A stretch of DNA of 64,000 nucleotides from positions 353,812-417,811 of the forward strand of contig CAXXRM010000005.1 in NCBI GenBank assembly GCA_963663135.2. Direction: 5' to 3'. Both the position numbers and the translations under genes were made by a program. The DNA comes from Dehalococcoidia bacterium. Its GTDB lineage: Bacteria > Chloroflexota > Dehalococcoidia > Lucifugimonadales > UBA3495. Below, piece after piece: positions 1 to 64,000 of the stretch. Each line of letters opens with the position of its first letter. The first letter of the stretch is position 1. A model generated the notes under the pieces. That model did not search any database. It had not been told where the DNA came from and saw only the letters and a list, made by a program, of their open reading frames with translations.

Positions 1-855
1 GCGGTGGCCGTGGGCGCTTGCCTGGCCCTGCGCGACGACGACTGGATCACCGGCAACCACCGGTCCCACGGCCACCCCATAGCCAAGGGCGGCGACGTGA
101 ATAAGGCTATGGCCGAATTGCTGGGCAAAAGCACCGGTTTCTGCAAAGGCAAGGGCGGTTCGATGCACCTGGCGGATTTCAGCGTCGGAATTCTGGGTGA
201 GTCGGGCATCTTGGGATCATCCATCCCTACCGCGGTGGGCGCAGCCTTGGGCAGCCAGCTCCAGGGCAACGACCGCGTCGCAGTCCCATTCTTTGGCGAC
301 GGGGCCAGCAACGAGGGCGCTTTCCACGAGTCTTTGAACTTGGCCGCGATCTGGAAGCTGCCCGTGGTCTTTCTCTGCGAGAACAACCAGTACGCCGTGA
401 CCAGCAGTTTCAAGAAAATGGTCGCCTCGGAAAACATCTCCGACCGGGCGGCGGCCTACAACATACCCGGGGTGTTGGTCGATGGTCAGGACGTGATCGC
501 AATGTACGAAGCGGTGTCGGAGGCGGTTGCACGGGCCCGTGCGGGCGAGGGGCCGGCTCTCATCGAGGGCCGCACCTACCGTTATTTCGACCACTCGCTC
601 GGCCTTAATCGCATCGTCCGCGACCCTTACCGGGAGGACGAGGAGGTGGAGCATTGGAAGCAGCGCGACCCCATTATAATTCACGCGAAACTGCTGCTCT
701 CCCAGGGTATCGCCACCCAAGTCGAGCTTGACGCTTTGGAATCTGAAATCGCGGCCCAAATAGACGAAGCAACTGAGTTCGCCCGCCAAAGCCCCTACCC
801 GGAGCCGTCGGCCCTGTTCGAGGACATGTTTGCCAACCCGATACCTCTGGAGTGA
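1..855 (+). CDS. 2-oxoacid (pyruvate/acetoin/branched-chain type) dehydrogenase E1 alpha subunit, TPP-dependent; 5' end outside window
   Basis: The frame is open to the window start. The translation has the TPP-binding stretch FFGDGASNEG...LPVVFLCENNQYA typical of E1-alpha. E1-beta and E2 genes follow on the same strand. Confidence 0.85.
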   Translation, partial: AVAVGACLALRDDDWITGNHRSHGHPIAKGGDVNKAMAELLGKSTGFCKGKGGSMHLADFSVGILGESGILGSSIPTAVGAALGSQLQGNDRVAVPFFGDGASNEGAFHESLNLAAIWKLPVVFLCENNQYAVTSSFKKMVASENISDRAAAYNIPGVLVDGQDVIAMYEAVSEAVARARAGEGPALIEGRTYRYFDHSLGLNRIVRDPYREDEEVEHWKQRDPIIIHAKLLLSQGIATQVELDALESEIAAQIDEATEFARQSPYPEPSALFEDMFANPIPLE

Positions 856-933
856 GCCGGTAAGCGGCCTCTATACGGGCGGATTGCGACCCCGATCACC
901 CCACCGGCATTGAGCCGGAGGCAGGAGGAAATT

Positions 934-1920
934 ATGACCCAGGTCCAAACCGAAACCAGGGACATCACCCTGACCCAGGCCCTCAATGAGGCCATGCGGG
1001 AGGAAATGCGCAAGGATGAACGGGTGTTCATCATGGGTGAAGACATTCAAAGCGGGGTGTACGGGGCATCTGGCGGTCTCGCTGCCGAGTTCGGTCCCGA
1101 ACGAGTGAGGGACTGCCCACTGTCCGAAAACGCGTTTATGGGCGCCGCCGTCGGCGCCGCTGCGGTGGGCATGCGGCCCATTGTGGAAAGCGCATTTTGC
1201 TTTATGTGGGTGGCGATGGATTCCCTGGTCAGCCAGGCCGCCAAGATGCGCTACATGTTCGGCGGCCAGGTGAACCTTCCCATAGTCTACCGGGCCTCCT
1301 TGTACTACGGCGGCAGCATGGCCGCCCACCACTCCGACCGCTCCTATCCTATTTTCATGCACATACCGGGCTTCAAGGTGGTGTTCCCCAGCAACGCCTA
1401 CGACGGCAAGGGGTTGATGAAAACCGCCATCCGAGAGGACGATCCAGTCCTGTTTTGCGAAGACCGCACCATTCTGGGATCCAGGGCGTTTGTTCCCGAG
1501 GATGACTACGCCATTCCACTGGGAGTGGCCGACATCAAACGCGAGGGTAGCGACGTTACCATCGTGGCCATCGGTGGGATGGTGCCACGCGCTCTGGATG
1601 CGGCGGAAACCCTGGACCGGGAAGGCGTTTCAGCGGAGGTCATCGACCCCCGCAGCCTGGTTCCCCTGGATAAGCAAACCATATTGGACTCGGTGGCCAA
1701 GACCGGCAGGTTGGTGACGGTGGACATGGCCCACAAAACCTGCAGCGCCGCCAGTGAAATTGCCGCTATTGTGGCCATGGAGGGGTTCTGGTCGCTCCAG
1801 GCCCCGGTGCAAAGGCTGGGAACCGTCAACGTGCACATTCCATTCAGTACGGCCTTGGAACCCTTGTGCTACCCCACTGCCGAATCGATAGCCGATGCAG
1901 CCCGCACAACCATGAGCTAG
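934..1920 (+). CDS. 2-oxoacid dehydrogenase E1 beta subunit
   Basis: Part of ORF 910..1920. The ATG at 934 follows GGAGGAA by a few nt, so I prefer it over the TTG at 910. The sequence looks like a transketolase-type pyrimidine-binding plus C-terminal domain (VFIMGEDI..., AEVIDPRSLVPLD). It is syntenic with E1-alpha and E2. Confidence 0.88.
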   Translation: MTQVQTETRDITLTQALNEAMREEMRKDERVFIMGEDIQSGVYGASGGLAAEFGPERVRDCPLSENAFMGAAVGAAAVGMRPIVESAFCFMWVAMDSLVSQAAKMRYMFGGQVNLPIVYRASLYYGGSMAAHHSDRSYPIFMHIPGFKVVFPSNAYDGKGLMKTAIREDDPVLFCEDRTILGSRAFVPEDDYAIPLGVADIKREGSDVTIVAIGGMVPRALDAAETLDREGVSAEVIDPRSLVPLDKQTILDSVAKTGRLVTVDMAHKTCSAASEIAAIVAMEGFWSLQAPVQRLGTVNVHIPFSTALEPLCYPTAESIADAARTTMS

Positions 1921-2056
1921 GCCCGCTTCCCATTGTCCTCTTCGCTTTGGTCAACTTCCCCGGCCGAGCAGAGGGGTTTACCGGAAGATGGGTTTAATCG
2001 GGGCCCTTGGCCCCAAGTCGAGCAGGCACCAGCACCGAGATTTGAGGTGACGCAGA

Positions 2057-3397
2057 ATGCCTACGGAGATCCTGCTGCCCCAGTGGGGCATGGAAATGGA
2101 CGAAGGCACCGTAGTGAGGTGGCTCAAAAAAGAGGGCGACCAGGTGCAGGAAGGCGAGCCGTTGGTGGAGATAGAAACCGCCAAGTTGACCACGGAACTG
2201 GAGTCGTTCGCCTCGGGGATTCTCACTCGCATTGTGGTGCCCGAGGGGGGCACCGTGCCGATCCGGGCGGTACTGGCTATCTTGACTGCCCCCGGAGAAG
2301 AGGTCGCCGCCCCGGAACCATCTCCGGGGGCGCCCGCGGTTGCGGAGCCTGTGGCCGCTGCTTCAGTCCAGGCGACCGCGTACCCAGGCCAGGTGGTGCC
2401 CGCGGCTCGGAGGTTGGCGCGGGAGCACAACGTTGCGTTGGCCCAAGTTCAGGGCAGCGGGCCCAACGGCCGGATTCTCATTGCCGACGTGGAGCGAGCT
2501 ATTGAAGCCGCCAAGTCTACGGCCTCCCCAGGGGATGCCACCCGGGCGCCCGTCGGTCAGGTGGTTCCGGCAGCCCGCCGGTTGGCCAACGAACATGGAG
2601 TAGACCTTGCCGGGGTGCGAGGCTCCGGGCCCAATGGCAGAATCCTTATCGCCGACGTGGAACGAGCCATCAGTTCACCCAAGTCTCCCCCTGCCCCAAC
2701 CGGAGATTCCGACCCGTCACACCAGACGGTGCGCATTGAGGGGATACGCCGCACCATTGCGTCCCGAATGCTGAACAGCCTGCAAACGATGGCCCAGGTT
2801 ACGTTGACCACCGAGGCCAATGTGTCGGAGGCCATGACTTTGCGGGAAGGACTGTCGCGCCATGCCGACGGTCCGGGATTGAGCCCGCTGCACCTGGTGG
2901 TTAAGGCCTGTGCGCGGGCCCTGCAGGACTACCCCCGGATGAACGCGATCCAGACGGAGGAAGGCTTCCGGCTTATGGACCGGGTAAACATCGGACTGGC
3001 CGTGTCTTTGCCGGAAGGCCTGGTTACGCCGGTGCTACGGGACGCAGCCTCGAAGAGCCTTGGCCAGATCGCCGCGGAAGCCCGAGGGCTGGCGGCCAAG
3101 ACCCGGGAAAACCGGGCCACCCCCGAAGACCTGGCCGACGGCAGTTTTACCGTCACCAACCTGGGGGCCTACGACATCGATGGCTTTACGCCCATTATCA
3201 ACCCGCCCCAGGTCGGGATACTGGGCGTGGGCCGGGCGGTGGACAAACCGATAATAGCGAATGGAGAGGTGGTCAAGGCCACGATGATGGTGCTCAGCCT
3301 GACCTTCGATCACCGGGTGGTGGACGGAGCGCCGGCTGCGGCATTCCTGCAGGCCGTCAAGGGCTATCTGGAAGACCCGTGGTGGATGGTTTCGTAG
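2057..3397 (+). CDS. dihydrolipoamide acyltransferase (E2) with one lipoyl domain and two peripheral-subunit-binding domains
   Basis: Lipoyl motif VEIETAKL. Two copies of GQVVPAARRLA.EH.V.L..V.GSGPNGRILIADVERAI. C-terminal catalytic motif FDHRVVDG. GAGGTGA lies upstream of the ATG. Confidence 0.9.
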   Translation: MPTEILLPQWGMEMDEGTVVRWLKKEGDQVQEGEPLVEIETAKLTTELESFASGILTRIVVPEGGTVPIRAVLAILTAPGEEVAAPEPSPGAPAVAEPVAAASVQATAYPGQVVPAARRLAREHNVALAQVQGSGPNGRILIADVERAIEAAKSTASPGDATRAPVGQVVPAARRLANEHGVDLAGVRGSGPNGRILIADVERAISSPKSPPAPTGDSDPSHQTVRIEGIRRTIASRMLNSLQTMAQVTLTTEANVSEAMTLREGLSRHADGPGLSPLHLVVKACARALQDYPRMNAIQTEEGFRLMDRVNIGLAVSLPEGLVTPVLRDAASKSLGQIAAEARGLAAKTRENRATPEDLADGSFTVTNLGAYDIDGFTPIINPPQVGILGVGRAVDKPIIANGEVVKATMMVLSLTFDHRVVDGAPAAAFLQAVKGYLEDPWWMVS

Positions 3398-3455
3398 GGG
3401 AATCCATCCTGCCTTGAGAAGATGAAAATGGAACGCTGGACCGCTTGAGCACAGC

Positions 3456-3863
3456 TCAGAACAGTCCGGCCAAGGCTTCTTGCGGGCCGACCGCGGGAAT
3501 TGGAGACCGTTCGTAGTCCCTGAGGTTTCTGGTCACGATGTGTCTGGCGCCGCAGGCGCGGGCGGCGGCCACTTGCATGGCGTCTTCGAAGTCGTCCATG
3601 GGAAGCGCCGCCGCATAACGAATGGACTCGGCGTCGGCCGGCGCCACCCCAACAAAGCGGGTTAGTTCAACTATAAAGTCACGTGTGCTTATGCCCCCCA
3701 ATGATGGGGACACCAAGTAGTAGAGGTTAGACACCGAGTGCCACGCCATGGATGCACCCTCTGAGCCGTTTTCTATCCGGTCCAGGAGTTCCGACGAAGG
3801 AACCGAGTGCGGATGCCTGTCGAGGGCCACATCGATAAGCACGTCCGTGTCAAGGAAAATCAT
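3456..3863 (-). CDS. vapC: PIN-domain toxin (VapC-like)
   Basis: 135 aa with the N-terminal acidic PIN signature MIFLDTDVLID. It overlaps the preceding small gene by 4 nt, the classic type II toxin-antitoxin layout. Confidence 0.8.
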   Translation of the reverse strand: MIFLDTDVLIDVALDRHPHSVPSSELLDRIENGSEGASMAWHSVSNLYYLVSPSLGGISTRDFIVELTRFVGVAPADAESIRYAAALPMDDFEDAMQVAAARACGARHIVTRNLRDYERSPIPAVGPQEALAGLF

Positions 3864-4084
3864 TGGAGATACTTATTGGCCAGCGCCTCGTAGCGAGGGT
3901 CGTCACGCTCGGCGGCTTTAAACTTTCCCCGCCACTTGGCAGAGAAGGATAAATCATAGTCTCCGGCCGTCTCTCTCAGAGCCTTTTCGATAAGCGAGGA
4001 AAGGGAAACTCCCTGGGAACGAGCGTACCTCTTGGCTATTGGAAGCAAATCGGCGTCTACGGTGATTGTAAGCTTTTGCTTCAT
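3860..4084 (-). CDS. antitoxin partner of VapC (VapB-like)
   Basis: 74-aa charged protein (LTITVDADLL...SLSSLIEKAL) that overlaps the vapC start. The call rests mainly on position and size. Confidence 0.6.
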   Translation of the reverse strand: MKQKLTITVDADLLPIAKRYARSQGVSLSSLIEKALRETAGDYDLSFSAKWRGKFKAAERDDPRYEALANKYLQ

Positions 4085-4196
4085 GAGGTTCTATTGCTCC
4101 GCTGAAACCGTATACGTATAACCCAACATAGTATACGTGGTACGCTTCCCAGTTACAATACCCGGCATTCCCTGGCAAGACCCTACCGGTAAGGCC

Positions 4197-4310
4197 TTAA
4201 GTGTTCAAGGTTGTGTGGAAGTAAACCTCGTCCAGGGCCAGAGGACGGCGCAGCAAGCCCTGTTCGTAAGAGCCTTGAATAGCTCGCTCGATGTTTTTGC
4301 CCATCTTGTT
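4197..4310 (-). pseudogene. 3'-terminal remnant (last 37 codons plus stop) of a third PhtD-like paralog
   Basis: My hand alignment gives 106/114 nt identical to 6718..6831. The minus-strand translation is NKMGKNIERAIQGSYEQGLLRRPLALDEVYFHTTLNT*. No upstream continuation of the gene exists. Confidence 0.8.
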
Positions 4311-4365
4311 TATGCCACCACTAATCTCGAGACTACTCTAATGATAGGTGCGTCGTACACCGGGG

Positions 4366-6528
4366 TTACGAGCCAGGGATTGGTCTGCCGTGCATACGGC
4401 GATACAGGTCGAGGAACTCAGCTTTTAGGGCTGGTGGAGTATTCGATAGAAATACCTGGTAAATCTCGTCTTCAGTAACGCGGGAGCCTTTAGCCTCACC
4501 TATCATGTACAGATCCCGCAAAGAGGACGAAACTACGTCGTGCCCCAGGGATTTATACAATCCCAACAGAAAGGACTCGCCAAGATAATAGTGGCAATCC
4601 CTGGATCGTGGATCTTCTACAATCACTTGGGCTGTTTCTGCGCCTTTAGCCACGTTCCACTCGTGAATGTTGATGAATCCATAGGGTATACAGCGTTCAA
4701 CGACCACGTCCTGCGCGGTGGTGTAACTGGATTCAAGACTTGCACCTTCGGTGATATGTAGAACGTAATCCCTAAGAAAATGTGAACCGCCTTCAGCTAG
4801 CCAGAAGCGCGCATTGTCATACGACAAATAATAGTGGGCTAGCTCATGGTAAAGTGTCGCCTTGGCTGCTTGGGCCCCTAGGTTGGATCTCGCATTTATG
4901 TGAGTGCCGAAATTCTTGCCAACATTGCCATCGGGGTTCAATTCGGGCGCCAGAAGTGCAATGACGTTAGGTTGATCCCAAGGCACGTGCATGAAACCCT
5001 CTATCACCTCAATCCCGCGGCGCAGGACTTCAAACACTTCGCGGTCCTCTCGGAAAGGAGGCCACCCGACGACAAACAGGTTTACTTCACCTACCGAAGG
5101 CAAGAAAAAAGTTTCGGAGTACACGGGACCGCTTTCCATCAGTCCTTGGAAGGCGGTCTCCGACGCTTTCGAAAGATCAGCGACACTCCGAAGCGTGACA
5201 ATCAGGGCCATCTCTTCGCTGGTCAATCCATTCCCGAGCCACAGCTGGTTGTTGAGTTGCTTCAATCGGCGACGATCTGGCAAAGCGAGAATGTACTCCA
5301 AGGAACGCATAACACTTGCGCCCAGACTAGCCTCCGCGTACTCCACCGTGGGCTCCAAAGAAAGCACAACATCTACGATTATCCTCTTATCTGCACTATA
5401 CGAAATGACTCCAGAGTCTAAATCCCAGGCGAATTGTGCCCGGGCCGAAAGGAAGTCAACGGCGAGACCTTCTTGTTTAGAAATGCCGTCGGTAATCCAA
5501 GGAAGACTCATCAGACTTTGCGCCAGCGAGAGGTCTGTCCGGGCCAAATTGTAGAAACTGTCAATGGCTGTCCTTTCGCGCTTACTAATGCCGTCGGCGA
5601 GCCACGGCAAGCCTATCAGGAGCTGAGTCACGGAAGCGTATCTGAAACGGTCGCCCCCGATAGCGAAGAGATCATCAAACTCGTCCCGAGTGATGTCGTC
5701 GGCGACCCACCGGAAGTCCAGCAGAGGCTGAGCCACGGATGGGTTCAGGGCGGCAAGTGCCATGAAAAAACCAATGGCATCTCTCTCGACAGAATTGATA
5801 TCGTCCGTGAACCATTCGAAGCCCAGGATAGTTCGGGTCCAAGCGGGGTCTGCCCGTTCTATGCTGGAAAAGAATTGGATTGCTCCCCTTTCATGACCTG
5901 TGACTCCATCCTGTACCCAAGGTAAGTCACCTAATGTGAGCTCCGGCAGGGGCACCACCGTTGGAGCATTGGTCGGCATTGGCGCGGGGTCCGGTCTGGG
6001 CGTAGCCTTGGGAGCCGGCGTGGTCGTAACCGTAGGCGCAAGAGTCGATGTTGGAGTGGTCGGCGTAGACGTGAGTACTGGTGTCGACGCCGCCGCTGGC
6101 GCGGCGGCCGTCACCGCAGGTACCGGCATTGGCGCGGGGTCCGGTTTGGGCGTAGCCTTGGGAGACGGGGTGGTCGTGACCGTAGGCGTAAGAGTCGACG
6201 TTGGCGTGGCCGGCGTAGACGTGATTACTTGTGTCGACGCCGCCGTCGGCGCGGCAGCCGTCGCCGCAGGTATCGGCGCAGGGGTTGGGGCAGGCCTGTC
6301 TGTCGCGGCTGGCGTCGGGTTCGGCGTCTGTGTTGGCGCCGAGGTTGCGGTTAGCGTGTGCGTGGGCGCTTCCGCCGGCTTCGCTGACGCTTGGGTTGCT
6401 TCGCCGCTGACTGGCGCGGATGTTAAGGTTCCGCCGGGCCCGGTTTCGCAACCAAGCATAGCGGCTGCGAGCAAGCCGACGGCCACAATTGCTGAATGAG
6501 CTTTGAGACTTTTCAAATCACGCCACAT
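4366..6528 (-). CDS. lipoprotein with Thr/Pro-rich tandem repeats, five ~36-aa internal repeats and a gluzincin-like HExxH metallopeptidase motif
   Basis: Signal peptide with lipobox AAAMLGC. Two 50-aa TP-rich repeats. Repeats of the form LPW(V/L/I).DG(V/I)...ER.AI..F lie at about 5382..5925. HELAH at 4834..4848 is followed by WLAEGGSHF, which resembles the M1-type WLNEGFA glutamate motif. Confidence 0.6.
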   Translation of the reverse strand: MWRDLKSLKAHSAIVAVGLLAAAMLGCETGPGGTLTSAPVSGEATQASAKPAEAPTHTLTATSAPTQTPNPTPAATDRPAPTPAPIPAATAAAPTAASTQVITSTPATPTSTLTPTVTTTPSPKATPKPDPAPMPVPAVTAAAPAAASTPVLTSTPTTPTSTLAPTVTTTPAPKATPRPDPAPMPTNAPTVVPLPELTLGDLPWVQDGVTGHERGAIQFFSSIERADPAWTRTILGFEWFTDDINSVERDAIGFFMALAALNPSVAQPLLDFRWVADDITRDEFDDLFAIGGDRFRYASVTQLLIGLPWLADGISKRERTAIDSFYNLARTDLSLAQSLMSLPWITDGISKQEGLAVDFLSARAQFAWDLDSGVISYSADKRIIVDVVLSLEPTVEYAEASLGASVMRSLEYILALPDRRRLKQLNNQLWLGNGLTSEEMALIVTLRSVADLSKASETAFQGLMESGPVYSETFFLPSVGEVNLFVVGWPPFREDREVFEVLRRGIEVIEGFMHVPWDQPNVIALLAPELNPDGNVGKNFGTHINARSNLGAQAAKATLYHELAHYYLSYDNARFWLAEGGSHFLRDYVLHITEGASLESSYTTAQDVVVERCIPYGFINIHEWNVAKGAETAQVIVEDPRSRDCHYYLGESFLLGLYKSLGHDVVSSSLRDLYMIGEAKGSRVTEDEIYQVFLSNTPPALKAEFLDLYRRMHGRPIPGS
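5975..6274. repeat. 150-bp tandem repeat x2 (a degenerate third unit continues to ~6330) inside the lipoprotein gene
   Basis: The units start at 5975 and 6125 (GGCATTGGCGCGGGGTCCGGT...). The period of exactly 150 bp equals 50 codons. Confidence 0.85.
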
Positions 6529-6717
6529 CGGGTTGAGCTAAAAAAAGAGAAGTCAAACGAGTCTTATCCTTCTATAGACTCCCTCGATGTTGCGGACGGC
6601 GATGGCGCCAGCGCCTGTCGCCTTCGTCCAGAATCTCGCGGACATAACCGCAGTGGGGTGCGAACCACCGGCGCCGCTACCATCAAGCAGCGGCGCCGGT
6701 GGTTTACCGGGTGTCCG

Positions 6718-7770
6718 TTAAGTGTTCAAGGTGGTGTGGAAGTAAACCTCGTCCAGGGTCAGTGGTCGGCGCAGCAGGCCCTGCTCGTAAGAGCCTTGAA
6801 TGGCCCGCTCGATGTTTTTGCCCATCTTGTTAAGTCCGATGGGATACGGGTCTTCCCCGAATACCTCAGCCTGCTCTGCGAATTCCCGGCCGCCCATGTA
6901 CAGGTAGCCCGACAGGTTGTCCCTGGCGCGCTCGTAAGCCACCTGCTTGGACCGCTCAAAAGCCTGGTACAGCTCCATCGCTACCCAGGGATGGTCCTTC
7001 AGGATGCGGTTCTGGACGATGATGTTGTGGTTGACATGGTGGAACTGGGTCTTCTGGTAGTATTCCCGGATTAGCTCCCATCCGCCGTCGGGCAGCAACC
7101 GCTTGACCTTGGGGTTGTTCGTCATCTGGGTTCCGGCGTAACGGTCGATGATCGTTGTGTCGCCGGCGGTCACCGTGCCGCTGGTCTGGAGGACCGTGCA
7201 GGCGTCTATGGTTCCGTTCTCCAGCTCCGAGTCCTGGGCTTGGTCCACGGTATAGAAGGAATGATCTACCCCCTGGACCTCATACCCGGGCATGTGCAAC
7301 CCCAGGGCCCCGCCGTGGCTCAACTCCTTGGTTCTGGCGTTGAACCAAACGTTGTCGCCGGCTTCGATGCCGTACAGGTCTTTCAACGTGCACCGCATCC
7401 ATAAGGCGGCGGTCATGTCATAGTCGGGGACCGCGATGCGCTTTCCCTTCAGGTCGGCCAGCGAATTTATCCCCGACGACGTATTGACGTAGAGGCCGGA
7501 CCACATGTGGCCGCGGCTCAGAAACACGGGCAGGGCCGACCAGTCCCAACGGCCGTTGCCCAAAGTCTCGCGCCGCTCCCGAGCCAACAGGGTCTCGGAA
7601 ATAGACATTTCCGACACGTCGAATTCGTCGTAAGCCAGGTTGCGGTAGAAAAGCATCCCTCCGTGGACGGTCACTATCTCCAGGTCTATGCCCTCGGGTT
7701 TGACAGTGCCGTCTTTGAGCGGGGCCACCCTGGGATTGTCCCCGAACGCCATGGTCATATGCAGGCCCAT
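6718..7770 (-). CDS. PhtD-like protein (4,5-dihydroxyphthalate decarboxylase family, periplasmic-binding-protein-like fold, cytosolic)
   Basis: 350 aa with no signal peptide. The N-terminus AFGDNPRVAPLKDGTVKPEGIDLEIV...FYRNLAYDEFDVSEMSISE matches my recollection of the PhtD family pattern. A paralog lies next door. Confidence 0.55.
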   Translation of the reverse strand: MGLHMTMAFGDNPRVAPLKDGTVKPEGIDLEIVTVHGGMLFYRNLAYDEFDVSEMSISETLLARERRETLGNGRWDWSALPVFLSRGHMWSGLYVNTSSGINSLADLKGKRIAVPDYDMTAALWMRCTLKDLYGIEAGDNVWFNARTKELSHGGALGLHMPGYEVQGVDHSFYTVDQAQDSELENGTIDACTVLQTSGTVTAGDTTIIDRYAGTQMTNNPKVKRLLPDGGWELIREYYQKTQFHHVNHNIIVQNRILKDHPWVAMELYQAFERSKQVAYERARDNLSGYLYMGGREFAEQAEVFGEDPYPIGLNKMGKNIERAIQGSYEQGLLRRPLTLDEVYFHTTLNT

Positions 7771-7942
7771 TTTTTACCCCCGTTAGTTAGTGCTGGTCGT
7801 CAGGTCAGGTCGTCCGTCAATGCCGGCGCTTTCCGGAATTAGGAATCCTCTGAACAAGTCTGGAACGACGGCGATCCTCTGTTGGAATCGTGCTTGGCTA
7901 AGGCGTGGTCTGGGGCAATCAAACAACTTATTCAGAGGTTTC

Positions 7943-9001
7943 CTAGGTGTCCATCATCGTGTGGAAATAGACGTCCTCAAGCTTCAAAGGCTTGGTGAGC
8001 AACCCCGCTTCCTGGTTGCTTTGGATGATGCGTTCTATATTCTTACCCATTTTTTGAATCCCCATGGGGAATGGGTCCGCGCCGAGGGCGGCGTCCTGAT
8101 CCTTGAAAGCGTTTTCGGGGAAGTACAGGTACCCCGCGGAGGCCTCGCGGGCCCTTTCGTAGGCAACTTCCTTGGACTTTTCAAATGCCTTGTAAAGCTC
8201 CAGGGCAACCCACGGGTGTTCCCGGAGGATACGGTTCTGCACTATCACGTGGTGGTTGGCGTGGAAGAACCCGGTCTGGCGGTAGTAGTCATAAACCGCC
8301 TGCTGGCCGGCGTCGGGCATGAGCAGTCGGAAGTTGGGGTTTCCGTCAACCTGGGTGCCGCCGTAACGGTCAATGACCGAGGCGTCTCCTGCGGTCACCC
8401 GGCCCCGCCTGCGGATGCCGCCGCTGGCGTCCAACTCTCCACTGTCAAGCATTTGGTCCAAGGTCTGGTCCGCCGTTAGCCAATGGTGTTCTACACCCAC
8501 CACCTCGTGGCCCGGCAGGTGCAAACCCAGGCCGCCGCCGTGGCTCAGCTCTTTGGTCCGGCCGTTCCACCAACTATTGTCACTGGCTTCAATGCCGTAA
8601 AAGTCCTTCAAGTGGCAGCGCAGCCACACCGCAGAGGTCTGGTCGTAGTCGCCATATCCGATGCGCTTTCCCTTCAGGTCCGCCGGAGACTGGATGCCCG
8701 AGTCGTTCCGGACGTAGAAGTTTGGCCAGGGGTGGCCCCGGCCCAGGAATACCGGCAGCGAAGACCAGTCCCATTTCCCATTGCCGGTGGTGTCTTTCCT
8801 TTCAGTCGCCACCAGCGTCTCGGACATCGACATTTCCGAGGCGTCGAATTCGTCGTTCGCCAGGTTGCGGTAAAAGAGCATTCCCCCTTCTATGGTCAGG
8901 ACTTCCAGGTCGATGCCTTCAGGCTTGACCGTTCCGTCCCGCATGGGGTCCACCCTGGGATTGTCGCCGAAAGCAATGGTCATTTTTAGCGCCATTTCCA
9001 A
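7943..9001 (-). CDS. PhtD-like protein, paralog of 6718..7770
   Basis: 352 aa, colinear with the neighbouring paralog along its whole length (AFGDNPRVDPMRDGTVKPEGIDLEVL...). Confidence 0.55.
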   Translation of the reverse strand: MEMALKMTIAFGDNPRVDPMRDGTVKPEGIDLEVLTIEGGMLFYRNLANDEFDASEMSMSETLVATERKDTTGNGKWDWSSLPVFLGRGHPWPNFYVRNDSGIQSPADLKGKRIGYGDYDQTSAVWLRCHLKDFYGIEASDNSWWNGRTKELSHGGGLGLHLPGHEVVGVEHHWLTADQTLDQMLDSGELDASGGIRRRGRVTAGDASVIDRYGGTQVDGNPNFRLLMPDAGQQAVYDYYRQTGFFHANHHVIVQNRILREHPWVALELYKAFEKSKEVAYERAREASAGYLYFPENAFKDQDAALGADPFPMGIQKMGKNIERIIQSNQEAGLLTKPLKLEDVYFHTMMDT

Positions 9002-9119
9002 CCTCCAAAGGCCTTATTCCCCTGAGTGATTAGAACCCGTGGGTTTGATTGCGATTGTCCGGGCCTATAAATGCCGACGAGCTCGCGGACAAAGATATGA
9101 ACGATCAGCCGGCCAAGCC

Positions 9120-10001
9120 CTACCCGTTGACCTGGGCGGCGATGAAGTCCTTCATCAGTTCCAGGGCCCGGTCGGCCTCGGCGCCCTCGCCCGACCCAAA
9201 ACTGTGGGGCATGCCCTCAAATATCTCCAACTGCAAACTGCCGCCGGCCTGGCGGTAGGCTTCGGCAAAGGTCCGGGTCACCGGCACCGGCAGGTTGTTG
9301 TCTTCGGTGCCTTGGATGATCAACGCCGGCGGGAGGAGCACCGATTCTCCCCGGTTCAAGATGAGGTGGGGATTGCCTTCCTGCATCGCATCTTGCGTGA
9401 GGAAGTACGCTTCGGACGAGGCCACCAGGCGGTCGTTGCCGGTGTCCTGGGCGAAGAAATACCTGGCGTGGGGATCTACAATCGGCCAGCATCCAATGAG
9501 GTACTTGGCCGTGGCGTCCACGCCTGCGCCTTCTTCAAGGGGAATCGCGGCGTACCGTGGGTCGCGGGGCCGCATCGCGTTGAGGAAAATCGTGTGGCCG
9601 CCGCTGGATGACCCCCAGAGCCCTACCGACGCCGCGTCTGCGTTGAAATCGCCGGCGTGGGCCTTCAGCCAGCGGGTGGCGAAATTTACGTCGGCCACCT
9701 GGGCGGGATAAGGGTGGGTTGGGCCCAGCCTGAAGTCGACCGATGCAATGACCACGCCGGTTGCGGCCAGCTGGGGAGCCCGGTAATCCGAATGGGTGCG
9801 GTCGCCCCGGTTCCACGCTCCGCCGTGGACATCCAGCAGCGCCGGAAATGGGCCGGCTCCCTTGGGTTGGTAGATGCGTACCAGCCAGCCTTCTTCCCCG
9901 TGGCGCAGGTACTCTTGCTCATGGACCTCGACTTCGTATGACGCTGCGGGATCGTGGACCAAACTCTGTTGACTGACCATAGGTCCCTCCATGGTTATCA
10001 A
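9120..10001 (-). CDS. alpha/beta hydrolase (esterase/lipase-like)
   Basis: Oxyanion-type HGGAW motif and nucleophile elbow GSSSGG. Confidence 0.75.
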   Translation of the reverse strand: MITMEGPMVSQQSLVHDPAASYEVEVHEQEYLRHGEEGWLVRIYQPKGAGPFPALLDVHGGAWNRGDRTHSDYRAPQLAATGVVIASVDFRLGPTHPYPAQVADVNFATRWLKAHAGDFNADAASVGLWGSSSGGHTIFLNAMRPRDPRYAAIPLEEGAGVDATAKYLIGCWPIVDPHARYFFAQDTGNDRLVASSEAYFLTQDAMQEGNPHLILNRGESVLLPPALIIQGTEDNNLPVPVTRTFAEAYRQAGGSLQLEIFEGMPHSFGSGEGAEADRALELMKDFIAAQVNG

Positions 10002-10222
10002 TCTGTGGCTAATAATCCGTTGGTCCCGATGGTAAATCCGAGAATGGGGACCGGTGCACGCGTCAAATGCGCCTGAGTGGAGGATTCCCGAAGTATATCA
10101 GGCGTTAACATAAGAGTAAATTCAGGGCGGATTCTTTGGGATGGGGCGCTGGGAACGGCGTCGGGAGGGCCAAAACCCTTGGACCGAGATACCCTACCAG
10201 GGCGGCCAAAGTGCCCGGAGCA

Positions 10223-11131
10223 TTACCCGATCGGCGGGTAATGCTCCAACCACCAGCGGGCAATCTCATCCCTCCGGGCGAACCATACGCCTGGAAATCC
10301 CCGGGCGTATTCCAGGAACCTTTGCACGGCCATTGAGCGGGCGGGCCGGCCGGCGATGCGGCAGTGGAGTCCCACGGACATCATTTTGGGGGTGTGCACT
10401 CCCTCTTGAAACAAGCAGTCAAAAGTATCTTTCAGATACTCGTAGAAGTCGCTCACGCTGGTCAGGCCGCCCCGCCAGAACCGGGCGTCGTTGGTCTCCA
10501 TGCTGTAGGGAACCACCAGCCAGGGATTGCCGTTGACCGTGGTGTAGTAGGGCAGGTCGTCGTTCATCGCCCCGCTGTCGTAGATGAAACCTCCCTCGGT
10601 CGCGACCAATTCCCTGGTGTTGATGCTGGCGCCGTAGCGGGTGAACCAACCCACCGGCCGCTGCCCGGTGGTGCGGGTTAGCGATTCCACCGTCTTTCGG
10701 ATGGATTCATGCTCATCGTCCCGGCTCATCAGGTGGTGTTCTTCCCATCGATAACCGTGGCCGCAGACCTCATGACCACGGGCCACTATCTCCCGGGCCG
10801 CTTCCGGGTTGCGTTCCAGGGCCAGCGCGCAACAGAAAAAGGTTGAGGGTGTTTGATACCGGTCCAGAAGGTCGAGCAGTCGCCAAACCCCAACCCGGCT
10901 GCCATACTCAAAGAAAGACTCGTTGAACACGTCCCGTTGGCCCGGCGGCACCGGCGAGGGGACCTCGCTGTTCGTCTCGTGGTGTGAGTCCCCGTCCAGC
11001 GTGGAATATTCGGCGCCCTCCTCGTAGTTGACCACCATGGACACGGCGATGCGCGCCCCACCGGGCCACTCGACCACCGGCGGTTTGGGGCCGTAACCTA
11101 CTAGATCGCGTATCACGGGGCCGCCTCCCAC
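10223..11131 (-). CDS. polysaccharide deacetylase-family hydrolase (PuuE/allantoinase-like)
   Basis: The pattern ...WPGGARIAVSMVVNYEEGAEYS...HGYRWEEH... is typical of PuuE-like NodB-fold enzymes. Confidence 0.65.
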   Translation of the reverse strand: MGGGPVIRDLVGYGPKPPVVEWPGGARIAVSMVVNYEEGAEYSTLDGDSHHETNSEVPSPVPPGQRDVFNESFFEYGSRVGVWRLLDLLDRYQTPSTFFCCALALERNPEAAREIVARGHEVCGHGYRWEEHHLMSRDDEHESIRKTVESLTRTTGQRPVGWFTRYGASINTRELVATEGGFIYDSGAMNDDLPYYTTVNGNPWLVVPYSMETNDARFWRGGLTSVSDFYEYLKDTFDCLFQEGVHTPKMMSVGLHCRIAGRPARSMAVQRFLEYARGFPGVWFARRDEIARWWLEHYPPIG

Positions 11132-11222
11132 AGGAAATACAGCAGGGGCCCATTATATCCTCAAGATAAGCGCGGCGGTGTGATACGATTGGCCCGTTAA
11201 AATCTAGCTTGGAGGCGCCATC

Positions 11223-12239
11223 ATGCCATACGGAGGCAATGACTGGCTGGCTTTGACCCAGGAAACCACCTTGGAACCGGACCTGCCCATCTGCGACTGC
11301 CATCACCATTTCTGGGACTTCCGGACTGAACGAGTCCCCTATCAGCGGTACCTGCTTCATGAATTGGCAGACGACATCAGCAGCGGCCACAACGTGCGCT
11401 CGACTGTTTTTATTGAAGCCAGGTCCATGTATCGCAGCGATGGCCCCCCGGAGTTGCGGTCGGTGGGCGAGGTTGAGTTCGTTCAGGGCATGGCTTCCGC
11501 TTCCGCCAGCGGGCTATACGGTCCCGGCCGGGGCGCTGCGGCGATCATAGGCAATGCCGACTTGAAGCTGGGTGACCGGGTGGAGCCGGTCCTTGAGGCC
11601 CTCCAGGCCGCCAGCCCCAACCGGTTCCGGGGCATCCGACATTCGGTTGGCTGGGACCCCCACCCGGACGTTTTGAGTCGCGAGGTGGAAGGGATGCTGG
11701 CCCATGACAACTACCGGGCCGGGGCCAGGGCTCTCGCCCGCAGGGGCCTAATCCTGGAATGTGCAATGTACTTTCACCAGTTGCCCCAAATGGCGGAATT
11801 CGCCAAAGCTGTGCCAGACCTGACAATTGTCTTGAATCACATTGGCGGCCCAATGCTGGTTGGCCCCTACGCCGGCAGCGAGGAAGAGGTGTTGCCCGCT
11901 TGGCGTCAGGGCCTGGCAGCCGTGGCGGAATGCCACAACGTGGTTATCAAACTTGGCGGCGTCGGAATGCCCCGGTACGGGTTCGATTGGCACCTGCGGG
12001 ACCAACCCGTTGGCTCTGAAGAGATGGCGGAATCAATAGCGCCGTTGATGAACCCTTGCATCGAGGCGTTCGGCCCCAGCCGGTCGATGTTCGAAAGCAA
12101 CTTCCCGGTGGACAAGGTCTCCTTCTCTTATAACGTGATGTACAACGCTTTCAAGCGGATGACCAAGGACTACTCGGCTGGCGAGCGGGCAGAAATGTTC
12201 CATGACACGGCGGCAAGAGTGTACCGGATAGATGTTTGA
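11223..12239 (+). CDS. amidohydrolase-2 family metal-dependent hydrolase
   Basis: An N-terminal CDCHHHFWD metal-binding HxH motif and the size of a TIM-barrel hydrolase. Confidence 0.7.
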   Translation: MPYGGNDWLALTQETTLEPDLPICDCHHHFWDFRTERVPYQRYLLHELADDISSGHNVRSTVFIEARSMYRSDGPPELRSVGEVEFVQGMASASASGLYGPGRGAAAIIGNADLKLGDRVEPVLEALQAASPNRFRGIRHSVGWDPHPDVLSREVEGMLAHDNYRAGARALARRGLILECAMYFHQLPQMAEFAKAVPDLTIVLNHIGGPMLVGPYAGSEEEVLPAWRQGLAAVAECHNVVIKLGGVGMPRYGFDWHLRDQPVGSEEMAESIAPLMNPCIEAFGPSRSMFESNFPVDKVSFSYNVMYNAFKRMTKDYSAGERAEMFHDTAARVYRIDV

Positions 12240-12371
12240 GCGCAAATTCTCAATCTGCAACAACTCGCATGGGATCACCAACCCGCGTCATCCGGCAGAC
12301 TTGTGCCTGTGGGAGGGAGCCAACTCCCTAAATCCGGTAAGACCGCATGATCGGACAATGAGACAGCCCCG

Positions 12372-13679
12372 TTGAGCCGAGTAGTTTCGAACACATGGCA
12401 TCCTATAACCCGGTTTGTGCCCATTTCCATGAGGTATGGGCAATTCCGGTATTACTGGCTGGCCTTGCTCGCCGGGGTTACCGGCCACCAGATGCTGCTC
12501 AACTTTACGATGGGCTGGCTGCTGTTCGACCTCACCGGCCAAGAGCGGGACTTGGCCTTCCTGGGAATCGCGATCGCGGTGCCTGCCCTCGCGCTCAACC
12601 TGGTCGGCGGGGTTTTGGCCGACCGTTTCGAACCCAAGGTACTGGTGGCGGTTGCCCAGTCCACTTCTGCGACCGTGGTGGTGCTGCTGGCCGTGATGGT
12701 GATGTTGGGCCGGGTGGAGCCGGCCCACGTGCTGATCGCCGCAGTGTTGATCGGCACCGTCCAGGCCTTCGATCAACCCAGCCGTTCCAGTATCTTCCCC
12801 CGGTTGGTGCAGCGGGAGCACATCGTCAATGCCGTAGCCATGGAGAGCCTGGTTTGGAACGGCGTCCGCGTTTTGGCTCCAGCCCTGGCCGGGATCACGA
12901 TCGAACAGCTCAGCATCCAGGCATCAATGTTCATCAGCGCCTCAACGTTCTACGTTTTGGGCGCGATAGTAGCCCTTCTGAGGCTGAGGGATAGGGCTCC
13001 GGCTACCGGCCAGGTCACTCAACAGGTTTTGGAAGGGATCCGCTACGTGCGGACTCACACGGTGTTTTCCCTGATCATGTTGCTCACGTTCTGCAACAGC
13101 CTGTTCGGTATGGCCTATGTGCATTTGATGCCGTCTTTTGCCAAAGAGGTCCTGGGAGTGGACGCCGGCAGTGTCGGTTACCTGCTGGGCGCCTCGGGCT
13201 TGGGAGCAATAATCGGCACCTTGATCATTGCCAGGTTGAAGGACCACCACCCCAAGGGCCTGATAATTATCGGCGGGGCGATCACTTATGGCGTGTTCCT
13301 GATCCTGTTTTCGCTGGCGGCGTGGCGGGGCCTGTACGCGGTCTCCATGGTGACGTTGCTGATGGTCGGGATTTCCAACTCCCTCTATCTCACCGGGGGA
13401 CTCAGCGTCCTGCAGCACCTGGTGCCCGACCGGCTGCGCGGCAGGGTAATGGGGCTGTACGGCATGACCTGGAGCCTGGCCCCCCTGGGGATGGCCCAGG
13501 CCGGATTTGTTGCCCAGTACACCAACGCATCGGTGGCGGTGGCGGCCGGCGCCGTGGTGACCATCGTAGTCGCCGCGCTGATCCTGCTATTATCGCCGGA
13601 GATCCGTGCCCTGCGGGGCGCAATCCCCGAATCCCAAAGGCTTGCTTACCAGTCGGCCGGCGTAAAAGCCGAGCGATAG
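12372..13679 (+). CDS. MFS transporter
   Basis: 435 aa with about 12 hydrophobic segments and an MFS-like loop motif (LADRFEPK). Confidence 0.8.
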   Translation: MSRVVSNTWHPITRFVPISMRYGQFRYYWLALLAGVTGHQMLLNFTMGWLLFDLTGQERDLAFLGIAIAVPALALNLVGGVLADRFEPKVLVAVAQSTSATVVVLLAVMVMLGRVEPAHVLIAAVLIGTVQAFDQPSRSSIFPRLVQREHIVNAVAMESLVWNGVRVLAPALAGITIEQLSIQASMFISASTFYVLGAIVALLRLRDRAPATGQVTQQVLEGIRYVRTHTVFSLIMLLTFCNSLFGMAYVHLMPSFAKEVLGVDAGSVGYLLGASGLGAIIGTLIIARLKDHHPKGLIIIGGAITYGVFLILFSLAAWRGLYAVSMVTLLMVGISNSLYLTGGLSVLQHLVPDRLRGRVMGLYGMTWSLAPLGMAQAGFVAQYTNASVAVAAGAVVTIVVAALILLLSPEIRALRGAIPESQRLAYQSAGVKAER

Positions 13680-13775
13680 GCGTTCGGCGCACTAGATAGC
13701 AAAGCGGCCCAACAGGAAACCGGGCCGGCGGCCAGTCCCCTCCTCGACTGGCCATACTACCTAACGGAGTTTCAA

Positions 13776-14807
13776 ATGCCTTTCCAGATCGATCTCAGAG
13801 TCCCACCGTGCGCTCCGGTGTCCGAAGTCGCTGGTTTCATTGAGTTGTGTGAGGAAGCCGGTTTCGACGGCGTCGGCATCCTGGATTCTCAGATGCTGGA
13901 GCGGGATGTGTTTGTGAGCATGGCCGCCGCCGCCATGGCAACCTCCAGGATCCGGATTGCCTCAGCGGTGCTCAACCCGATCACGCGGCATCTCTCGGTG
14001 ATTGCCTCAGCGGCCAAAACGGTGGCCGAATTGGCGCCGGGAAGGGCCGAGTTTTGGATCGGCCGGGGGTTCAGTTCGGTACAGACCATAGGGACGCCGC
14101 CGGCGACGGTGCGCCAGATGCGGCAATGCGTTCTCACTCTGAAAAGCATTCTGTCCGGGGAGGACGTATCTTTCGGGGACGCCAGCAGCCGGATGCGTCA
14201 CGGTGACTCCCACATCCCTCGGATCATCATCGCGGCCCACGGTCCACGAACCATTGAGGCCGCGGGTGAGGTTGCCGATGGCGTGTTGCTCCAGGTGGGC
14301 ATCGACCCCGGCTCGGTGGAGCTGGCCCGGCAGCATCTGGAGATTGGCGCCAAAAGGGCCGGACGCAACCCGGACGAACTAGAGATGATACTCTGCGCCA
14401 CCACCGTCATCATGGACGACCAGGAGGAAGCGCGGGAAGCCGCCCGCCCTCTTTGTGTCCAGCGACTCGTGGAAAAGTCCCATACTCCCTACCTGCGGGC
14501 CGCGGGCATAAACCCCGACGACCTGGAGGTCCCCGCAGGCTTGGACGAACTCTATCCCGACATCCCCCACGCGGAAGACTGGGAGCGGGCCAAAGAGCTT
14601 TGCTCATTCCTGCCCGAGGAGACTCTGGCCCAAATGTGCGACGCCATCGGAATCATCGGGACCCCGGAGTATTGCGCCGGGCAGCTCCGGAAAGCCCAGG
14701 CGAACGGCATTGAACATCTTTACCTGATGACCAGCGAGACCTATCAGTTCCCACAACGGGAGTTGACCGCGTTCAAGGACACCATTTTCCCCGCCTTGGA
14801 CAGGTAA
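13776..14807 (+). CDS. LLM-class (luciferase-like) flavin/F420-dependent oxidoreductase
   Basis: 343 aa with the general luciferase-like monooxygenase sequence pattern (FDGVGILDSQ..., ...IIGTPEYCAGQL). Confidence 0.65.
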   Translation: MPFQIDLRVPPCAPVSEVAGFIELCEEAGFDGVGILDSQMLERDVFVSMAAAAMATSRIRIASAVLNPITRHLSVIASAAKTVAELAPGRAEFWIGRGFSSVQTIGTPPATVRQMRQCVLTLKSILSGEDVSFGDASSRMRHGDSHIPRIIIAAHGPRTIEAAGEVADGVLLQVGIDPGSVELARQHLEIGAKRAGRNPDELEMILCATTVIMDDQEEAREAARPLCVQRLVEKSHTPYLRAAGINPDDLEVPAGLDELYPDIPHAEDWERAKELCSFLPEETLAQMCDAIGIIGTPEYCAGQLRKAQANGIEHLYLMTSETYQFPQRELTAFKDTIFPALDR

Positions 14808-14842
14808 CCATAACTCACGAACGGCGAACTAATGGAGCGGAT

Positions 14843-15622
14843 ATGAATATCGAAGGGGCAGTGGTCATCGTAACCGGTTCAGCCACCGGGTTAGGGGCGG
14901 CAGTTGCCCAACGACTGGCGTCCAAGGGGGGCCGGGTGGTGATCAACTACACGAAGAGCGAGGATGAGGCCCGCGAGACCGCGGCGGCTTGCGAAAAACT
15001 GGGAGGTGAGGCTCTCTTGTGCCGCGCCGACGTGTCTGATGATGCCGACTGCCGCCGTATGGCGGAGGAAGCGGTGAAAAAATGGGGGCGCGTGGATGGC
15101 CTGGTGAACAACGCCGCCCTCTCCAAGATTACTCCCCATCGAGACCTGGAGGGCTTGTCCGGCGATGACTTCCTGAGAATTTTCTCGGTGAATGTGGTCG
15201 GGCCGTTCCAGATGGTCCGGGCGGTGGCGCCCCGGATGCAGGAACAAGGCCGGGGGGCTATTGTCAACGTTTCTTCACTCTCCGGGATGAGCGGGTCGGG
15301 AAGCTCAATCGCCTACGCCGCGTCCAAGGCCGCGCTGAACACCATGACCCTATCCCTGGCTCGAGCGTTGGCTCCGGAGATACGGGTCAACGCAGTCTGC
15401 CCCGGAGTGATGCAGACCCGGTGGTGGCGGGAAGGATTGGGTGAGGAGCGTTATACCTCGTTCATCGAGCAGTACGCGGAATCCGCCCCCCTGAAATCCG
15501 CCGGCACCCCCGAGGCCGTGGCCGACCCGGTGGTGTGGTTGCTTGAGGGCGCCGATCAAATAACCGGAGAGACCATAATCGTCGACTCAGGCACCCACCT
15601 GGGCGGCGCTGCCCGCAGGTAA
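14843..15622 (+). CDS. short-chain dehydrogenase/reductase (SDR)
   Basis: TGSATGLG cofactor-binding motif, NNAA, and the catalytic YAASKAA (YxxxK). Confidence 0.85.
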   Translation: MNIEGAVVIVTGSATGLGAAVAQRLASKGGRVVINYTKSEDEARETAAACEKLGGEALLCRADVSDDADCRRMAEEAVKKWGRVDGLVNNAALSKITPHRDLEGLSGDDFLRIFSVNVVGPFQMVRAVAPRMQEQGRGAIVNVSSLSGMSGSGSSIAYAASKAALNTMTLSLARALAPEIRVNAVCPGVMQTRWWREGLGEERYTSFIEQYAESAPLKSAGTPEAVADPVVWLLEGADQITGETIIVDSGTHLGGAARR

Positions 15623-15814
15623 ACCCGCCGGATTCCACAGGGGTTCCCGGCGGCCACGTCGGCCGGGCATTCTCTCGTTATTCGCATTGCCCGAGAACCG
15701 GCGTAGGCTCTATGGTCGGACCAACACCCAGGATAAGTCCCGGCCTCTCGCAGCGGCGCCGGTTCCCGGAATTTTGGACGGGTCACCGGCGCCCGACCGC
15801 TTTAATGCTTGGAC

Positions 15815-16762
15815 CTAGCGAGGCGCTGCTGGATTCGCCGCTGCAAATGACTGGCTTAGGGCTGCAGACGCTTCCGCCACCGCTTGCTCCGCCTTGTCCA
15901 CGACACCGTACATTCCGAAGAACCCGTGGATCATCCCGTCATACCGGCTGGCCTTGGCGTCATTTCCCGCCGCCTTCAACATCCCGGCATAGGCTTCGCC
16001 CTCGTCGCAGAGCGGGTCAAATTCGGCGGTGATCACCAGGGCCGGGGGGAGGCCGCTCAGGTCTGCCGCCGCCAAGGGAGCGGCGTAAGGGTTTGACGCA
16101 TCGGCGTCGTTGGCAAGGTAGTGGTCCCAATACCACTTCATGGCATCCCTGGTCAGCATGTATCCATCGGCGTTCTTTTGGTAGGAGCCGGTCTGGTAAT
16201 CCCGGGCGGTCACCGGGTAAACCAGCAGTTGGAAGCTCAAGCTTGGGCCTCTGCGGTCCCGGGCCGCAATTGCAACCGCGGCCGCCAGGTTGCCGCCGGC
16301 GCTGTCGCCGCCTACGGCAATGCGGTCTGGGTCGCCGTTGAGTGCGGCGGCGTTATGGGCAGCCCACTCGGTGGCGGCATAGCAATCGTCGAAGGGGACC
16401 GGGAACTTGGATTCCGGGGCCAGGCGGTAGTCAACCGAGACCACGACGCATTCCGATTTCACCGCGAGATGGCGCGCCGTGGCGTCGGCTGTCTCCAGGT
16501 TTCCGATCACCCAACCGCCGCCGTGGAACCAGCACAATATAGGGAAGGGACCGGAGCCCGCTGGAGTGTAAATCCGGACCGGCACCTGGTAATCGCCGTT
16601 GGGAATGGTCTGGTTTGCCACCTTGGCGACCTCCGGTCCGGCAGCGCGGGGTCGGGCCAACATGTTGGCGCGCGCTTCTTCCGGCGATACCGTGTGGTTG
16701 GGCGGTAAGCCCAGGGCGGCTATCTGGTCCATTACTTTTTGGGCCTGCGGGTCCAGTGGCAT
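15815..16762 (-). CDS. alpha/beta hydrolase fold-3 esterase (HSL family)
   Basis: HGGGW oxyanion motif and GDSAGG nucleophile elbow. Confidence 0.8.
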   Translation of the reverse strand: MPLDPQAQKVMDQIAALGLPPNHTVSPEEARANMLARPRAAGPEVAKVANQTIPNGDYQVPVRIYTPAGSGPFPILCWFHGGGWVIGNLETADATARHLAVKSECVVVSVDYRLAPESKFPVPFDDCYAATEWAAHNAAALNGDPDRIAVGGDSAGGNLAAAVAIAARDRRGPSLSFQLLVYPVTARDYQTGSYQKNADGYMLTRDAMKWYWDHYLANDADASNPYAAPLAAADLSGLPPALVITAEFDPLCDEGEAYAGMLKAAGNDAKASRYDGMIHGFFGMYGVVDKAEQAVAEASAALSQSFAAANPAAPR

Positions 16763-16908
16763 AGGTATTCCTCCAATTCGTGCTGAGTTTTCGGTTGCTG
16801 CGTTCTTTCGATTGCCGGGGCCGGACCGGCGGGGCGAGGTGGAAAATTGGCTACTGTTTCTACCCCACCGGCGCTTCAGAGGTCCAGTCCGGCACTGTAC
16901 AGCTCAAG

Positions 16909-18090
16909 CTACCAGGCCGCTCTCAAGATGCTCATTATGGGCCCGGCGTCGTAAACCGGCTTGGGGTTGGTGGCAAGACTCCGGTCGGTCAGGGTGGCCG
17001 AAGCAATTAACTCCAGTCCTTCGTCGGGCACGTCAACCTCCCGCAGGGTCAGGGGCAGACCCAAGCGGCGGCACAATTCGGCGACGCCATCCGCTGCTGC
17101 AATTGCCGCTTCCTGGTCGTCGATGTCGTGGCAATCAATCCCCATTGCCTGAGCCACCAACCCCAACCGCGGCGCGCATGCGTCGGAGTTGAACCTCATG
17201 GTGTGGGGCAACAGGATGGAGTTGGCCTCCCCGTGGGGAACGTTGTACAGGCCACCCAACTGGTGGGCGATGCCAGTGTTCAGGCCCAAGCCAGGGCGGG
17301 CCAGCATGGTCATGCAAGCCGCCGTCTTGACCTGGAGCATGGCATCGATATCTCCGTCCTGGCATCCGGGCAAATGCTGCACCAACAGCCTGATGGTATG
17401 CAAGGCCAGGGCGTCAGAAATAGGATGGTGTCCCGTGGAGTACACGCTTTCCACCGCTATGCGGAACTGGCCCATCGCGGTGGAAAGGGCGATGGGCTTG
17501 GGAGTGGTGGCCAGAGCCTCGCCGTCGATAATCACAACCTTGGGCAGCGTCCCCTGGCCGGAGATCAAAATTTTGCGCCCCTGGGATCTGTCGGTGAAGC
17601 CGCCGCCCCCGCCGCTGAGTTCTGCGGCCCCCATGGTGGTCCCCACGGCGACAATCGGTATCTTTGGGTGAGGCAGGTCCGGCGCGATGACCTTGTCCGG
17701 CGGTTCGAAGCGCACCTCGTAGTCGTGGAGGTCGCCTCCTTCGGCCAGCATCATGGCTATGCCCTTGCAGGTGTCGCTGGTGCTGCCGCCGCCCACTGCC
17801 ACCAACACATCTGGTTCCAGTTCCCTGGCGGCTGCGACCGCTTCTGCCAACACCTCCACCGGTGAGTGGGGCGCTATACCGGAGAACAGGCCCGCGGCCC
17901 TGGCCCCTAAGGCCTCCTGCGCCCTTTGGACCACGTTGCTGTGGGCCAGGATGTTCGGCCCGCAGACCACCATTGCCCGTTTGGCTCCCAACCGGTCGAC
18001 CACGGCGCCAAGCTGGGAGATGGCGTTAACCGAGCAGATTATCTGCTGGCCCGACCCCGTATAGTGGTAACTCAGGGATTTCTCTGGCAC
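16909..18090 (-). CDS. iron-containing alcohol dehydrogenase family protein (maleylacetate reductase-like)
   Basis: GGGSTSDTCK motif and conserved His-rich metal-site pattern (HQLGGLYNVPHG). Confidence 0.75.
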   Translation of the reverse strand: MPEKSLSYHYTGSGQQIICSVNAISQLGAVVDRLGAKRAMVVCGPNILAHSNVVQRAQEALGARAAGLFSGIAPHSPVEVLAEAVAAARELEPDVLVAVGGGSTSDTCKGIAMMLAEGGDLHDYEVRFEPPDKVIAPDLPHPKIPIVAVGTTMGAAELSGGGGGFTDRSQGRKILISGQGTLPKVVIIDGEALATTPKPIALSTAMGQFRIAVESVYSTGHHPISDALALHTIRLLVQHLPGCQDGDIDAMLQVKTAACMTMLARPGLGLNTGIAHQLGGLYNVPHGEANSILLPHTMRFNSDACAPRLGLVAQAMGIDCHDIDDQEAAIAAADGVAELCRRLGLPLTLREVDVPDEGLELIASATLTDRSLATNPKPVYDAGPIMSILRAAW

Positions 18091-18702
18091 GTCGGCAACC
18101 TCACAATTTAGGTCCGCGTAAGATTTGGCGGGCCGGAATGTTGGCCTGGCCGCCCTGTCACCGGCGGCGTCTCACTGCGCCGCCGGGGTCTTGCCTATTA
18201 TACCTGAACCCACACAATCGCATTTCAAACCGCCGCCAGAATGTCCGAAAAACCTCATCTCCACCCGTGGGAGAAGATGACCTCGTACCCCCGCCCGGTC
18301 ATTCTCACCGGGGCGGGATTCCAGATCCCTTTCCATGCGCCGACACGCTTATGGCAACGGAGAAACATCCGGTGTGTAAGCCGCACCACCGTCACCCTTG
18401 CCGCCCCACCACGCCCCGGACACTGGAGGGAGCCTAAAGGACAAAAAGGGCTCTGGATTCCCGCCGCGGCGAGAATGGCGGATGGCTTTCCCACTGCCAC
18501 GTATGAAGAATGAAAAGGGCCTGTTTTCATGACAATTGCGGATGAGCTCGCGGAGGCAACGCACGAGGATGAAAATGACCTATTTTAATAATAATGGCGG
18601 GAGGTGTCCGAGCTTGGAAATAGGGCGATCAGGCGTTACTTAGGATGCAAGATCCGCCGGTCACATTAGAATGCGGTTGTCCTGGATATTTGAGCCCGCA
18701 CT

Positions 18703-20025
18703 TTGGTTAACGACTTCTATACCGTGCTATCCTACTCTTGGAAATTTCCCGCTCCCACGGCGGGTCCAGCGAGAATAGATCTGAACGACACGGCGCGCAG
18801 CATAGTCAACCTGTTCAGCACCTCCCTGGTGATGAGCTTCGGCCACGGCATGATCATACCGACGATCCCCGTGATGGCCGTATCCTTCGAAGTTTCCATC
18901 GGGCTGGCGGCTCAGGTGGTGACTGCCCACGCCCTGGGCAGGTTCGCAAGCCCTCTGCCGACCGGTATGATTATCGATCGGTTGGGCACCCGGTCGGCCA
19001 TGGTTATCGGCCCCGGGATCCTGGTCGCCGGAGCCGTGCTTGCCGCCGTCACGCAGCGCTTTGACCTGATGCTGCTGGCCATGTTCACGGCCGGCGCCGG
19101 CGACAGCATGTGGATGAGCGCCCGAGAGGTGGCCGGGGTCAACTTGGTGCGTTCGGACCAGCGCGGCCGCCTGATGAGCGGCTTCATGGGCATATCCAGC
19201 GCGGGCATGGCCTTGGGCCCCGTCTTTGGAGGGCTGCTCACCGAATTCGTGAATTTCCGGGCCGTGTTCGTGGTCTACGCGCTTCTGGCGCTTATCGTCT
19301 GGGTGGTCGCCTGGGTCAGCGCGGCAAACATTCCGGCGGAAGATGTCCGGCCGTCCTCTGCCAGCCCGCAGCCCCGCGCCCTGCGGCGCTTTTTCGTGTG
19401 GGAGCAATTGGCTGATTGGGGACGCCTTCTGAAGAGCATAGTGCCCGAGTACCGGGTGACCTACGGTGTGTTGGTATTCGTCACCACGATCATGATGCTC
19501 TACCGGATGGTCCTCCAGAGCATGCTGCCCCTGTACGCGGGCGCCTATCTGGGCTACTCGCCGACCCGGGTCGGCTCCTTGTTCCTCATTACCGCTATAT
19601 TCGTTTTTGCAATGATCGTTCCGGCCGGCTTCATCACCGACAAGATCGGGAGAAAGTGGGCAACGGTGCCCAGCACCGCAATTCCCGGACTCGCATTCCT
19701 CGCCCTACCCTTTTATGACAGTTACCCGGCCCTGTTGGCCATAAGCGCGGTGATTGGAATGGGCCAGGGTTTATCGTTGGGTTCGGTTGCCACATCAACC
19801 TATGACGTTATTCCCGCGGCCGGCCGGGGCCGGCTACAGGCCCTTCGCCGGACCGTGGCGGAGCTAGGCGGCGTCAGCGGGCCGGCAATGGGCGGTCTTA
19901 TCGCCAACGCCTACAATCCGGGGGGCGCATTCCTGGTAGTAGGTCCCCTGCTATTGTTTGCCGCGCTGCTACTGGCCGCAGTGGCCAAGGAGACCCTGGT
20001 AAAGCGGCAGGCGGTGGCCGCCTGA
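18703..20025 (+). CDS. MFS transporter
   Basis: 440 aa with multiple TM segments and the MFS loop GMIIDRLGTR. The start codon is uncertain (TTG at 18703). Confidence 0.75.
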   Translation: MVNDFYTVLSYSWKFPAPTAGPARIDLNDTARSIVNLFSTSLVMSFGHGMIIPTIPVMAVSFEVSIGLAAQVVTAHALGRFASPLPTGMIIDRLGTRSAMVIGPGILVAGAVLAAVTQRFDLMLLAMFTAGAGDSMWMSAREVAGVNLVRSDQRGRLMSGFMGISSAGMALGPVFGGLLTEFVNFRAVFVVYALLALIVWVVAWVSAANIPAEDVRPSSASPQPRALRRFFVWEQLADWGRLLKSIVPEYRVTYGVLVFVTTIMMLYRMVLQSMLPLYAGAYLGYSPTRVGSLFLITAIFVFAMIVPAGFITDKIGRKWATVPSTAIPGLAFLALPFYDSYPALLAISAVIGMGQGLSLGSVATSTYDVIPAAGRGRLQALRRTVAELGGVSGPAMGGLIANAYNPGGAFLVVGPLLLFAALLLAAVAKETLVKRQAVAA

Positions 20026-20078
20026 CGTGCGAAATTCTAGCTGCGGGGTGTCTACCGCGTCCGGAAAACGGAGGTCGC

Positions 20079-21464
20079 CTAGGCTAGGGAGCCCATGGGG
20101 TCCCAGGGAGGCAATACGATGGGTTCCAGGTCCAAGGCCTGCTGCAAGTCCTCGGGCAGGTAACTCTTTGGGGCTGCAATCTCGAACATATACTCCGCGA
20201 ACCAGGAGTCGTTCATAAGGCAGAACCCCTTATCGCCAACCTTGTCCGCCCAGCTGTTTTCCACGCGCCACCGGCGCGGCCGTCCGTCCACCACGTCCAC
20301 ACCGGTAAACATCATCGCGTGGGTCATGCTGGTCTGATGGAATTCCAACCGGGAAGCCTTATCCAGGGAGAAATCGGCTCCGTACACGCTGTCATAGTCG
20401 AAAAGGTCCGAGTCCCACAGTCCCAGGTCCCGGTGCATCTGCTTACCCGTGTCGCAACCCATCCACACCGGCTTGCCGTCCTGGAGCATGCGCATGGTGA
20501 TGGACTTGATTAGTTCGATATCAACGTTTAGATACTTGACGCGCGGACCGTCAACAATGTTGCCGAGATAATCGACGGTGAATGTGCGGCCCATGGGGCT
20601 GCTTTCCCTGGGGTCGTGGACCAGGCACACGTAGTCGTCCAGGGGCGTCGTCAGGAATTTGTCCGCGAACTCCAGGGGTGTCATGGGGCCGGTCCGGGTA
20701 AATTCGTTGTCTTTGTCCTTCCATTGCCAGTCAAACACCTGCGGCGGCGTGCCGAGGTGGATGCACAGCATGTGGTAGATGGTCTTCAGCACCTCATTTT
20801 TTATGCTGCGCAATTCTTCCGGCCCGGACTCAGCGGCGTAGGCGTCCCTGATCTGCTTGGCACCCTGGCGCATCTGGTAGTTCAGGTTGGTGTTCATCCT
20901 TGCCGAGTTTTCCGAGCTTTGCGTCTCCGGCATGGCTGTCTTGGGCGCTACTCCATACTTGCTGACCAGGCCGGTGAACATGGACCACTGCCCACCGTCC
21001 TGAATCGGCCGTTGCAACAACCAGGCCACAGTGCGGTCATCCAAGGGCCGGTCCGCCGTCTCAATGATTGCTTCGAGGATGAAATTGGCCCGCTCCAGTT
21101 TGTCCCAAAACATCAAGAAGTTTTGGCTGAACTCAAAATTCTTCAGGTTGAGCACGTTCCGGGTGTCCGCGCGGCATAGGTTCAACCCGGCGAACATCCA
21201 GCACCTACCGGTCCGGGACTGATTGGTGACCGACCAATCATCCAATACCGTGGAAAAACTATGAGGCGCATTGGTGACAATCGAGTGGTTCAGGGCAACG
21301 TCGTTAACGTCGTGCTGCGTGACCACATTTTGCATCAGGCGTTTGGACCCGTCGGACTGGAAGCTCTGCTGAAAAGATTCCAGATCGGGCGCCGTGATAG
21401 TCCGGGATACGCCATTAGCATCCAGGGTGGTTGCGGTTGGTTTCGCTTGGTTGTCTGTAGCCAA
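20079..21464 (-). CDS. pepC: aminopeptidase C / bleomycin hydrolase (peptidase C1B)
   Basis: Active-site region QSRTGRCWMFAGLN and a C-terminal ...VENSWADKVGDKGF... typical of PepC. Confidence 0.8.
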   Translation of the reverse strand: MATDNQAKPTATTLDANGVSRTITAPDLESFQQSFQSDGSKRLMQNVVTQHDVNDVALNHSIVTNAPHSFSTVLDDWSVTNQSRTGRCWMFAGLNLCRADTRNVLNLKNFEFSQNFLMFWDKLERANFILEAIIETADRPLDDRTVAWLLQRPIQDGGQWSMFTGLVSKYGVAPKTAMPETQSSENSARMNTNLNYQMRQGAKQIRDAYAAESGPEELRSIKNEVLKTIYHMLCIHLGTPPQVFDWQWKDKDNEFTRTGPMTPLEFADKFLTTPLDDYVCLVHDPRESSPMGRTFTVDYLGNIVDGPRVKYLNVDIELIKSITMRMLQDGKPVWMGCDTGKQMHRDLGLWDSDLFDYDSVYGADFSLDKASRLEFHQTSMTHAMMFTGVDVVDGRPRRWRVENSWADKVGDKGFCLMNDSWFAEYMFEIAAPKSYLPEDLQQALDLEPIVLPPWDPMGSLA

Positions 21465-21485
21465 GTCAATCCTCCTGGCCGGCGG

Positions 21486-23051
21486 TTAGGGTTCTCCCGG
21501 CAGACCCGGGGTTGTGGTGGGCGGAACCCGGTGGCCGGTGGCCTGTTCATAGCCGTAGGACAACCGGATCATCGTCGCGTCGCTAAAAGCGGGACCAAGA
21601 AAGGTGATCCCAACGGGCAGGCCCTCGGAGGTCAGCCCGGCGGGGACTGAAATGGACGGCACGTGGACCAAAAAGGTGTTGATGTGCGTAGCACCGCGCA
21701 TATCGTAGTAGGGCGGGCCAACTCCCTCACTGATCAACGTGGGTTGGTGCTCCACCGTCTTGTGGACGATTGCGTCCAACTGGGAGTCGGCCATAATTTT
21801 GCTGACGTTGACCGCCAACTCCTCCCGGGCGATGAGGTACTCCCCGTAGGCTTGCGGCCCGGACAGGGGCGTGCCCGTTCTCCTCACCGTGTACACCTTG
21901 TCGTAATCCGGCGACTGCCGCATGGCTTCCGGCGACGCGTAGGGGGGACGTTCGTTGCGCAGGAAATAAAGGCGCCAGGCTTCGTCGCTGCGGCCCTCGC
22001 TGGCCCGCGTGGCCATCAGTTCCTTCAACCGGGGAATTTCCGGGATCAGGACCACCGTGGCCCCGGCATCCTCAAGCTCCTGGACCGCCCGGTCGAAAAC
22101 CTCTGCCACCAAGCGGAAATCGTCGGTGTCGGGTTGGCACTCAAAGCCCATCGACTGGCTCAGGATGCCGATGCGGGCGCCATTGAGGCCAACCGGGTTC
22201 AGGGAATGGGTGTACGACTCGGGACATTTGCCGAAACCTAGGGCGGTGCCGGGGTCCTCTGGATCATAACCGGCCATGACATCCAAAAGGGTCGCCAGGT
22301 CGGACACTGTCCTGGTCATGGGGCCCAGGGAGCCGGTAAGGCTTGGCCAACCCGAGTAAACCCCGGTGCGGCTGACCAGTCCCGCGGTGGGGCGCATGCC
22401 CACAATCCCGTTCCAGGCCGAAGGACGGCGGATGGATGCGAAACCTTCCTGGCCGATGGCCACCGCCCCGAAATTGGCAGATACGCTGGCGGCCGATCCA
22501 CCCGAGGACCCTCCCGCCGTCCGGGATGGGTCGTAGGGGTTGCCGGTTGAACCGTACAATGACCCGTGGGAGTCGCCCCGGCCCATTTCTCCCAAGGTGG
22601 CCTTGGCGAGGATCAAGGCGCCCGCGTTTTTTAGATTTTCGACCACAAAGGAGTCTTTGTCCGGGAAAAAGTCGTTGAAGACCACCGAGCCCAACGTTGT
22701 GGGCATCCCCTGGACGTCGATCTGGTCCTTCAGGATAACCGGTATGCCGTGCAGGGCTCCGGGTTGGCCGCCGGAACGATAGACCTGGTCCAGTCGCTCG
22801 GCATCCTCGAGCGCCTGGGGGTTCACGGTTATGATGGAGTTGATTTTTGGGCCGTTGCGATCGTAGGCTTCAATGCGGTCCAGGTAGCATTCCACCAAGC
22901 GGCGGCAGGAAATCGCGCCGGACGCGAACGCCTCATGAATCCCGGCGATAGTGGCGTCTTGAAGCCGAAAATTGCCGGGTGATTGTTGCTCACTAGCCAT
23001 ATCAGACCTCTCTACCCCCGGAAACCCGGTCAAACATTCCTGGCCCGCCAT
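21486..23051 (-). CDS. amidase (amidase-signature family)
   Basis: GGSSGGSAASV amidase signature. The true start may be the internal Met (MASEQQ...). Confidence 0.85.
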   Translation of the reverse strand: MAGQECLTGFPGVERSDMASEQQSPGNFRLQDATIAGIHEAFASGAISCRRLVECYLDRIEAYDRNGPKINSIITVNPQALEDAERLDQVYRSGGQPGALHGIPVILKDQIDVQGMPTTLGSVVFNDFFPDKDSFVVENLKNAGALILAKATLGEMGRGDSHGSLYGSTGNPYDPSRTAGGSSGGSAASVSANFGAVAIGQEGFASIRRPSAWNGIVGMRPTAGLVSRTGVYSGWPSLTGSLGPMTRTVSDLATLLDVMAGYDPEDPGTALGFGKCPESYTHSLNPVGLNGARIGILSQSMGFECQPDTDDFRLVAEVFDRAVQELEDAGATVVLIPEIPRLKELMATRASEGRSDEAWRLYFLRNERPPYASPEAMRQSPDYDKVYTVRRTGTPLSGPQAYGEYLIAREELAVNVSKIMADSQLDAIVHKTVEHQPTLISEGVGPPYYDMRGATHINTFLVHVPSISVPAGLTSEGLPVGITFLGPAFSDATMIRLSYGYEQATGHRVPPTTTPGLPGEP

Positions 23052-23231
23052 TCCCGGCGTCAGAAGTGATTCACCCGATTTCTCAGGATTTTACCCCAAT
23101 GCGGGCTATACCCGCCACCGGGGAAATGGACTGGTGACGCCTCAAACACAACAAAAACCAGGCGAGGCCAACCAGCCTCGCCTGGTTTGAATAGCGGCCA
23201 CTGTTCCTACCCCGCCGGGACTATTGCGGAA

Positions 23232-24605
23232 TTATTGGTTGAACTCGCATTCCGGTAGGAACCCTTTGATTATGGGCAAGGTGACGTCAGACCGGCCCAG
23301 GGCGGATACATAGAGTTCCTTCAAGTCGGTCCCTTTGGTCGGAGTGACCGTATCCCCTGCCAGAATCTTGTCGTAGTCCGCCAGGAATTCCGGATCGTGG
23401 ACCATTTCCCAAGCGGCGTCTTGCATCAATGTGACCAGTTCGTCAGGCGTGCTTGGGGGCATCTGGACCGCCCGATAGGTGGGGCCTAAGTCCGTAGTAA
23501 AAATTCTCCACAGGTCTTTTTGCTCGTCGTTCAGCAGGTCCATAATCTGGACGCTGTCTTCCGGCACGTCTATCTCGCCGTTGTGGCGAAGCTGCAGTTC
23601 CGGAAGGGACAGGACGAAGAAAACCTGGAGGAAAGAGTCGGGGCCGTTGCCGCCGGTGTCGTCCGACTGCCAACCTGGGCGGTCCCGTGCCAGGGTGTAC
23701 CACATCCCGGCGTCGCGGACGTCGATGTCATGGCGTTCCAACTGCTGCATGGTAGGTACCCGGCCTCCAGGAAGGCCGTACTTGATGTCCATGGGCAGGT
23801 CTAACCACTCCTTCAGAGCCCGGTAGCGCATGGAACTAGAGGTGCAGATGAGCTCCTGCCCCAAGGTAAACCGGGGAGCGGTGGGGTCCGAACCCTTGCC
23901 GACGGCGTCCTGAACCCGGCGGTACGGGGCGTCCCTGTGGGCGTATGCCACCACCGGCCTGACCTGGAGCCCAACGATGTTTTTGAACTCCAATAGGTCG
24001 TATTGCACCCCCGGCTGCAATAGCTGGCGGTCGGGGTTGACCCCGGTGAAAACCCCAAGGGTAAGCCCGTCGTCCGATGCGTTCCAGACGTAGTGGGCCC
24101 CCACCAGGCTGGCTCCGCCGACCTTGTTCAGCACTACCGTCTTGGGGTTGCCCGGCAGGAACCGCCCAATGTGGCGGGCGACGACCCGGGCATTCAGGTC
24201 GGCGCCCCCGCCCGGCGGGTGGTTGGCAATCACCTTGATGGTCTTGCCCTCGTAGTAGGGCTTCTCGGTTTCCGGATCGGTTACCACGGCCTTGGGCTCT
24301 TCAGCAGCAGCGGCTGCCGCCATGCTGGCGGCGGCTGCTGCTGCAGCTTCAGCTACCCGCTGCTCCACCAGTTGCTGGACCTCCGCGTCGGATAGTCCGG
24401 TGGATTCGGCCCTGGCCTCCTCCATCATTTTTGCAACTTCTTCCGCGGTTATACCTGCTGCCTCAGCTGGGGCGGCGGTGGGTGGCGCCACCCTAGCCCC
24501 GGGAGCCGCCGGAGTAGAACCGCCGCATGCCACAGCCGTCAGCCCCAGGATTAACCCGAGGCAAAGCAGAACGCCCAAGGAGTAACTTACTTTGGCTCTA
24601 CTCAT
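23232..24605 (-). CDS. Bug/TctC-like extracytoplasmic solute-binding lipoprotein
   Basis: Lipobox LTAVACGG, a long Ala-rich linker, and NHPPGGGADLNARVVARHIG, which resembles the Bug/TctC PGGG.D motif. No tctA or tctB gene is adjacent. Confidence 0.6.
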   Translation of the reverse strand: MSRAKVSYSLGVLLCLGLILGLTAVACGGSTPAAPGARVAPPTAAPAEAAGITAEEVAKMMEEARAESTGLSDAEVQQLVEQRVAEAAAAAAASMAAAAAAEEPKAVVTDPETEKPYYEGKTIKVIANHPPGGGADLNARVVARHIGRFLPGNPKTVVLNKVGGASLVGAHYVWNASDDGLTLGVFTGVNPDRQLLQPGVQYDLLEFKNIVGLQVRPVVAYAHRDAPYRRVQDAVGKGSDPTAPRFTLGQELICTSSSMRYRALKEWLDLPMDIKYGLPGGRVPTMQQLERHDIDVRDAGMWYTLARDRPGWQSDDTGGNGPDSFLQVFFVLSLPELQLRHNGEIDVPEDSVQIMDLLNDEQKDLWRIFTTDLGPTYRAVQMPPSTPDELVTLMQDAAWEMVHDPEFLADYDKILAGDTVTPTKGTDLKELYVSALGRSDVTLPIIKGFLPECEFNQ

Positions 24606-25182
24606 TTTGTTCCTCCCTATTTGGAGATCGCTGCGCTGAAATTGGATCGACCCGGAAGTCGACCCCCTGGCTCCGGCTCATTGTGCGGATTGAATTCTAA
24701 GGGTGGCCCGATTCTTGGCCGGAAAGGCGGGGACTTCTCAATTTAGAGAACGTTCAGATTCGATTCGACGCTGGCCTTCCAATTGAAACCCGCTTACCAA
24801 GTTTGGGGGTAAAACGTAAACCCAGACTTGAATCCCCAGTTCGGCGTTGTCGGGCTTTCCTTAGACAATGTAACGCCAATTAGGCCAAGCGTGCAACACC
24901 TGCTTGTAGCTTGGCCGGATTCGGAATTCAGTCAACAGGATGGCCCAGGGCAAACTATTCGCAGTATGGGGTAAAACCCTACCAATCGACGGAATAACTC
25001 CCCATCTCGGCCACTCCCAGATAGACGAAGGCTTACCCGCCGGTCCCGCGGCTCTCACGAGTTCATTGCTTTGTTCGAGCGGAGAGTGGCTTGAGCCGAA
25101 GTTTGCGAAGGGTTACAAGATGAGGGCGGGACCGGACCGGGGTTTTGTTGCCAGGGGCTGAAAAACGGCCAACCGGTGGGAT

Positions 25183-25599
25183 TTACTGCGTGCCGTTTCT
25201 AGACGCTGGGGCGTCATCGCGAATGGTTGAGATTTCCTCAAAAATCCTAATCCTGCCCAATTTGCGGAGGTAGGGTTGGATCTTGGCTTCCATTTTCATG
25301 CGGAAATCGTCCCGGACCCAGTTTTCCAAGTAGTCCGCGTGGCCCCAGGTGCTCGAAACCATGAAGACCCTTGGGTTGTCCAGGGATCTCCACGTCTCGC
25401 CGTACAGATAACCCCTTTGCCTGACGGCTTCCCCTCTCAGGTCGCGCAGCATGTCCCACACGAGTCCTTCCCGCCCGGCTTTGACGGTCCGCTCTATCAA
25501 AACCTTAATCGCCACGGTTTGACACCTCTGGGTTTCATGTTGTTGCCGAGAATCCTCGGACCGCATCCTTTCAACGGCCATTTGCAGTATCGCCCGCAC
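25183..25599 (-). CDS. ABM (antibiotic-biosynthesis-monooxygenase-like) domain protein
   Basis: A ferredoxin-like pattern of ~100 aa (IKVLIERTVKAG...LYGETWRSLDNPRVFMVSSTW...). The start codon is uncertain. Confidence 0.45.
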   Translation of the reverse strand: MRAILQMAVERMRSEDSRQQHETQRCQTVAIKVLIERTVKAGREGLVWDMLRDLRGEAVRQRGYLYGETWRSLDNPRVFMVSSTWGHADYLENWVRDDFRMKMEAKIQPYLRKLGRIRIFEEISTIRDDAPASRNGTQ

Positions 25600-25699
25600 T
25601 CAAGGAGCCTATTGGCGGCCTCCCTCTCGCGCCGACATGGCAATCCCGGCGGCTGTGGAGCGCGTGGACCAGGCCGCCGGGATTGCGCGGGGTGAGGGT

Positions 25700-25993
25700 T
25701 TATTCGAAGGAATAGTATTTGACGCCGGCGCACGGGACCCGGTAGGACCAAAGACCTACTTTGACCGGAATAACGGCTTCGGGCCGGCGGGTCGAGCGGG
25801 TTTGGCACTCCATGCAAATACATGCGACGCTCCCGGAGAACCCATCCCCGTCTTGGGCCCCCACGTAGCGTCCGCACCGGGAACACTCCAGGTACACAAT
25901 TCCGCAATGGGCGCCGTCGATATAGGGGTTGGCATAAGACGTCACTGTTAGGTTCCTTGGAAGAACGCCCTGTCGCTGGTCTACGGTAACCAT
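25700..25993 (-). CDS. hypothetical small Cys-rich protein (possible Zn-ribbon)
   Basis: 97 aa with CSRCG...CICMEC. I did not recognise a family. Confidence 0.3.
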   Translation of the reverse strand: MVTVDQRQGVLPRNLTVTSYANPYIDGAHCGIVYLECSRCGRYVGAQDGDGFSGSVACICMECQTRSTRRPEAVIPVKVGLWSYRVPCAGVKYYSFE

Positions 25994-26513
25994 GTCACAC
26001 CTCCCTGTGCGGTATATAGCCCTGGGGTCGAGGAGCCCGGCACCTCAGATGGCGACTGACCCAATCCTGGAGCCGCATCCAGACTGTGCTCACTTCCCTG
26101 GCAGGTTGGCCCGGCGCATTTGGGGGAATTGCCCCCTGAAGGCTGTGCAACTCCCCAGAAAATCACCTACCTATAGAGTGCAGTCAAACCAGCTACGACC
26201 GGAAGGGGGCCTTACCCTACCTCCCACCGGCGCAAGACCCCATTCGCAGCCCGAGAGTCTCGCCGGCCTTCTTCCCTGAGAATTCCAACTAGCCGCGCCA
26301 CGGGCTCACTAGACGATCAAGAGGGGCCATTTTCGCAATGGTGAGACCGGCAGGAACGGCGGGGCCGGCCGGTCTGGCTCTACGTAGGAAATGGAATGGG
26401 TCGGATGACCGGAAATCTCGGCGACAGTGTCGGACTGCAGCGTTGGGCTAAATCCGGGGGGCAAACCCGTATGTTACGCTGGGGGTTTCTGTATCCTTCC
26501 CCAGTAACTTGGA

Positions 26514-28616
26514 TTGAAACGGATGGTTTGGAAGCGTGCACTCGCCGCCGTTCTGGTTGTGGCAGGAATAATCTTTGGCGCGGCAGGGATATTGTCGGTT
26601 TATGTTCGCGACACCCTGATCGACAGCGACGAGGCGGCGGAGCGCGCAATTACTGCGCTGACCCAGCCCGAGGTTCGCCAGTTGATTGCAGATACCGTCG
26701 TTGACCAGATGGTGAAGGGCAACCCCGACCTGCTGGCGGCCCGTCCGGTGCTTAGTGAGGTCGTGTCGGGGGTGATAGCGGCTCCGGTTTTCCACCGGAT
26801 TTATGAGTCGGCAATCCGCGACCTACACCGGACCGTGTTCCTCGGCGACATTGACACCTTTACCGTGCAGCTGACCGATATGATTCTGATTGTGAAGAAG
26901 CAGGCCGCGGTGCTGTCCCCCGAGTTGGCCGAGCAGATTCCCGACGACCTCATCGACACGCTGATTGACGTGCAGTCCAACCCGCAGGTCCTCGACGCGG
27001 TGCAAATCGCCGAGAATATCCGGTTCCTGGCATTCGCGTTGCCGCTGTTGGCTATTGCCGCCTTCGGCTCCTCGATATTCTTGGCGGACAACCGGCGACA
27101 GGCTTGGGTGCGCGTGGGCATGGGCGCCTTCGGCATCGGCGTGATAATTCTGGTCATTGAGTCGGCGGCGGGCTGGCTGATAGTACGCGGTTTCGAGGAA
27201 GGTGCGGCGCGAGATGTAGCCAGCGCTTTTTGGAACGCCTTTGCCGCTGACCTGTATTTGTGGGCCCTGGCGATCGCCGCCATCGGGACGATTATGGTGG
27301 CTGCCGTTTGGTGGATCTCGGAACCGGCCAACGTAACGGCTCGGTTGGGGCAGTTCCGCCGGTTTCTGGAACCACCCTCGGCGACGATCCCCCGGTTGAC
27401 GTGGGTGCTGGGCTGGGGACTGATTGGCGTATTCCTGATACTGAGTTGGCAGAATGCGGTCCGCGTGATTGTCACGCTGCTGGGCGTGTTGTTCCTGGTC
27501 AACGCCCTGGCTGAATTCCTCAGGATGATTGCTCCCGGGCAGTTGGAGGTCGCCTCCGGCGGCGACATCGGGGTCAGTCGGACCGTGTTGAAGTGGCTGG
27601 CGGCCGCCGGCGGATTGGCGGCGGCGGCAGTCATTGTGTTGGGATACTTCGCCATAGACCGCAGCGCCGGAACAGCGGAGAGCGCGGTTGCTGTCCCGGC
27701 AGGCTCCGGCTGCAATGGCCACTTGCTGTTGTGCGACCGGCGCCTGGACGACATCACCATTGCCGCCGCTCATAACGCAATGTCCAGCGCCGAGGACGGG
27801 TTCGTGCTGGCCAACCATTCCAGGGGAATCATTCCCCAGTTGGAAGCCGGATACCGGGGACTGCTGATTGACCTTTACCCTGGCATTGAATCGGAACGCT
27901 CTCCCGTGGTGGTGACCGACGTGGCCCCTGCAACGCCGGAAGACCGGCTGCGATTGGTTGAGCAGTTGGGCGAGACCGCCGTGCGGTCGGCTGAGGAGCT
28001 GCGCCAGCGCAACCTGGACGCCGGCGGTAAGCGGGAACTCTACCTTTGCCACCTTCAATGCGAGAGCGGCGCCACCCCATTTGCCGCCGAACTGGTGCGA
28101 ATTCGAGGCTGGTTGGAGGAAAACCCACGGGAGGCGCTGGTTATCATTATCGAAGACCACGCCCCTCCGGAGGACATAGCCGCCGCTTTTGCAGAGGCCG
28201 GGCTGGTCGGGTACACGCACACCCAGGCTTTTGATGCCCCGTGGTCCACGCTCCGGGAGATGATAGATTCGGGGCGGCGGTTGGTGGTTATGGCCGAAAA
28301 CGACACCGGGGGCGTGCCGTGGTATCACGACGCCTTCACCTTCACCCAGGAAACGCCCTATCATTTTGAGGACGTTGCCGAATTCGACTGCGCACCCAAT
28401 CGCGGCCGTGAAGACAGCCCGTTGTTCATGGTCAACCACTGGGTCACCCCGGCCCTGGCCGAGGCCGGGTCTCTGGCCAATTCCGCCCGGGTCCTCAACG
28501 AACGTCTCGCTGCTTGCCTCGAAGATCGGGGCTTGTCGCCCAATATCATAGGAGTGGATTTTTATGTCGGCGGCGATGCCTTGGCCGTGGTGGATTCCAT
28601 AAACGGAGTCCGGTAG
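26514..28616 (+). CDS. multi-pass membrane protein with a C-terminal PI-PLC X-domain-like phosphodiesterase domain
   Basis: An N-terminal TM segment plus ~6 further hydrophobic segments. The C-terminal region CNGHLLLCDRRLDDITIAAAHNAMS...GYRGLLIDLY resembles PLC-like phosphodiesterase (PLCXD) proteins. Confidence 0.5.
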   Translation: MKRMVWKRALAAVLVVAGIIFGAAGILSVYVRDTLIDSDEAAERAITALTQPEVRQLIADTVVDQMVKGNPDLLAARPVLSEVVSGVIAAPVFHRIYESAIRDLHRTVFLGDIDTFTVQLTDMILIVKKQAAVLSPELAEQIPDDLIDTLIDVQSNPQVLDAVQIAENIRFLAFALPLLAIAAFGSSIFLADNRRQAWVRVGMGAFGIGVIILVIESAAGWLIVRGFEEGAARDVASAFWNAFAADLYLWALAIAAIGTIMVAAVWWISEPANVTARLGQFRRFLEPPSATIPRLTWVLGWGLIGVFLILSWQNAVRVIVTLLGVLFLVNALAEFLRMIAPGQLEVASGGDIGVSRTVLKWLAAAGGLAAAAVIVLGYFAIDRSAGTAESAVAVPAGSGCNGHLLLCDRRLDDITIAAAHNAMSSAEDGFVLANHSRGIIPQLEAGYRGLLIDLYPGIESERSPVVVTDVAPATPEDRLRLVEQLGETAVRSAEELRQRNLDAGGKRELYLCHLQCESGATPFAAELVRIRGWLEENPREALVIIIEDHAPPEDIAAAFAEAGLVGYTHTQAFDAPWSTLREMIDSGRRLVVMAENDTGGVPWYHDAFTFTQETPYHFEDVAEFDCAPNRGREDSPLFMVNHWVTPALAEAGSLANSARVLNERLAACLEDRGLSPNIIGVDFYVGGDALAVVDSINGVR

Positions 28617-28681
28617 GGGAGTCCGGTAGGTAGGAAGCGCGCGGCGCGGGTCATCCAACGGTCCGACTGAATGTTGGACGC

Positions 28682-28741
28682 CGCGTACAAGGAAGGGCCA
28701 GGCAGAGCGCATCGTCTCTGCCTGGCCCTTCCTTGTACGCG
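28682..28741. terminator. 26-bp perfect-stem hairpin between convergent genes (bidirectional terminator candidate, no U-tract)
   Basis: Left arm 28682..28707 pairs perfectly with right arm 28716..28741 around an 8-nt loop CGCATCGT. Confidence 0.55.
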
Positions 28742-29123
28742 CCTAGTTCCCTACCCGGGTAGTGGAAGACTTTTCCTCTCGTCTGCCTGCGAACACAGAC
28801 AGATTTGGGGATTTTTAGCCGGGACTGCTAATCCGGCTTGGCGCCGTCAATTCAACCGGGCCCCCGCCGACTCTGCCACCAGACCTTCCCTCTGTCCTGG
28901 TCCGAGTCAGCGGAGGCCTCAGTAAGGGTATTTCCACTGGTGATGCCACTCAAAATTTAGAGTCATCGTGGCCTCCATCTGCCTTCTGAGAAGATAAACG
29001 GTTCACCCTCCGTGTCCCTATTATCACGGCCAACCTCGCTGTATCGGTATGGGTTGTTCCCCTACCAGTAGCGGGGAAATACCCCCAAGGGAGCCGGAGG
29101 AGAATTGGGAGTGATTCCTGAAG

Positions 29124-29777
29124 TTATTGGTCAGCGGAAACTATGTTGTGCCTTACCGCAAACCGGACCAGGCCGGCGAGGTCGTGGATGTCCAGTTTGT
29201 TCATGACGCTGGCGCGGTGCTTTTCCACCGTCTTCACCGTTACCACCAGGGTGGAGGCAATCTTCGCGTTGGTGTTTCCTTCGGCAAGGAGTTGCAGCAC
29301 CTGCCGCTCCCTTGGCGTCAAACGCTGCGGAGCGCTTGCCTCATCCGGTCCATCCGGCCGGGTTAAGAAATCGGTCAGGATTGAACCGGCAATGGGAGGG
29401 CTCAGGTAGGTTTCCCCCCGGTTGGCGGCTCTTATTGCCAGAAGCAATTCTTCGCTGACGGCGCGTTTGAGCACGTAAGCCCGGGCGCCGCTCCTCAACG
29501 CTCGCTTCACGACCGATTCGTCGGCGTGTATTGAGAGCACCACCACCTGAGTATCCGGCAGACGGGAACGTATCAACTCGGTGGCCTGAGCGCCGTTGAG
29601 ACGGGGCATAGAAATGTCCATCACCACGATATCCGGTGTCAGGCTCTCAGCAAGGGCGCAGGCGGCCATACCGTCTTCGGCCTCGCCGACCACTTCTATA
29701 TCTTCAGCCGATTCCAACAGCATACGGATACCCTGGCGGACCAGGTGGTGGTCGTCGGCCACTATTACCCTGATCAT
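29124..29777 (-). CDS. NarL/FixJ (LuxR)-type response regulator
   Basis: Receiver domain (IRVIVADDHH...DIVVMDISMP) plus a C-terminal LuxR HTH (LTPRERQVLQLLAEGNTNAKIA). It overlaps the kinase gene by 1 nt. Confidence 0.9.
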   Translation of the reverse strand: MIRVIVADDHHLVRQGIRMLLESAEDIEVVGEAEDGMAACALAESLTPDIVVMDISMPRLNGAQATELIRSRLPDTQVVVLSIHADESVVKRALRSGARAYVLKRAVSEELLLAIRAANRGETYLSPPIAGSILTDFLTRPDGPDEASAPQRLTPRERQVLQLLAEGNTNAKIASTLVVTVKTVEKHRASVMNKLDIHDLAGLVRFAVRHNIVSADQ

Positions 29778-31477
29778 CAGCTCTCCTCCGTCGGCGCTTG
29801 GGCCACCAGCCGCGTTCCCATCCCCAGGCGGGATTTGACGTCCAGGCGGCCTCCCAGGAGCTCGAATCTTTCCTGCATTCCCAGCAGCCCAATGCCGCCC
29901 GACTGGGGAAAATCATGATTCTTGGCTTGGCGCATCTGGGCTCGCGGGTTGAAACCCTGCCCGTTGTCCTCAACGGACAGCCGCACCATGCGGCGGCGGC
30001 GGCTCAATTTCACCTTCACACTGCTGGCGCGTGCGTGTTTCGCGGCGTTGGTCAAAGCCTCTTGCAGGACCCGGTAGAACGAAATGTTAACCGCGTCGGT
30101 CAGGTTGGGAATCTCCACGCCGGTGTATTGAATTGGCAGGTCGGTCCGACGCGCAAATTCGCTGCAATACCCGCCCAAAGTGCCGTTAAGTCCCACCGCG
30201 TCAAGCTCCGGAGGCCGCAACCCCCGGGCCAGCAACCGGATTTTTTCCATCGTTGTGTCCGTGAGGTCGACGGCGTCGGCCAAGCGGTGGTTCAGTTGAC
30301 CGGCCTCTTCCCCCGTTGCATGGGACATCTCCGATTGGATCAAGCTCAGGCTGATTTTCAGAGCGGTCAACGCCTGCCCGGCCTCGTCGTGGAGTTCCCT
30401 TGATACCCGGTGGCGTTCTTCCTCTTCTTGGGCCACTACCTGCCGGGTAAGCCAGCGCAGCCGCTCTCGCTCGACCTCCAATTGCTCGAACAACCGGGCA
30501 TTGGCAATTGCGCCGCTGATTTGAACGCCGACGCTTTCCGCCAGGTTAAGGTCCTGTTGGGTGTAGGCCTCGGGCTTGGTGGATTCCAGGTGGAGGGCCC
30601 CGATGACCTGGTCCTGGGCCACGAGGGGAACCGAAAGGAAGGAGCGGAATCCGGCCTCGAATACCGGAAGCGGCGCGGTGAAACGCCGGCCAAACTCTTC
30701 GGGGTCTTCGGTTTGGATCAGCAGGCCGGATCGGGTGCGCATCACTTCTTGGGTCAACGAATTCGCCAGTTCGGCCACGTCTCCCGGACGCCGGTAGGCG
30801 ATGTCGCTGCCAGAGACGTAGGCGGTGGTCAGGGTACGGTGGTCCGGGTCGGCGATGGTGATGACAATCCGTTCGAACGGGATAAGCTGCCTCACGATCT
30901 CGGCGAAAGGCTCATACACCTGTTCGACGTTTGGAGTCGAGCTGATAATCCGGCCGATTTCCGCCAGGCGCCGGCCCCGGTCCAGGTCCCTCTGCTCCGC
31001 CTGCTTGCGGTCGGTGATGTCCCGCAGCACTGCCAGGGTGGCGTTCTGGCCCTCATAGTCGATGGCCACCGCTGAGGTTTCCACGGTCCGTATGTCTCCG
31101 TTGGGCCTTTGGATGCGGTATTCGTAGCGTCCCGGGGCGGGCTGCCCATTTTGGCGGGCCAACGAATGGTGGGCGACCATTGGCTTGTCCTCGGGCACGA
31201 TGAAATGGTCCAGGGGCACTTGGTGGGCCTGGGACATGTCGTCCAGGCCGTGGAGCGTAAGAAACGCGTGGTTCACGAAAACCCGGGTGGTTCCGACGTT
31301 GATGACGATAGCGTCGTGCACGCTGTCCACCGCCATCCGGTAGCGTTCCTCGCTTTGCCGGAGCTTTTCCCATGCGCGGTCCCGGTCCAACTCCGGAAGC
31401 TCCAACTCGGCGATCCTTTGGCGGGATGCTTCCAGCTCTTCTAGCAGGTCTCCCTTTGTTTTCCGCTTGCTGCCCAT
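29777..31477 (-). CDS. PAS-GAF sensor histidine kinase (HisKA_3 / NarX-DesK type)
   Basis: The H-box ELHDEAGQALTAL, PAS-like and GAF-like segments, and the HATPase motifs (NAAKHA..., DNGQGF, GGIGLLGMQER). Confidence 0.85.
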   Translation of the reverse strand: MGSKRKTKGDLLEELEASRQRIAELELPELDRDRAWEKLRQSEERYRMAVDSVHDAIVINVGTTRVFVNHAFLTLHGLDDMSQAHQVPLDHFIVPEDKPMVAHHSLARQNGQPAPGRYEYRIQRPNGDIRTVETSAVAIDYEGQNATLAVLRDITDRKQAEQRDLDRGRRLAEIGRIISSTPNVEQVYEPFAEIVRQLIPFERIVITIADPDHRTLTTAYVSGSDIAYRRPGDVAELANSLTQEVMRTRSGLLIQTEDPEEFGRRFTAPLPVFEAGFRSFLSVPLVAQDQVIGALHLESTKPEAYTQQDLNLAESVGVQISGAIANARLFEQLEVERERLRWLTRQVVAQEEEERHRVSRELHDEAGQALTALKISLSLIQSEMSHATGEEAGQLNHRLADAVDLTDTTMEKIRLLARGLRPPELDAVGLNGTLGGYCSEFARRTDLPIQYTGVEIPNLTDAVNISFYRVLQEALTNAAKHARASSVKVKLSRRRRMVRLSVEDNGQGFNPRAQMRQAKNHDFPQSGGIGLLGMQERFELLGGRLDVKSRLGMGTRLVAQAPTEES

Positions 31478-31796
31478 TGGAACCTACCTCCGGGGAAGCC
31501 GTACCCAAACACGTTGCGGGTATTCGAGGGGTCCAGGTTGCTTTGGGTGAACCGGAGAAGAGCCCCATTCGGCCCCGGCATCCCAATGTTGGCTGAGTGG
31601 AATGCCGGGCCCGATGCGTCGGTCAATGGTTATCCGCCCGGGGCAGAAGCCGGGACAGGATTTCTCAGGGATTTCCCGCGGTGGAGGAAACCCTGCGTCG
31701 GGAGATACAAACCGCCTGGCCCCCATGTTTTTGCAATGGGGCGCTTGGAGCGCCGCCTGGTTGCTCGCAGCCTTGGTGTCAAAGGGGGACCCGGGT

Positions 31797-32960
31797 CTAG
31801 GGCTCCCCGAAGCATTTAACGGCGTTGTCCCACAGGACCTTGGTCATGAGGTTCTGGTCTTTATTTATAGGCTCCCAGTCCAAGACCAGGTCCACCGAGT
31901 TGGGGAATCGGGTTTCCGGGTGAGGGTAGTCGGAACTGTACATCAACATGTGGTCGCCCATCATGTCCGAAACCATTTTGACCATTTCCGGCCCCTCGTG
32001 AAGCACAATGGAAGCAAAGAAGCGGCCGCCGGTCAGGTATTCGTTCATGGTCTGTTTCAATTCGGCAACATACCCCATGTACTCCACCTGGTCCTGCATC
32101 CGTGCGCCCCAGAAAGGCAACCAACCGAAACCCGACTCCAGGATGGAAAAACGAATTGTCGGATAGCGGTCCAGCAGACCCGCTCCCATGAAGGAGGCCA
32201 CCGCCCTCATGGCGGCCCAAGGGTGAGATGCAGTGCGGCCAATGAAGGGATTTTCCCAAAGGTCCCGGTACCCGGGGTAGCCGCCGGAAAAGGAATGGTG
32301 CACCACGCAAAGCCCCTCTTCCTCCACCGCTCCCCAGATGGGATTCAGCGAAGGGTGATCCATGGGAAAGTCCAAGGGCAGGTTGACCCATACACCTACG
32401 GCCCAGGAAGTGCTGCCATATTCCTTAATCTCTTGGACCGAATCTTCAACGAACCTGGCGTCCAAGGTGAGCAGGGCCTTCAGGCGGTGGGGGGAGGTTC
32501 CGCAGAAGTCGTTCAAGAACCGGTGATTGGCCCGGATGAACTCTGAGTCCACCGCCGGGTCATCGTGGCCCCGGGGCACACCGGGGACCATAAGCTGGAC
32601 GTCCACACCCTCTTCGTCCATGTCCTTCAAGCGGCTCTCGGCGACCCACTCTCCGTCGGCGGTGGGAAGCTTGGTGCCCATGAACTTTTGGTTCCGACGC
32701 TGGACGTCGGCTTCGGGAGCGGCTTGGCCCAGGGTGCGGGGCGCGTCGCCCCCCCATCCGCCGCCAAACCCGCCCAGGTTATAGCGGTGGGAGTAGGGCG
32801 GCTCCAGCACAGCCCCGGCGGTTGTCCTTCTCATGGGCTGGCGGTACTTCTCTAGTTCCGGCAACAGTTTTCTCACCGAAGCAGACAGGTAGGGTTCCAG
32901 CCCCTCTGCCGAAGCGTGAACGTGGGTATCCGAGTCGTACACCTTCAGTCCATTTCTCAT
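31797..32960 (-). CDS. amidohydrolase-2 family protein (ACMSD-like hydrolase/decarboxylase)
   Basis: An N-terminal VYDSDTHVH metal motif and a C-terminal SDYPHPE motif. Confidence 0.7.
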   Translation of the reverse strand: MRNGLKVYDSDTHVHASAEGLEPYLSASVRKLLPELEKYRQPMRRTTAGAVLEPPYSHRYNLGGFGGGWGGDAPRTLGQAAPEADVQRRNQKFMGTKLPTADGEWVAESRLKDMDEEGVDVQLMVPGVPRGHDDPAVDSEFIRANHRFLNDFCGTSPHRLKALLTLDARFVEDSVQEIKEYGSTSWAVGVWVNLPLDFPMDHPSLNPIWGAVEEEGLCVVHHSFSGGYPGYRDLWENPFIGRTASHPWAAMRAVASFMGAGLLDRYPTIRFSILESGFGWLPFWGARMQDQVEYMGYVAELKQTMNEYLTGGRFFASIVLHEGPEMVKMVSDMMGDHMLMYSSDYPHPETRFPNSVDLVLDWEPINKDQNLMTKVLWDNAVKCFGEP

Positions 32961-33174
32961 TGGTCCACCTCTTTCATGTTTCTTGGCTGTCCCCCAGGCA
33001 TACCGACCCGCCGCAGGTTCAATGCCATCAATGCTACTTCAAATATTAGTGGCAAAGCCGTCGGTTTGTCCATGTCGCGCCCAAGGGGTATCCGGGCGCC
33101 TGCCAACGTGATGGGTGACTTTTGGCCGGGTTCCTCACCCCGACAAGCTCAACGTAAGGCTGTTCCGGGTAATG

Positions 33175-33201
33175 TTAGGGATTGAGGGCGGGTTTTACCC
33201 G
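33175..33201 (+). repeat. left copy of the 27-bp island-terminal repeat TTAGGGATTGAGGGCGGGTTTTACCCG
   Basis: It matches the reverse complement of 60657..60683 at 24/27 positions and of 40802..40828 at 24/27. It overlaps the 11-bp direct repeat TAATGTTAGGG (33170..33180 and 60681..60691). Confidence 0.7.
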
Positions 33202-33478
33202 AACCCCCGTTCGACCGCCAAAAACGCCCCAAAAAGCATGAAGGAATTTTACCCAACACCGCCCAGCGAGACCAAATCCAGACCCCCAGAACCCCAAGAA
33301 ACCGGACATCCCGGCCCACAAAACGACCCCGATCCCATCAAAATGGTGCTACAGCCTATGGGACCACGCCAGCATCCCAAAAATCCAGTCCATTCAGGCA
33401 AGAAAACCAAGCGGAAGTCGTGCTGACCTATAAGCACCCGATGGGGAGCTTACGTGATGACCCGGATGAACATCTCGG

Positions 33479-34987
33479 CTAAGGCCAGGACGGCCAAAAC
33501 TCAAGTTGAGGGGGTTGGGATATCACAGCCGCGTTGACCACCCCCTCAGACGCTTTCCCGCCGGCTCTCATTTCCCTCAGAGTCAGCCGCCGGTCACGCA
33601 TATTTCGGGCAATGAACTGCATCCGCTCCAGAACCGTCTCCGGTCGGTGATTGTGCCGCCACTTGAACTCCGTGACATACCGATGCAGGTGCTTCGAACT
33701 CGCCTGGTGATAATTCCCCATAAAACCGCGCCTGACTATTGCCCAATGGGACTCGATCCAGTTGGTCGTCACGAAATCGCGGACATACTCTCCACGAGAG
33801 TGGGCCACCGACTCATGAGCTATTCCAGGCACATTCCGATAAGCCGCATGTTCATCACTGTAGACCATTGCCCCAGACACAACTCTGGACCGGACGTAGT
33901 TTTGGACAGTAGCGCCATCAGTAGAAACGATCACCCGGGAATCCATGCGGTTGGTCCGCTCGTCCACCACTCCGATTATCGGGGTCTTGGTACCCGGACC
34001 CCGGCCAGCGTGCAACTTCTTCTTGGCATGCTTATTCCCCTCACGCCCGCCATAGTACATTTCATCGAACTGGGTGGGACCAAGAAACAACTCCATTTCT
34101 TCTTCCATGCCCCGCCGCAAGCGATGCCAGAAATGAAGAGCCATTCCATAGCAGACGCCCAGCCGGTCCGACAACATCTGGGCGGATATGCCCGTTGGCT
34201 CCTGTGATACGTCATACATGCCATCCACCCACCGCAGAAGGGAAAGGTTGGAGCTATGCATGACCGTAACGGATTTCACAGAGAAATCAGTGGAACTTGA
34301 GCCACCTCGCCGGCAGTCACGGCACCGCCACTGCCGCGGCTTGAGGTTCCTATCCACGATATCGTCCGAACCACATCTGGGGCAGCGAACGCCATCCGGC
34401 CAAAGAGTTTTTATGAACCAACGCTCAGCCGATTCCTCATCTGGAAAGTCCCTTTCATAGCGCCGCTGAGGATACCTCTTCCGTTCACGTTCAGAACGAT
34501 AATTTCCGGAATCGCCGCGTTTGCTTTCCTGCTCGGACCCAGGCTGGACCGGAGCGCGCCAGGGTCGATTCCGCAACAGTTCAGAAATAGAACGAAGCAC
34601 CTCCCCCACCTGGTCGGGGAATCGTTCCAACCGCAGGAACACGTAGTTGAGAGTTTTCCGATCGGGTATCGGTCCATCAAATCCACAGTGCTGACGAAGA
34701 GGGTCCTCGTCGGCCTCCAGGCGAGAGTGCACCCTGTTGAAAGACAGGCCTGAATCCGGATAACTGGCGATGAGGAAGGCCTTGACCATCGGGGTACGAG
34801 GGATGGTAGGGCGCCCCCGACGAGGAGCCGCGTTGGGTCCCGAGGTAAAGACGGAGAGCAATGGCTCCAGATCGACGTGATAGATGGCCGTGGCCAGATC
34901 AGAGAGACTGGAGCAAGGTTGGAGCTCCTCGGGACTACCCGAGGGTTGAAAGGTATCCGCGGTTATCGTATGATAAAGATCATCCAC
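33479..34987 (-). mobile_element. IS1595-family DDE transposase gene with an N-terminal DUF772-like extension (element ends not defined)
   Basis: Zn-ribbon CPRCGS...CRDCRR, then DEMYYGG...IIGVVDERTN...VYSDEHAAYRN...NWIESHWAIVRRG, typical of the IS1595/ISXO2-like DDE domain. GTG start at 34987. Confidence 0.75.
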
Positions 34988-35250
34988 TTTGAATCAGCAA
35001 GTTCGGGGTGGTGGTTTTGGTTCTGGGGCCGTCGCAGTTGGTGCTGTGGCGGTCCTTCTCTTTTATGAGAACATTAGCGCTATTTTACCAAAATCAGCTA
35101 TAAATCTCAATACAAAACCTGGTTTTTCCGAACCATTTCCTCCTATGAAATTGGCTTAAATCTTCGATTTTCGAAGCTTCCTGTCAGGCCTCTGCGCCGT
35201 TCCCGAAACCACCCGACCTGGCGTCGCCGGCAGCCACGAAAAGTGCTCTG

Positions 35251-35303
35251 AGTAAGAAAAAGCCCCGGCCCTTCGGAGAACGTTCGCTCCGAGTGGTCGG
35301 GGC
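35251..35303 (-). terminator. intrinsic terminator on the minus strand
   Basis: On the minus strand the GC-rich hairpin GCCCCGACCACTCGGAG-CGAACGTT-CTCCGAAGGGCCGGGGC (35262..35303) is followed by TTTTTCTT (35254..35261). Confidence 0.6.
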
Positions 35304-35736
35304 TCATCATTGCTGCTTTTGCAGGCCTTCCGGCGATACAATGTCACACCAGTGCAGAAATTGCAAGGCATAAATGGTCGGGTGTCGCGGGAAGTCTGCC
35401 GCAATTTACAGGATTCAGGGCCGGCTGACACCCTAACCTATGCCGGTGCCAGCGAATCGGACCTGCACCGCGGAGCTTCCAAGAAAAACAGGAACCGGAG
35501 ATTACAACCAGTCGAACCTGCGGCCATCCTACCCGATTCCAGGGCTATCGGGAACTCAGCCCAGGCCCATCGAACCAAGAGGGTCGGACCTCTGGCAATC
35601 CGCTTCGATCAATCGCCTAAGAGTTACTTGGCGAAATAATCCCCGATATCCATTCACCAAGTCAGGAGCACCCCAACACAGACATCATTAACCCCATGCT
35701 AAAATTCCCAGCAGGATCCCCCATGGAGCAAAAGCA

Positions 35737-37296
35737 GTGACGACCAACTTTGCCAACCGGACCCTGTACCACGGTGACAACTTGGACTTCCTACGGGGCA
35801 TGAACAGCCAGACAGTCCACCTAATTGCAACCGACCCGCCTTTCAACAAAAACAAGGACTTCCACGCCACTCCGGACAGCCTAGCATCCGGCGCCAGCTT
35901 CCAAGACCGCTGGAGTTGGCGCGACGATGTCCACGACGAATGGCTGATCGAGATTCAGCGCGACCAACCAGAGGTCTGGAGCATAGTCAAAACCACCAAA
36001 GACGTTTACGGCGATGACATGGGAGCGTACCTGGCATTCATGAGTGTCCGCCTCCTGGAAATGCACCGGGTATTGAAAGACGACGGAAGTTTATACCTCC
36101 ATTGCGATACAACCGCCAGCCACTACATCAAAGCCCTGCTCGATGCCGTTTTTGGTCCAAGAAACTACCGGAGTGAAATCACTTGGAAACGGACCAGCGC
36201 CCACAATGACACCAAGCAAGGGCGCCACCAACACGGGCGGGTCCACGATGTCTTGTTCTTCTACACAAAATCAGAGGAGTGGACTTGGAACCCCATTTAC
36301 ACTGAATACGACCCGGAATACATTAACAACTTCTACAAGTACACTGAGCCTGAAACAAGCCGAAGGTACCGTCTGGGAGATTTAACCGGACCAGGTGGCG
36401 CCTCAAAGGGAAATCCACACTACGAATTGATGGGCGTCACACGATATTGGCGACACAGCTTGGAAAGAATGAACCAATTGATGGCGGAAGGACGCATCAT
36501 TCAAACCAAACCAGGAGCAGTCCCACAATACAAACGTTACCTTGACGAAATGCAAGGAGTGCCACTCCAGGACCTTTGGACAGACATTAAACCATTGCAA
36601 TCTCAAGCGAAAGAACGCACCGGCTATCCCACTCAAAAACCTCTGACCCTGTACGAACGACTCATACTATCAAGCAGCAATCCCGGTGATATCGTGCTCG
36701 ATCCATTCTGTGGCTGCGCCTCAACCCCAGTGGCTGCCGAACACCTGGGACGACAATGGATCAGAATAGATATCTGGGACGACGCCTACCAGACCGTGCT
36801 CAACCGAATGGCCAAAGAAGGTTTGATCGTAGAACATTCCGAGGCACAACCAGGACAGCAGACGTTGACCGTTGCCAACATCCACTACGAGACCAATCCC
36901 CCGAAACGGACCGACCATGGTGAGCCGGCAGTCCTTCAACTACAAACTCCAACCGGAAAAAGAGCAATGCGGTTTCCACCCCCAAGGTCTCAGCAAGGAA
37001 GGCTGTTACTGGATGTCGGTTCATACTGCCAGGGCTGCGGACGAGATTACAGCTTTGACACACGTGTCCTGGAAGTCGACCACATAAGGCCAAAGTCAGA
37101 CGGCGGAAGCGATGCCTACGACAACCTTACCCTGCTCTGCCCGCCCTGCAACAAGGAAAAGCGGGACCGGATGACCTTGACCGGATTACAGGACTTCAAC
37201 CGCAAGACGGGACACCTTCTACCGGAGAATGAAAAGAACATTCGCCATGGACGTGGTCCACGAACAACTCCCCAAAGAAGAACCCGACGACGATAA
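35737..37296 (+). CDS. beta-class N6/N4 DNA methyltransferase fused to a C-terminal HNH endonuclease domain
   Basis: Motif IV IATDPPF near the N-terminus and the AdoMet motif VLDPFCGCAST near aa 330. At the C-terminus, CQGCG...VLEVDHIRPKSDGGSDAYDNLTLLCPPCNKEKRD is an HNH domain with a CxxC pair. GTG start 8 nt after GGAG. Confidence 0.85.
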   Translation: MTTNFANRTLYHGDNLDFLRGMNSQTVHLIATDPPFNKNKDFHATPDSLASGASFQDRWSWRDDVHDEWLIEIQRDQPEVWSIVKTTKDVYGDDMGAYLAFMSVRLLEMHRVLKDDGSLYLHCDTTASHYIKALLDAVFGPRNYRSEITWKRTSAHNDTKQGRHQHGRVHDVLFFYTKSEEWTWNPIYTEYDPEYINNFYKYTEPETSRRYRLGDLTGPGGASKGNPHYELMGVTRYWRHSLERMNQLMAEGRIIQTKPGAVPQYKRYLDEMQGVPLQDLWTDIKPLQSQAKERTGYPTQKPLTLYERLILSSSNPGDIVLDPFCGCASTPVAAEHLGRQWIRIDIWDDAYQTVLNRMAKEGLIVEHSEAQPGQQTLTVANIHYETNPPKRTDHGEPAVLQLQTPTGKRAMRFPPPRSQQGRLLLDVGSYCQGCGRDYSFDTRVLEVDHIRPKSDGGSDAYDNLTLLCPPCNKEKRDRMTLTGLQDFNRKTGHLLPENEKNIRHGRGPRTTPQRRTRRR

Positions 37297-37299
37297 GCA

Positions 37300-40053
37300 A
37301 TGAAGCAGCTTGACCAAAACCGGACCGAAAAGATGGCCGAAGAGCCAATCCGCCCCAGTGAAAATCCGCTCCTGGTCTTCATCAGCAGCACGCAGGACGA
37401 GGAATTGTCCTGCGCCAGAACTTTGGCCATCGACACGGTGGACAACTACCCAGGCATGAGGGTCTGGGCCTTTGAGGACGCCCCTGCCAGTTCCGAACGG
37501 GCCCGCGACCGATATATCAGAAACGCGGGTAGGGCTGACCTCGTGATCTGGCTCATTGGTTCAACTACCACCACTCCAATAGTTGAGGAAATCAGTGCCT
37601 GCATGAGGGCCCAAGGAAACCTTCTGGCTTTCAAACTCCCCGCGAGGAACAGAGACAATGAAACAGAGACCCTCATCAGAAGAGTGTCGGACTACGCCAC
37701 CTGGAAGACTGTGGAGAAAGTAGAAGATCTGCCGGCCCACATCAAGGCAGCCCTGACTGACGAGATGTTGAGGAGGTACCGGGACCCAGCCCCGGCCAAC
37801 CACGACCTATTCCTGAAGCAGAAACACCGAGAGAGCGTCGCGGAAACCAAGCGTCTCTGGACCACGCTGGGAGTGCCGGACGAGATCGCGGGTGACCTCG
37901 CTGGTGACCACTCGATCGGACACAAACTGCAGTTCCCTTCGTCGGGAACACTGACAGTAACCGCCCAACAAGGTTCTGGAAAAACACTGGCAGCACAGCG
38001 GTTGTACCAACAGGCGCTCGTGGACCGACTGCAGGACCACCTCCAACCTTTCCCAATCTTCCTGAACGCACGGAACATCAATGGAGACTTGAAGGACCAG
38101 ATAGAGAGAGACACTCGTGAACACGGAACCGTATACACCCAAAGGATTTTGGTTATCATCGACGCCCTAGACGAAACAGGTCGGCACAAGGGCAACGAGA
38201 TAATAGACCAAGTGCAGTCGTACACGGATGCGAACCAAGACGTGGCGGCTATAGTCATGGCCAGACCCCTGCCGGGACTAAAGTTCGATCCGAACTCCAC
38301 AACCCTTCCCGAATGCAGCGATGAAGAGTTCCTCTCCCTGGCATCAACGATGGCCGGTCGACCGGTCGACTACTTTGAGGTCCCTCACCGAATATCCTCT
38401 TCCAAGATCCCTCTCTTCGCAGTGATAGCAGGATTACACCTAAGGAATTGTGAAAACTTCACAAGATCTACACCCAGTCAGATGGTTAGCCTGCTGATCC
38501 AGAGGATTTTGGCAGAATCAGAAGATTATCCAGAGGAAACAGCCGAACTGCTGAAAAAATTGGCTGTCGCGACCATCACCTCAGGAGAGCCTGTACCTAA
38601 ATCAACAGTGGACCGAAGGCCGGCAGTGCAAGCCCACGTGGCCAATTCACGTCTGGTAGTTGAACAGGACGACAACTTTGACTTCGCAATCGCCTTGTTC
38701 AGAGAATGGTTCGCCGCCAGGGCACTCGTGGAAAGGACGGTCTCAGCATCCGAGATTGACCCAAAATCTGACAGATGGGTAGTCCCTCTGGCCATCGCCA
38801 TAAACGCGGAAGATGAAGGTCTTGGCCCGGAGATCATGGCAACCCTCTCAGTCAAGGATCCGATCCTAGCTACGTTGGTTTTAGGGGAAGTGAAACACAA
38901 TTGGTCAACGGGGGACGCTGAGGAAACCACACCATCTGGCTCGACCATAGAAATAGGACAACGCATTCGGGAAGCCATGACCAACTGGAAGGAAGGACTC
39001 GGGCCGCTGATGGCGGCCATAGGACCAACTTCACGCGAAGGAACCATCCCTCCACTTCTTGTCGGCAAAGGACCTCGACTGATCACCACAAGCTGGTATC
39101 AAGGTGAATCGCAGATGGATCCGGTAGTGGAAATGCGCGAGGTCGTGAATCACTCATTCGCTCCGACAGGAGAGGACTGGCCCGCTTGGCGCAGCACGGA
39201 AATAGAACCCACGAGAGTCTGGCAGTGGGCAACTACCAAAGATGAGTTATCCCAATCGCTTTCCAAAGAACTGAAGGGCTACAGGTTTGCGCTAGACTCG
39301 ACACAAGGAATCCATGAACTCACAGCAGAATTTGTAAAAACAATACCCAAGGCATTGTTGTCGACAGCGGACCCGCCAAAGATAGACGAACTAATCGGTC
39401 TAATCAATCAATGGACCACCAAACCGGGAGGCAGCCTTGATGACGTTGTTTTCCTCGGTCCCCATGGATATACGGTCAACCATCTGAGACTGGCTCATAC
39501 GATGCTCTCACACCTTCGAAGCGCCGGATATCAGACTATATCGGATCCTTGGCCTGGCCCGGATAAACCAACACCCACAGGTGTGCCCCAAATATGGTGG
39601 GATGAAATCTATACGCATCAGCAATTGTTAGCTCGTGCCACAGCAATATTCGATGGAGCCCTGAGAATTTACAACGACATTGTGGACCGATGGTTTACAA
39701 CCTTCGACAAGAGACACCAGATGAGTTACAAGCTTCCTGTAAGGATCCAAGGAGTATTGGTTCCAGGGGGCAATCCCAAAAGACCTGATTGGCACAGGGT
39801 GAGTCTCATGTGGTGGCCTCGGCTAGCTAATGCTGACAGCGAATCTGGAGTATTCTTTGAACTAGGAACTTGGGACCAGATTAGTGGCCAGACTGCAAAG
39901 GACCAGATGGAAAGGTCACAACAGGAATACCTTGAAGAAAGGGGAAGGTTTACCTTTTCGACTCAGATCTTCTACGGAAACGAGCAGGCACCAGCGACCA
40001 AGAGGGCGCATGACTGGTTGACGTCAGACCTTCAAAATCTAGGATGGTTATAA
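37300..40053 (+). CDS. DUF4062-like N-terminal domain + NACHT/STAND-type P-loop NTPase + ~600-aa uncharacterised C-terminal region
   Basis: The ATG lies 3 nt after the MTase-HNH stop. The N-terminus LLVFISSTQDEEL...ADLVIWLIGS matches the DUF4062 pattern. Walker A is QQGSGKT (~37972) and the NACHT-like Walker B is ILVIIDALDE (~38146). Confidence 0.7.
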   Translation: MKQLDQNRTEKMAEEPIRPSENPLLVFISSTQDEELSCARTLAIDTVDNYPGMRVWAFEDAPASSERARDRYIRNAGRADLVIWLIGSTTTTPIVEEISACMRAQGNLLAFKLPARNRDNETETLIRRVSDYATWKTVEKVEDLPAHIKAALTDEMLRRYRDPAPANHDLFLKQKHRESVAETKRLWTTLGVPDEIAGDLAGDHSIGHKLQFPSSGTLTVTAQQGSGKTLAAQRLYQQALVDRLQDHLQPFPIFLNARNINGDLKDQIERDTREHGTVYTQRILVIIDALDETGRHKGNEIIDQVQSYTDANQDVAAIVMARPLPGLKFDPNSTTLPECSDEEFLSLASTMAGRPVDYFEVPHRISSSKIPLFAVIAGLHLRNCENFTRSTPSQMVSLLIQRILAESEDYPEETAELLKKLAVATITSGEPVPKSTVDRRPAVQAHVANSRLVVEQDDNFDFAIALFREWFAARALVERTVSASEIDPKSDRWVVPLAIAINAEDEGLGPEIMATLSVKDPILATLVLGEVKHNWSTGDAEETTPSGSTIEIGQRIREAMTNWKEGLGPLMAAIGPTSREGTIPPLLVGKGPRLITTSWYQGESQMDPVVEMREVVNHSFAPTGEDWPAWRSTEIEPTRVWQWATTKDELSQSLSKELKGYRFALDSTQGIHELTAEFVKTIPKALLSTADPPKIDELIGLINQWTTKPGGSLDDVVFLGPHGYTVNHLRLAHTMLSHLRSAGYQTISDPWPGPDKPTPTGVPQIWWDEIYTHQQLLARATAIFDGALRIYNDIVDRWFTTFDKRHQMSYKLPVRIQGVLVPGGNPKRPDWHRVSLMWWPRLANADSESGVFFELGTWDQISGQTAKDQMERSQQEYLEERGRFTFSTQIFYGNEQAPATKRAHDWLTSDLQNLGWL

Positions 40054-40189
40054 GGCCACTGAGAGAGCATATGGGGAAGACAGAAGAACAACTCGGAGTG
40101 CTACGCATCATCCGTATAGCTAAACGTCGCAACCACGCAGATGGGTGCAACCAGCTCCTCCCCGGTCCAGGTAATGAAAGAAAGGAACT

Positions 40190-40282
40190 ATGCCCATCTC
40201 CAACCTCCTCTGCTCCGCCGCCGGCCCCTGTCCCTTCTGCCACCAGAAAGCAGGCATCCTGAACCGCTCCCACACAGACTGA
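40190..40282 (+). pseudogene. 30-codon 5' stub of a third operon gene (MPISNLLCSAAGPCPFCHQKAGILNRSHTD) terminated by the TGA that begins an IS3-type end
   Basis: An ATG 5 nt after AAAGGA. The in-frame stop is the first three bases of the IS3-type terminal repeat at 40280. Confidence 0.35.
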
Positions 40283-40828
40283 GGTGGACCCCATTAGTTG
40301 GACAGGATTTAGGTGGAATTAAGCGAGAGTCCCGCTGCTCCTACCAATGATACCAACACCTGTTCGGTGGACTTTCCGTCTCTTTTATCTACCACCCGTG
40401 GCATTCCTGTCCTCGTGGAACACCTCGGCCGAGGTCCGGTACCCCAGGGCCTGACGGGGCCTCCGGTCGTTGTAGAACCTGAAGTAGGCGCCCAGTTCCC
40501 TGCGGGCCTCTGCGGCGTTGGCATTGGATTTCAGGTACACCTCCCCAGAGTTCCAGCGACCCCGTATAGGTTCTCCATCTCCCGAACCACCTTGACACGT
40601 TCGTCCGCTGCTGATTACCGCGGTGGGACATCGACCGGAGGCCCAACCAATAAACCCCCACCCGCCACTTTCCCCCTGACGACAGCGGCGGGCCCAAGCC
40701 TCAAATAGCAAGCTCTGTCGGATACCTTCCTTTCAAAGTGAGAATAATTCAGGTTGAGGTCCCGCCAGCACCTTCGGATTAATTCCCGTTTTTCACGCCT
40801 GAGGGTAAAATTCGCCCTCAATCCCTAA
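40280..40828 (-). mobile_element. degenerate IS3-family remnant (terminal repeat plus broken transposase 3' end) fused to an unclassified 190-bp repeat
   Basis: It begins TGAGGTGGACCCCATTAGTTGGACAG. The minus-strand translation of ~40388..40545 gives YLKSNANAAEARRELGAYFRFYNDRRPRQALGYRTSAEVFHE, the conserved tail of rve/IS3 OrfB proteins. The upstream frames are broken. Confidence 0.6.
40802..40828 (-). repeat. internal copy of the 27-bp island-terminal repeat
   Basis: The reverse complement TTAGGGATTGAGGGCGAATTTTACCCT matches 33175..33201 at 24/27 positions. The adjoining ~190 bp (40635..40828) is homologous to 60528..60683. Confidence 0.7.
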
Positions 40829-41631
40829 TCGAAAGCACTCTGGACGGAGAAACTCAATACGCCGCAGTGGAAATATCCTTCACTGGGACCGCCGGGGATG
40901 CCGAACGGGCCATCCGAAATACCAATTTTTTGACCCAGCTCACCGGTTGCCCGGCAACTCCGGCCGTGGTCAGCGTCAAGAAGAACGCCGCTCTCGACTC
41001 CCGCATAGAGTCTGGAAGTCTTCACTGGCACTACGTCATGAAATGGGACCGGGACCTGGAATAACCGGCCAGGCACGAATTTCTCCAACACCCCTCAGCA
41101 ACGGGCAGCCTCGCAACTCTCCCGCGGTCCCAACACCACAACTCCCCTTAGGGCAACAGGCGGGCCAGTGCGCGGGTTGCCGGATGGGAAGACGAAATGT
41201 TGGCAATTAGAGGAGAAATTATGGTTGGCCACCTGAAACCCCTGGTAACGGAGGTCGGCTTGGCCGAGGCGTTAGACCGGTTGGTTGATGAACAGGACCC
41301 TCACTTAGGCAGTTGTCCAAAAGACCGGGCCCACGTCACTTCCTTGCCTTACCGCGACAGTCATTGCTGGCCCATCGTTGATAGGCAAGGTGACCAAAGG
41401 GGGTTTTGTACGCTATCATCGATAGTAACGGCGACAATTTTTCGTAAGCCCGTAGTGTTGTGCATTAAATACAGACGCTTGCCTTAGCGGGATTCACCGA
41501 ACTGATGGCCGGGTCCGGGCGGCGTCGATGCTCTTCGACGCATCTCCAAAGACGGTTGGGTAGTGCGCATATGTGCGCCAGCTTCTGACATCTTCATTAC
41601 GGCGTGCCTTGAGAGCTGCAGTGGATCGCCG

Positions 41632-44406
41632 CTATCGCTCCGACTCGTAAGACATCACCACGTTTCTGGTTTCTGGAAATGGGTCGCTCCTGCCAATGTC
41701 CAACCATTTGACAACGGCAGCGTCGTTCTCAAACCCATTTGGCGCTATTTTTGTCGCTAGCTGAGCACAGAGCAATCTTAATGTATGCACATCCCAGCCA
41801 ATGTCTTCTTGTGCATCATATTCTAGCTTCTCAGCAAGGTAACTAAGACCTTGCAACACAAGTGGCCCGATCGTATCTCGATGTGATTGGGATCCTATGT
41901 CAAACACTAACGCGGCGCAAACCAGAGCCTCTAAAAGTGCGACCCTTCGATCAGAGGCAATTATGACTCCCACTTCGCGAATCAAGTCATCTGGAACCGG
42001 ACGCAACGTCGAAGTTGCCGAGGCTGAAAGCCAAGACCGTATCGCTGCCATAGTACCTCTAACACGTGTGTCATCTTCAGACGCCAATCCTGTCCTTAGC
42101 CAAAGGGAAAAATCGTCGAAATGGTGTGGCATTGCCCTAACTAAACCCGGGATAACTGCGAACCCCAGAGCTATGCGTATATCATTTATCGGTCCGAGTA
42201 GAGAATCTTTTGACTGGCTCCGCGTCCCAAGCATGAATTCCAGTCGTCGGTAAAGGTTCTGGGCAATATGTTCGGGCATCGTAATTTCGGCTGCTACAGA
42301 ACCCACATGCCTGATCGCAGACCTAACACCTAAATTGAACCTATTTGAACTTGAAGAGAACATCTCGACTAGTTTCTCTATGTGGATTGCTATTTGCTGC
42401 TCCTCTTCAATCGACAGCACAAATGGCCGGCCCCTTCCTCTCAATCCGATAACAGCAGCTCCAACCTGGGCCAGCATATCACTTGAGTAATCCAATCCTT
42501 TGCCCTGACTCTCAGGGTTCGAAGTTAGCCACTTCAGTCTGAATGACCGCTCCGCTTCGCCTTCCTCCATTTCCGGCAGGGTAAAATAAACCCAATCTAA
42601 TGGCGAGTTGGGTGTTGTTGAGTTTTGTAGGATAGGGTCAGAGTTGCTCCAAAGAGCATTGGCGATATCTGATGAATTCTTGTCTGTGAGACTGTGTGAA
42701 ATCACTAGTGGTATTAACCTGAATGTCGCTCGTTTACGTGCATCATCGTTAGCGAGCAATCCACGTATCAGAAAACTGACGACCTCCTGGTAGCGATTTT
42801 CGTTTATAGCTGTGCGTTCGGACGGCAAATCGTCGGCGTCTATGAAATCTCCAGGGTCTGGACAATTTGTACCTGCCGCAAAGTTGTCCAATCCCACCAT
42901 TGGTGCAGTCAACAGATCGAACGCGCGACCCCTGCGGCGGTCCTTCGAGAGAGCTTCCCAAGCGCGCTCCAGCATGTTTCCTAGAGGAGGTCCCAGCCAA
43001 TTATCTTGGGCAACTCGATCAGTGCGATAGCATTCAAGCCCAAGATCCACAGTATCATTCACCATATCTGGGGGAAGGCGTAGTACTAGCCGAGACAAGA
43101 CCTCCAAGGCTACCCGCATTCGTTCAACCCCCGAAATACCACCGCGGAGTTCGTCCGACGTAAACAAGCGAGGAAGCGCATACTTAATTACACCCATGCA
43201 TAACTGGGCAATCTCCGCCACGGTTTCACCTGGTAACCTGGCAAGGTGGGTCCGTGACAGCACCCGTTGGAGCATCTTGTCCTTGTCATAAGTAGATACG
43301 CGAAGCACCAGCCTTATTGCCAGTTTTGGATTAGTCGTAACCAACTCGTCCGCTGCCAAAGTTAGAAGGTCTGACACCATAGACATAGGGAAGTCCGTAT
43401 CGCGCCCAGGGTTGTTGACTGGAGGTACTCCTGCTACTTCAAGTAAGCGAATTGCTCTATATGCGGCTATCAGGCGGTAGCGACTCAGGTTCGAATAGCG
43501 AACGCGGGTGCCCTGTCTCACTCCCACATCGAACGATGGTGCTTCATCTTGCCCATCAGTACGCATAATCGCTCGCCTGACATGGTCAGTCTCAGCTCCC
43601 GAATCGCACTTCAGGGAAGCGAGCTTAGACCATTCTCTGAAGATGCTCTGCCGGTTATTCATCGTGAGTGTGGAAGCTAAAGCCCAGCCCTCCCGCGATG
43701 CGCTTGCGATGCTTTTACCCTCTGCGGAGGCTTGTCTTAGGGAATTGAGTGCCCTTTCAACCAACGAGATTGAATCATCGTAACGGCGCGCCTCCGTTAG
43801 CAACGCAGCTTTGCGAAGCATCCATGCAGGATCACAATTCTCGACTGTCCATCCATCAAGCAATTCGTTCAGATGACCAAACTCCAGCGAATAGACTGCC
43901 CACAGACACCGTTCCTGCTGGATCCTATGTTCGATATCGGGCCCATCGTTGACGAATGGCTTCAAGGCGTCAAGACGTTGTTCAAACAGGGACAGATTGC
44001 AATCAAGACGCGCATCCGTTACCAACACAAGCGCTACCGCTATCCAAGCCTCACGTACCTCGGCCCAGTCGTCACGCGTTGCGTGAAAGCCCCCAATTGT
44101 GTGCTTCTCGCAATCGATCTCATGCAATGCTTGTTTCGCAGCAGCCTCAAGGTCAGGTGTGATCGGTTCAAGTAGGATTTCCTTGCGCCACATCAACTCA
44201 CGAATAGCTTTGAGCTGGTCTACCGGCGTGAAGTGAGAAAATGCATTTAGAATGGGCGGCTCCCATTCAACTATGCGGTGACTGAGATCAGAACGTTCTT
44301 GGCCGGATGGGAAAACTAGCCACCCTGGATAGAGTTTTCTATTGTGTGCCCAAATATCGAGAACGTTTCTGATGCGGTCCAGCGGTTCACTGTTGTTGGG
44401 CTGCAT
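41632..44406 (-). CDS. 924-aa predicted all-helical repeat protein, partner of the SIR2-like gene (function unknown)
   Basis: A long uninterrupted ORF whose ATG shares one base with the SIR2 stop (TAATG at 44404..44408). I saw no P-loop, nuclease, TIR or TM motif. Confidence 0.75.
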   Translation of the reverse strand: MQPNNSEPLDRIRNVLDIWAHNRKLYPGWLVFPSGQERSDLSHRIVEWEPPILNAFSHFTPVDQLKAIRELMWRKEILLEPITPDLEAAAKQALHEIDCEKHTIGGFHATRDDWAEVREAWIAVALVLVTDARLDCNLSLFEQRLDALKPFVNDGPDIEHRIQQERCLWAVYSLEFGHLNELLDGWTVENCDPAWMLRKAALLTEARRYDDSISLVERALNSLRQASAEGKSIASASREGWALASTLTMNNRQSIFREWSKLASLKCDSGAETDHVRRAIMRTDGQDEAPSFDVGVRQGTRVRYSNLSRYRLIAAYRAIRLLEVAGVPPVNNPGRDTDFPMSMVSDLLTLAADELVTTNPKLAIRLVLRVSTYDKDKMLQRVLSRTHLARLPGETVAEIAQLCMGVIKYALPRLFTSDELRGGISGVERMRVALEVLSRLVLRLPPDMVNDTVDLGLECYRTDRVAQDNWLGPPLGNMLERAWEALSKDRRRGRAFDLLTAPMVGLDNFAAGTNCPDPGDFIDADDLPSERTAINENRYQEVVSFLIRGLLANDDARKRATFRLIPLVISHSLTDKNSSDIANALWSNSDPILQNSTTPNSPLDWVYFTLPEMEEGEAERSFRLKWLTSNPESQGKGLDYSSDMLAQVGAAVIGLRGRGRPFVLSIEEEQQIAIHIEKLVEMFSSSSNRFNLGVRSAIRHVGSVAAEITMPEHIAQNLYRRLEFMLGTRSQSKDSLLGPINDIRIALGFAVIPGLVRAMPHHFDDFSLWLRTGLASEDDTRVRGTMAAIRSWLSASATSTLRPVPDDLIREVGVIIASDRRVALLEALVCAALVFDIGSQSHRDTIGPLVLQGLSYLAEKLEYDAQEDIGWDVHTLRLLCAQLATKIAPNGFENDAAVVKWLDIGRSDPFPETRNVVMSYESER

Positions 44407-45518
44407 TATCTTGGTTCGTTCCTGTACTCTGGCTCCCCTATAGGTACATCAGGAACAATTCTATACACAGGCCGTAGGTGTTTGGGTATAGGGGTTTCCT
44501 CTTCTTCTGGTGGTGAAGGCCAAGTTGTCTCGTCGTAGGGTCGACTTGGCTCCAGTGTATGGAGCAACCACTCGGTCGCGTATTCGTGGCGACGATACAC
44601 AGGCCAAGTCGAAGCCTCCGGGTGGTTCGCAACGTCAATTGGCACTACGCCACGCGCTTCAAGTAGGCGACGTTGATGAGGCGATAGACCCAGCCAACCG
44701 GCCAGGTAAATCTTGGGGGCTGCTTCACCAAGATTGTCGCGTACCCAGCCTGACCAACTGAGGAAGTTGGGGTCCGCGCCTGAGAAGCCGATGAGGAAAA
44801 AAACGGTCTCCATCATTGCCTGCTGGACCGTATTTACAAACGGCGCGAACTCGGTGGGGTAGGTTCGGTAGTCTTCTTCTGTAACGATGAGCGGAAATTG
44901 CGAAGGAAATGAACCATGTAACTTGATGATACGTGGATGGTCCACTATGGGAAGTTGCTTCGTACTCTGAACGACGCGGTACGGATGTTCCAAAGTCTCC
45001 GAGCTCGCGCGTTCCAATAGCGTATCCCAGTTAGTGGTGAAGACGTCGCGCCAAGGCAGTTTCAACAACCGGACATGCGCCTGTCCTGGTGTAAACTCGC
45101 TATTTCGAATGAGCTCGTTGAGGAGTCTGTACAGGTCGCTCCGCCCAAAAGCAGTATCATACTCTTGGGCCAATCTCAAAGCGTTTTCAACCGACGGAGG
45201 CACTACACTTCCGCCGTAGGAGCTACCTCCGGCACCCTCAGGATACAACTGGCGGAAGAGTTCCTCAGCTATATCGATCCACAAGGGCATGTCACGAGCA
45301 TCGAATCGGGTTTTCTGCGCGTTTCGGCTGAACCCACTACCAATCATGACGGAAGCTCTTGAGATAGGACGGATACTCAAGGCATCACGGACTTTGTTGA
45401 TATGGCTCTGGTCGGGGATGGTTTGGGTATTCTCCGACAATTCAGCTTCCTTGAGACCTATGGGCCCACTGGGATGTTCGTCTGAAGTATTATGGTCAGA
45501 TGCGACAGAGAACCGCAA
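44406..45518 (-). CDS. SIR2-like (SIR2_2-type) putative NAD+-consuming protein
   Basis: The motifs VMIGSGFSRNA, DVFTTNWDTLLERA and IIKLHGS. The TTG start at 45518 lies 4 nt from an IS3-type end. Confidence 0.8.
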   Translation of the reverse strand: MRFSVASDHNTSDEHPSGPIGLKEAELSENTQTIPDQSHINKVRDALSIRPISRASVMIGSGFSRNAQKTRFDARDMPLWIDIAEELFRQLYPEGAGGSSYGGSVVPPSVENALRLAQEYDTAFGRSDLYRLLNELIRNSEFTPGQAHVRLLKLPWRDVFTTNWDTLLERASSETLEHPYRVVQSTKQLPIVDHPRIIKLHGSFPSQFPLIVTEEDYRTYPTEFAPFVNTVQQAMMETVFFLIGFSGADPNFLSWSGWVRDNLGEAAPKIYLAGWLGLSPHQRRLLEARGVVPIDVANHPEASTWPVYRRHEYATEWLLHTLEPSRPYDETTWPSPPEEEETPIPKHLRPVYRIVPDVPIGEPEYRNEPR

Positions 45519-45522
45519 CGAG

Positions 45523-45741
45523 TTAGGTGGACACGGTCAGTTGGACAGGATTGGTGCGGAACTAAGTGATAATTCTGCCGCTCTGGCCATCGACACCGAC
45601 GCGGGTCCTGGTGCACACCTCCTTTCACTAGACTCTCACTCCGGGACATCCTGCTTCCCATGGAACACCTTGGCCGGAGTGAGGTATCCCAGGGCCCGGC
45701 GGTGCCATAGGTCGCTGTAGAACCGGAGGTAGACCAGCAGT
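45523..45741 (-). mobile_element. second degenerate IS3-family remnant
   Basis: TTAGGTGGACACGGTCAGTTGGACAGGATT... at 45523. The minus-strand translation of 45636..45741 is LLVYLRFYSDLWHRRALGYLTPAKVFHGKQDVPE*. The spacing from terminal repeat to stop is the same as in the 40280 copy. Confidence 0.55.
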
Positions 45742-45869
45742 GTCAATGGATGGGACAAAACTTACCATTGGGGCGGCGAAATGGTGGCCCACACGTACTA
45801 CGCACGGGATGGAACTATGCAGGCCTAACGGATAAAAGAGACGTCCAAGGAAGGCGTAAGGCTGTTTAT

Positions 45870-46304
45870 TCAGGAAAAGGAGAGCTCACTGTCATTGGGA
45901 TAAGTATGCCTACGGCGAGAGCGACCTAGCATACGAACATCCAAGTGACCGGTGTCCTCCAGAGGAATCAAACCATCGCGACGCAAGCTAGACGAGGGAT
46001 AGGGAACCAAATCCGACTGCGCGAACTCAAGAACCTCTTGAATAGGAATCCAGCCGCGCCCGGAGAAGCGGTCCCGGATGGCTGCCTGAAGAGGACCAGA
46101 ATCCTGCAACAACGAGTCGAAAGACATCTGACGAGCATGAACCCCCCGCCAGACGAAGTCACCTCCTGGCATGACCTTCCAAATAGCTGATTTCATACGG
46201 TCACAGCCAACCGGGTTGCCGGTGGCGAAGAAGATCGTATAACGCAGACGCCTGTCCTTCCGGAGGTAGAAACGGAGGACGTACTTCGCGCCGGCGCCGC
46301 GCAA
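45870..46304 (-). CDS. hypothetical protein (possibly a 5'-truncated fragment)
   Basis: 144 aa with a TTG start. The segment YVLRFYLRKDRRLRYTIFFATGNPVG followed by a winged-helix-like tail is only vaguely familiar, and I cannot assign a family with confidence. Confidence 0.3.
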   Translation of the reverse strand: MRGAGAKYVLRFYLRKDRRLRYTIFFATGNPVGCDRMKSAIWKVMPGGDFVWRGVHARQMSFDSLLQDSGPLQAAIRDRFSGRGWIPIQEVLEFAQSDLVPYPSSSLRRDGLIPLEDTGHLDVRMLGRSRRRHTYPNDSELSFS

Positions 46305-46544
46305 CTGGTCAGAATAATAAGAGCAAACAGCACGGTGCCGGTCATCAGGATCAGGAAGGAGCGGCGAGCCGCCATCTCTAGGAATCCCCCAGCCTAGTTG
46401 AAGCAGACTCCTGGATTTCCGAATCCTCTAACGGATGCGGAGGTTGATGGTGGGCATTTGTCTCCGGCCAAGTTGGTATGCACGGGCTCACTCCTACAAC
46501 CTGGCCCGGATGCAGAGACGGGGGTCCGGAACAACCAAGCCAAT

Positions 46545-46835
46545 TTACGGAGGATCGCTGAGCTCCACCCAAACCGCCAGATAGGTCGTGCCGTTTATCT
46601 CAATCAGCACGTCCGACCCACGGTACTCTCCCCCATGGTGGCAAATCCCCACGCTGGGCAACAAATCCCAGGAGACCCGACCGCCATCCCGACTGACCCG
46701 CGTGACACAGGGATTCCCCTCCCGAGTCCGGTGATGCCACAATGAACCATCCTGATTCCAAGTCAGAACGGCGAGGAAAGAACCATCTTCATATCGAGCC
46801 TGATTAACGACAATTAACTTTGCCGGTAGCGACAA
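46545..46835 (-). CDS. hypothetical small protein whose first codons lie inside the IS21 left end
   Basis: A 96-aa ORF. Its TTG start falls within the IS21 terminal repeat, so the N-terminus is probably an artefact of the insertion. Confidence 0.2.
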   Translation of the reverse strand: MSLPAKLIVVNQARYEDGSFLAVLTWNQDGSLWHHRTREGNPCVTRVSRDGGRVSWDLLPSVGICHHGGEYRGSDVLIEINGTTYLAVWVELSDPP

Positions 46836-46851
46836 CTAGTTTTGCCGGTCA

Positions 46852-48372
46852 ATGAAGGTGATCATCCGGTACTGGATGGGAGGTGCCGGAGTGGTTACAG
46901 ACCAGCAAGTTGTTTTACTGAGGCAGAGACGAATGGAAAGAAAGACACAGCAGACATCGGCGGCCATGGCCGGAATGAGTGTGCGGTCAGCGCGCAAGTG
47001 GCAGTGTGGACCCTTACCGTCGGAGACAGGGCAAGATCGCTGGTGGCGGACCCGGACTGATCCCTTCGACGGAGTGTGGGAGGAGGAGATCCTGCCCTTG
47101 CTTGAAGGCGAGGCCGCCGGCAGGCTCAGGGCAACGACAATTATCGAATGGTTGGAAGAGAAATTTCCCGGCCGCTTCAGCGCCTCCCAACTCCGCACCC
47201 TGCAGCGACGATTACAGGACTGGCGGGCGCTCAACGGTCCGGATCAGGAGGTCTACTTCCCCCAGGAGCATCCACCGGGCCGCGAGGCCCAGATCGACTT
47301 CACCCACTGCAACTCCCTGGGAGTCACCATCGGAGGCAGACCCTACCGGCACCTGCTGTTCCAGTTTGTGCTGAGTCATTCGGGCTGGCGCTACGCCGAG
47401 GTGGTTGCCGGCGAGACCTTCCTGGCCCTGAAGCAGGGACTCCAGAAGGCCCTGTGGGCCTTGGGCGGCGCGCCTCTGGTGATCCGCTCCGACAACACCT
47501 CGGCCCTCACCCATGAGATAAAGCGCAGCCGCGGCCGGGCCCTCAACGACAGCTATTCCGAACTTCTGGACCACTACGGCCTGCGCTCCACACTGATCAA
47601 TTCCGGGGAATCCCACGAAAACGGCGTCGCCGAGCAGGCCCACTACCGGCTGAAGGACGCCCTGGACCAGGCCCTCATGCTGCGGGGCAGCCGCGATTTC
47701 AATTCCGTCGACACCTACACGGGCTTCGTCGGCAAGGTGGTGGACCGGCGCAACCGGCTGGTAAAGGAAAAGCTGGAGCAGGAACGAGTTCATCTACAGC
47801 CCCTGCCGCCAGCTCCGGTGCCGGAATACGTCAACTACCGTGCCAGGGTGCGCAAGTGGAGCACCATCCAGGCAGCTGGCCGCACCTACACCGTGCCCTC
47901 CAGTCTCATCGGGAAGGAGGTGCAGATCCGTCTGTACGCCGAACACCTGGAAGTGTACTACAAGGACCACCTGGTGGAACGGATGGAACGCGTCAGAGGC
48001 GAACGGGAGGCCCGGGTCGACTATCGCCATATCATCGGCTCCCTGGTCCGTAAGCCAGGGGCCTTCGCCCGCTACCGGTTCCGGGAGCAGTTGTTTCCCA
48101 CCATGACCTTCCGGCTGGCCTACGACGCCCTCAAGAGGTGGCGAGGCGAACGGGCTGACGTGGAGTACGTGCGCATCCTGCACCTTTCGGCGACAACTAT
48201 GGAGTCCACGGTGGACAGCGCCCTGGCCCTGCTGCTGGAGGCCGGTGAGCCCTTTGACTACGGCACGGTCAAGGAACTGGCGAACCCGGCTCCGCCACGG
48301 GCGCCGGTGCTCAACCTGCCCAGCATGCCTGACCTCAGGGTCTACGACAGCTTGCTGGTGGGGGTGGCCTGA
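46852..48372 (+). CDS. istA: IS21-family transposase IstA
   Basis: An N-terminal HTH, an rve-type DDE core (REAQIDFTH...IRSDNTSAL...) and IS21-typical size (506 aa). Confidence 0.9.
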   Translation: MKVIIRYWMGGAGVVTDQQVVLLRQRRMERKTQQTSAAMAGMSVRSARKWQCGPLPSETGQDRWWRTRTDPFDGVWEEEILPLLEGEAAGRLRATTIIEWLEEKFPGRFSASQLRTLQRRLQDWRALNGPDQEVYFPQEHPPGREAQIDFTHCNSLGVTIGGRPYRHLLFQFVLSHSGWRYAEVVAGETFLALKQGLQKALWALGGAPLVIRSDNTSALTHEIKRSRGRALNDSYSELLDHYGLRSTLINSGESHENGVAEQAHYRLKDALDQALMLRGSRDFNSVDTYTGFVGKVVDRRNRLVKEKLEQERVHLQPLPPAPVPEYVNYRARVRKWSTIQAAGRTYTVPSSLIGKEVQIRLYAEHLEVYYKDHLVERMERVRGEREARVDYRHIIGSLVRKPGAFARYRFREQLFPTMTFRLAYDALKRWRGERADVEYVRILHLSATTMESTVDSALALLLEAGEPFDYGTVKELANPAPPRAPVLNLPSMPDLRVYDSLLVGVA

Positions 48373-49142
48373 TGATGGACGCCAACGCCATTCAGGTCCG
48401 GATCGGTGAGTTGTGCCACCGGCTGCCCACCATGGGGGCGCAGTCGGTGGCCCGCCTCACCGCCGCCGGCCACGGCGACGCCCTGGAGACCCTCCTGGAA
48501 GTGCTGGAGCAGGAGGCCGAGGATAGAAGGCAGCGGCGGATCAACAAACTCCGCAAGGAGTCCAGGCTGCCCGCGGGCAAGACCTGGGAGACCTTCGAGC
48601 ACGACCGGGTGCCGCTAAGCCTGCAACAGCAACTGGGAGAACTGGCCGACGGCAACTTCGTTGAGCGGGGGGTCAACGTCCTGGCTTTCGGACTGCCCGG
48701 CACCGGGAAAACACACGCACTTTGCGCCGTGGGCCACCGGCTGGTGGAATCGGGCAGGTCGGTGCTCTTCGCCCCGGCCTACCGGTTGGTACAGGACCTC
48801 TTGGCGGCCAAGCGGGACCTGGCGCTGCCGCGACAACTACGCAAGCTCGACAGCTACGACTTCCTGCTGCTGGACGACCTGGGCTACCTGCCCCAGGGTG
48901 CAGAGGAATCGGAGGTGCTCTTCACCCTCATCGCCGAACGCTACGAGCGTCGCTCCCTCGGCATCACGTCCAACCTGGTCTTCTCCCAGTGGGAGCACAT
49001 CTTCGCCAACCCAATGGCAACCGCGGCGGCCATCGACCGGGTGGTCCACCACTCGGTCATCCTGGAATTCGACGTCCCCAGTTACAGGACAGGAGTGGCT
49101 CAAAAACGGACCCAGAAACAGGAGGTGAACCGGCAAGAATAA
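48372..49142 (+). CDS. istB: IS21-family helper ATPase IstB
   Basis: Walker A GLPGTGKTH and Walker B LLLDDLGY. Size is typical at 256 aa. Confidence 0.9.
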   Translation: MMDANAIQVRIGELCHRLPTMGAQSVARLTAAGHGDALETLLEVLEQEAEDRRQRRINKLRKESRLPAGKTWETFEHDRVPLSLQQQLGELADGNFVERGVNVLAFGLPGTGKTHALCAVGHRLVESGRSVLFAPAYRLVQDLLAAKRDLALPRQLRKLDSYDFLLLDDLGYLPQGAEESEVLFTLIAERYERRSLGITSNLVFSQWEHIFANPMATAAAIDRVVHHSVILEFDVPSYRTGVAQKRTQKQEVNRQE

Positions 49143-49268
49143 TTGACGGAACCGGCAGAAGTAGTTGACGCTGAACACACAACTTCAACAAATACCCCAT
49201 AACCCCAAATTTCATTGCACTGCCAGTAAAAACCGGACCGGGAAAATGCTCACGACTACCGACCAAAC

Positions 49269-49294
49269 TGAGGTGGACCCAGGAAACTGGACAG
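49269..49294 (+). repeat. solo IS3-type terminal repeat TGAGGTGGACCCAGGAAACTGGACAG
   Basis: The same TGAGGTGGACCC-N6-(T)TGGACAG pattern as at 40280, 45523 and 54939, in the same orientation. Confidence 0.5.
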
Positions 49295-49343
49295 TATCCG
49301 TGTTTGTTTTCAAGCCTTTCGTTGGGCAATGGAGCGGATTGTA

Positions 49344-50277
49344 CTAAGCTGTTATCGGCACCCACGGTGTGCCCCCACGGGCCACGGCGTTCAGTTGCAA
49401 CAATAGCTTGCGTATCACCGCCACCAAGGCGACTTTCCCAGGTTTGCCACGCTGACGCAGGCCCTGATAATAGCTCCGCATTCCCCCATCGACCCGGATC
49501 ACGGACCATGTGCAAATATACAAAGCGCGGCGCACCACTTTCCGCCCGCCCCGAATAGACCGCTGTCCCCGCTTATTCCCGCTGTCTCGGGACCAAGGCG
49601 TCACGCCCACTAAGGACGCCAGGGCCTTTGGGTCCAGCAGGCCCAGTTCCGGCAGGTGGGCCACCAGGATGGCCGCCGTCAATATCCACACACCCGGCAC
49701 CGTGCGGTAGAGTGCGGCCCGCTGGGTCAGGGCAGCGCTGTTCTGCAGTAGCTCCTGGTAATCCTTGTCCAGTTTTGTAATTTCATCCTTAAGCCAGGCG
49801 ATGTGGCGGTTTGTGGATTCGGCAACGGCCGGAGATACTACCTTGTCCATTCGGCCCGATTCCTGGACCTTCTGTTCTACAAGCTGCCGACGCCGACGCA
49901 GCAAGTCCTGCAACTCTTCGAGCTCCGGCTCCGGTCTCCGGGTACAATTCTCTTGGAACACGCTGCCGAAGCGGGACAGGACCTGGGCATCCCGCGGGTC
50001 TGTTATGGCTTCATAACCGCAGGCCCGGGCGAAGGCGCGCACCCGGCGCGGATGGGCCAGGTATACCTGTATCTCGGTCTCACGCAAGCGGCTCGCCAGC
50101 GGCCGTTCGTAACCTCCGGTGGACTCACACACCGCCTTGCCAACATCCTTATCAACGAGGTGTTCCAGCAACCTGGAGATGCCCATCACGGTGTTATCGA
50201 ACCTGATAACGGGCCCCCCCCCCCGAAACAGAGACTTCCAGATTAGCCTTGCCTACGTCAATACCCGCCACTATCAT
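49344..50277 (-). pseudogene. IS110-family (DEDD) transposase interrupted by a frameshift in a G11 homopolymer
   Basis: The N-terminal part MIVAGIDVGKANLEVSVSGGG (ATG at 50277) and the C-terminal part ...PVIRFDNTVMGISRLL...ESTGGYERPL...VGVTPWSRDSGNKRGQRSIRGGRKVVRRALY lie in different frames. They rejoin if the 11-nt C run at 50214..50224 is read as 10. Confidence 0.85.
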
Positions 50278-50689
50278 GTTCCAACCTCCTGAAGCGTCCT
50301 GAAGTGCCAACCTCTGTGTCCTCCACACTTGTAAATGCGGGCCCGGAGCCCATGTATCCGTTCGGAGCGACCAGTGTGGCGAGAGGGGTGTCAAACTGTC
50401 CATCGGTGCAGCCCAGGGTTCTCACCCGGCTCACCCGGTAGCTACCGACGCGCCCCTCTCGTCTGCCCCACAAATTGGCCCATTCGCAGGACAGTTCCAA
50501 CATACAAGTAGCGCTGATGCACGACGCAAACTCACATGCCTCTTCAGCTAACTGCTTGGCGGCGTTGGCCGACGGAATTTCACCTTCCGAGCGTGGCGGC
50601 AGACCCCCCAACCACGCTCGGCCCATGCTGATAACGTTGTCTAACTCATGAATCCATTCTTCGGTAGACCACGAGTCTCTACGCTTCAT
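50258..50689 (-). CDS. hypothetical protein downstream of the DGQHR gene (its 3' third overlaps the IS110 5' end and is probably not native)
   Basis: A 143-aa ORF with no recognised motif. Only about the first 95 codons lie outside the IS110 region. Confidence 0.25.
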   Translation of the reverse strand: MKRRDSWSTEEWIHELDNVISMGRAWLGGLPPRSEGEIPSANAAKQLAEEACEFASCISATCMLELSCEWANLWGRREGRVGSYRVSRVRTLGCTDGQFDTPLATLVAPNGYMGSGPAFTSVEDTEVGTSGRFRRLEHDSGGY

Positions 50690-50875
50690 CAGAGTTCTCC
50701 CCGCTATACCAACCGGTGCAAATCACCTAAGTTGAAAACGAGGTGAGCTCGTTAAGTATATGGTTCCCAAGTTTTTTCCCCTAACTCAGTAGCGTTTGTT
50801 GGATAATATTATCAGAAGTAAATGAGATGTTATTTCCAGCACAGATGCCGGTCACGGCTCCCAACGGAGCCCTTA

Positions 50876-52009
50876 TTAACCTGTGTTGCTTTTATTCACT
50901 TGTGACCTGATCTTGTATGATGCGTTCCCGTAGGCTCCTGTTGAGAAGGCTTTCAGCCTGTCTTTGTCGTCGGTCAGCATGAGATCTTTCTTGAGATGGT
51001 TTGCAGCGTCGTTCTTGAAAAGGTTCAGGTTGGCTACCGTTGCGGCGAGGTCCTCCTGTGGTATTGCTGCTTGCATGCTTGTTGACCAAGTTTCGGCTAT
51101 GAGGCCGATAAATCTCAGGTCGTATGCGTAGTGTCTTGTTTTCTCGTCTGGGACGTTGAGCGTGTCGTTGTCGGTTAGATTTTTGAATTCTTCTCGGGCT
51201 GTGGGTAGCCAATTCAGGAAGTTCTGGAGTTTCTCTGCTGATTCCTCGTGACCGGACGGCGTTTCCATGTAAACCTTTCTGGCTCTGGGAAACGACTGCT
51301 TAACTCCTACCTCAAGGGCCTTTACTATTGTTTTCAGGTTGTTGACGCTGAAGATGTCTGAGCTGTCGGCCTTTGGGTTGGACCGGATGGTGTCTGTGCG
51401 CTCTCTTACCCAATTTACCTTTGCCAGGGTCTCCTTTATGACATTGACCACCGGGTCTCTACCGTCAAGGTATGCCAGCTCGGAACTGCTCATCCTTTTG
51501 GACTTGTTCAGGTCCACAAACATCTGTCCGGCGTCCTGGTTGCCGAAATTTTCCATAAATTCCAGGACAACGTGGGAGTTAACCAGGTTGTCCAATTTCT
51601 CGGCGCTGTTGCTTACCTCGGCCTGTATTAGGGTGTCGTGTACGATGTGCAGTGCCTGCACCCGATGCTGGCCGTCCAGTATCTGGAGGCCGCTTTCGAG
51701 GTTCCGGAACTCGCCTCCCTCGATGGTCAGGTTTTCGCCTTGGGCGGTGAATACAAAAGGGGGTATGATCCAGTTATTGGCATCCAGGTAGTATTTCGCA
51801 ATTGCGGCGCAATGGGCTCTGTCCAGCGGCCGCTGGTAGTCCGTTTCGAGGCCGTAGAGTTCCTCTGCAGTACGTTCCGTTGCTTTCAGCAGGTCCTCGA
51901 CGGCTACTGTGGCATTGGCAATCCACCTGTTGTTTTGGCGTCTTGAACCTTGGGGTTGGCTGAAGAGGCTCATCTGTGCTTGGGGGACACTTCTTCGTGG
52001 TCTGGGCAT
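50876..52009 (-). CDS. DGQHR-domain protein (DndB-like, ParB/Srx-fold family)
   Basis: An exact DGQHR motif (LQILDGQHRVQAL) with the preceding ...YQRPLDRAHCAAIAKYYLD...PPFVFTA pattern typical of DndB-family proteins. Confidence 0.75.
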   Translation of the reverse strand: MPRPRRSVPQAQMSLFSQPQGSRRQNNRWIANATVAVEDLLKATERTAEELYGLETDYQRPLDRAHCAAIAKYYLDANNWIIPPFVFTAQGENLTIEGGEFRNLESGLQILDGQHRVQALHIVHDTLIQAEVSNSAEKLDNLVNSHVVLEFMENFGNQDAGQMFVDLNKSKRMSSSELAYLDGRDPVVNVIKETLAKVNWVRERTDTIRSNPKADSSDIFSVNNLKTIVKALEVGVKQSFPRARKVYMETPSGHEESAEKLQNFLNWLPTAREEFKNLTDNDTLNVPDEKTRHYAYDLRFIGLIAETWSTSMQAAIPQEDLAATVANLNLFKNDAANHLKKDLMLTDDKDRLKAFSTGAYGNASYKIRSQVNKSNTG

Positions 52010-52140
52010 GTTTTCTCCTCAGGCTTTATTTTCCAACTTTGTATTGGCCTGGCTTTGTGCTCCAGTGTGGGGTTTGCTTTTAGCCCTGTTGGTTCTCGTA
52101 CCTGAATATCTTTGGTTGCCTTGAGTTTCACTGATTGGCT

Positions 52141-53917
52141 CTAGAAATCCGGCCGGAAACCCCTTGTTGGGAAGAGGAATTTAGTCAGTAAGGCCGCCGC
52201 GAGCAAAGTGAGGGCCCAAATTTGCCCGAGCCACGCGGCACCGCAATTGGCGGCGGAGTTGACCATGCCAGCGGCCAGGGAGCTGCCGGCGCTGGGACCG
52301 GAGCCGGTTTCTCCCGTCAACCCGGCTTTGGCGGCCACCAGGGTCAGGTTGGCCACCGTGGCGGCCAGGTACAACTGGAACCTGGTTTTGATGCGGCCGA
52401 AGTAGCGGGACTGGCGGATTCCGAGTTGGACCAGCCGCGCCAGCCGGTGCTCCACCACTACCCTCCGTTGCCGATACCCAGCAAAACCCTCGCTGTGCTG
52501 GAGGGCGCGGGCCTGCTGCAATAAAGCTTCCTGCGGGTGCAGCCGGACCGTCCGCCCCGTACCCGGTTTTGCCGCCAGGCACTGGGACCGCAGCGGGCAC
52601 GCTCCACAGACCGCCGCGTCGAATCGGAAGGCCTCCAAACGGTAAGGTCGACCCATTTGGTCGGTGCGCCGCCCTGCAGGAACTATCGTCCGGGTAACCT
52701 GCCCCGCTGGACAGGTGCAGGAACCCGCCTCCAGGTCAATCCGAAAGGTCTTCCTTCGGAAAGTGAGACCGGTTGGGGCGGCCCGGCACTCGGGCAATCA
52801 GGGTGCGTCCCGCATCGGCGAAGGCCTGTCTGGTATTGCCGTCGCCATAAGCGGCATCGCCCATGATCTCTGCCGCCGTCACGCCGGTGTTGGCCTCACT
52901 CTGTTCCACCAGTTCCAGCACCCCCAGGTTGTCCGGAGCGTTGCCGGGCAATACCTCCACGGCGGTAATCAGCTGGGTGCCGGTGTCCACCACAATCGCC
53001 GCCTTGTGTCCGTCGAACCGCCGGCTGCTGCTCTTGTGCCCGTGGCGCATCTCCGGGTCGTGCACCGACATCATCCGGTCCCGGCTCACCCCATCCTTGA
53101 GGCTCACTCTGTCATCAGTCCGCTCCACGTCCTGGAGCAGCAACTGCCCCAGCAGTTCCGCCGCGTCCACAATCCGTTGGCGCTCGGAGCGGTCCTCGGG
53201 CAGTTCCCCCTGCGCCTGCCGCGATAATTCCAACAACCGGTCCGCGTCAGCCACAATCCCAGCCAACAGCGCCGCCCGCGCCTGCCGGTTGGACCAGTCG
53301 ATGGCCGCTTCGCCCTTGACGCTGGAGCCCAGGTATCGATGGTATCCCCGGGCCTTGGCCCACTCTCTATCGGTGGTCTTCGCCACGGCTGCCAGCGCCC
53401 GCAGCAGTTTGACGATCCCGTCCGCCAACAGATTGTATGTATCCTTCACCGCGCCCCGGCCCAGGATATTGGTCGTGTCCAGCGCCACCTTCATGCCGCG
53501 CCTTTTCAGGTAGCCCGACTCCCGGGCCAGCCGCAGGCTGCCCTCGAACACCTCCCGCACCTTGTCGTGCAGGATCAGCTGGGCGCGGAATACCTGCAGC
53601 GTGCTCTTGGCGAAGGGCCGGTCCTCCACCTCAATCCCCAGGGCTACTTTCCAGCGGAGGTCAAAGTCGGCCCGAGCCTTGGCCTCGGAATCGCTCACCT
53701 TGTCGTGGGACTGGAGCAGCAGCGCCGTCGCCAGCAGGCTGGGCGGCACGCTGTCCCGGCCGTTGTCGGGGCAGTAGAATTCGGCGAACTCGGCGTCTCG
53801 GAACAGCCGGCCCCGCAGCGACGCGAGGAGACCATAGAAGCTTTCCCGCCCCACGTGATCCAGATACAGCCGGTCCGCTTCCCAAAGTCCCCTCTGGTCC
53901 GAACGCTCTCCCAACAT
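52141..53917 (-). pseudogene. IS1182-like transposase split into two ORFs by a 1-nt frameshift near 52747
   Basis: ORF 52736..53917 ends ...HFPKEDLSD*. ORF 52141..52797 contains ...FRIDLEAGSCTCPAGQ. Removing one C/G at ~52747-52748 gives a continuous HFPKEDFRIDLEAGSCTCPAG. Confidence 0.7.
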
Positions 53918-53995
53918 TCTCCGCCCTCGCTACACTTGTTGACCCCGAGTATAGCCGCTTACCCGCCCACAGCCACTTTCCGGCCGGATTTCTAG
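52141..53995 (-). mobile_element. IS1182-like (IS5-superfamily) insertion sequence with perfect 19-bp terminal inverted repeats
   Basis: CTAGAAATCCGGCCGGAAA (52141..52159) is the exact reverse complement of 53977..53995. The internal transposase has a DUF772-like N-terminus and a C-terminal ...CPAGQ...CGACPLRSQC motif. Confidence 0.85.
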
Positions 53996-54227
53996 GGCCA
54001 GTTCGCCGGAGCCCGGCACAGCAATGCCTGCATACCCGGCGAGTGGAGGGAACTAATCTGGCAGAAAGAGCTGATCGTCAGGCTGGCTGACGGGCTCTGG
54101 GAAGCCGCGGGGTAACCTGAGTTTCCCACATGGGATATCCCGGTGGAATAACCGATGGAGACGGTTGACAATCCAGTCCCCCGTGGACACCATGAGCCCC
54201 ACTCGCAGGTAAGAACAGGGGACCGAA

Positions 54228-54896
54228 TTGGTAGATTTACAGGACGGCTATGCGGTGATCGACCTCGAGATGGCCGGAGCGGACCCCCACACCGGCCTCA
54301 TCATCGAGATGGCGGTCGGGGTGTCTCACCCAGGGCAGAACCTGATCACTGACCGGGTCCTGGTTAAGATAGACCAGTTCATCCCCAAGAACATCGCCCG
54401 GTTGACCGGGATTACCGACAGGGACCTGACCTCGGGCGGGATTTCCATCGACGATGCCCTGGGCTGGTTCGTGGAGCGGACTTCCGGCCTCCCCTTGGTC
54501 GGGCACAACGTCCTTCAATCGGACCGGGCCTACCTGCTGGAGGCCGCCCGCCGGCACCGCCAGGCCGCCAACGAGGGCCTGTATCCCAAATTGGTCATCG
54601 ACGAGATGCTTAACCTGCCGGTCCAACGGTTCATAGATACCCTGGGGCTTTACAAGGGTTACCTCCTGGGTGAGTACCCTCAGGCTGGGGAAAGCCACGA
54701 GGACTACGCCCTGAGGGTGATCTCCCGGGACGCCTACGGGCTTCGCACCGGCCTGACCGCGGCCTGCGAAGATCTGGGCATTCCCGTTTCCCGAATCCGG
54801 GCGCATCGGGCCACTGGGGATGTGTTACGGAACCAAATGTTGTTCGAGAAACTCCTGGAGTTGAACCCACCCGAATCACTCGCCCGAGGGTCATGA
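54228..54896 (+). CDS. DEDDh 3'-5' exonuclease (DnaQ/epsilon-like)
   Basis: Exo I YAVIDLEMAG, Exo II LVGHNVLQSDRAYL, Exo III AHRATGDV. The start is ambiguous (TTG 54228 or ATG 54250). Confidence 0.8.
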   Translation: MVDLQDGYAVIDLEMAGADPHTGLIIEMAVGVSHPGQNLITDRVLVKIDQFIPKNIARLTGITDRDLTSGGISIDDALGWFVERTSGLPLVGHNVLQSDRAYLLEAARRHRQAANEGLYPKLVIDEMLNLPVQRFIDTLGLYKGYLLGEYPQAGESHEDYALRVISRDAYGLRTGLTAACEDLGIPVSRIRAHRATGDVLRNQMLFEKLLELNPPESLARGS

Positions 54897-54938
54897 GCTG
54901 TCAGAAGACCCACCTGCAGCTACTTCCCATCCTGGTTC

Positions 54939-54977
54939 TGAGGTGGACCCGGATATTTGGACAGAATTAAGTGAGAG
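54939..54977 (+). repeat. solo IS3-type terminal repeat TGAGGTGGACCCGGATATTTGGACAGAATTAAGTGAGAG
   Basis: It closely matches 40280..40329 (TGAGGTGGACCCCATTAGTTGGACAGGATTTAGGTGGAATTAAGCGAGAG). Confidence 0.5.
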
Positions 54978-55202
54978 ACTTGGCACTCCAACAAATGATG
55001 CTGACCTTTCGCACCGAACATATCCGTAAGCCGCGAACCAAGCTCAGGTAGTCGGCCCCAACATGACGCAATCAGAACGATTCCCAGACACTTTCAGCCT
55101 TAGGCCGACCTGGAAGACCTCACCACCCCAAAACACAGAGCCTGCTACCCCACCTCAAAGACCGGGAGAACTTAAGGAAGTCTCGATTTAACAAGAGGCC
55201 TC

Positions 55203-56089
55203 ATGGAATTCGCAGACCTGAATGAAATCAACCTCCGCACCGCATGGCCGGACGAAGCCCACGACTTCACCCCCTGGCTATCCCAGAACCTGAACCGCCT
55301 CTCCCAGGCCATTGGAATACCAATGGAACTCGAGGACACGGAAGTAGCCGTCCAAGAGTTCTCGGCCGACATTCTAGCCAGGAATCCCACCGACAACACT
55401 CTCATTCTGATCGAGAACCAGCTGGAGCCGACCGACCACACGCACCTTGGTCAGATCTTAACCTACCTCGCAGGGCTCAATGCTCAGACCATAATCTGGA
55501 TAGCCCGGAACTTCCGGGAACCTCACCTCTCCGCGGTCCGTTGGCTGAACACCCACACCTCAGACCCATTTGGTTCTTCGCAGTCCAGGTCAAGGTAGTG
55601 CGAATCGGAAACGACCAGGCCTCCCCCGTATCCCCGATCTTCGAGGTCCTGGAGAAGCCAAACGAATGGGACCGGAAGATCGCCGACACGAAAGATGGGG
55701 CACTGAACGAACTCCAGCGGTTCCGACACGACTTCTGGCAGTCATACGCCCAACAATACCCGGAAGATATCCAACTCAACCCCAACTTCATCGACAGCAA
55801 CGTCTACCACAGGATGAACGGGCTGTTCGTCTCCCAGTACCTGGCCCAAGGGGAGGTTGGAGTCTACCTTCAAAAAGAAAACCGCCGGTACACGGACGAA
55901 GACCGAGAGCGCATTCAGACACACGAGGTAAAACTCAACGAACAAGGGATTACCGCCGGGCCAAACTCCCAACACGTCGGCACCAACCTCTCAATAAATA
56001 CCCGAGACCAAGCAAACTGGTCCCAGATGAGGGAATGGCTGCACGATACGCTAAGAAGATTCCGGGAGATACTTGAGAAAGAAACCTAA
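55203..56089 (+). pseudogene. PD-(D/E)xK-like N-terminal domain + DUF4268-like C-terminal domain protein, frameshifted near 55560..55575
   Basis: Frame 1 gives ...FSADILARNPTDNTLILIENQLEPTDHTHLGQILTYLAG...RWLNTHTSDP. Frame 2 continues WFFAVQVKVVRIGNDQASPVSPIFEVLEKPNEWDRK... to 56089. Together they form one colinear protein of a family I recall as DUF4268-containing nuclease-like proteins. Confidence 0.6.
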
Positions 56090-56431
56090 TCCGAAGAAAG
56101 CTTGAACGCCCGGGCATGTGTGCGGGCCCAGGGTGAGAAATGCGAAGTTCCCCCCGTTCCCCAGGAGTTCACCAGCCATGTTGCCTAGAATACGCCGGGA
56201 AATGAAAGTTCGAAAAGCGCACTCGAATGAGTAGTGCAATCCTCTTCTCTTCCCTGACAGAGATTGATCGACGCCCGAGCCGGAAATCACCTAAAATGAC
56301 GAGGCAGCGAGAGAACCGCTCTAGCTTGGGCCCCCGACGGCGATGGCCGCTCAAACTGTGGGGAGAATGAGCGGCCCCTTTTGGGAAACAACCCCAAGGG
56401 CCCATCGACCAACCCGCCACAATAAACCTGC

Positions 56432-57079
56432 ATGGCGACCAAACCTCGGGATAACACCATTTCAATCGGGTCGAAGACCATGGTCAACTTCAACCGCATC
56501 CAACACCACATAACCCAGAGATACGAGTCTACGAGACTCTGCGACGGACAACCTGCCGGCGAAGCAGATATCTCCGCGATCAACCTGGAAGCACTCAGAG
56601 AGGCCAGATACCAGGCCACCCTGTGCCCAAGCTGCCAGCAAAATCTGGGACAGCAATCGGTCACCCTAAGAGTCCCCCGTTACCGGAATAACGACCAGAC
56701 CCTCGCCCACCTATACACTGTGCCCGTCCAATACGACTTCGACGACATCCGCAATTGTCCCCACTGCCTGGAGAATCCTGGGGAAAGAAACTGCGGGGCG
56801 TGGGAGAACGCGAGAGAGGGTGTCAAGGTCCTACACCAGGAGGCCAGACGAATCGCCAGGAACGTCGAGGAAATGGCCGACGCAACTGGTAGCAAACCGG
56901 CAAATCTCTACGAGTTCGTGGACGGCACCGTGGCCTACTTCGCCTTAGATGCCCCGCCGTGGCAGGAGGCCGAAGACTTGGTTGGGACAGACCTGGAGAG
57001 GGCCAGAAGGATCCTTGACGAGAGAGCAACCCCGGGCGGCAAGGCAGGTTGGCCGCAAACCCAACCGGCCAGCCCCTGA
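56432..57079 (+). CDS. hypothetical Cys-motif protein
   Basis: 215 aa with CPSCQQ and CPHCLENPGERNC. I did not recognise a family. Confidence 0.4.
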   Translation: MATKPRDNTISIGSKTMVNFNRIQHHITQRYESTRLCDGQPAGEADISAINLEALREARYQATLCPSCQQNLGQQSVTLRVPRYRNNDQTLAHLYTVPVQYDFDDIRNCPHCLENPGERNCGAWENAREGVKVLHQEARRIARNVEEMADATGSKPANLYEFVDGTVAYFALDAPPWQEAEDLVGTDLERARRILDERATPGGKAGWPQTQPASP

Positions 57080-57142
57080 ACCCGAGATGTGCTTCTCAAC
57101 CATGACACCCCTTCGAATCCCCGCCGGCATAGCTGAACTCGA

Positions 57143-57820
57143 TTGAGCCCAAACGATATCTTCAAACTACTGAGCACCGACCGGTTCGGCGCTTACGCCA
57201 TGTCTGCGGACCAGGTCATCCTGTTCTGGAACTCGGGGGCCCAGCGAATTCTCGGGCACTGGAGCAATGACGTCCTGGGGCGCCGGTGCTACGAAGTCCT
57301 ATCGGGGCTGGCTCTCGGAGGATTTACCCCGGGGCGCTTGGATGGGTGTCCGTCTATCTGTGATTTCCGGGCAGGTCTGGCGCCTACCCCAATCCAACTC
57401 CGCACGCTCTGCGCGTCGGGCCAACGGAAGCTTGTGGCTCTGACTACCATGGTGGTTGCTGGTGTCCTGGAAGATGGCCCTCTTCTGGCGCACCTGTTCC
57501 ACGACGCCACGGACGAAAATGAGTCGGCGGTAGTCGCCAGCGCAGTGCAGGATACGCTGCGGGAAAACGGCGCCCCCACCCTGCAGGGCCTAGGCGTGGC
57601 ACCTCCAATGGAGAATCCCCGGGAGTTGACCCTGCGGGAACTGGAGGTGTTGCGCCTGGTCTCGCTGGGCTGGAGAACCCCGAGAATTGCGGATGAGTTG
57701 GGCCTCAGCTATCACACGGTTCGGAATCATATCCGTCACTGCCGCGGGAAGCTGGGTGCGGCCACCAAGCTGGACGCGGTGCTCACAGCCATGCGCCGTG
57801 GGATTTTGCCCGTTGTCTGA
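57143..57820 (+). CDS. PAS-domain LuxR-family transcriptional regulator
   Basis: A PAS-like N-terminus (ADQVILFWNSGAQRILG) and a C-terminal LuxR HTH (LTLRELEVLRLVSLGWRTPRIADELGLSYHTVRNHI). The start is uncertain (TTG 57143 or ATG ~57199). Confidence 0.75.
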   Translation: MSPNDIFKLLSTDRFGAYAMSADQVILFWNSGAQRILGHWSNDVLGRRCYEVLSGLALGGFTPGRLDGCPSICDFRAGLAPTPIQLRTLCASGQRKLVALTTMVVAGVLEDGPLLAHLFHDATDENESAVVASAVQDTLRENGAPTLQGLGVAPPMENPRELTLRELEVLRLVSLGWRTPRIADELGLSYHTVRNHIRHCRGKLGAATKLDAVLTAMRRGILPVV

Positions 57821-58862
57821 TTTACGCCAAAACGCGGGACAAGCCGGGCGCTACTCCTTCCGGACCATGCCATGGTGCTGGTCAGGCTCACATGGAAGGT
57901 GGCACAACCATCGAGGGCTGGTCAGATCGTCGTATTGATACTCGGAGTAACCGTCGGAGCAATATTTGCCGCGGCGTCCTACTCAGGTGGCGGAGAGGAG
58001 GCCTACAGTTAATGACCCGGGACGAAATTGCAGAGATAAAGCGAAAATCTGAAGAACAGGCAAGTTGGGGTTTTATTAGTCGCTACGGACGCACCGGGCG
58101 CATCACGTCTTTGCAAAACCGCAGCGAGGGCCAGACATTAGAGCCAGACATTAGAGATAGATACCCCCGACGGTTCGCTAACCGCTAAGGTGGGGGAAAA
58201 CACCAATATTCATAAGACAACGAACAATGAATCACGATCCCTGACTTTTGAAGACCTTACCGCTGGCATGCTAATCACAGTGGACGGCGAGACAGGCACA
58301 AGAGAGAACGCTGAAGCTGGCCACATTCGAATAATCCCAGAAGGAGAAGGAGGATTCGATATACAACCAGGTTCGAGTTCTGGTCCTCGTATGATGCCAG
58401 TGCTACCGTAGCATCCTGGGGGCGAAGAAGCCTATGGACTAATCCTGGAACGAACACCCGTCCGAAAAGTAAGCATGGTCGCGGATTTTAGAAGCAATGG
58501 CTTTTGGGGGGTGAGGTTGGATTTTACCCGAACTCCGGTTATCCCCAGATCGGCCTCCAAAGACCATGCTGAATATCTACAGGACCCAGGCAATAACAAA
58601 GAGCAATTGCAAGGTCTGAAACGAGTCGATTGACCACGTGTGGGCAACACTGTCGAAATTCAGTGCCGCTCCTGGATCACAGACTCTATTTCGGCGGAAC
58701 ATTTCCCGGAGCATTTCCCGGAGCATTCACCCTGAGTTTCCATATTTTCCCCAGACCTGCACACGAAGGTGAAATCCTCCTACGGTCCCCTACAAATCAT
58801 GGCTTGGCTTTTTGCCGAGCCAGAGCTTCGCACACCCGAATTAAGGTCTTGAAGTAGCAACA

Positions 58863-59864
58863 GTGCTCAAAATCCCCCACAAACCTTTTCCGAGAATCTT
58901 CGCCATTGGGCTGATTCTTCTGGTCATACTCCAGGCCTGCGGCAGCGCCGATGCACCGGGGGACATATTGTGTTCTGACCGAGTCACAACCAGCTCAACG
59001 GCTCAATCGGAGTCAGCCATGGACACGCCAGCGACCACGCCGCCGGCTGTACCGAACACTCCGACAACGGAAGAGGCCAGGCCCAAGTCTGCATTTGCAA
59101 ACACCTCGCGCGAAACAGACCGGGAAGTGCTGGTCACCCTCTACAATGCCACGGACGGCCCGAACTGGAGCAACAACCATAACTGGCTAAGCGACGCGTC
59201 ACTCCGCCAATGGAGTGGCGTAACCACTGACAGAATCGAAGGCCGCGTCACTGAATTGGAACTCGCTAGGAATGAGTTGCGCGGTGAGATACCGGCGGAG
59301 TTGGGCAACCTCGCCAACTTCGAAAGTTTGAACCTCGGCAGGAATAAGTTGCGCGGTGAGATACCAGCGGAGTTGGGCAACCTCGCCAACCTGCGGACGC
59401 TGTGCCTCTACAAAAACCAGTTGCGCGGTGAGATACCGGCGGAGTTGGGCAACCTCGCCAATTTGACATGGCTGAACCTCTTCGAGAACCAGTTGCGCGG
59501 TGAGATACCAGCGGAGTTGGGCAACCTCGCCAATTTGACATGGCTGAACCTCTTCGAGAACCAGTTAAACGGTGAGATTCCGGCGGAGTTAAGCAAACTC
59601 GTCAACCTGGAAGCGCTGAACCTTGGCTTAAACCAGTTGAGCGGGGAGATACCGGCAGAGTTGGGCAACCTCGCCAACCTGAACGTGCTAAACCTACAAG
59701 AGAACCAATTGAGCGGGGAGGTGCCGGCGGGGTTGGGCAATCTCACCTACCTGCAGAAGCTGAGCCTCGACGGAAACCAGCTCATCGGGTGTGTACCAAG
59801 CAGTTTGCAAGGCCAGTTAGACATTGGCGTTTCACACCTTGGCGGCCTGACGTTCTGTCCCTGA
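58863..59864 (+). CDS. lipoprotein with plant-type (24-residue) leucine-rich repeats
   Basis: Lipobox ILQACGS. An N-cap-like segment LVTLYNATDGPNWSNNHNWLSDASLRQWSGV. About 7.5 repeats of N.L.GEIPAELGNLANL..L.L. Confidence 0.85.
   Translation: MLKIPHKPFPRIFAIGLILLVILQACGSADAPGDILCSDRVTTSSTAQSESAMDTPATTPPAVPNTPTTEEARPKSAFANTSRETDREVLVTLYNATDGPNWSNNHNWLSDASLRQWSGVTTDRIEGRVTELELARNELRGEIPAELGNLANFESLNLGRNKLRGEIPAELGNLANLRTLCLYKNQLRGEIPAELGNLANLTWLNLFENQLRGEIPAELGNLANLTWLNLFENQLNGEIPAELSKLVNLEALNLGLNQLSGEIPAELGNLANLNVLNLQENQLSGEVPAGLGNLTYLQKLSLDGNQLIGCVPSSLQGQLDIGVSHLGGLTFCP
59271..59807 (+). repeat. 72-bp tandem repeat array encoding the LRR units
   Basis: Unit starts at 59271, 59343, 59415, 59487, 59559, 59631, 59703 and 59775. 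Units 59415..59486 and 59487..59558 differ at 1 of 72 nt. Confidence 0.9.
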
Positions 59865-60656
59865 GGCCGGGCGCCCCCTGTCCTCAACCGGGGCACATCG
59901 CTCTGGAGTGCACCCGGCGCGCGGTGGCACTCCAAGTTCTCTGCGCTCTCCGTATCGTAACTCCAGTTGATTTTGGGAAGAATTGACCCCGGATTCCAGT
60001 AAGCCTTTCCCGAATTTTCACAGTCGTCAGTTTATAAGTCCAGACCAACGCCACTCTAAACCGGCGACAGGTATCCATATCCAACAAGTGGGTCAATTCT
60101 AAGTCGACGGTCAAGACAACAAGCCCATGGTGGGTCAAGTCCCCATCGGCGGAAACTGGTCAAAAGTTCTTCGGCGTTGACACGGAACGCTGGCATAAGC
60201 ATGTGACTACTAGCCCAACAAATCGAGGACTATCACGTTAACCCGGCCCACCGTCCTGCCCCCGACGACGGCGGCGGACCCAAGCTTCAGCCCCACCCGG
60301 AAGAGGGCAACCAATACCGAATCTCCGAGACCTGTGAGCACCTGGAGGAAGAGTCATACGACATCAGGGGCAGCGTACACCATGTTGTGGGTGCCGAGGA
60401 CCTGAGCGAAGTTCTCGACAAAATGCCCGCGATTTCCAGGATGTCCATCGAGAATTACATCGGCGACGGAGTGCACATCACCTTAGAGATTCGAAGATCA
60501 ACTTAGGCCCCCGGGTTACTCAGAACCAATAAACCCGGCCCGCCGCCCTGTCCTAGGCCCGGCGGCGGGCCCAAGCTTCAGCCGCCCAAAATATGGGAAT
60601 AATTCCGCCCGGAGTCCCGCCAACACCTCCGAATTTATTCCCACTATTCACGCCTC

Positions 60657-60683
60657 CGGGTAAAATCAACCCTCAATCCCTAA
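60657..60683 (-). repeat. right copy of the 27-bp island-terminal repeat
   Basis: The reverse complement TTAGGGATTGAGGGTTGATTTTACCCG matches 33175..33201 at 24/27 positions. It is followed by the 11-bp direct repeat TAATGTTAGGG (60681..60691). Confidence 0.7.
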
Positions 60684-60695
60684 TGTTAGGGGCGC

Positions 60696-61028
60696 TTACC
60701 CGGGCAGGGAATGGCATTCGTGAACTTCAATCTCGCAACCGGGCACCCCTATGTGTGGATAATTCTGCAACAGGGCTTTCGCGGCGTCCATGTCGTCCGC
60801 CTGCAAAACCGAATACCCCAATACACCCTTATCGCTTGGCGCGCTTCCGGATTCCGAAATCTTCAATCCGCCGCTGAGGGGCGTGCCCCTGTCGATGAGA
60901 GCCTCTCCGCATGAGTCGGCCCAAGCCATCCACTTCTTCATGCCCTCCTGCATTTCCTCAGGGGAGGAAGCGGCCATCGACTCCATATATGCAGGAGTGC
61001 TGTAGTAGATCACGAAAAACCTTCCCAT
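60696..61028 (-). CDS. YCII-related small alpha+beta protein
   Basis: 110 aa whose overall pattern (FFVIYY...EEMQEGMKKWMAW...GYSVLQADDMDAAKALL...) resembles YciI/DGPF-type proteins. Confidence 0.5.
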   Translation of the reverse strand: MGRFFVIYYSTPAYMESMAASSPEEMQEGMKKWMAWADSCGEALIDRGTPLSGGLKISESGSAPSDKGVLGYSVLQADDMDAAKALLQNYPHIGVPGCEIEVHECHSLPG

Positions 61029-61200
61029 TCCTTAAACCTCATCTTTTGTTTTGCTGGTCGCCAATCGCCACAACTGTAGCGTATGGGCTGGTCGAAATCC
61101 TTTCGTCAATGTTAGCCCTCGGGGCCCGCTCCTGCGGGTTTCGCGGCGGAAGAATTAGGGTTGCCGGTCGGTCGACTTAGGGTCTGAGCCCCCGTCCCGG

Positions 61201-62037
61201 TTAGCGGGCAAACGCGGCGGCAAGCTCGCTATCGCCTTCTGCGGATATTTGGCCGCCGGAAACGGCGGTCTCAAAATCGGTCCGGCCATAGGCCAGAAGG
61301 GCGAAGTCGCCGGCGTCGCAGATGAAGGTGACGTCAGCCGCAGTGGTCCCGGGGGACCCGGCGGGCTCCATCCGTGCTTTGCCCTCCTCCACGACAATGT
61401 CATAGGCGCCGGGCGCGGCCCCCGTCAAGTCCCAGCGGTAGCGGGCCGGGCCGGACAGGGTCGAGCCGGGCCGGAAGAGCCGCCCAACTACAAAGACCGG
61501 CAGCAGGTCCAACACGGCCGGCAGTCCTGCCGCGGATATCGAGGCAGTCGCTTCCAGCCTCGATTTGATGTCCCATTCGTGGACCATTACTTCTGTGATG
61601 CGCAGGTCGACATAGGTAGACACCGAGATAACAGCGGCGGTATGGAAGCACGGTTTCTCCCAGTCCTGGTGGCCCAGTCCCGCCAGCAGTTGGTCCAGGT
61701 CGCGGCAACGACTGGCGAAGGTCGTAAGCAGTTCCTTGTCCAGTTGCTCCCGCAGGGCGATAGCCCGTTGGGCGTTAGCCTCCAGCCTGGCCGCGGGATC
61801 GGATGGGCCGGAGGGAGCGCCCCCTTTGGGAGGGGAGCTGTCGCCGGCGACGCCCCGGACAATGTTGCCGAAGTAGTTGTCGACGCCGCCGGTCAGGTGG
61901 GCCACCACGTCGCCTACCTGCCAGCGGTCGCAAGCGCTCGGCCGGCCCCAGGATTCTTCTGGCAATGCGGAGATGTAGTCCACGAATCGCTGGGATTCGG
62001 ACTTAAGCAGGTGGACTCGTTGCTCGGCCAAGACCAT
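61201..62037 (-). CDS. DinB/maleylpyruvate-isomerase N-terminal-domain family protein (TIGR03083-like) with an SCP2-like C-terminus
   Basis: The N-terminus ...LPEESWGRPSACDRWQVGDVVAHLTG is typical of the MDMPI_N/DinB superfamily. Confidence 0.6.
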   Translation of the reverse strand: MVLAEQRVHLLKSESQRFVDYISALPEESWGRPSACDRWQVGDVVAHLTGGVDNYFGNIVRGVAGDSSPPKGGAPSGPSDPAARLEANAQRAIALREQLDKELLTTFASRCRDLDQLLAGLGHQDWEKPCFHTAAVISVSTYVDLRITEVMVHEWDIKSRLEATASISAAGLPAVLDLLPVFVVGRLFRPGSTLSGPARYRWDLTGAAPGAYDIVVEEGKARMEPAGSPGTTAADVTFICDAGDFALLAYGRTDFETAVSGGQISAEGDSELAAAFAR

Positions 62038-62156
62038 TGCGCCGCCTCCTGGTGGTTTTGAATGCTAAGGGTCGATTGGGTGGGGGCTCTCAGGCGCACT
62101 AAAGCATAACACCCCGGGAGGTCCCGGGGTGTTAGCCGTAGTTGGGCCACTCCAGC

Positions 62157-63505
62157 CTAGTCAGCCGCCGGGGCCCCCGCCAGGCCTGCGGCCTTTTCGA
62201 ACTCTTCCAGGCTTTCCCAGTCGTCGGTCCGAACATTGCGGGGAAGCCCCTGCATGTCGGCGTGCCATTGGCGCCAGAAGACCCGCATGGGAAGTTCGTC
62301 GGTCTCTTCGGAAGGCCGGTGCATTCCCCGGGAGATGTCGCTCCAAGGCACTCCCCTGGCAACGAATCCCTGCTGGCATGACTCCAATGCTTCGAAGTCG
62401 TCGGGCTGCTGAAAGCCCCCAGGTCCTTGCGCGTCGAAGAATTCGTTCTGGTTGGCGTCCTTGACCTGCTCTTCGTCGTAGCTCTCTGGAACGACGGCCC
62501 AAGTGGTGAACTCGAACTCGGTGGCCGAAACGGGGTAGAAGGTCGGACCGCCCGCATCCCGTGGGCAATGGCCAGGTTCGGGTAGACCACGAAGTTGCTT
62601 ACCCCGCCCCGCTCCGGGGTCCAGCTTTCCATGTCCGGGCCGTAGCGGTTAATGAGACGGCTCCGGAACTCCTTCATCCGCCGCTCGGTGTCCTGGTCGA
62701 ATACCGGGTCCACCCTGGCTCCGGGGTAGCCCTGGCCCTTGGCGCCGATGGTGAACCTGCCGAAATGTCCCCGGCCCAGGGAGATGCCCAACATCCTGTA
62801 GTTGGGCTGCTGGCTGGCCAGCCGCTTGCCCATGCCGTTCAGGTAGTGGATGAAGGAGATGTGAGTGGGCACCACGTGGTAGAAATCGGCGGTATTTTCT
62901 ATCATCAACTTCCAGTTGGCCTGGACGTTGACCCGGTAGGTGCCGGGGAGCACCCGCATCCGGTCCTTCCCGGCTTGGTCCAGGAAGGTGTCCAAAAAGA
63001 GGCGGGCGTCTCCCAAGTAGGAAACGAGGCTCTCCACTTCAGGGTTGTAGCTCAGGAAGACCATGCCCCGGTAGTTCTCCACCCGCGGTGGGGGAACGAG
63101 GGAGCGCTCCTTGGGGTCGAACCCGGCGGCGTAGCCCTCTTCTTCGGGGGTCCCAACCAGTTCCCCCTGGTTGTTGAATGTCCAAGCGTGGTAGAAGCAC
63201 TGGAAGAGGTTGGCGTTGCCCCGGTCTTGGCGGCACACCAGGGCTCCCCGGTGGGGGCAGGTGTTCAGGAAGACCCGCGGTACCCCGTCCTTCCCTCGGA
63301 CGAACATGACCGGCCATCCCCCGACGCTGCGGCGCAGGTAGTCGCCGGGCTTGGGTATCTCGCTCTCGTGACCGACGTAGAGCCAGCACTTCAGGAAAAT
63401 CCGCTCCAGTTCCAATTGGTGGAACTCGGGCGATGTCATGGTGGAGCGGTGTACTCGGAAGGTCCCGCGCTCGCGGTCGTCTTCTATCAGTTGCTGCAAG
63501 TCCAT
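62157..63505 (-). pseudogene. Rieske-type ring-hydroxylating oxygenase alpha subunit with a 1-nt frameshift near 62550
   Basis: Rieske motif CPHRGALVC...CFYHAWTF. After ...YPNLAIAHGMRAVRP the listed ORF becomes low-complexity. Shifting frame gives FYPVSATEFEFTTWAVVPESYDEEQVKDANQNEFFDAQGPGGFQQPDDFEALESCQQGF... to the stop at 62157. Confidence 0.8.
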
Positions 63506-63562
63506 GTGCCCTCTCCGCGTGGTGAATAGCTAGGGGTAGACGCAGGTCTGCTCTGACGACGT

Positions 63563-64000
63563 TTAGAATGGATAGGGCTGGCCGCCGCCTACCGGCAACA
63601 CCTGGCCGGTGATGTAGGAGGCGTCGTCTGAGGCCAGGAAAGCGAACGCCGCCGCCTGCTCGTCGGGTTGGCCGGATCTGCCCATGGGGACCTCGCGGGG
63701 CCGAATGTCCACCCGGTAACGCTCCTGGGCCTCGATCTCTTCCGGGGGCAGTTCGGTGCCGGGTATCTCGATTCCAAATGTCCCCAGGGTGACCCGGTCC
63801 TGGACCGACGTGCCGCTGGGCGCAACGCAGTTGACCCTGATTCCGAACTCGGCAACCTCCCGCGCCACCGAAGTCGCCAGCGCGATATTGCCGCCCTTGG
63901 ACGCCGCGTAAGGGACCCGGAATTTTCCTACCACCGCGTGGCTCGCCACGTTTACGATAGCGCCGGAACGCTGCTCGATCATGTAGGGCAGGACGGCGCG
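63563..64000 (-). CDS. short-chain dehydrogenase/reductase, 5' end outside window
   Basis: The catalytic YAASKGG (YxxxK), IRVNCVAPS and a C-terminal ASYITGQVLPVGGG. The frame is open to the window end. Confidence 0.75.
   Translation of the reverse strand, partial: RAVLPYMIEQRSGAIVNVASHAVVGKFRVPYAASKGGNIALATSVAREVAEFGIRVNCVAPSGTSVQDRVTLGTFGIEIPGTELPPEEIEAQERYRVDIRPREVPMGRSGQPDEQAAAFAFLASDDASYITGQVLPVGGGQPYPF

What the first reader, a model, noticed from the sequence alone, without database searches (positions are those of the whole stretch)
33165..60703. 27.5-kb accessory island bracketed by an 11-bp direct repeat and 27-bp inverted repeats, inserted into a terminator-like hairpin
Seen in sequence: TAATGTTAGGG occurs at 33170-33180 and again at 60681-60691. 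Just inside are inverted copies of a 27-mer: TTAGGGATTGAGGGCGGGTTTTACCCG (33175-33201) and the reverse complement of 60657-60683 (TTAGGGATTGAGGGTTGATTTTACCCG), 24/27 identical. Removing the interval gives CCGGGTAA-TGTTAGGGGCGC-TTACCCGG, an 8-bp-stem hairpin. This hairpin includes the stop codon (60696-60698) of the YCII-like gene and lies upstream of the amidohydrolase gene 31797-32960, so it is a plausible native terminator. All IS elements, all defence-like genes and the lower-GC DNA lie inside the interval. A third copy of the 27-mer (40802-40828, same orientation as the right end) plus ~190 bp of adjoining homology (40635-40828 versus 60528-60683) makes 33175-40828 an IR-bracketed subunit. 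I cannot assign the 27-mer to a known IS or transposon family.
Basis: partly seen in the sequence, partly recalled or inferred. Interest (0 to 1): 0.7.

Follow-up and report, generated by a model that had tools for sequence, protein, structure and literature searches.

The report
Defence-carrying IS1595-type compound transposon
The 27.5-kb island is a large transposon of the IS1595 family, built from two related units that flank a block of anti-phage defence genes; it inserted just after a gene's stop codon and is absent from that exact spot in close relatives.

Summary
The island is 33178-60680 (27,503 bp). It ends in 24-nt inverted repeats that start GGGATTGAGGG and is flanked by an 8-bp target duplication, TAATGTTA. 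The 27-mer is the 24-nt repeat plus 3 duplication bases.

The gene beside the left end encodes an IS1595/ISXO2 DDE transposase. It is an unusual 502-aa form with a DUF772-like N-terminal domain.

There are four end copies, which define three segments:
- Unit A (33178-40825) is autonomous: transposase, methylase-HNH, NACHT-like NTPase.
- Unit B (58507-60680) has no transposase and carries an LRR gene.
- A 17.7-kb middle holds DSR2-like, DGQHR and PDC-S11 genes plus three other IS elements.

Only the outermost ends carry the duplication, which fits movement as one compound transposon.

Five relatives' contigs (three distinct haplotypes; amidohydrolase 99% or 88% identical) have the predicted empty site, gap-free. 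A transposase 501/502 identical sits elsewhere with the same end, a different flank and type I restriction-modification cargo.

The terminator reading is not supported. This is a new variant of a known kind, the IS1595 transporter IS or compound transposon. It is solid but only moderately surprising.

The parts
33170..33177 (.). Left copy of the 8-bp target-site duplication, TAATGTTA
   Evidence: Identical to 60681-60688. Relatives have a single copy, CAATGTTA in L008 and L009. The two L008 flank alignments overlap by 10 nt on the empty site.
33178..33201 (+). Transposase-proximal terminal inverted repeat P1, GGGATTGAGGGCGGGTTTTACCCG
   Evidence: The same repeat lies about 280 bp after the stop of homologous transposase genes in L002 and L004. 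In L003 it lies about 1.6 kb after the stop, behind an inserted IS630-like element. Each locus has a different A/T-rich flank.
33202..33478 (-). Conserved sub-terminal region between the transposase stop and P1, including a second ATTTTACCC at 33249-33257
   Evidence: Identity over the proximal end is 98% to L002, 84% to L004 and 78% to L003. The GGAATTTTACCCA sub-terminal motif is also present in the distant relative L021.
33479..34987 (-). IS1595/ISXO2-family DDE transposase, long form (502 aa): DUF772-like N-terminal domain, Zn ribbon, DDE core, and a C-terminal extension of about 30 aa
   Evidence: PF12762 1.1e-31 and PF12760 1.8e-9. NF033547 scores 142.8 bits against a cut-off of 75. Full-length homologues of 488-511 aa exist. 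D308, D378 and E412 are invariant. DUF772 hits 15 of 21 long homologues. It is 501/502 identical to P0001; the one difference is T282M at a conserved G-T/S/A-A-x-H position.
34988..35470 (-). Conserved non-coding region upstream of the transposase gene, with a promoter-like site (35110-35082) and a terminator-like hairpin (35278-35263)
   Evidence: Mean column identity is 86% across the window, L002, L003 and L004, with indels that are not multiples of three. The promoter-like site is TTGAGA-17-TAAAAT, 10 of 12.
35737..37296 (+). Cargo of unit A: N6/N4 DNA methyltransferase fused to an HNH nuclease (519 aa)
   Evidence: PF01555 1.4e-40 and PF01844 5.5e-14. PADLOC MTase_II 2.7e-59. Homology to L002 stops 257 nt into this gene, at 35993.
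37300..40053 (+). Cargo of unit A: NACHT-like STAND NTPase with a DUF4062 N-terminus (917 aa)
   Evidence: Weak NACHT hit at 2.5e-5 and DUF4062 at 5.9e-4. A 56%-identical homologue lies next to a distal-type end in L014.
40635..40801 (+). Distal sub-terminal module of unit A, with two conserved stem-loops
   Evidence: Homologous to 60528-60656, to L007 and to the start of L004. Consensus hairpins.
40802..40825 (-). Distal terminal inverted repeat D1 of unit A (21 of 24 to P1). Its outer flank, TAATCGAA, is not a duplicate of TAATGTTA.
40826..58506 (.). 17.7-kb central segment. Contents: split DSR2-like gene (SIR2 part 44406-45518, C-terminal part 41632-44406, minus strand); IS21 (46852-49142); N-truncated IS110 transposase (49344-50189); DGQHR/DndB-like gene (50876-52009); IS1182-like element (52136-54000); DEDDh exonuclease (54228-54896); PDC-S11-like gene (55244-56089); PAS/GerE regulator (57143-57820)
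   Evidence: Pfam, PADLOC and NCBIfam hits. IS1182-like inverted repeats.
58507..58530 (+). Degenerate proximal-type inverted repeat P2 (19 of 24), the start of transposase-less unit B
   Evidence: It shares the proximal-type continuation TTTTACCCGAAC..GTT with P1 (family D5).
58863..59864 (+). Cargo of unit B: leucine-rich-repeat protein (333 aa) encoded by 72-bp tandem repeats
   Evidence: LRR families. Seven copies with 72-nt spacing at 59198-59845.
60528..60656 (+). Distal sub-terminal module of unit B, with the same two stem-loops as unit A
60657..60680 (-). Distal terminal inverted repeat D2', the right end of the whole 27,503-bp element (21 of 24 to P1)
60681..60688 (.). Right copy of the 8-bp target-site duplication, TAATGTTA
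60696..61028 (-). Host YCII-like gene. Its stop codon lies 8 nt from the insertion point.
   Evidence: PF03795 at 5.3e-4. It sits directly upstream of the amidohydrolase gene in relatives L008-L013.
31797..32960 (-). Host Amidohydro_2 gene. About 210 bp of its upstream intergenic DNA stays attached to it.

Best explanation
The interval 33178-60680 is a 27.5-kb compound transposon of the IS1595 family.

Structure:
- Unit A (7,648 bp) is an autonomous transporter IS. It encodes a 502-aa DDE transposase with a DUF772-like domain, a Zn ribbon and the IS1595 catalytic core. A divergently oriented defence cargo (methylase-HNH and a NACHT-like NTPase) lies between a proximal and a distal 24-nt inverted repeat.
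- Unit B (2,174 bp) is a related cargo unit with no transposase. It has a degenerate proximal end and an intact distal end.
- Between them lie 17.7 kb of defence genes and unrelated IS elements.

Proposed mechanism: the transposase paired the outermost ends (P1 and D2') and inserted the whole block into an A/T-rich 8-mer, TAATGTTA, 8 nt after the stop codon of a YCII-like gene. Staggered cuts 8 bp apart and repair produced the duplication. The defence cargo probably favours retention of the element.

Shown here: the ends, the duplication, the family of the transposase, the precise empty site in relatives, and an almost identical transposase and end at another site with a different cargo.

Inferred: catalysis by this protein, use of the outer ends in a single event, and any fitness benefit.
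For: 1. The adjacent gene is an IS1595 transposase. Both curated models are above their cut-offs and the DDE residues are invariant.
2. The same end, starting GGGATTGAGGG, follows homologous transposase genes in L002, L003 and L004. Each has a different A/T-rich flank. More distant relatives have ends that start GGGA in the same place.
3. An identical 8-mer flanks only the outermost ends. The outer flanks of D1 and P2 are unrelated. Chance identity of two given 8-mers is about 1.5e-5.
4. An 8-bp A/T-rich duplication is the published family hallmark, and IS1595-family pseudo-compound transposons are known (PMC12561309).
5. Relatives L008 and L009 (amidohydrolase 99% identical) and L010-L013 (88% identical) have the YCII-like and amidohydrolase genes adjacent. 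Five of them (L008-L011, L013) were aligned and match the window minus 33178-60688 without a gap. The two L008 flank alignments overlap by 10 nt.
6. A transposase 501/502 identical, with 99.3% DNA identity over 2.8 kb, lies in another sample beside type I restriction-modification cargo and a different flank. That sample also contains the empty site.
7. Order and orientation of the ends are P(+), D(-), P(+), D(-). This is two tandem units, not a nested insertion.
8. No tRNA gene, no Rfam match and no site-specific recombinase gene among the ORFs scanned.
Against: - No second copy of the whole 27.5-kb block was found elsewhere, so movement as one unit rests on the duplication alone.
- Units A and B are diverged. 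Their distal modules are 79% identical and their inverted repeats match at 21 of 24, so they are not twin copies as in textbook compound transposons.
- P2 is degenerate (19 of 24).
- The window's transposase carries T282M at a conserved position and may be impaired.
- I could not confirm an 8-bp duplication for a second family member. The end pairs in L015, L016 and L021 had no matching flanks.
- ISfinder could not be searched, so the subgroup is unassigned.
- The sequence comes from a metagenome assembly.
Confidence: 0.82

Rival explanations
1. Growth in place. A smaller IS1595-type element with ends P1 and D2' inserted at this site and made the duplication. The internal ends D1 and P2, the defence genes and the IS21, IS110 and IS1182 elements arrived later, by nested insertions and recombination inside it. 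On this reading the 27.5 kb never moved as one piece.
For: The middle holds three unrelated IS elements, and the IS110 and IS1182-like copies are truncated or frameshifted, which shows later traffic. Nested arrangements occur in this family: in L014 one element interrupts a gene next to another distal-type end. The outer flank of D1, TAATCGAA, shares TAAT with the duplication. Cargo is exchanged by recombination, as the breakpoint at 35993 against L002 shows.
Against: The order P(+), D(-), P(+), D(-) is what two tandem units give. A nested insertion would give P, P, D, D or inverted ends. No relative carries an intermediate; only empty sites were seen. The shared TAAT fits an apparent TAA..TTA target preference seen at other copies.
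Confidence: 0.13
2. An integrase-type genomic island. The 11-bp direct repeat is the att core of a site-specific recombination, and the inverted repeats are recombinase arm sites.
For: An 11-bp direct repeat brackets the island.
Against: No tyrosine or serine recombinase domain in any ORF scanned. No tRNA or tmRNA gene. Other copies of the same end have unrelated flanks, so there is no common core. Three of the 11 bases are explained by the inverted repeat starting GGG next to a native GGG.
Confidence: 0.02
3. A chance repeat, a generic intergenic repeat, or a chimeric metagenome assembly joined at repeats.
For: The source is a metagenome-assembled contig. A few unrelated GGGATTGAGGG...TTTTACCC matches exist in cyanobacterial and other metagenome contigs.
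Against: Four copies against 0.01 expected in the window. Only 3 hits in one genome from each of 185,579 species. Both flanks are colinear with several independent assemblies of relatives and overlap exactly by the duplicated target. The internal repeats are too diverged (79%) to cause collapse.
Confidence: 0.03

Closest known systems
IS1595-family transporter IS (tIS) with passenger genes, such as ISNha5 (Siguier, Gagnevin and Chandler 2009, as cited in PMC11891212)
   Same: IS1595/ISXO2 DDE transposase with a Zn ribbon, short terminal inverted repeats, an 8-bp duplication, and passenger genes inside the ends. Unit A (7.6 kb) is within the size range I recall for ISNha5-type elements; that range is from memory and was not checked here.
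   Different: The transposase has an extra DUF772-like N-terminal domain of about 175 aa and a C-terminal extension of about 30 aa. No plasmid record covers 80% or more of it. Only short forms were found in viral contigs. Only 24 of 1.84 billion cluster representatives match the N-terminal 180 aa. The cargo is anti-phage defence (restriction-modification systems, STAND NTPase) rather than the regulators cited for ISNha5. There is a conserved distal module of about 190 bp with two hairpins.
IS1595-family (IS1016 subgroup) pseudo-compound transposon Tn7560 formed by ISApl4 (PMC12561309)
   Same: Two IS1595-family units flank the cargo. The target duplications are 8 bp and A/T-rich. The units forming the compound element lack duplications of their own.
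   Different: Tn7560 is 5.8 kb with two 712-bp IS copies and resistance genes. Here the flanking units are 7.6 and 2.2 kb, diverged, themselves cargo-bearing, and only one encodes a transposase. The total is 27.5 kb and carries defence genes.
Tn7-like transposons with defence cargo (PMC8649781)
   Same: A transposon acting as a vehicle for diverse, swappable defence systems.
   Different: The transposition machinery is unrelated: a single DDE protein here against TnsABC plus a targeting protein. The duplication is 8 bp, not 5 bp. There is no att-site targeting.

Membership tests
IS1595 family (insertion sequence or transporter IS) | DDE transposase that matches the family's catalytic-domain models | tested here: met
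   PF12762 scores 110 bits against a cut-off of 27. NF033547 scores 142.8 bits against a cut-off of 75. D308, D378 and E412 are invariant in 25 homologues.
IS1595 family (insertion sequence or transporter IS) | Zn-ribbon DNA-binding motif N-terminal to the catalytic core | tested here: met
   PF12760 scores 37.8 bits against a cut-off of 25.4, at residues 182-227. The cysteines are invariant.
IS1595 family (insertion sequence or transporter IS) | Short terminal inverted repeats at both ends | tested here: met
   24-nt repeats, 21 of 24 identical. The proximal copy is conserved next to homologous transposase genes in L002-L004.
IS1595 family (insertion sequence or transporter IS) | 8-bp, usually A/T-rich, target-site duplication | tested here: met
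   TAATGTTA on both sides, with a single copy at the relatives' empty site. Family property from PMC12561309.
IS1595 family (insertion sequence or transporter IS) | Compact element that encodes only transposition functions (a plain IS) | tested here: not met
   Unit A is 7.6 kb with two cargo genes and the whole element is 27.5 kb. It is therefore a tIS or transposon of the family, not a simple IS.
IS1595 family (insertion sequence or transporter IS) | Assignment to a named ISfinder subgroup (ISPna2, ISH4, IS1016, ISSod11, ISNwi1, ISNha5, IS1595) | not testable with these tools
   ISfinder is not available. The long transposase form has no full-length match in 72,556 plasmids or in IMG/VR.
Compound (composite) transposon | Two related IS-derived units bracket a central segment | tested here: met
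   Unit A is 33178-40825 and unit B is 58507-60680. They lie in direct orientation and each has a proximal-type and a distal-type end.
Compound (composite) transposon | Target duplication at the outermost ends only | tested here: met
   The outer flanks are TAATGTTA and TAATGTTA. The inner flanks are TAATCGAA and GGCTTTTG.
Compound (composite) transposon | The whole block is seen to move, at a second site or in an assay | tested here: inconclusive
   Empty sites were found, but no second copy of the 27.5-kb block. An exact look-up of a central protein found nothing.
Integrase-type genomic island | Tyrosine or serine site-specific recombinase gene, usually with a tRNA or tmRNA target | tested here: not met
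   No recombinase domain in the ORFs scanned. No tRNA or tmRNA gene in the window.
Intrinsic (Rho-independent) terminator at the target | Stable GC-rich hairpin followed by a U tract, conserved among relatives | tested here: not met
   z = -0.9. There is no U tract. The stem differs in L008 and L010. The terminator scan found 0 sites in 60000-61200.

The most novel reading that the evidence does not exclude
The long-transposase elements (DUF772-like domain, Zn ribbon, IS1595 DDE core) form a distinct and so far undescribed clade of transposons specialised as defence-system shuttles in uncultured bacteria. On this reading they build defence islands by serial accretion. Autonomous units, transposase-less cargo units and relics that share the conserved distal module and the GAGGTGGACCC-N7-TGGACAG motif pile up in one orientation. 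Any outer pair of ends can then move the whole stack.
Probability: 0.25. Interest if true: 0.6.

Novelty: new variant of a known kind. Interest (0 to 1): 0.4.

Why it matters
The result turns an anonymous accessory island into a defined mobile element with exact ends, a duplication, an empty site and a named transposase family. It also shows that a single-protein IS1595-type system can carry defence cargo. Each element I sampled carries restriction-modification genes or other defence genes. The largest case is this 27.5-kb multi-system island.

Defence systems on Tn7-like and other large transposons are well documented. The same behaviour in an IS-like family with a one-gene machinery would be useful for delimiting defence islands in metagenome genomes. 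It would also help explain how whole islands move between strains. The rare extra N-terminal DNA-binding domain of the transposase is a concrete handle for experiments. It remains an extension of known biology rather than a new principle.

Tried and rejected
- Generic-repeat idea rejected. The end pattern gave 3 hits in the species-representative genomes, none near a transposase gene. It gave 4 unrelated hits in JGI metagenomes and 0 in viral contigs.
- Integrase or att island rejected: no recombinase domain and no tRNA gene.
- Terminator reading rejected.
- Rfam gave no match in the window.
- I looked for a second family member with both ends and a duplication and failed. L015 has a perfect 25-nt inverted-repeat pair with unmatched flanks. 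The distal ends in L016 and L021 are uncertain. In L002, L004 and L014 the element runs off the contig or locus end.
- Exact look-ups of the window's transposase and of the DSR2-like C-terminal protein found no record.
- The GAGGTGGACCC-N7-TGGACAG motif gave no convincing RNA structure and no consistent promoter spacing. I found no split copy flanking the IS110 remnant.
- Host taxonomy stayed unresolved. The best named relatives of two core proteins are only about 58-65% identical (Chloroflexota MAGs and Candidatus Entotheonella).

Full report
**Observation**

- TAATGTTAGGG is at 33170-33180 and 60681-60691.
- The 27-mer is at 33175-33201. Its inverted partner at 60657-60683 matches at 24 of 27 positions.
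- A third copy is at 40802-40828, with adjoining homology: 91 nt at 79% without gaps, plus a shared GC-rich hairpin.
- A pattern search with up to 3 mismatches finds four copies where 0.01 are expected. The fourth copy, new here, is degenerate, lies at 58507-58530 and has the orientation of the left end.

**What the ends are**

The ORF 277 bp inside the left end (33479-34987, minus strand) is an IS1595/ISXO2-family DDE transposase with the family's Zn ribbon.
- Pfam: PF12762 at 1.1e-31 and PF12760 at 1.8e-9.
- NCBIfam: NF033547 at 142.8 bits against a cut-off of 75.
- The whole 502-aa frame is conserved. Homologues at 99.8%, 85%, 83% and 82% identity have the same length, and a further set at 39-53% identity are about 490-510 aa.
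- Ordinary IS1595 transposases of about 310 aa align only to residues of about 180-475.
- The extra N-terminal 175 aa or so is DUF772-like. It hits PF05598 in 15 of 21 long homologues, best E-value 2.9e-7, and 0.018 for the window protein. There is also a C-terminal extension of about 30 aa.
- D308, D378 and E412 are invariant.

I fetched the contigs that encode the closest homologues.
- The sequence GGGATTGAGGGCGG(G/A)TTTTACCCG follows the transposase stop by about 280 bp in L002 and L004. In L003 it follows at about 1.6 kb, behind an inserted IS630-like element.
- The flank differs each time..ttatattg..taatttag..aagaattt, against ..taatgtta in the window.
- More distant long-form loci have ends in the same place that also begin GGGA. 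These are GGGATAGTGGGAGAATTTTACC in L015, GGGAACGTG.. in L014, GGGAATGTAG.. in L016 and GGGATTGTAGCGG.. in L021.

The terminal repeat therefore begins at 33178 and ends at 60680. It is 24 nt long. The bases immediately outside are TAATGTTA on both sides. The 27-mer is the 24-nt repeat plus TTA/TAA from the ends of the duplication. An A/T-rich 8-bp duplication is the published signature of IS1595-family elements (PMC12561309).

**Empty site**

A homology search with the flanking amidohydrolase, followed by context look-ups, found close relatives.
- L008 is a 3.9-Mb circular contig and L009 comes from another sample. Their amidohydrolase is 99% identical to the window's.
- L010-L013 have an amidohydrolase 88% identical.
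- In all of them the YCII-like gene lies directly upstream of the amidohydrolase gene.
- I aligned five of them (L008-L011 and L013). Each aligns without a gap to the window with 33178-60688 removed. Each has one copy of the target, CAATGTTA in L008 and L009.
- By megablast the two flanks of L008 (95.6% and 97.4% identity) end at window positions 33180 and 60682 and overlap by 10 nt on the empty site. This is the classic signature of a target duplication.

**Evidence of activity and cargo exchange**

- L002 comes from sample ERZ21829562, which also contains the empty-site contig L009. It is 99.3% identical to the window from 33172 to 35993. That span covers the end, a transposase 501/502 identical, the upstream non-coding region and the first 257 nt of the methylase-HNH gene.
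- Beyond that point L002 carries a different cargo, type I HsdM and HsdS with other genes, and it has a different outer flank.
- L004 (83% transposase identity) carries an N6/N4 methylase, a HARE-HTH gene and a ResIII helicase. It ends, at the contig edge, in the same distal module.
- L014 and L021/L022 carry ResIII plus methylase cargo. L016 carries type I HsdM, HsdS, Abi_C and HsdR.
- In six of the eight distinct elements I sampled (the window's, L002, L004, L014, L016 and L021/L022), defence genes, mostly restriction-modification, lie divergently upstream of the transposase gene. L003 and L015 are the exceptions.

**Architecture of the island**

The four ends lie in the order P1(+) 33178, D1(-) 40825, P2(+) 58507 and D2'(-) 60680. 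P1 and P2 share the proximal-type continuation TTTTACCCGAAC.... D1 and D2' share a distal module of about 190 bp, which is also present in L004 and L007. That module has two conserved stem-loops.

This is two tandem units in direct orientation.
- Unit A is 7,648 bp: transposase, methylase-HNH and a NACHT-like NTPase.
- Unit B is 2,174 bp: an LRR gene and no transposase.
- Between them lie 17,681 bp. They hold a split DSR2-like gene, a DGQHR/DndB-like gene, a DEDDh exonuclease, a PDC-S11-like gene and a PAS/GerE regulator. They also hold IS21, IS110 and IS1182-like elements.

The outer flanks of D1 (TAATCGAA) and P2 (GGCTTTTG) are not duplications. Only the outermost pair is flanked by one.

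The simplest reading is that the last event paired P1 with D2' and moved all 27,503 bp as a compound transposon. Pseudo-compound transposons are documented in this family (Tn7560, PMC12561309). The alternative is growth in place inside an older P1-D2' element. I cannot exclude it and rate it at about 0.13.

**Target hairpin**

Several points argue against a terminator.
- Its energy, -14.4 kcal/mol, is ordinary for the composition (z = -0.9).
- No U tract follows it.
- The scan for terminator-like sites finds none in 60000-61200.
- The closest relatives fold differently at this position.

I therefore read the site as an A/T-rich 8-mer in an otherwise GC-rich spacer, 8 nt after the YCII-like stop codon. 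About 210 bp of the amidohydrolase upstream region remains attached to that gene.

**Comparison with what is known**

Transporter IS with passenger genes were defined on the IS1595 family (Siguier et al. 2009, cited in PMC11891212). The tested family criteria are met: transposase models, Zn ribbon, inverted repeats and the 8-bp duplication. The exceptions are that the element is far larger than a plain IS, and that its ISfinder subgroup could not be tested.

What differs from described members, as far as I could check, is the transposase architecture.
- No record among 72,556 plasmids covers 80% or more of the protein. Only the core matches, at about 31% identity.
- IMG/VR holds only short forms.
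- The N-terminal 180 aa match only 24 of 1.84 billion cluster representatives.
- A literature search for ISXO2 together with DUF772 found nothing relevant.

The defence cargo and the conserved distal module are further differences. I rate the finding a new variant of a known kind. A hit in ISfinder would lower this.

**Caveats**

- The sequence comes from a metagenome assembly (ERZ28669063).
- The host lineage is unresolved.
- The window's transposase has T282M at a conserved position.
- No second example of a duplication in the clade was obtained.

Noticed in passing
window 40281-40305, 45524-45548, 49270-49294, 54940-54964 (+), weak copy 41313-41337 (-); L006 3333-3357 (-): A conserved motif, GAGGTGGACCC-N7-TGGACAG, with a tail of about 60 bp (..GGAATTAAGCGAGAG..). 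The window search gave five matches, four on the plus strand and one weak match on the minus strand, all inside the island, against 0.09 expected. Most copies lie 44-230 bp downstream of a gene on the same strand. One more copy lies about 570 bp from the end-repeat hit in a Dehalococcoidia MAG. I found no RNA structure and no fixed promoter spacing. Its function is unexplained.
   Followed up: partly
window 34988-35470 (-): About 400-480 bp of non-coding DNA upstream of the transposase gene is at least as conserved as the gene itself across elements at 83-99% identity. It contains a near-consensus promoter-like site (35110-35082) and a terminator-like hairpin (35278-35263). It could encode a small regulatory RNA or leader.
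   Followed up: partly
window 41632-45518 (-): The DSR2-like defence gene is split into a SIR2 part (370 aa, 44406-45518) and a C-terminal part (924 aa, 41632-44406) that overlap at 44406. It could be a natural split or a frameshift.
   Followed up: no
window 55074-55136 and L004 229-291: A 63-bp stretch is 86% identical between the island's middle (just after the motif copy at 54940) and the distal interior of the L004 element. It could be a relic of another family member inside the island.
   Followed up: no
window 3400-6600: A second low-GC patch (GC 0.556) lies outside the island. It holds a PIN-domain gene (3456-3863, minus strand) and a 720-aa ORF with no Pfam match (4366-6528, minus strand).
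   Followed up: partly
L014 11802-11823, 11811-12173, 15556-18270, 18883-18904: In a relative with 52-53% transposase identity, the element appears to have inserted into a gene whose remaining C-terminus looks to me like that of a type IIG methylase (read by eye from the sequence, not checked with a tool). Downstream lie a PLD-SNF2 helicase and a NACHT-like protein 56% identical to the window's. A distal-type end with the palindromic module follows. This looks like a nested arrangement in another defence island.
   Followed up: partly
window 57143-57820; L015 7979-8608; L016 12903-13763: PAS/GerE (LuxR-type) regulators 37-60% identical to the window's recur in or beside related elements. The orientation is not consistent. 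Regulators are the passenger type cited for ISNha5.
   Followed up: partly
window 59198-59845: The LRR gene of unit B is built from seven 72-bp (24-aa) tandem repeats at 62-100% identity to the reference copy.
   Followed up: no
window 49344-50189 and 52136-54000: The IS110-family transposase lacks about 35 N-terminal residues. The IS1182-like element has 24-nt inverted repeats at 96% identity, but its transposase is split into two ORFs and I saw no obvious duplication. Both look decayed.
   Followed up: partly
window 60240-60292 against 60536-60588: The GC-rich hairpin sequence of the distal module is duplicated about 290 bp further inside unit B. The 24-nt core is 96% identical.
   Followed up: no

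Follow-up and report, generated by a model that had tools for sequence, protein, structure and literature searches.

Two adjacent genes on the (-) strand of the window, by which we mean the whole 64,000-nucleotide stretch of Dehalococcoidia DNA that was analysed, encode a predicted SIR2 NADase and a long helical partner. They form a conserved cassette with a short leader, and two insertion sequence remnants lie nearby.

41620..45522 (-): conserved two-gene cassette, comprising the leader, both genes and about 12 nt past the stop
45441..45522 (-): conserved non-coding leader of the cassette, with promoter-like hexamers and an SD-like AAGGAA
44406..45440 (-): gene for the predicted SIR2 NADase effector subunit; TTG start at 45440, 344 aa, TAA stop at 44408-44406
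44404..44408 (-): TAATG stop/start overlap of 1 nt, joining the SIR2 gene and the gene for the 924-aa protein
41632..44406 (-): gene for the 924-aa predicted alpha-solenoid (HEAT-like) subunit, counterpart of the MID+CTD sensor part of DSR2
45523..45770 (-): IS3-family 3'-end remnant abutting the cassette leader; transposase C-terminus ...RRALGYLTPAKVFHGKQDVPE*, terminal repeat ...GTCCACCTAA at 45523
40280..40543 (-): second, different IS3-family 3'-end remnant, ending ...GTCCACCTCA, about 1.1 kb downstream of the cassette

When window positions 36000-50000 were compared by blastn with the fetched loci, the DNA from 41620/41621 to 45518 was 84-90% identical in L001, L002, L005 and L010, and that from 41635 to 45522 was 71-72% identical in L004 and L089. 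The comparison covered all fetched loci and found no third conserved gene in the cassette.

Both open reading frames of the preliminary description, 44406..45518 (-) (370 aa if read from the earliest possible start) and 41632..44406 (-) (924 aa), are present, as are the motifs VMIGSGFSRNA, DVFTTNWDTLLERA and IIKLHGS that it had read in the first of them. The SIR2 frame matches Pfam SIR2_2 (E 2.4e-19), and GxGFS, TTNWD and KLHGS are conserved. A sequence search of the PDB with the SIR2 subunit returned ThsA and the SIR2 domain of Bacillus subtilis DSR2, with the catalytic motifs aligned. Numbered on the 370-aa frame, the catalytic Asn of TTNWD and His of KLHGS are at 163 and 201; counted from the corrected start, they are at 137 and 175. 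TTG 45518, first taken as the start of the gene, is merely the first start-type codon of the open frame and lies inside the conserved non-coding leader. The conserved start is TTG 45440, which aligns with the ATG of L085 and L086, and in L002, L004 and L089 in-frame stops occur 6-12 codons upstream of the aligned position.

The leader includes the hexamers TTGCGG (45518-45513) and CATAAT (45494-45489), separated by an 18-nt spacer, and an SD-like AAGGAA (45452-45447) 6 nt ahead of the SIR2 start codon. In six loci the hexamers precede the start by a constant 48-49 nt, with a spacer of varying sequence; in L001, which has a 3-nt deletion, the computed distance is 45 nt. A scan with a strict sigma-70 consensus did not flag these hexamers, the -35 hexamer matching 3/6 consensus positions, and it is the conservation of the leader that suggests a promoter. 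The leader shares DNA homology with L001, L002, L005, L010, L004 and L089 as far as about 45522. The native 5' leader is therefore still in place right beside the IS3 end at 45523, and the earlier idea that the insertion had replaced the native 5' region of the SIR2 gene is wrong.

For the 924-aa product, no Pfam domain was found, in agreement with the initial impression of a protein free of recognised motifs. Its reading as helical repeats is borne out by the AlphaFold2 model, an all-helical solenoid (pLDDT 85.7, pTM 0.84), whose Foldseek matches are HEAT/ARM solenoids.

Profile searches link the two products to DSR2. The PADLOC profile PDLC02184 Dsr2 is matched by the SIR2 frame over positions 23-298 (E 7e-102) and by the 924-aa frame over positions 308-1218 of 1222 (E 1e-47). 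Likewise, NCBIfam NF041819 is matched over positions 18-292 by the first (344.3 bits, E 1e-102) and over positions 301-1201 of 1215 by the second (179.5 bits, E 1e-52). The summed Dsr2 score of the pair, 524 bits, is equal to that of fused relatives (483-644 bits). By these alignments, the two products are colinear homologues of the N- and C-terminal parts of single-chain DSR2. The DSR2 of the profiles and the pair share a SIR2_2 domain with catalytic Asn and His followed by a long helical C-terminal region; the former is one polypeptide of about 1,215-1,222 positions, whereas the latter consists of two frames in different phase, totalling about 1,268 aa, like the fused relatives (1,230-1,275 aa). 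Of the two readings first offered, these colinear, non-overlapping matches and the fused relatives support the first, a DSR2 divided between an effector and a sensor polypeptide, and refute the second, a new, unclassified two-gene SIR2 system, since the detection tools assign the pair to an already named system. We conclude that the locus is very probably a two-gene (split) DSR2 anti-phage system, whose chains are predicted to form a DSR2-like complex.

Neither the pair nor the fused relatives of the same branch (483-644 bits) reach the equivalog cutoff of NF041819, which is 1,400 bits. This large shortfall indicates that the locus represents a divergent DSR2 subfamily in addition to being split. 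The DSR2 of B. subtilis 29R (PDB 8K98, 8WKN, 8YG1) is a single chain of 1,005 aa with an N-terminal SIR2 NADase, a helical MID and a HEAT-like CTD. The pair follows the same plan, and a family profile detects homology between the SIR2 domains (E 1e-11), but the MID/CTD has no detectable sequence homology to the solenoid of the window. In profile searches of the PDB, the profile of the 924-aa protein gave no match to solved DSR2, and all that was returned were spurious matches to designed TIM proteins or matches confined to SIR2. Foldseek with the model of the 924-aa subunit alone placed no DSR2 chain among the best 50 matches; in a second Foldseek search, DSR2 chains appear only at ranks 30-44, with TM 0.17-0.32, amid generic HEAT proteins. 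A phage protein activates the NADase of DSR2 (PMC11263360, PMC11850899). Given the lack of a sequence match between the sensor parts and TM values of at most 0.32, which are generic for such folds, a transfer of the tail-tube trigger to this family is unsupported, and neither activation by tail-tube protein nor inhibition by DSAD1 can be assumed.

The missing Pfam domain and the missing match to solved DSR2 might suggest a novel SIR2 system unrelated to DSR2. We consider this extremely unlikely, given that two independent Dsr2 profiles are matched colinearly and end to end over their C-terminal 900 positions (E 1e-47 to 1e-52), and that there are fused homologues at up to 69% identity.

Other SIR2 systems fit less well. 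By sequence, the closest solved SIR2 domain is that of Thoeris ThsA (7UXT, E 7.5e-10; 6LHX, E 2e-9), which has the same catalytic N/H motifs. Nevertheless, the PADLOC ThsA matches are restricted to the SIR2 part (profile positions 73-220), and PADLOC and Pfam found neither a SLOG domain nor a TIR-domain ThsB in the pair or in the neighbouring frames 37300-40053 and 45870-46304; the sensor of the pair is predicted to be a solenoid of the protein-binding type, whereas that of ThsA is a receptor for a nucleotide signal. Regarding SIR2-HerA, no P-loop or HerA match occurs in the partner or the neighbours, and the cassette has two genes only. Regarding SPARSA, no APAZ or pAgo homology was found, the weak PADLOC Aga_SIR2 matches (E about 1e-5) cover the SIR2 core only, and it is Dsr2, not pAgo, that the partner matches. 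The short pAgo SPARSA systems (SIR2-APAZ with a short pAgo) occur fused or split, and so provide a precedent for a SIR2 defence encoded either as one chain or as two adjacent genes whose products form a heterodimer. For DSR2 itself, we found no description of a two-gene or split form in the literature, and this layout does not appear to have been described so far.

The TAA stop of the SIR2 gene and the ATG of its partner share one base, as the preliminary description had noted, and L001 has an identical TAATG. In 11 related loci the coding sequence is divided likewise, within the same variable linker. Among the relatives, the gaps between the two genes are -4, -1, +1, +4, +6, +7 and +10 nt, covering all three relative frames, but the order is always stop then start, with a start codon right at the stop each time. 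There are at least seven junction designs, each giving an immediate start codon. Together with the adjacency of the genes, these comparative data support well the proposed co-expression of the pair. Alignment with the fused relatives places the fission point always in the same poorly conserved linker. In the AlphaFold2 model of P0049, the only fused relative of <1,200 aa, this linker has no secondary structure (pLDDT 31-58); this protein is N-terminally short and its SIR2 part was modelled badly, and the linker result alone was used. The break thus falls where a variable and, according to the model, disordered tether joins the SIR2 domain to the solenoid. The SIR2-MID link of B. subtilis DSR2, at residue about 298, has been described as flexible (PMC11850899), and this boundary corresponds to the split point in the window.

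So tight a junction might also reflect recoding, a programmed frameshift or readthrough yielding one full-length DSR2 chain. In L087 and L088 the two frames are in the same phase, with one stop and two sense codons between them, which may allow low-level readthrough there. Nevertheless, no single mechanism fits relative frames of 0, +1 and +2 with gaps of -4 to +10 nt, no common slippery heptamer and no stable or conserved RNA structure is found at the junction, and a start codon is present at every stop, making recoding highly unlikely. In eight relatives, the search for a conserved junction structure returned none (consensus -0.47 kcal/mol). An RNA hairpin masking the second start codon, suggested by a 17-pair stem in the terminator scan, was rejected on this ground and because the folding energy is ordinary (z = +0.59).

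The relatives compared were drawn from genome contigs and ENA; a scan of JGI metagenomes found no close relatives. The CTD-only proteins (about 924 aa) form about 31 clusters with 45-100% identity, and a SIR2_2 frame lies directly upstream of the CTD gene in 12 of the 12 split loci examined. Homologs of the two genes do co-occur, always adjacent and co-inherited in the loci examined. Within the split clade, dN/dS is 0.11-0.21 for the SIR2 gene and 0.14-0.25 for the CTD gene, which shows that both are under purifying selection.

These data bear on the possibility that the two frames are debris of a single-chain DSR2, broken by a recent frameshift or by an indel of long-read assembly. The related genomes are metagenome-assembled, with some contigs at 2x-9x coverage, broken homologues occur in the lineage, and the window copy sits amid IS remnants. 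However, the split is found in independent assemblies and samples at 45-100% identity and with at least seven junction designs, dN/dS stays far below 1 to either side of the break, the summed score equals that of the fused relatives, and a comparable GTGA junction is present in the isolate Bradyrhizobium sp. dw_78. An origin as pseudogene or artefact is therefore very improbable. Some copies in the group look damaged: among split relatives, the His is replaced by Asn in L086, the CTD protein is truncated in L003 and the SIR2 protein in L090, and DSR2 homologues of the lineage are broken by frameshifts or IS insertions in L007, L013, L024, L045 and L062.

Of the 63 species-representative loci that were fetched, about 10 carry the two-gene layout. 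Fused relatives of 1,230-1,275 aa align right across the junction, with up to 69% identity. Fused P0021/22 and P0032 are nested within a split-dominated core of 28 clusters (81% bootstrap), and fused P0036 falls in a split-dominated group with 100% support. Analogous splits with ATGA or GTGA overlaps are found in Rhizomicrobium, in Bradyrhizobium sp. dw_78 (an isolate genome, junction GTGA) and in Pirellulaceae (Planctomycetes); these show 27-31% mutual identity, and their nearer relatives are fused. This distribution shows that the two-gene DSR2 layout arose independently more than once.

We propose that one transcript would yield a SIR2 NADase of 344 aa and, as its sensor, the alpha-solenoid of 924 aa; at the TAATG overlap, termination on the first gene would be coupled to translation of the second. 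The two chains would associate non-covalently as an oligomer like that of DSR2, with the NADase held silent until a phage protein binds the solenoid, triggering NAD+ hydrolysis and aborting the infection. In this state it is the solenoid that would silence the NADase. Tight coupling would hold the two subunits at equimolar amounts, leaving no free SIR2 to kill the cell or evade control.

Another view is that the chains no longer act as one DSR2-like complex, the solenoid being a free sensor or decoy, or the system being activated by dissociation, with SIR2 controlled otherwise. Recurrent and maintained fission suggests some gain from separate chains, and evolution is faster in the sensor part than in the SIR2 part (65% versus 79% identity between the window and L004). 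Nevertheless, the two genes are neighbours and inherited together in every case, and fused P0021/22, P0032 and P0036 are nested in split groups with equal profile scores, which argues that the split and the fused form can stand in for each other functionally; we find this view quite doubtful. If the separation were adaptive and changed the mechanism, the solenoid could be a detachable inhibitor or adaptor. A phage protein bound to it would then free the SIR2 oligomer or make it re-assemble, activation coming about by exchange or dissociation of subunits and not by allostery within one chain, and sensors might be swapped between SIR2 cores. We regard this variant as unlikely; if it were true, recurrent independent fission at the same hinge would mark a distinct two-component class of DSR.

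Under the preferred reading as split DSR2, the covalent link between NADase and sensor would be dispensable, the hinge having been cut repeatedly in nature with tight co-translation kept. This implies no new biochemical principle, but a natural two-component DSR2 offers material for studying how a solenoid silences and activates SIR2, and Bradyrhizobium sp. dw_78 is a cultured carrier. Single-gene DSR2 rules and the 1,400-bit cutoff would miss such loci or mislabel them as 'SIR2 family protein' and 'hypothetical protein'.

The surroundings of the pair are a defence and IS island. The pair had been placed between two IS3-type ends, and both exist, at 45523 and about 40280, but no single element brackets it, 40280 being the far end of the downstream remnant. 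The ends have the same orientation and are about 72-76% identical; identity of about 76% marks them as separate degraded elements and not as copies of a single IS. A composite transposon built from two copies of one IS3 was accordingly rejected, both remnants being short 3' pieces in the same orientation. A remnant only 4 nt from the promoter-like -35 hexamer, on the upstream side, together with the 3/6 consensus match of this hexamer, makes expression of the window copy less certain. The low G+C first remarked on is real, although the contrast is smaller than stated: 53.1% for the SIR2 gene, 50.8% for its partner and 51.5% for the cassette, against 58.8% for the whole window and 60.5% for bases 1-30000.

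The locus comprises two adjacent genes on the reverse strand:

44406..45518 (-): SIR2 ORF (ORF1), 370 aa counted from the first start-type codon
41632..44406 (-): solenoid ORF (ORF2), 924 aa

The two are coupled through TAATG at 44404-44408, where the TAA of ORF1 and the ATG of ORF2 overlap by one A. ORF1 contains a Pfam SIR2_2 domain (E 2.4e-19) and the SIR2 motifs quoted in the preliminary description, with the catalytic residues intact. ORF2 yielded no domain when scanned against Pfam, and its AlphaFold2 model is a confident solenoid of ~45 helices (pLDDT 85.7, pTM 0.84). The cassette is poorer in G+C (51.5%) than the window (58.8%) and the window's first 30 kb (60.5%), a genuine contrast, although weaker than the earlier spot counts implied.

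The PADLOC Dsr2 profile (PDLC02184, 1,222 positions) matches residues 53-339 of ORF1 at positions 23-298 (E 7e-102) and residues 6-916 of ORF2 at positions 308-1218 (E 1e-47), and the NCBIfam Dsr2 model NF041819 gives the same pattern (344.3 bits for ORF1, 179.5 bits for ORF2). These colinear matches indicate that ORF1 and ORF2 correspond to the N-terminal (ORF1) and C-terminal (ORF2) portions of a single DSR2-type protein, broken where its SIR2 domain meets the helical region. The initial proposal of a DSR2 split into effector and sensor is thus borne out, both ORFs matching consecutive parts of the profile, and a real split DSR2 at this locus is well supported. The summed Dsr2 score of the two ORFs, 524 bits, equals that of single-chain relatives in the branch (483-644 bits); since split and fused scores alike are far under the NCBIfam equivalog cutoff of 1,400 bits, the branch as a whole is a divergent subfamily of DSR2. 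DSR2 is therefore the nearest known system, with the same domain content, but the window locus encodes two polypeptides rather than one and scores below that cutoff. ThsA, SIR2-HerA and short-pAgo systems are excluded as identities because their partner domains are missing here. In B. subtilis DSR2 the family profiles match the SIR2 domain alone, and Foldseek does not distinguish this protein from generic HEAT and karyopherin folds.

The junction between the two genes varies among the related split loci (L-numbers) fetched for comparison:

TAATG, gap -1 nt: window, L001
ATGA, gap -4 nt: L010
stop, then start, gap +1 nt: L004, L085
stop, then start, gap +4 nt: L086
stop, then start in the same frame, gap +6 nt: L087, L088
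stop, then start, gap +7 nt: L089
stop, then start, gap +10 nt: L002, L003, L005

All three relative frames of the two ORFs are represented, which excludes an assembly error as the origin of the split, and likewise a one-off frameshift or a single programmed-frameshift mechanism. The place of the break is constant, in a poorly conserved stretch after VP(I/L)xEP and ahead of EPLERIRxVLxIWAHNRKLYPGW, which fused relatives span with ~10 variable residues. In the AF2 model of a fused relative, a tether of ~55 residues around the break has no secondary structure (pLDDT 31-58).

The split occurs naturally, is conserved and has recurred. Used as a database query, the 924-aa protein retrieved ~31 clusters of proteins corresponding to ORF2 alone (923-971 aa, and 923-929 aa in all except two), at identities from 100% down to 45%; fused proteins of 1,214-1,275 aa show up from 69% identity down. 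Among species-representative genomes, six Dehalococcoidia MAGs have the split layout (L001-L005 and L010), and farther relatives are fused in a single frame. An ENA contig of 560,696 bp carries an identical copy of the 924-aa protein; with Dehalococcoidia MAGs as the closest genomes, the window probably derives from a Dehalococcoidia genome. A SIR2_2 ORF lies directly upstream of all six metagenomic ORF2-type proteins looked up. In neighbor-joining trees, bootstrap support is 81% for a core of 28 clusters (25 of them split, 3 fused), 100% for another group mixing split and fused forms, and only 49% for the widest grouping, of 35 members; under any rooting several transitions between the split and fused states are needed. 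The catalytic motifs of SIR2 are retained, and within the split clade both genes are under purifying selection (dN/dS 0.11-0.21 for SIR2, 0.14-0.25 for the solenoid). Independent splits at the same hinge occur in:

Rhizomicrobium (L053), ATGA junction
Bradyrhizobium sp. dw_78, an isolate (L056; NZ_JAAVUS010000005.1, 117932-132652), GTGA junction
Pirellulaceae (L057), ATGA junction, with a 62%-identical relative (L054)

Their mutual identity is just 27-31%, and their nearer relatives are fused; the halves of L056 score 346 and 202 bits on the Dsr2 profile.

Some relatives are variant or damaged. In the split locus L086 the SIR2 gene (1583-2608, partner of protein cluster P0041) has KLNGS, not KLHGS, with Asn in place of the catalytic His; judging from this motif, L086 may be an inactive copy or have variant chemistry. 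In the split clade, the solenoid gene of L003 (6001-8766) ends early, at 850 aa, and the SIR2 ORF of L090 (2980-3687) is shortened to 235 aa on a contig at 2x coverage. For L006 (CBDHDZ010000015.1), which encodes a fused homologue 52% identical to ORF2, the contig was assigned to the bin of a Nitrosopumilaceae archaeon; either the gene crossed between domains or the contig is misbinned.

Conservation extends over exactly 41620-45522 and takes in no third gene. The SIR2 start was originally placed at TTG 45518, which is only the first start-type codon of the open frame: the stretch 45522-45441 is conserved but interrupted by in-frame stops in L002, L004 and L089. Downstream of AAGGAA, an invariant TTG (45440) aligns exactly with ATG in L085 and L086, so the SIR2 protein is 344 aa, its catalytic residues being N137 and H175 in this numbering. 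The leader carries TTGC(N2) and CATAAT separated by an 18-nt spacer, whose sequence differs among loci; this arrangement lies 48-49 nt upstream of the start in six loci and, as computed, 45 nt in L001, which has a 3-nt deletion. Since the -35 hexamer fits the consensus at 3/6 positions, a weak match, and the promoter scan flagged neither hexamer, we regard these elements as a putative promoter. DNA homology to L001, L002, L005 and L010 starts at ~45522, and the IS3-type right end at 45523 adjoins the leader without replacing it, contrary to the view that the native 5' region had been lost. Another IS3-type end, at ~40280, is part of a separate remnant that is ~76% identical.

DSR2 is an NADase that becomes active only when its helical domain is bound by a phage protein, and in B. 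subtilis its SIR2 domain (residues 1-298) is joined flexibly to the MID-CTD (PMC11263360, PMC11850899). By analogy, the 344-aa and 924-aa chains would join non-covalently into a DSR2-like oligomer, in which detection of a phage protein by the solenoid would license NAD+ hydrolysis and abort infection; translational coupling would hold subunit stoichiometry equal. Alternation between fused and split forms is known from other defence systems, e.g. short pAgo/SIR2-APAZ, so the principle here is not new; no description of a two-gene DSR2 was found in the literature searched.

The cassette lies in a decayed defence and IS island (33-56 kb) of lower G+C (53.7% over 33000-46500), which also contains:

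35737-37296 (+): N6/N4 DNA methylase fused to an HNH nuclease (Pfam 1.4e-40 and 5.5e-14)
37300-40053 (+): 917-aa ORF starting 4 nt after the methylase-HNH gene
45870-46304 (-): 144-aa ORF
46801-49178: IS21-family element (istA/istB)
50876-52009 (-): DndB-like protein (Pfam 5e-24), other Dnd genes being absent
55244-56089 (+): PDC-S11 candidate defence protein (PADLOC 4.5e-19)

The 917-aa ORF, with only sub-threshold DUF4062 and NACHT matches and none in PADLOC, could represent an uncharacterised defence gene of STAND/NLR-like type, coupled to the methylase-nuclease. Matches to the 144-aa ORF are confined to the C-terminal ends of PADLOC PDC-M30A (E 5e-6) and, weakly, of the TcmP partner protein; the ORF is apparently what remains of a further defence candidate truncated by the IS3 remnant. 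The DndB-like and PDC-S11 genes sit among IS110, IS4/5-type and IS1595 transposases. Copies of the IS21 element, 84% and 69% identical, interrupt the DSR2 homologues in two further Dehalococcoidia MAGs (L024, 7542-9966; L013, 3612-5993), so disruption of DSR2 genes by this IS family has happened repeatedly in the lineage.
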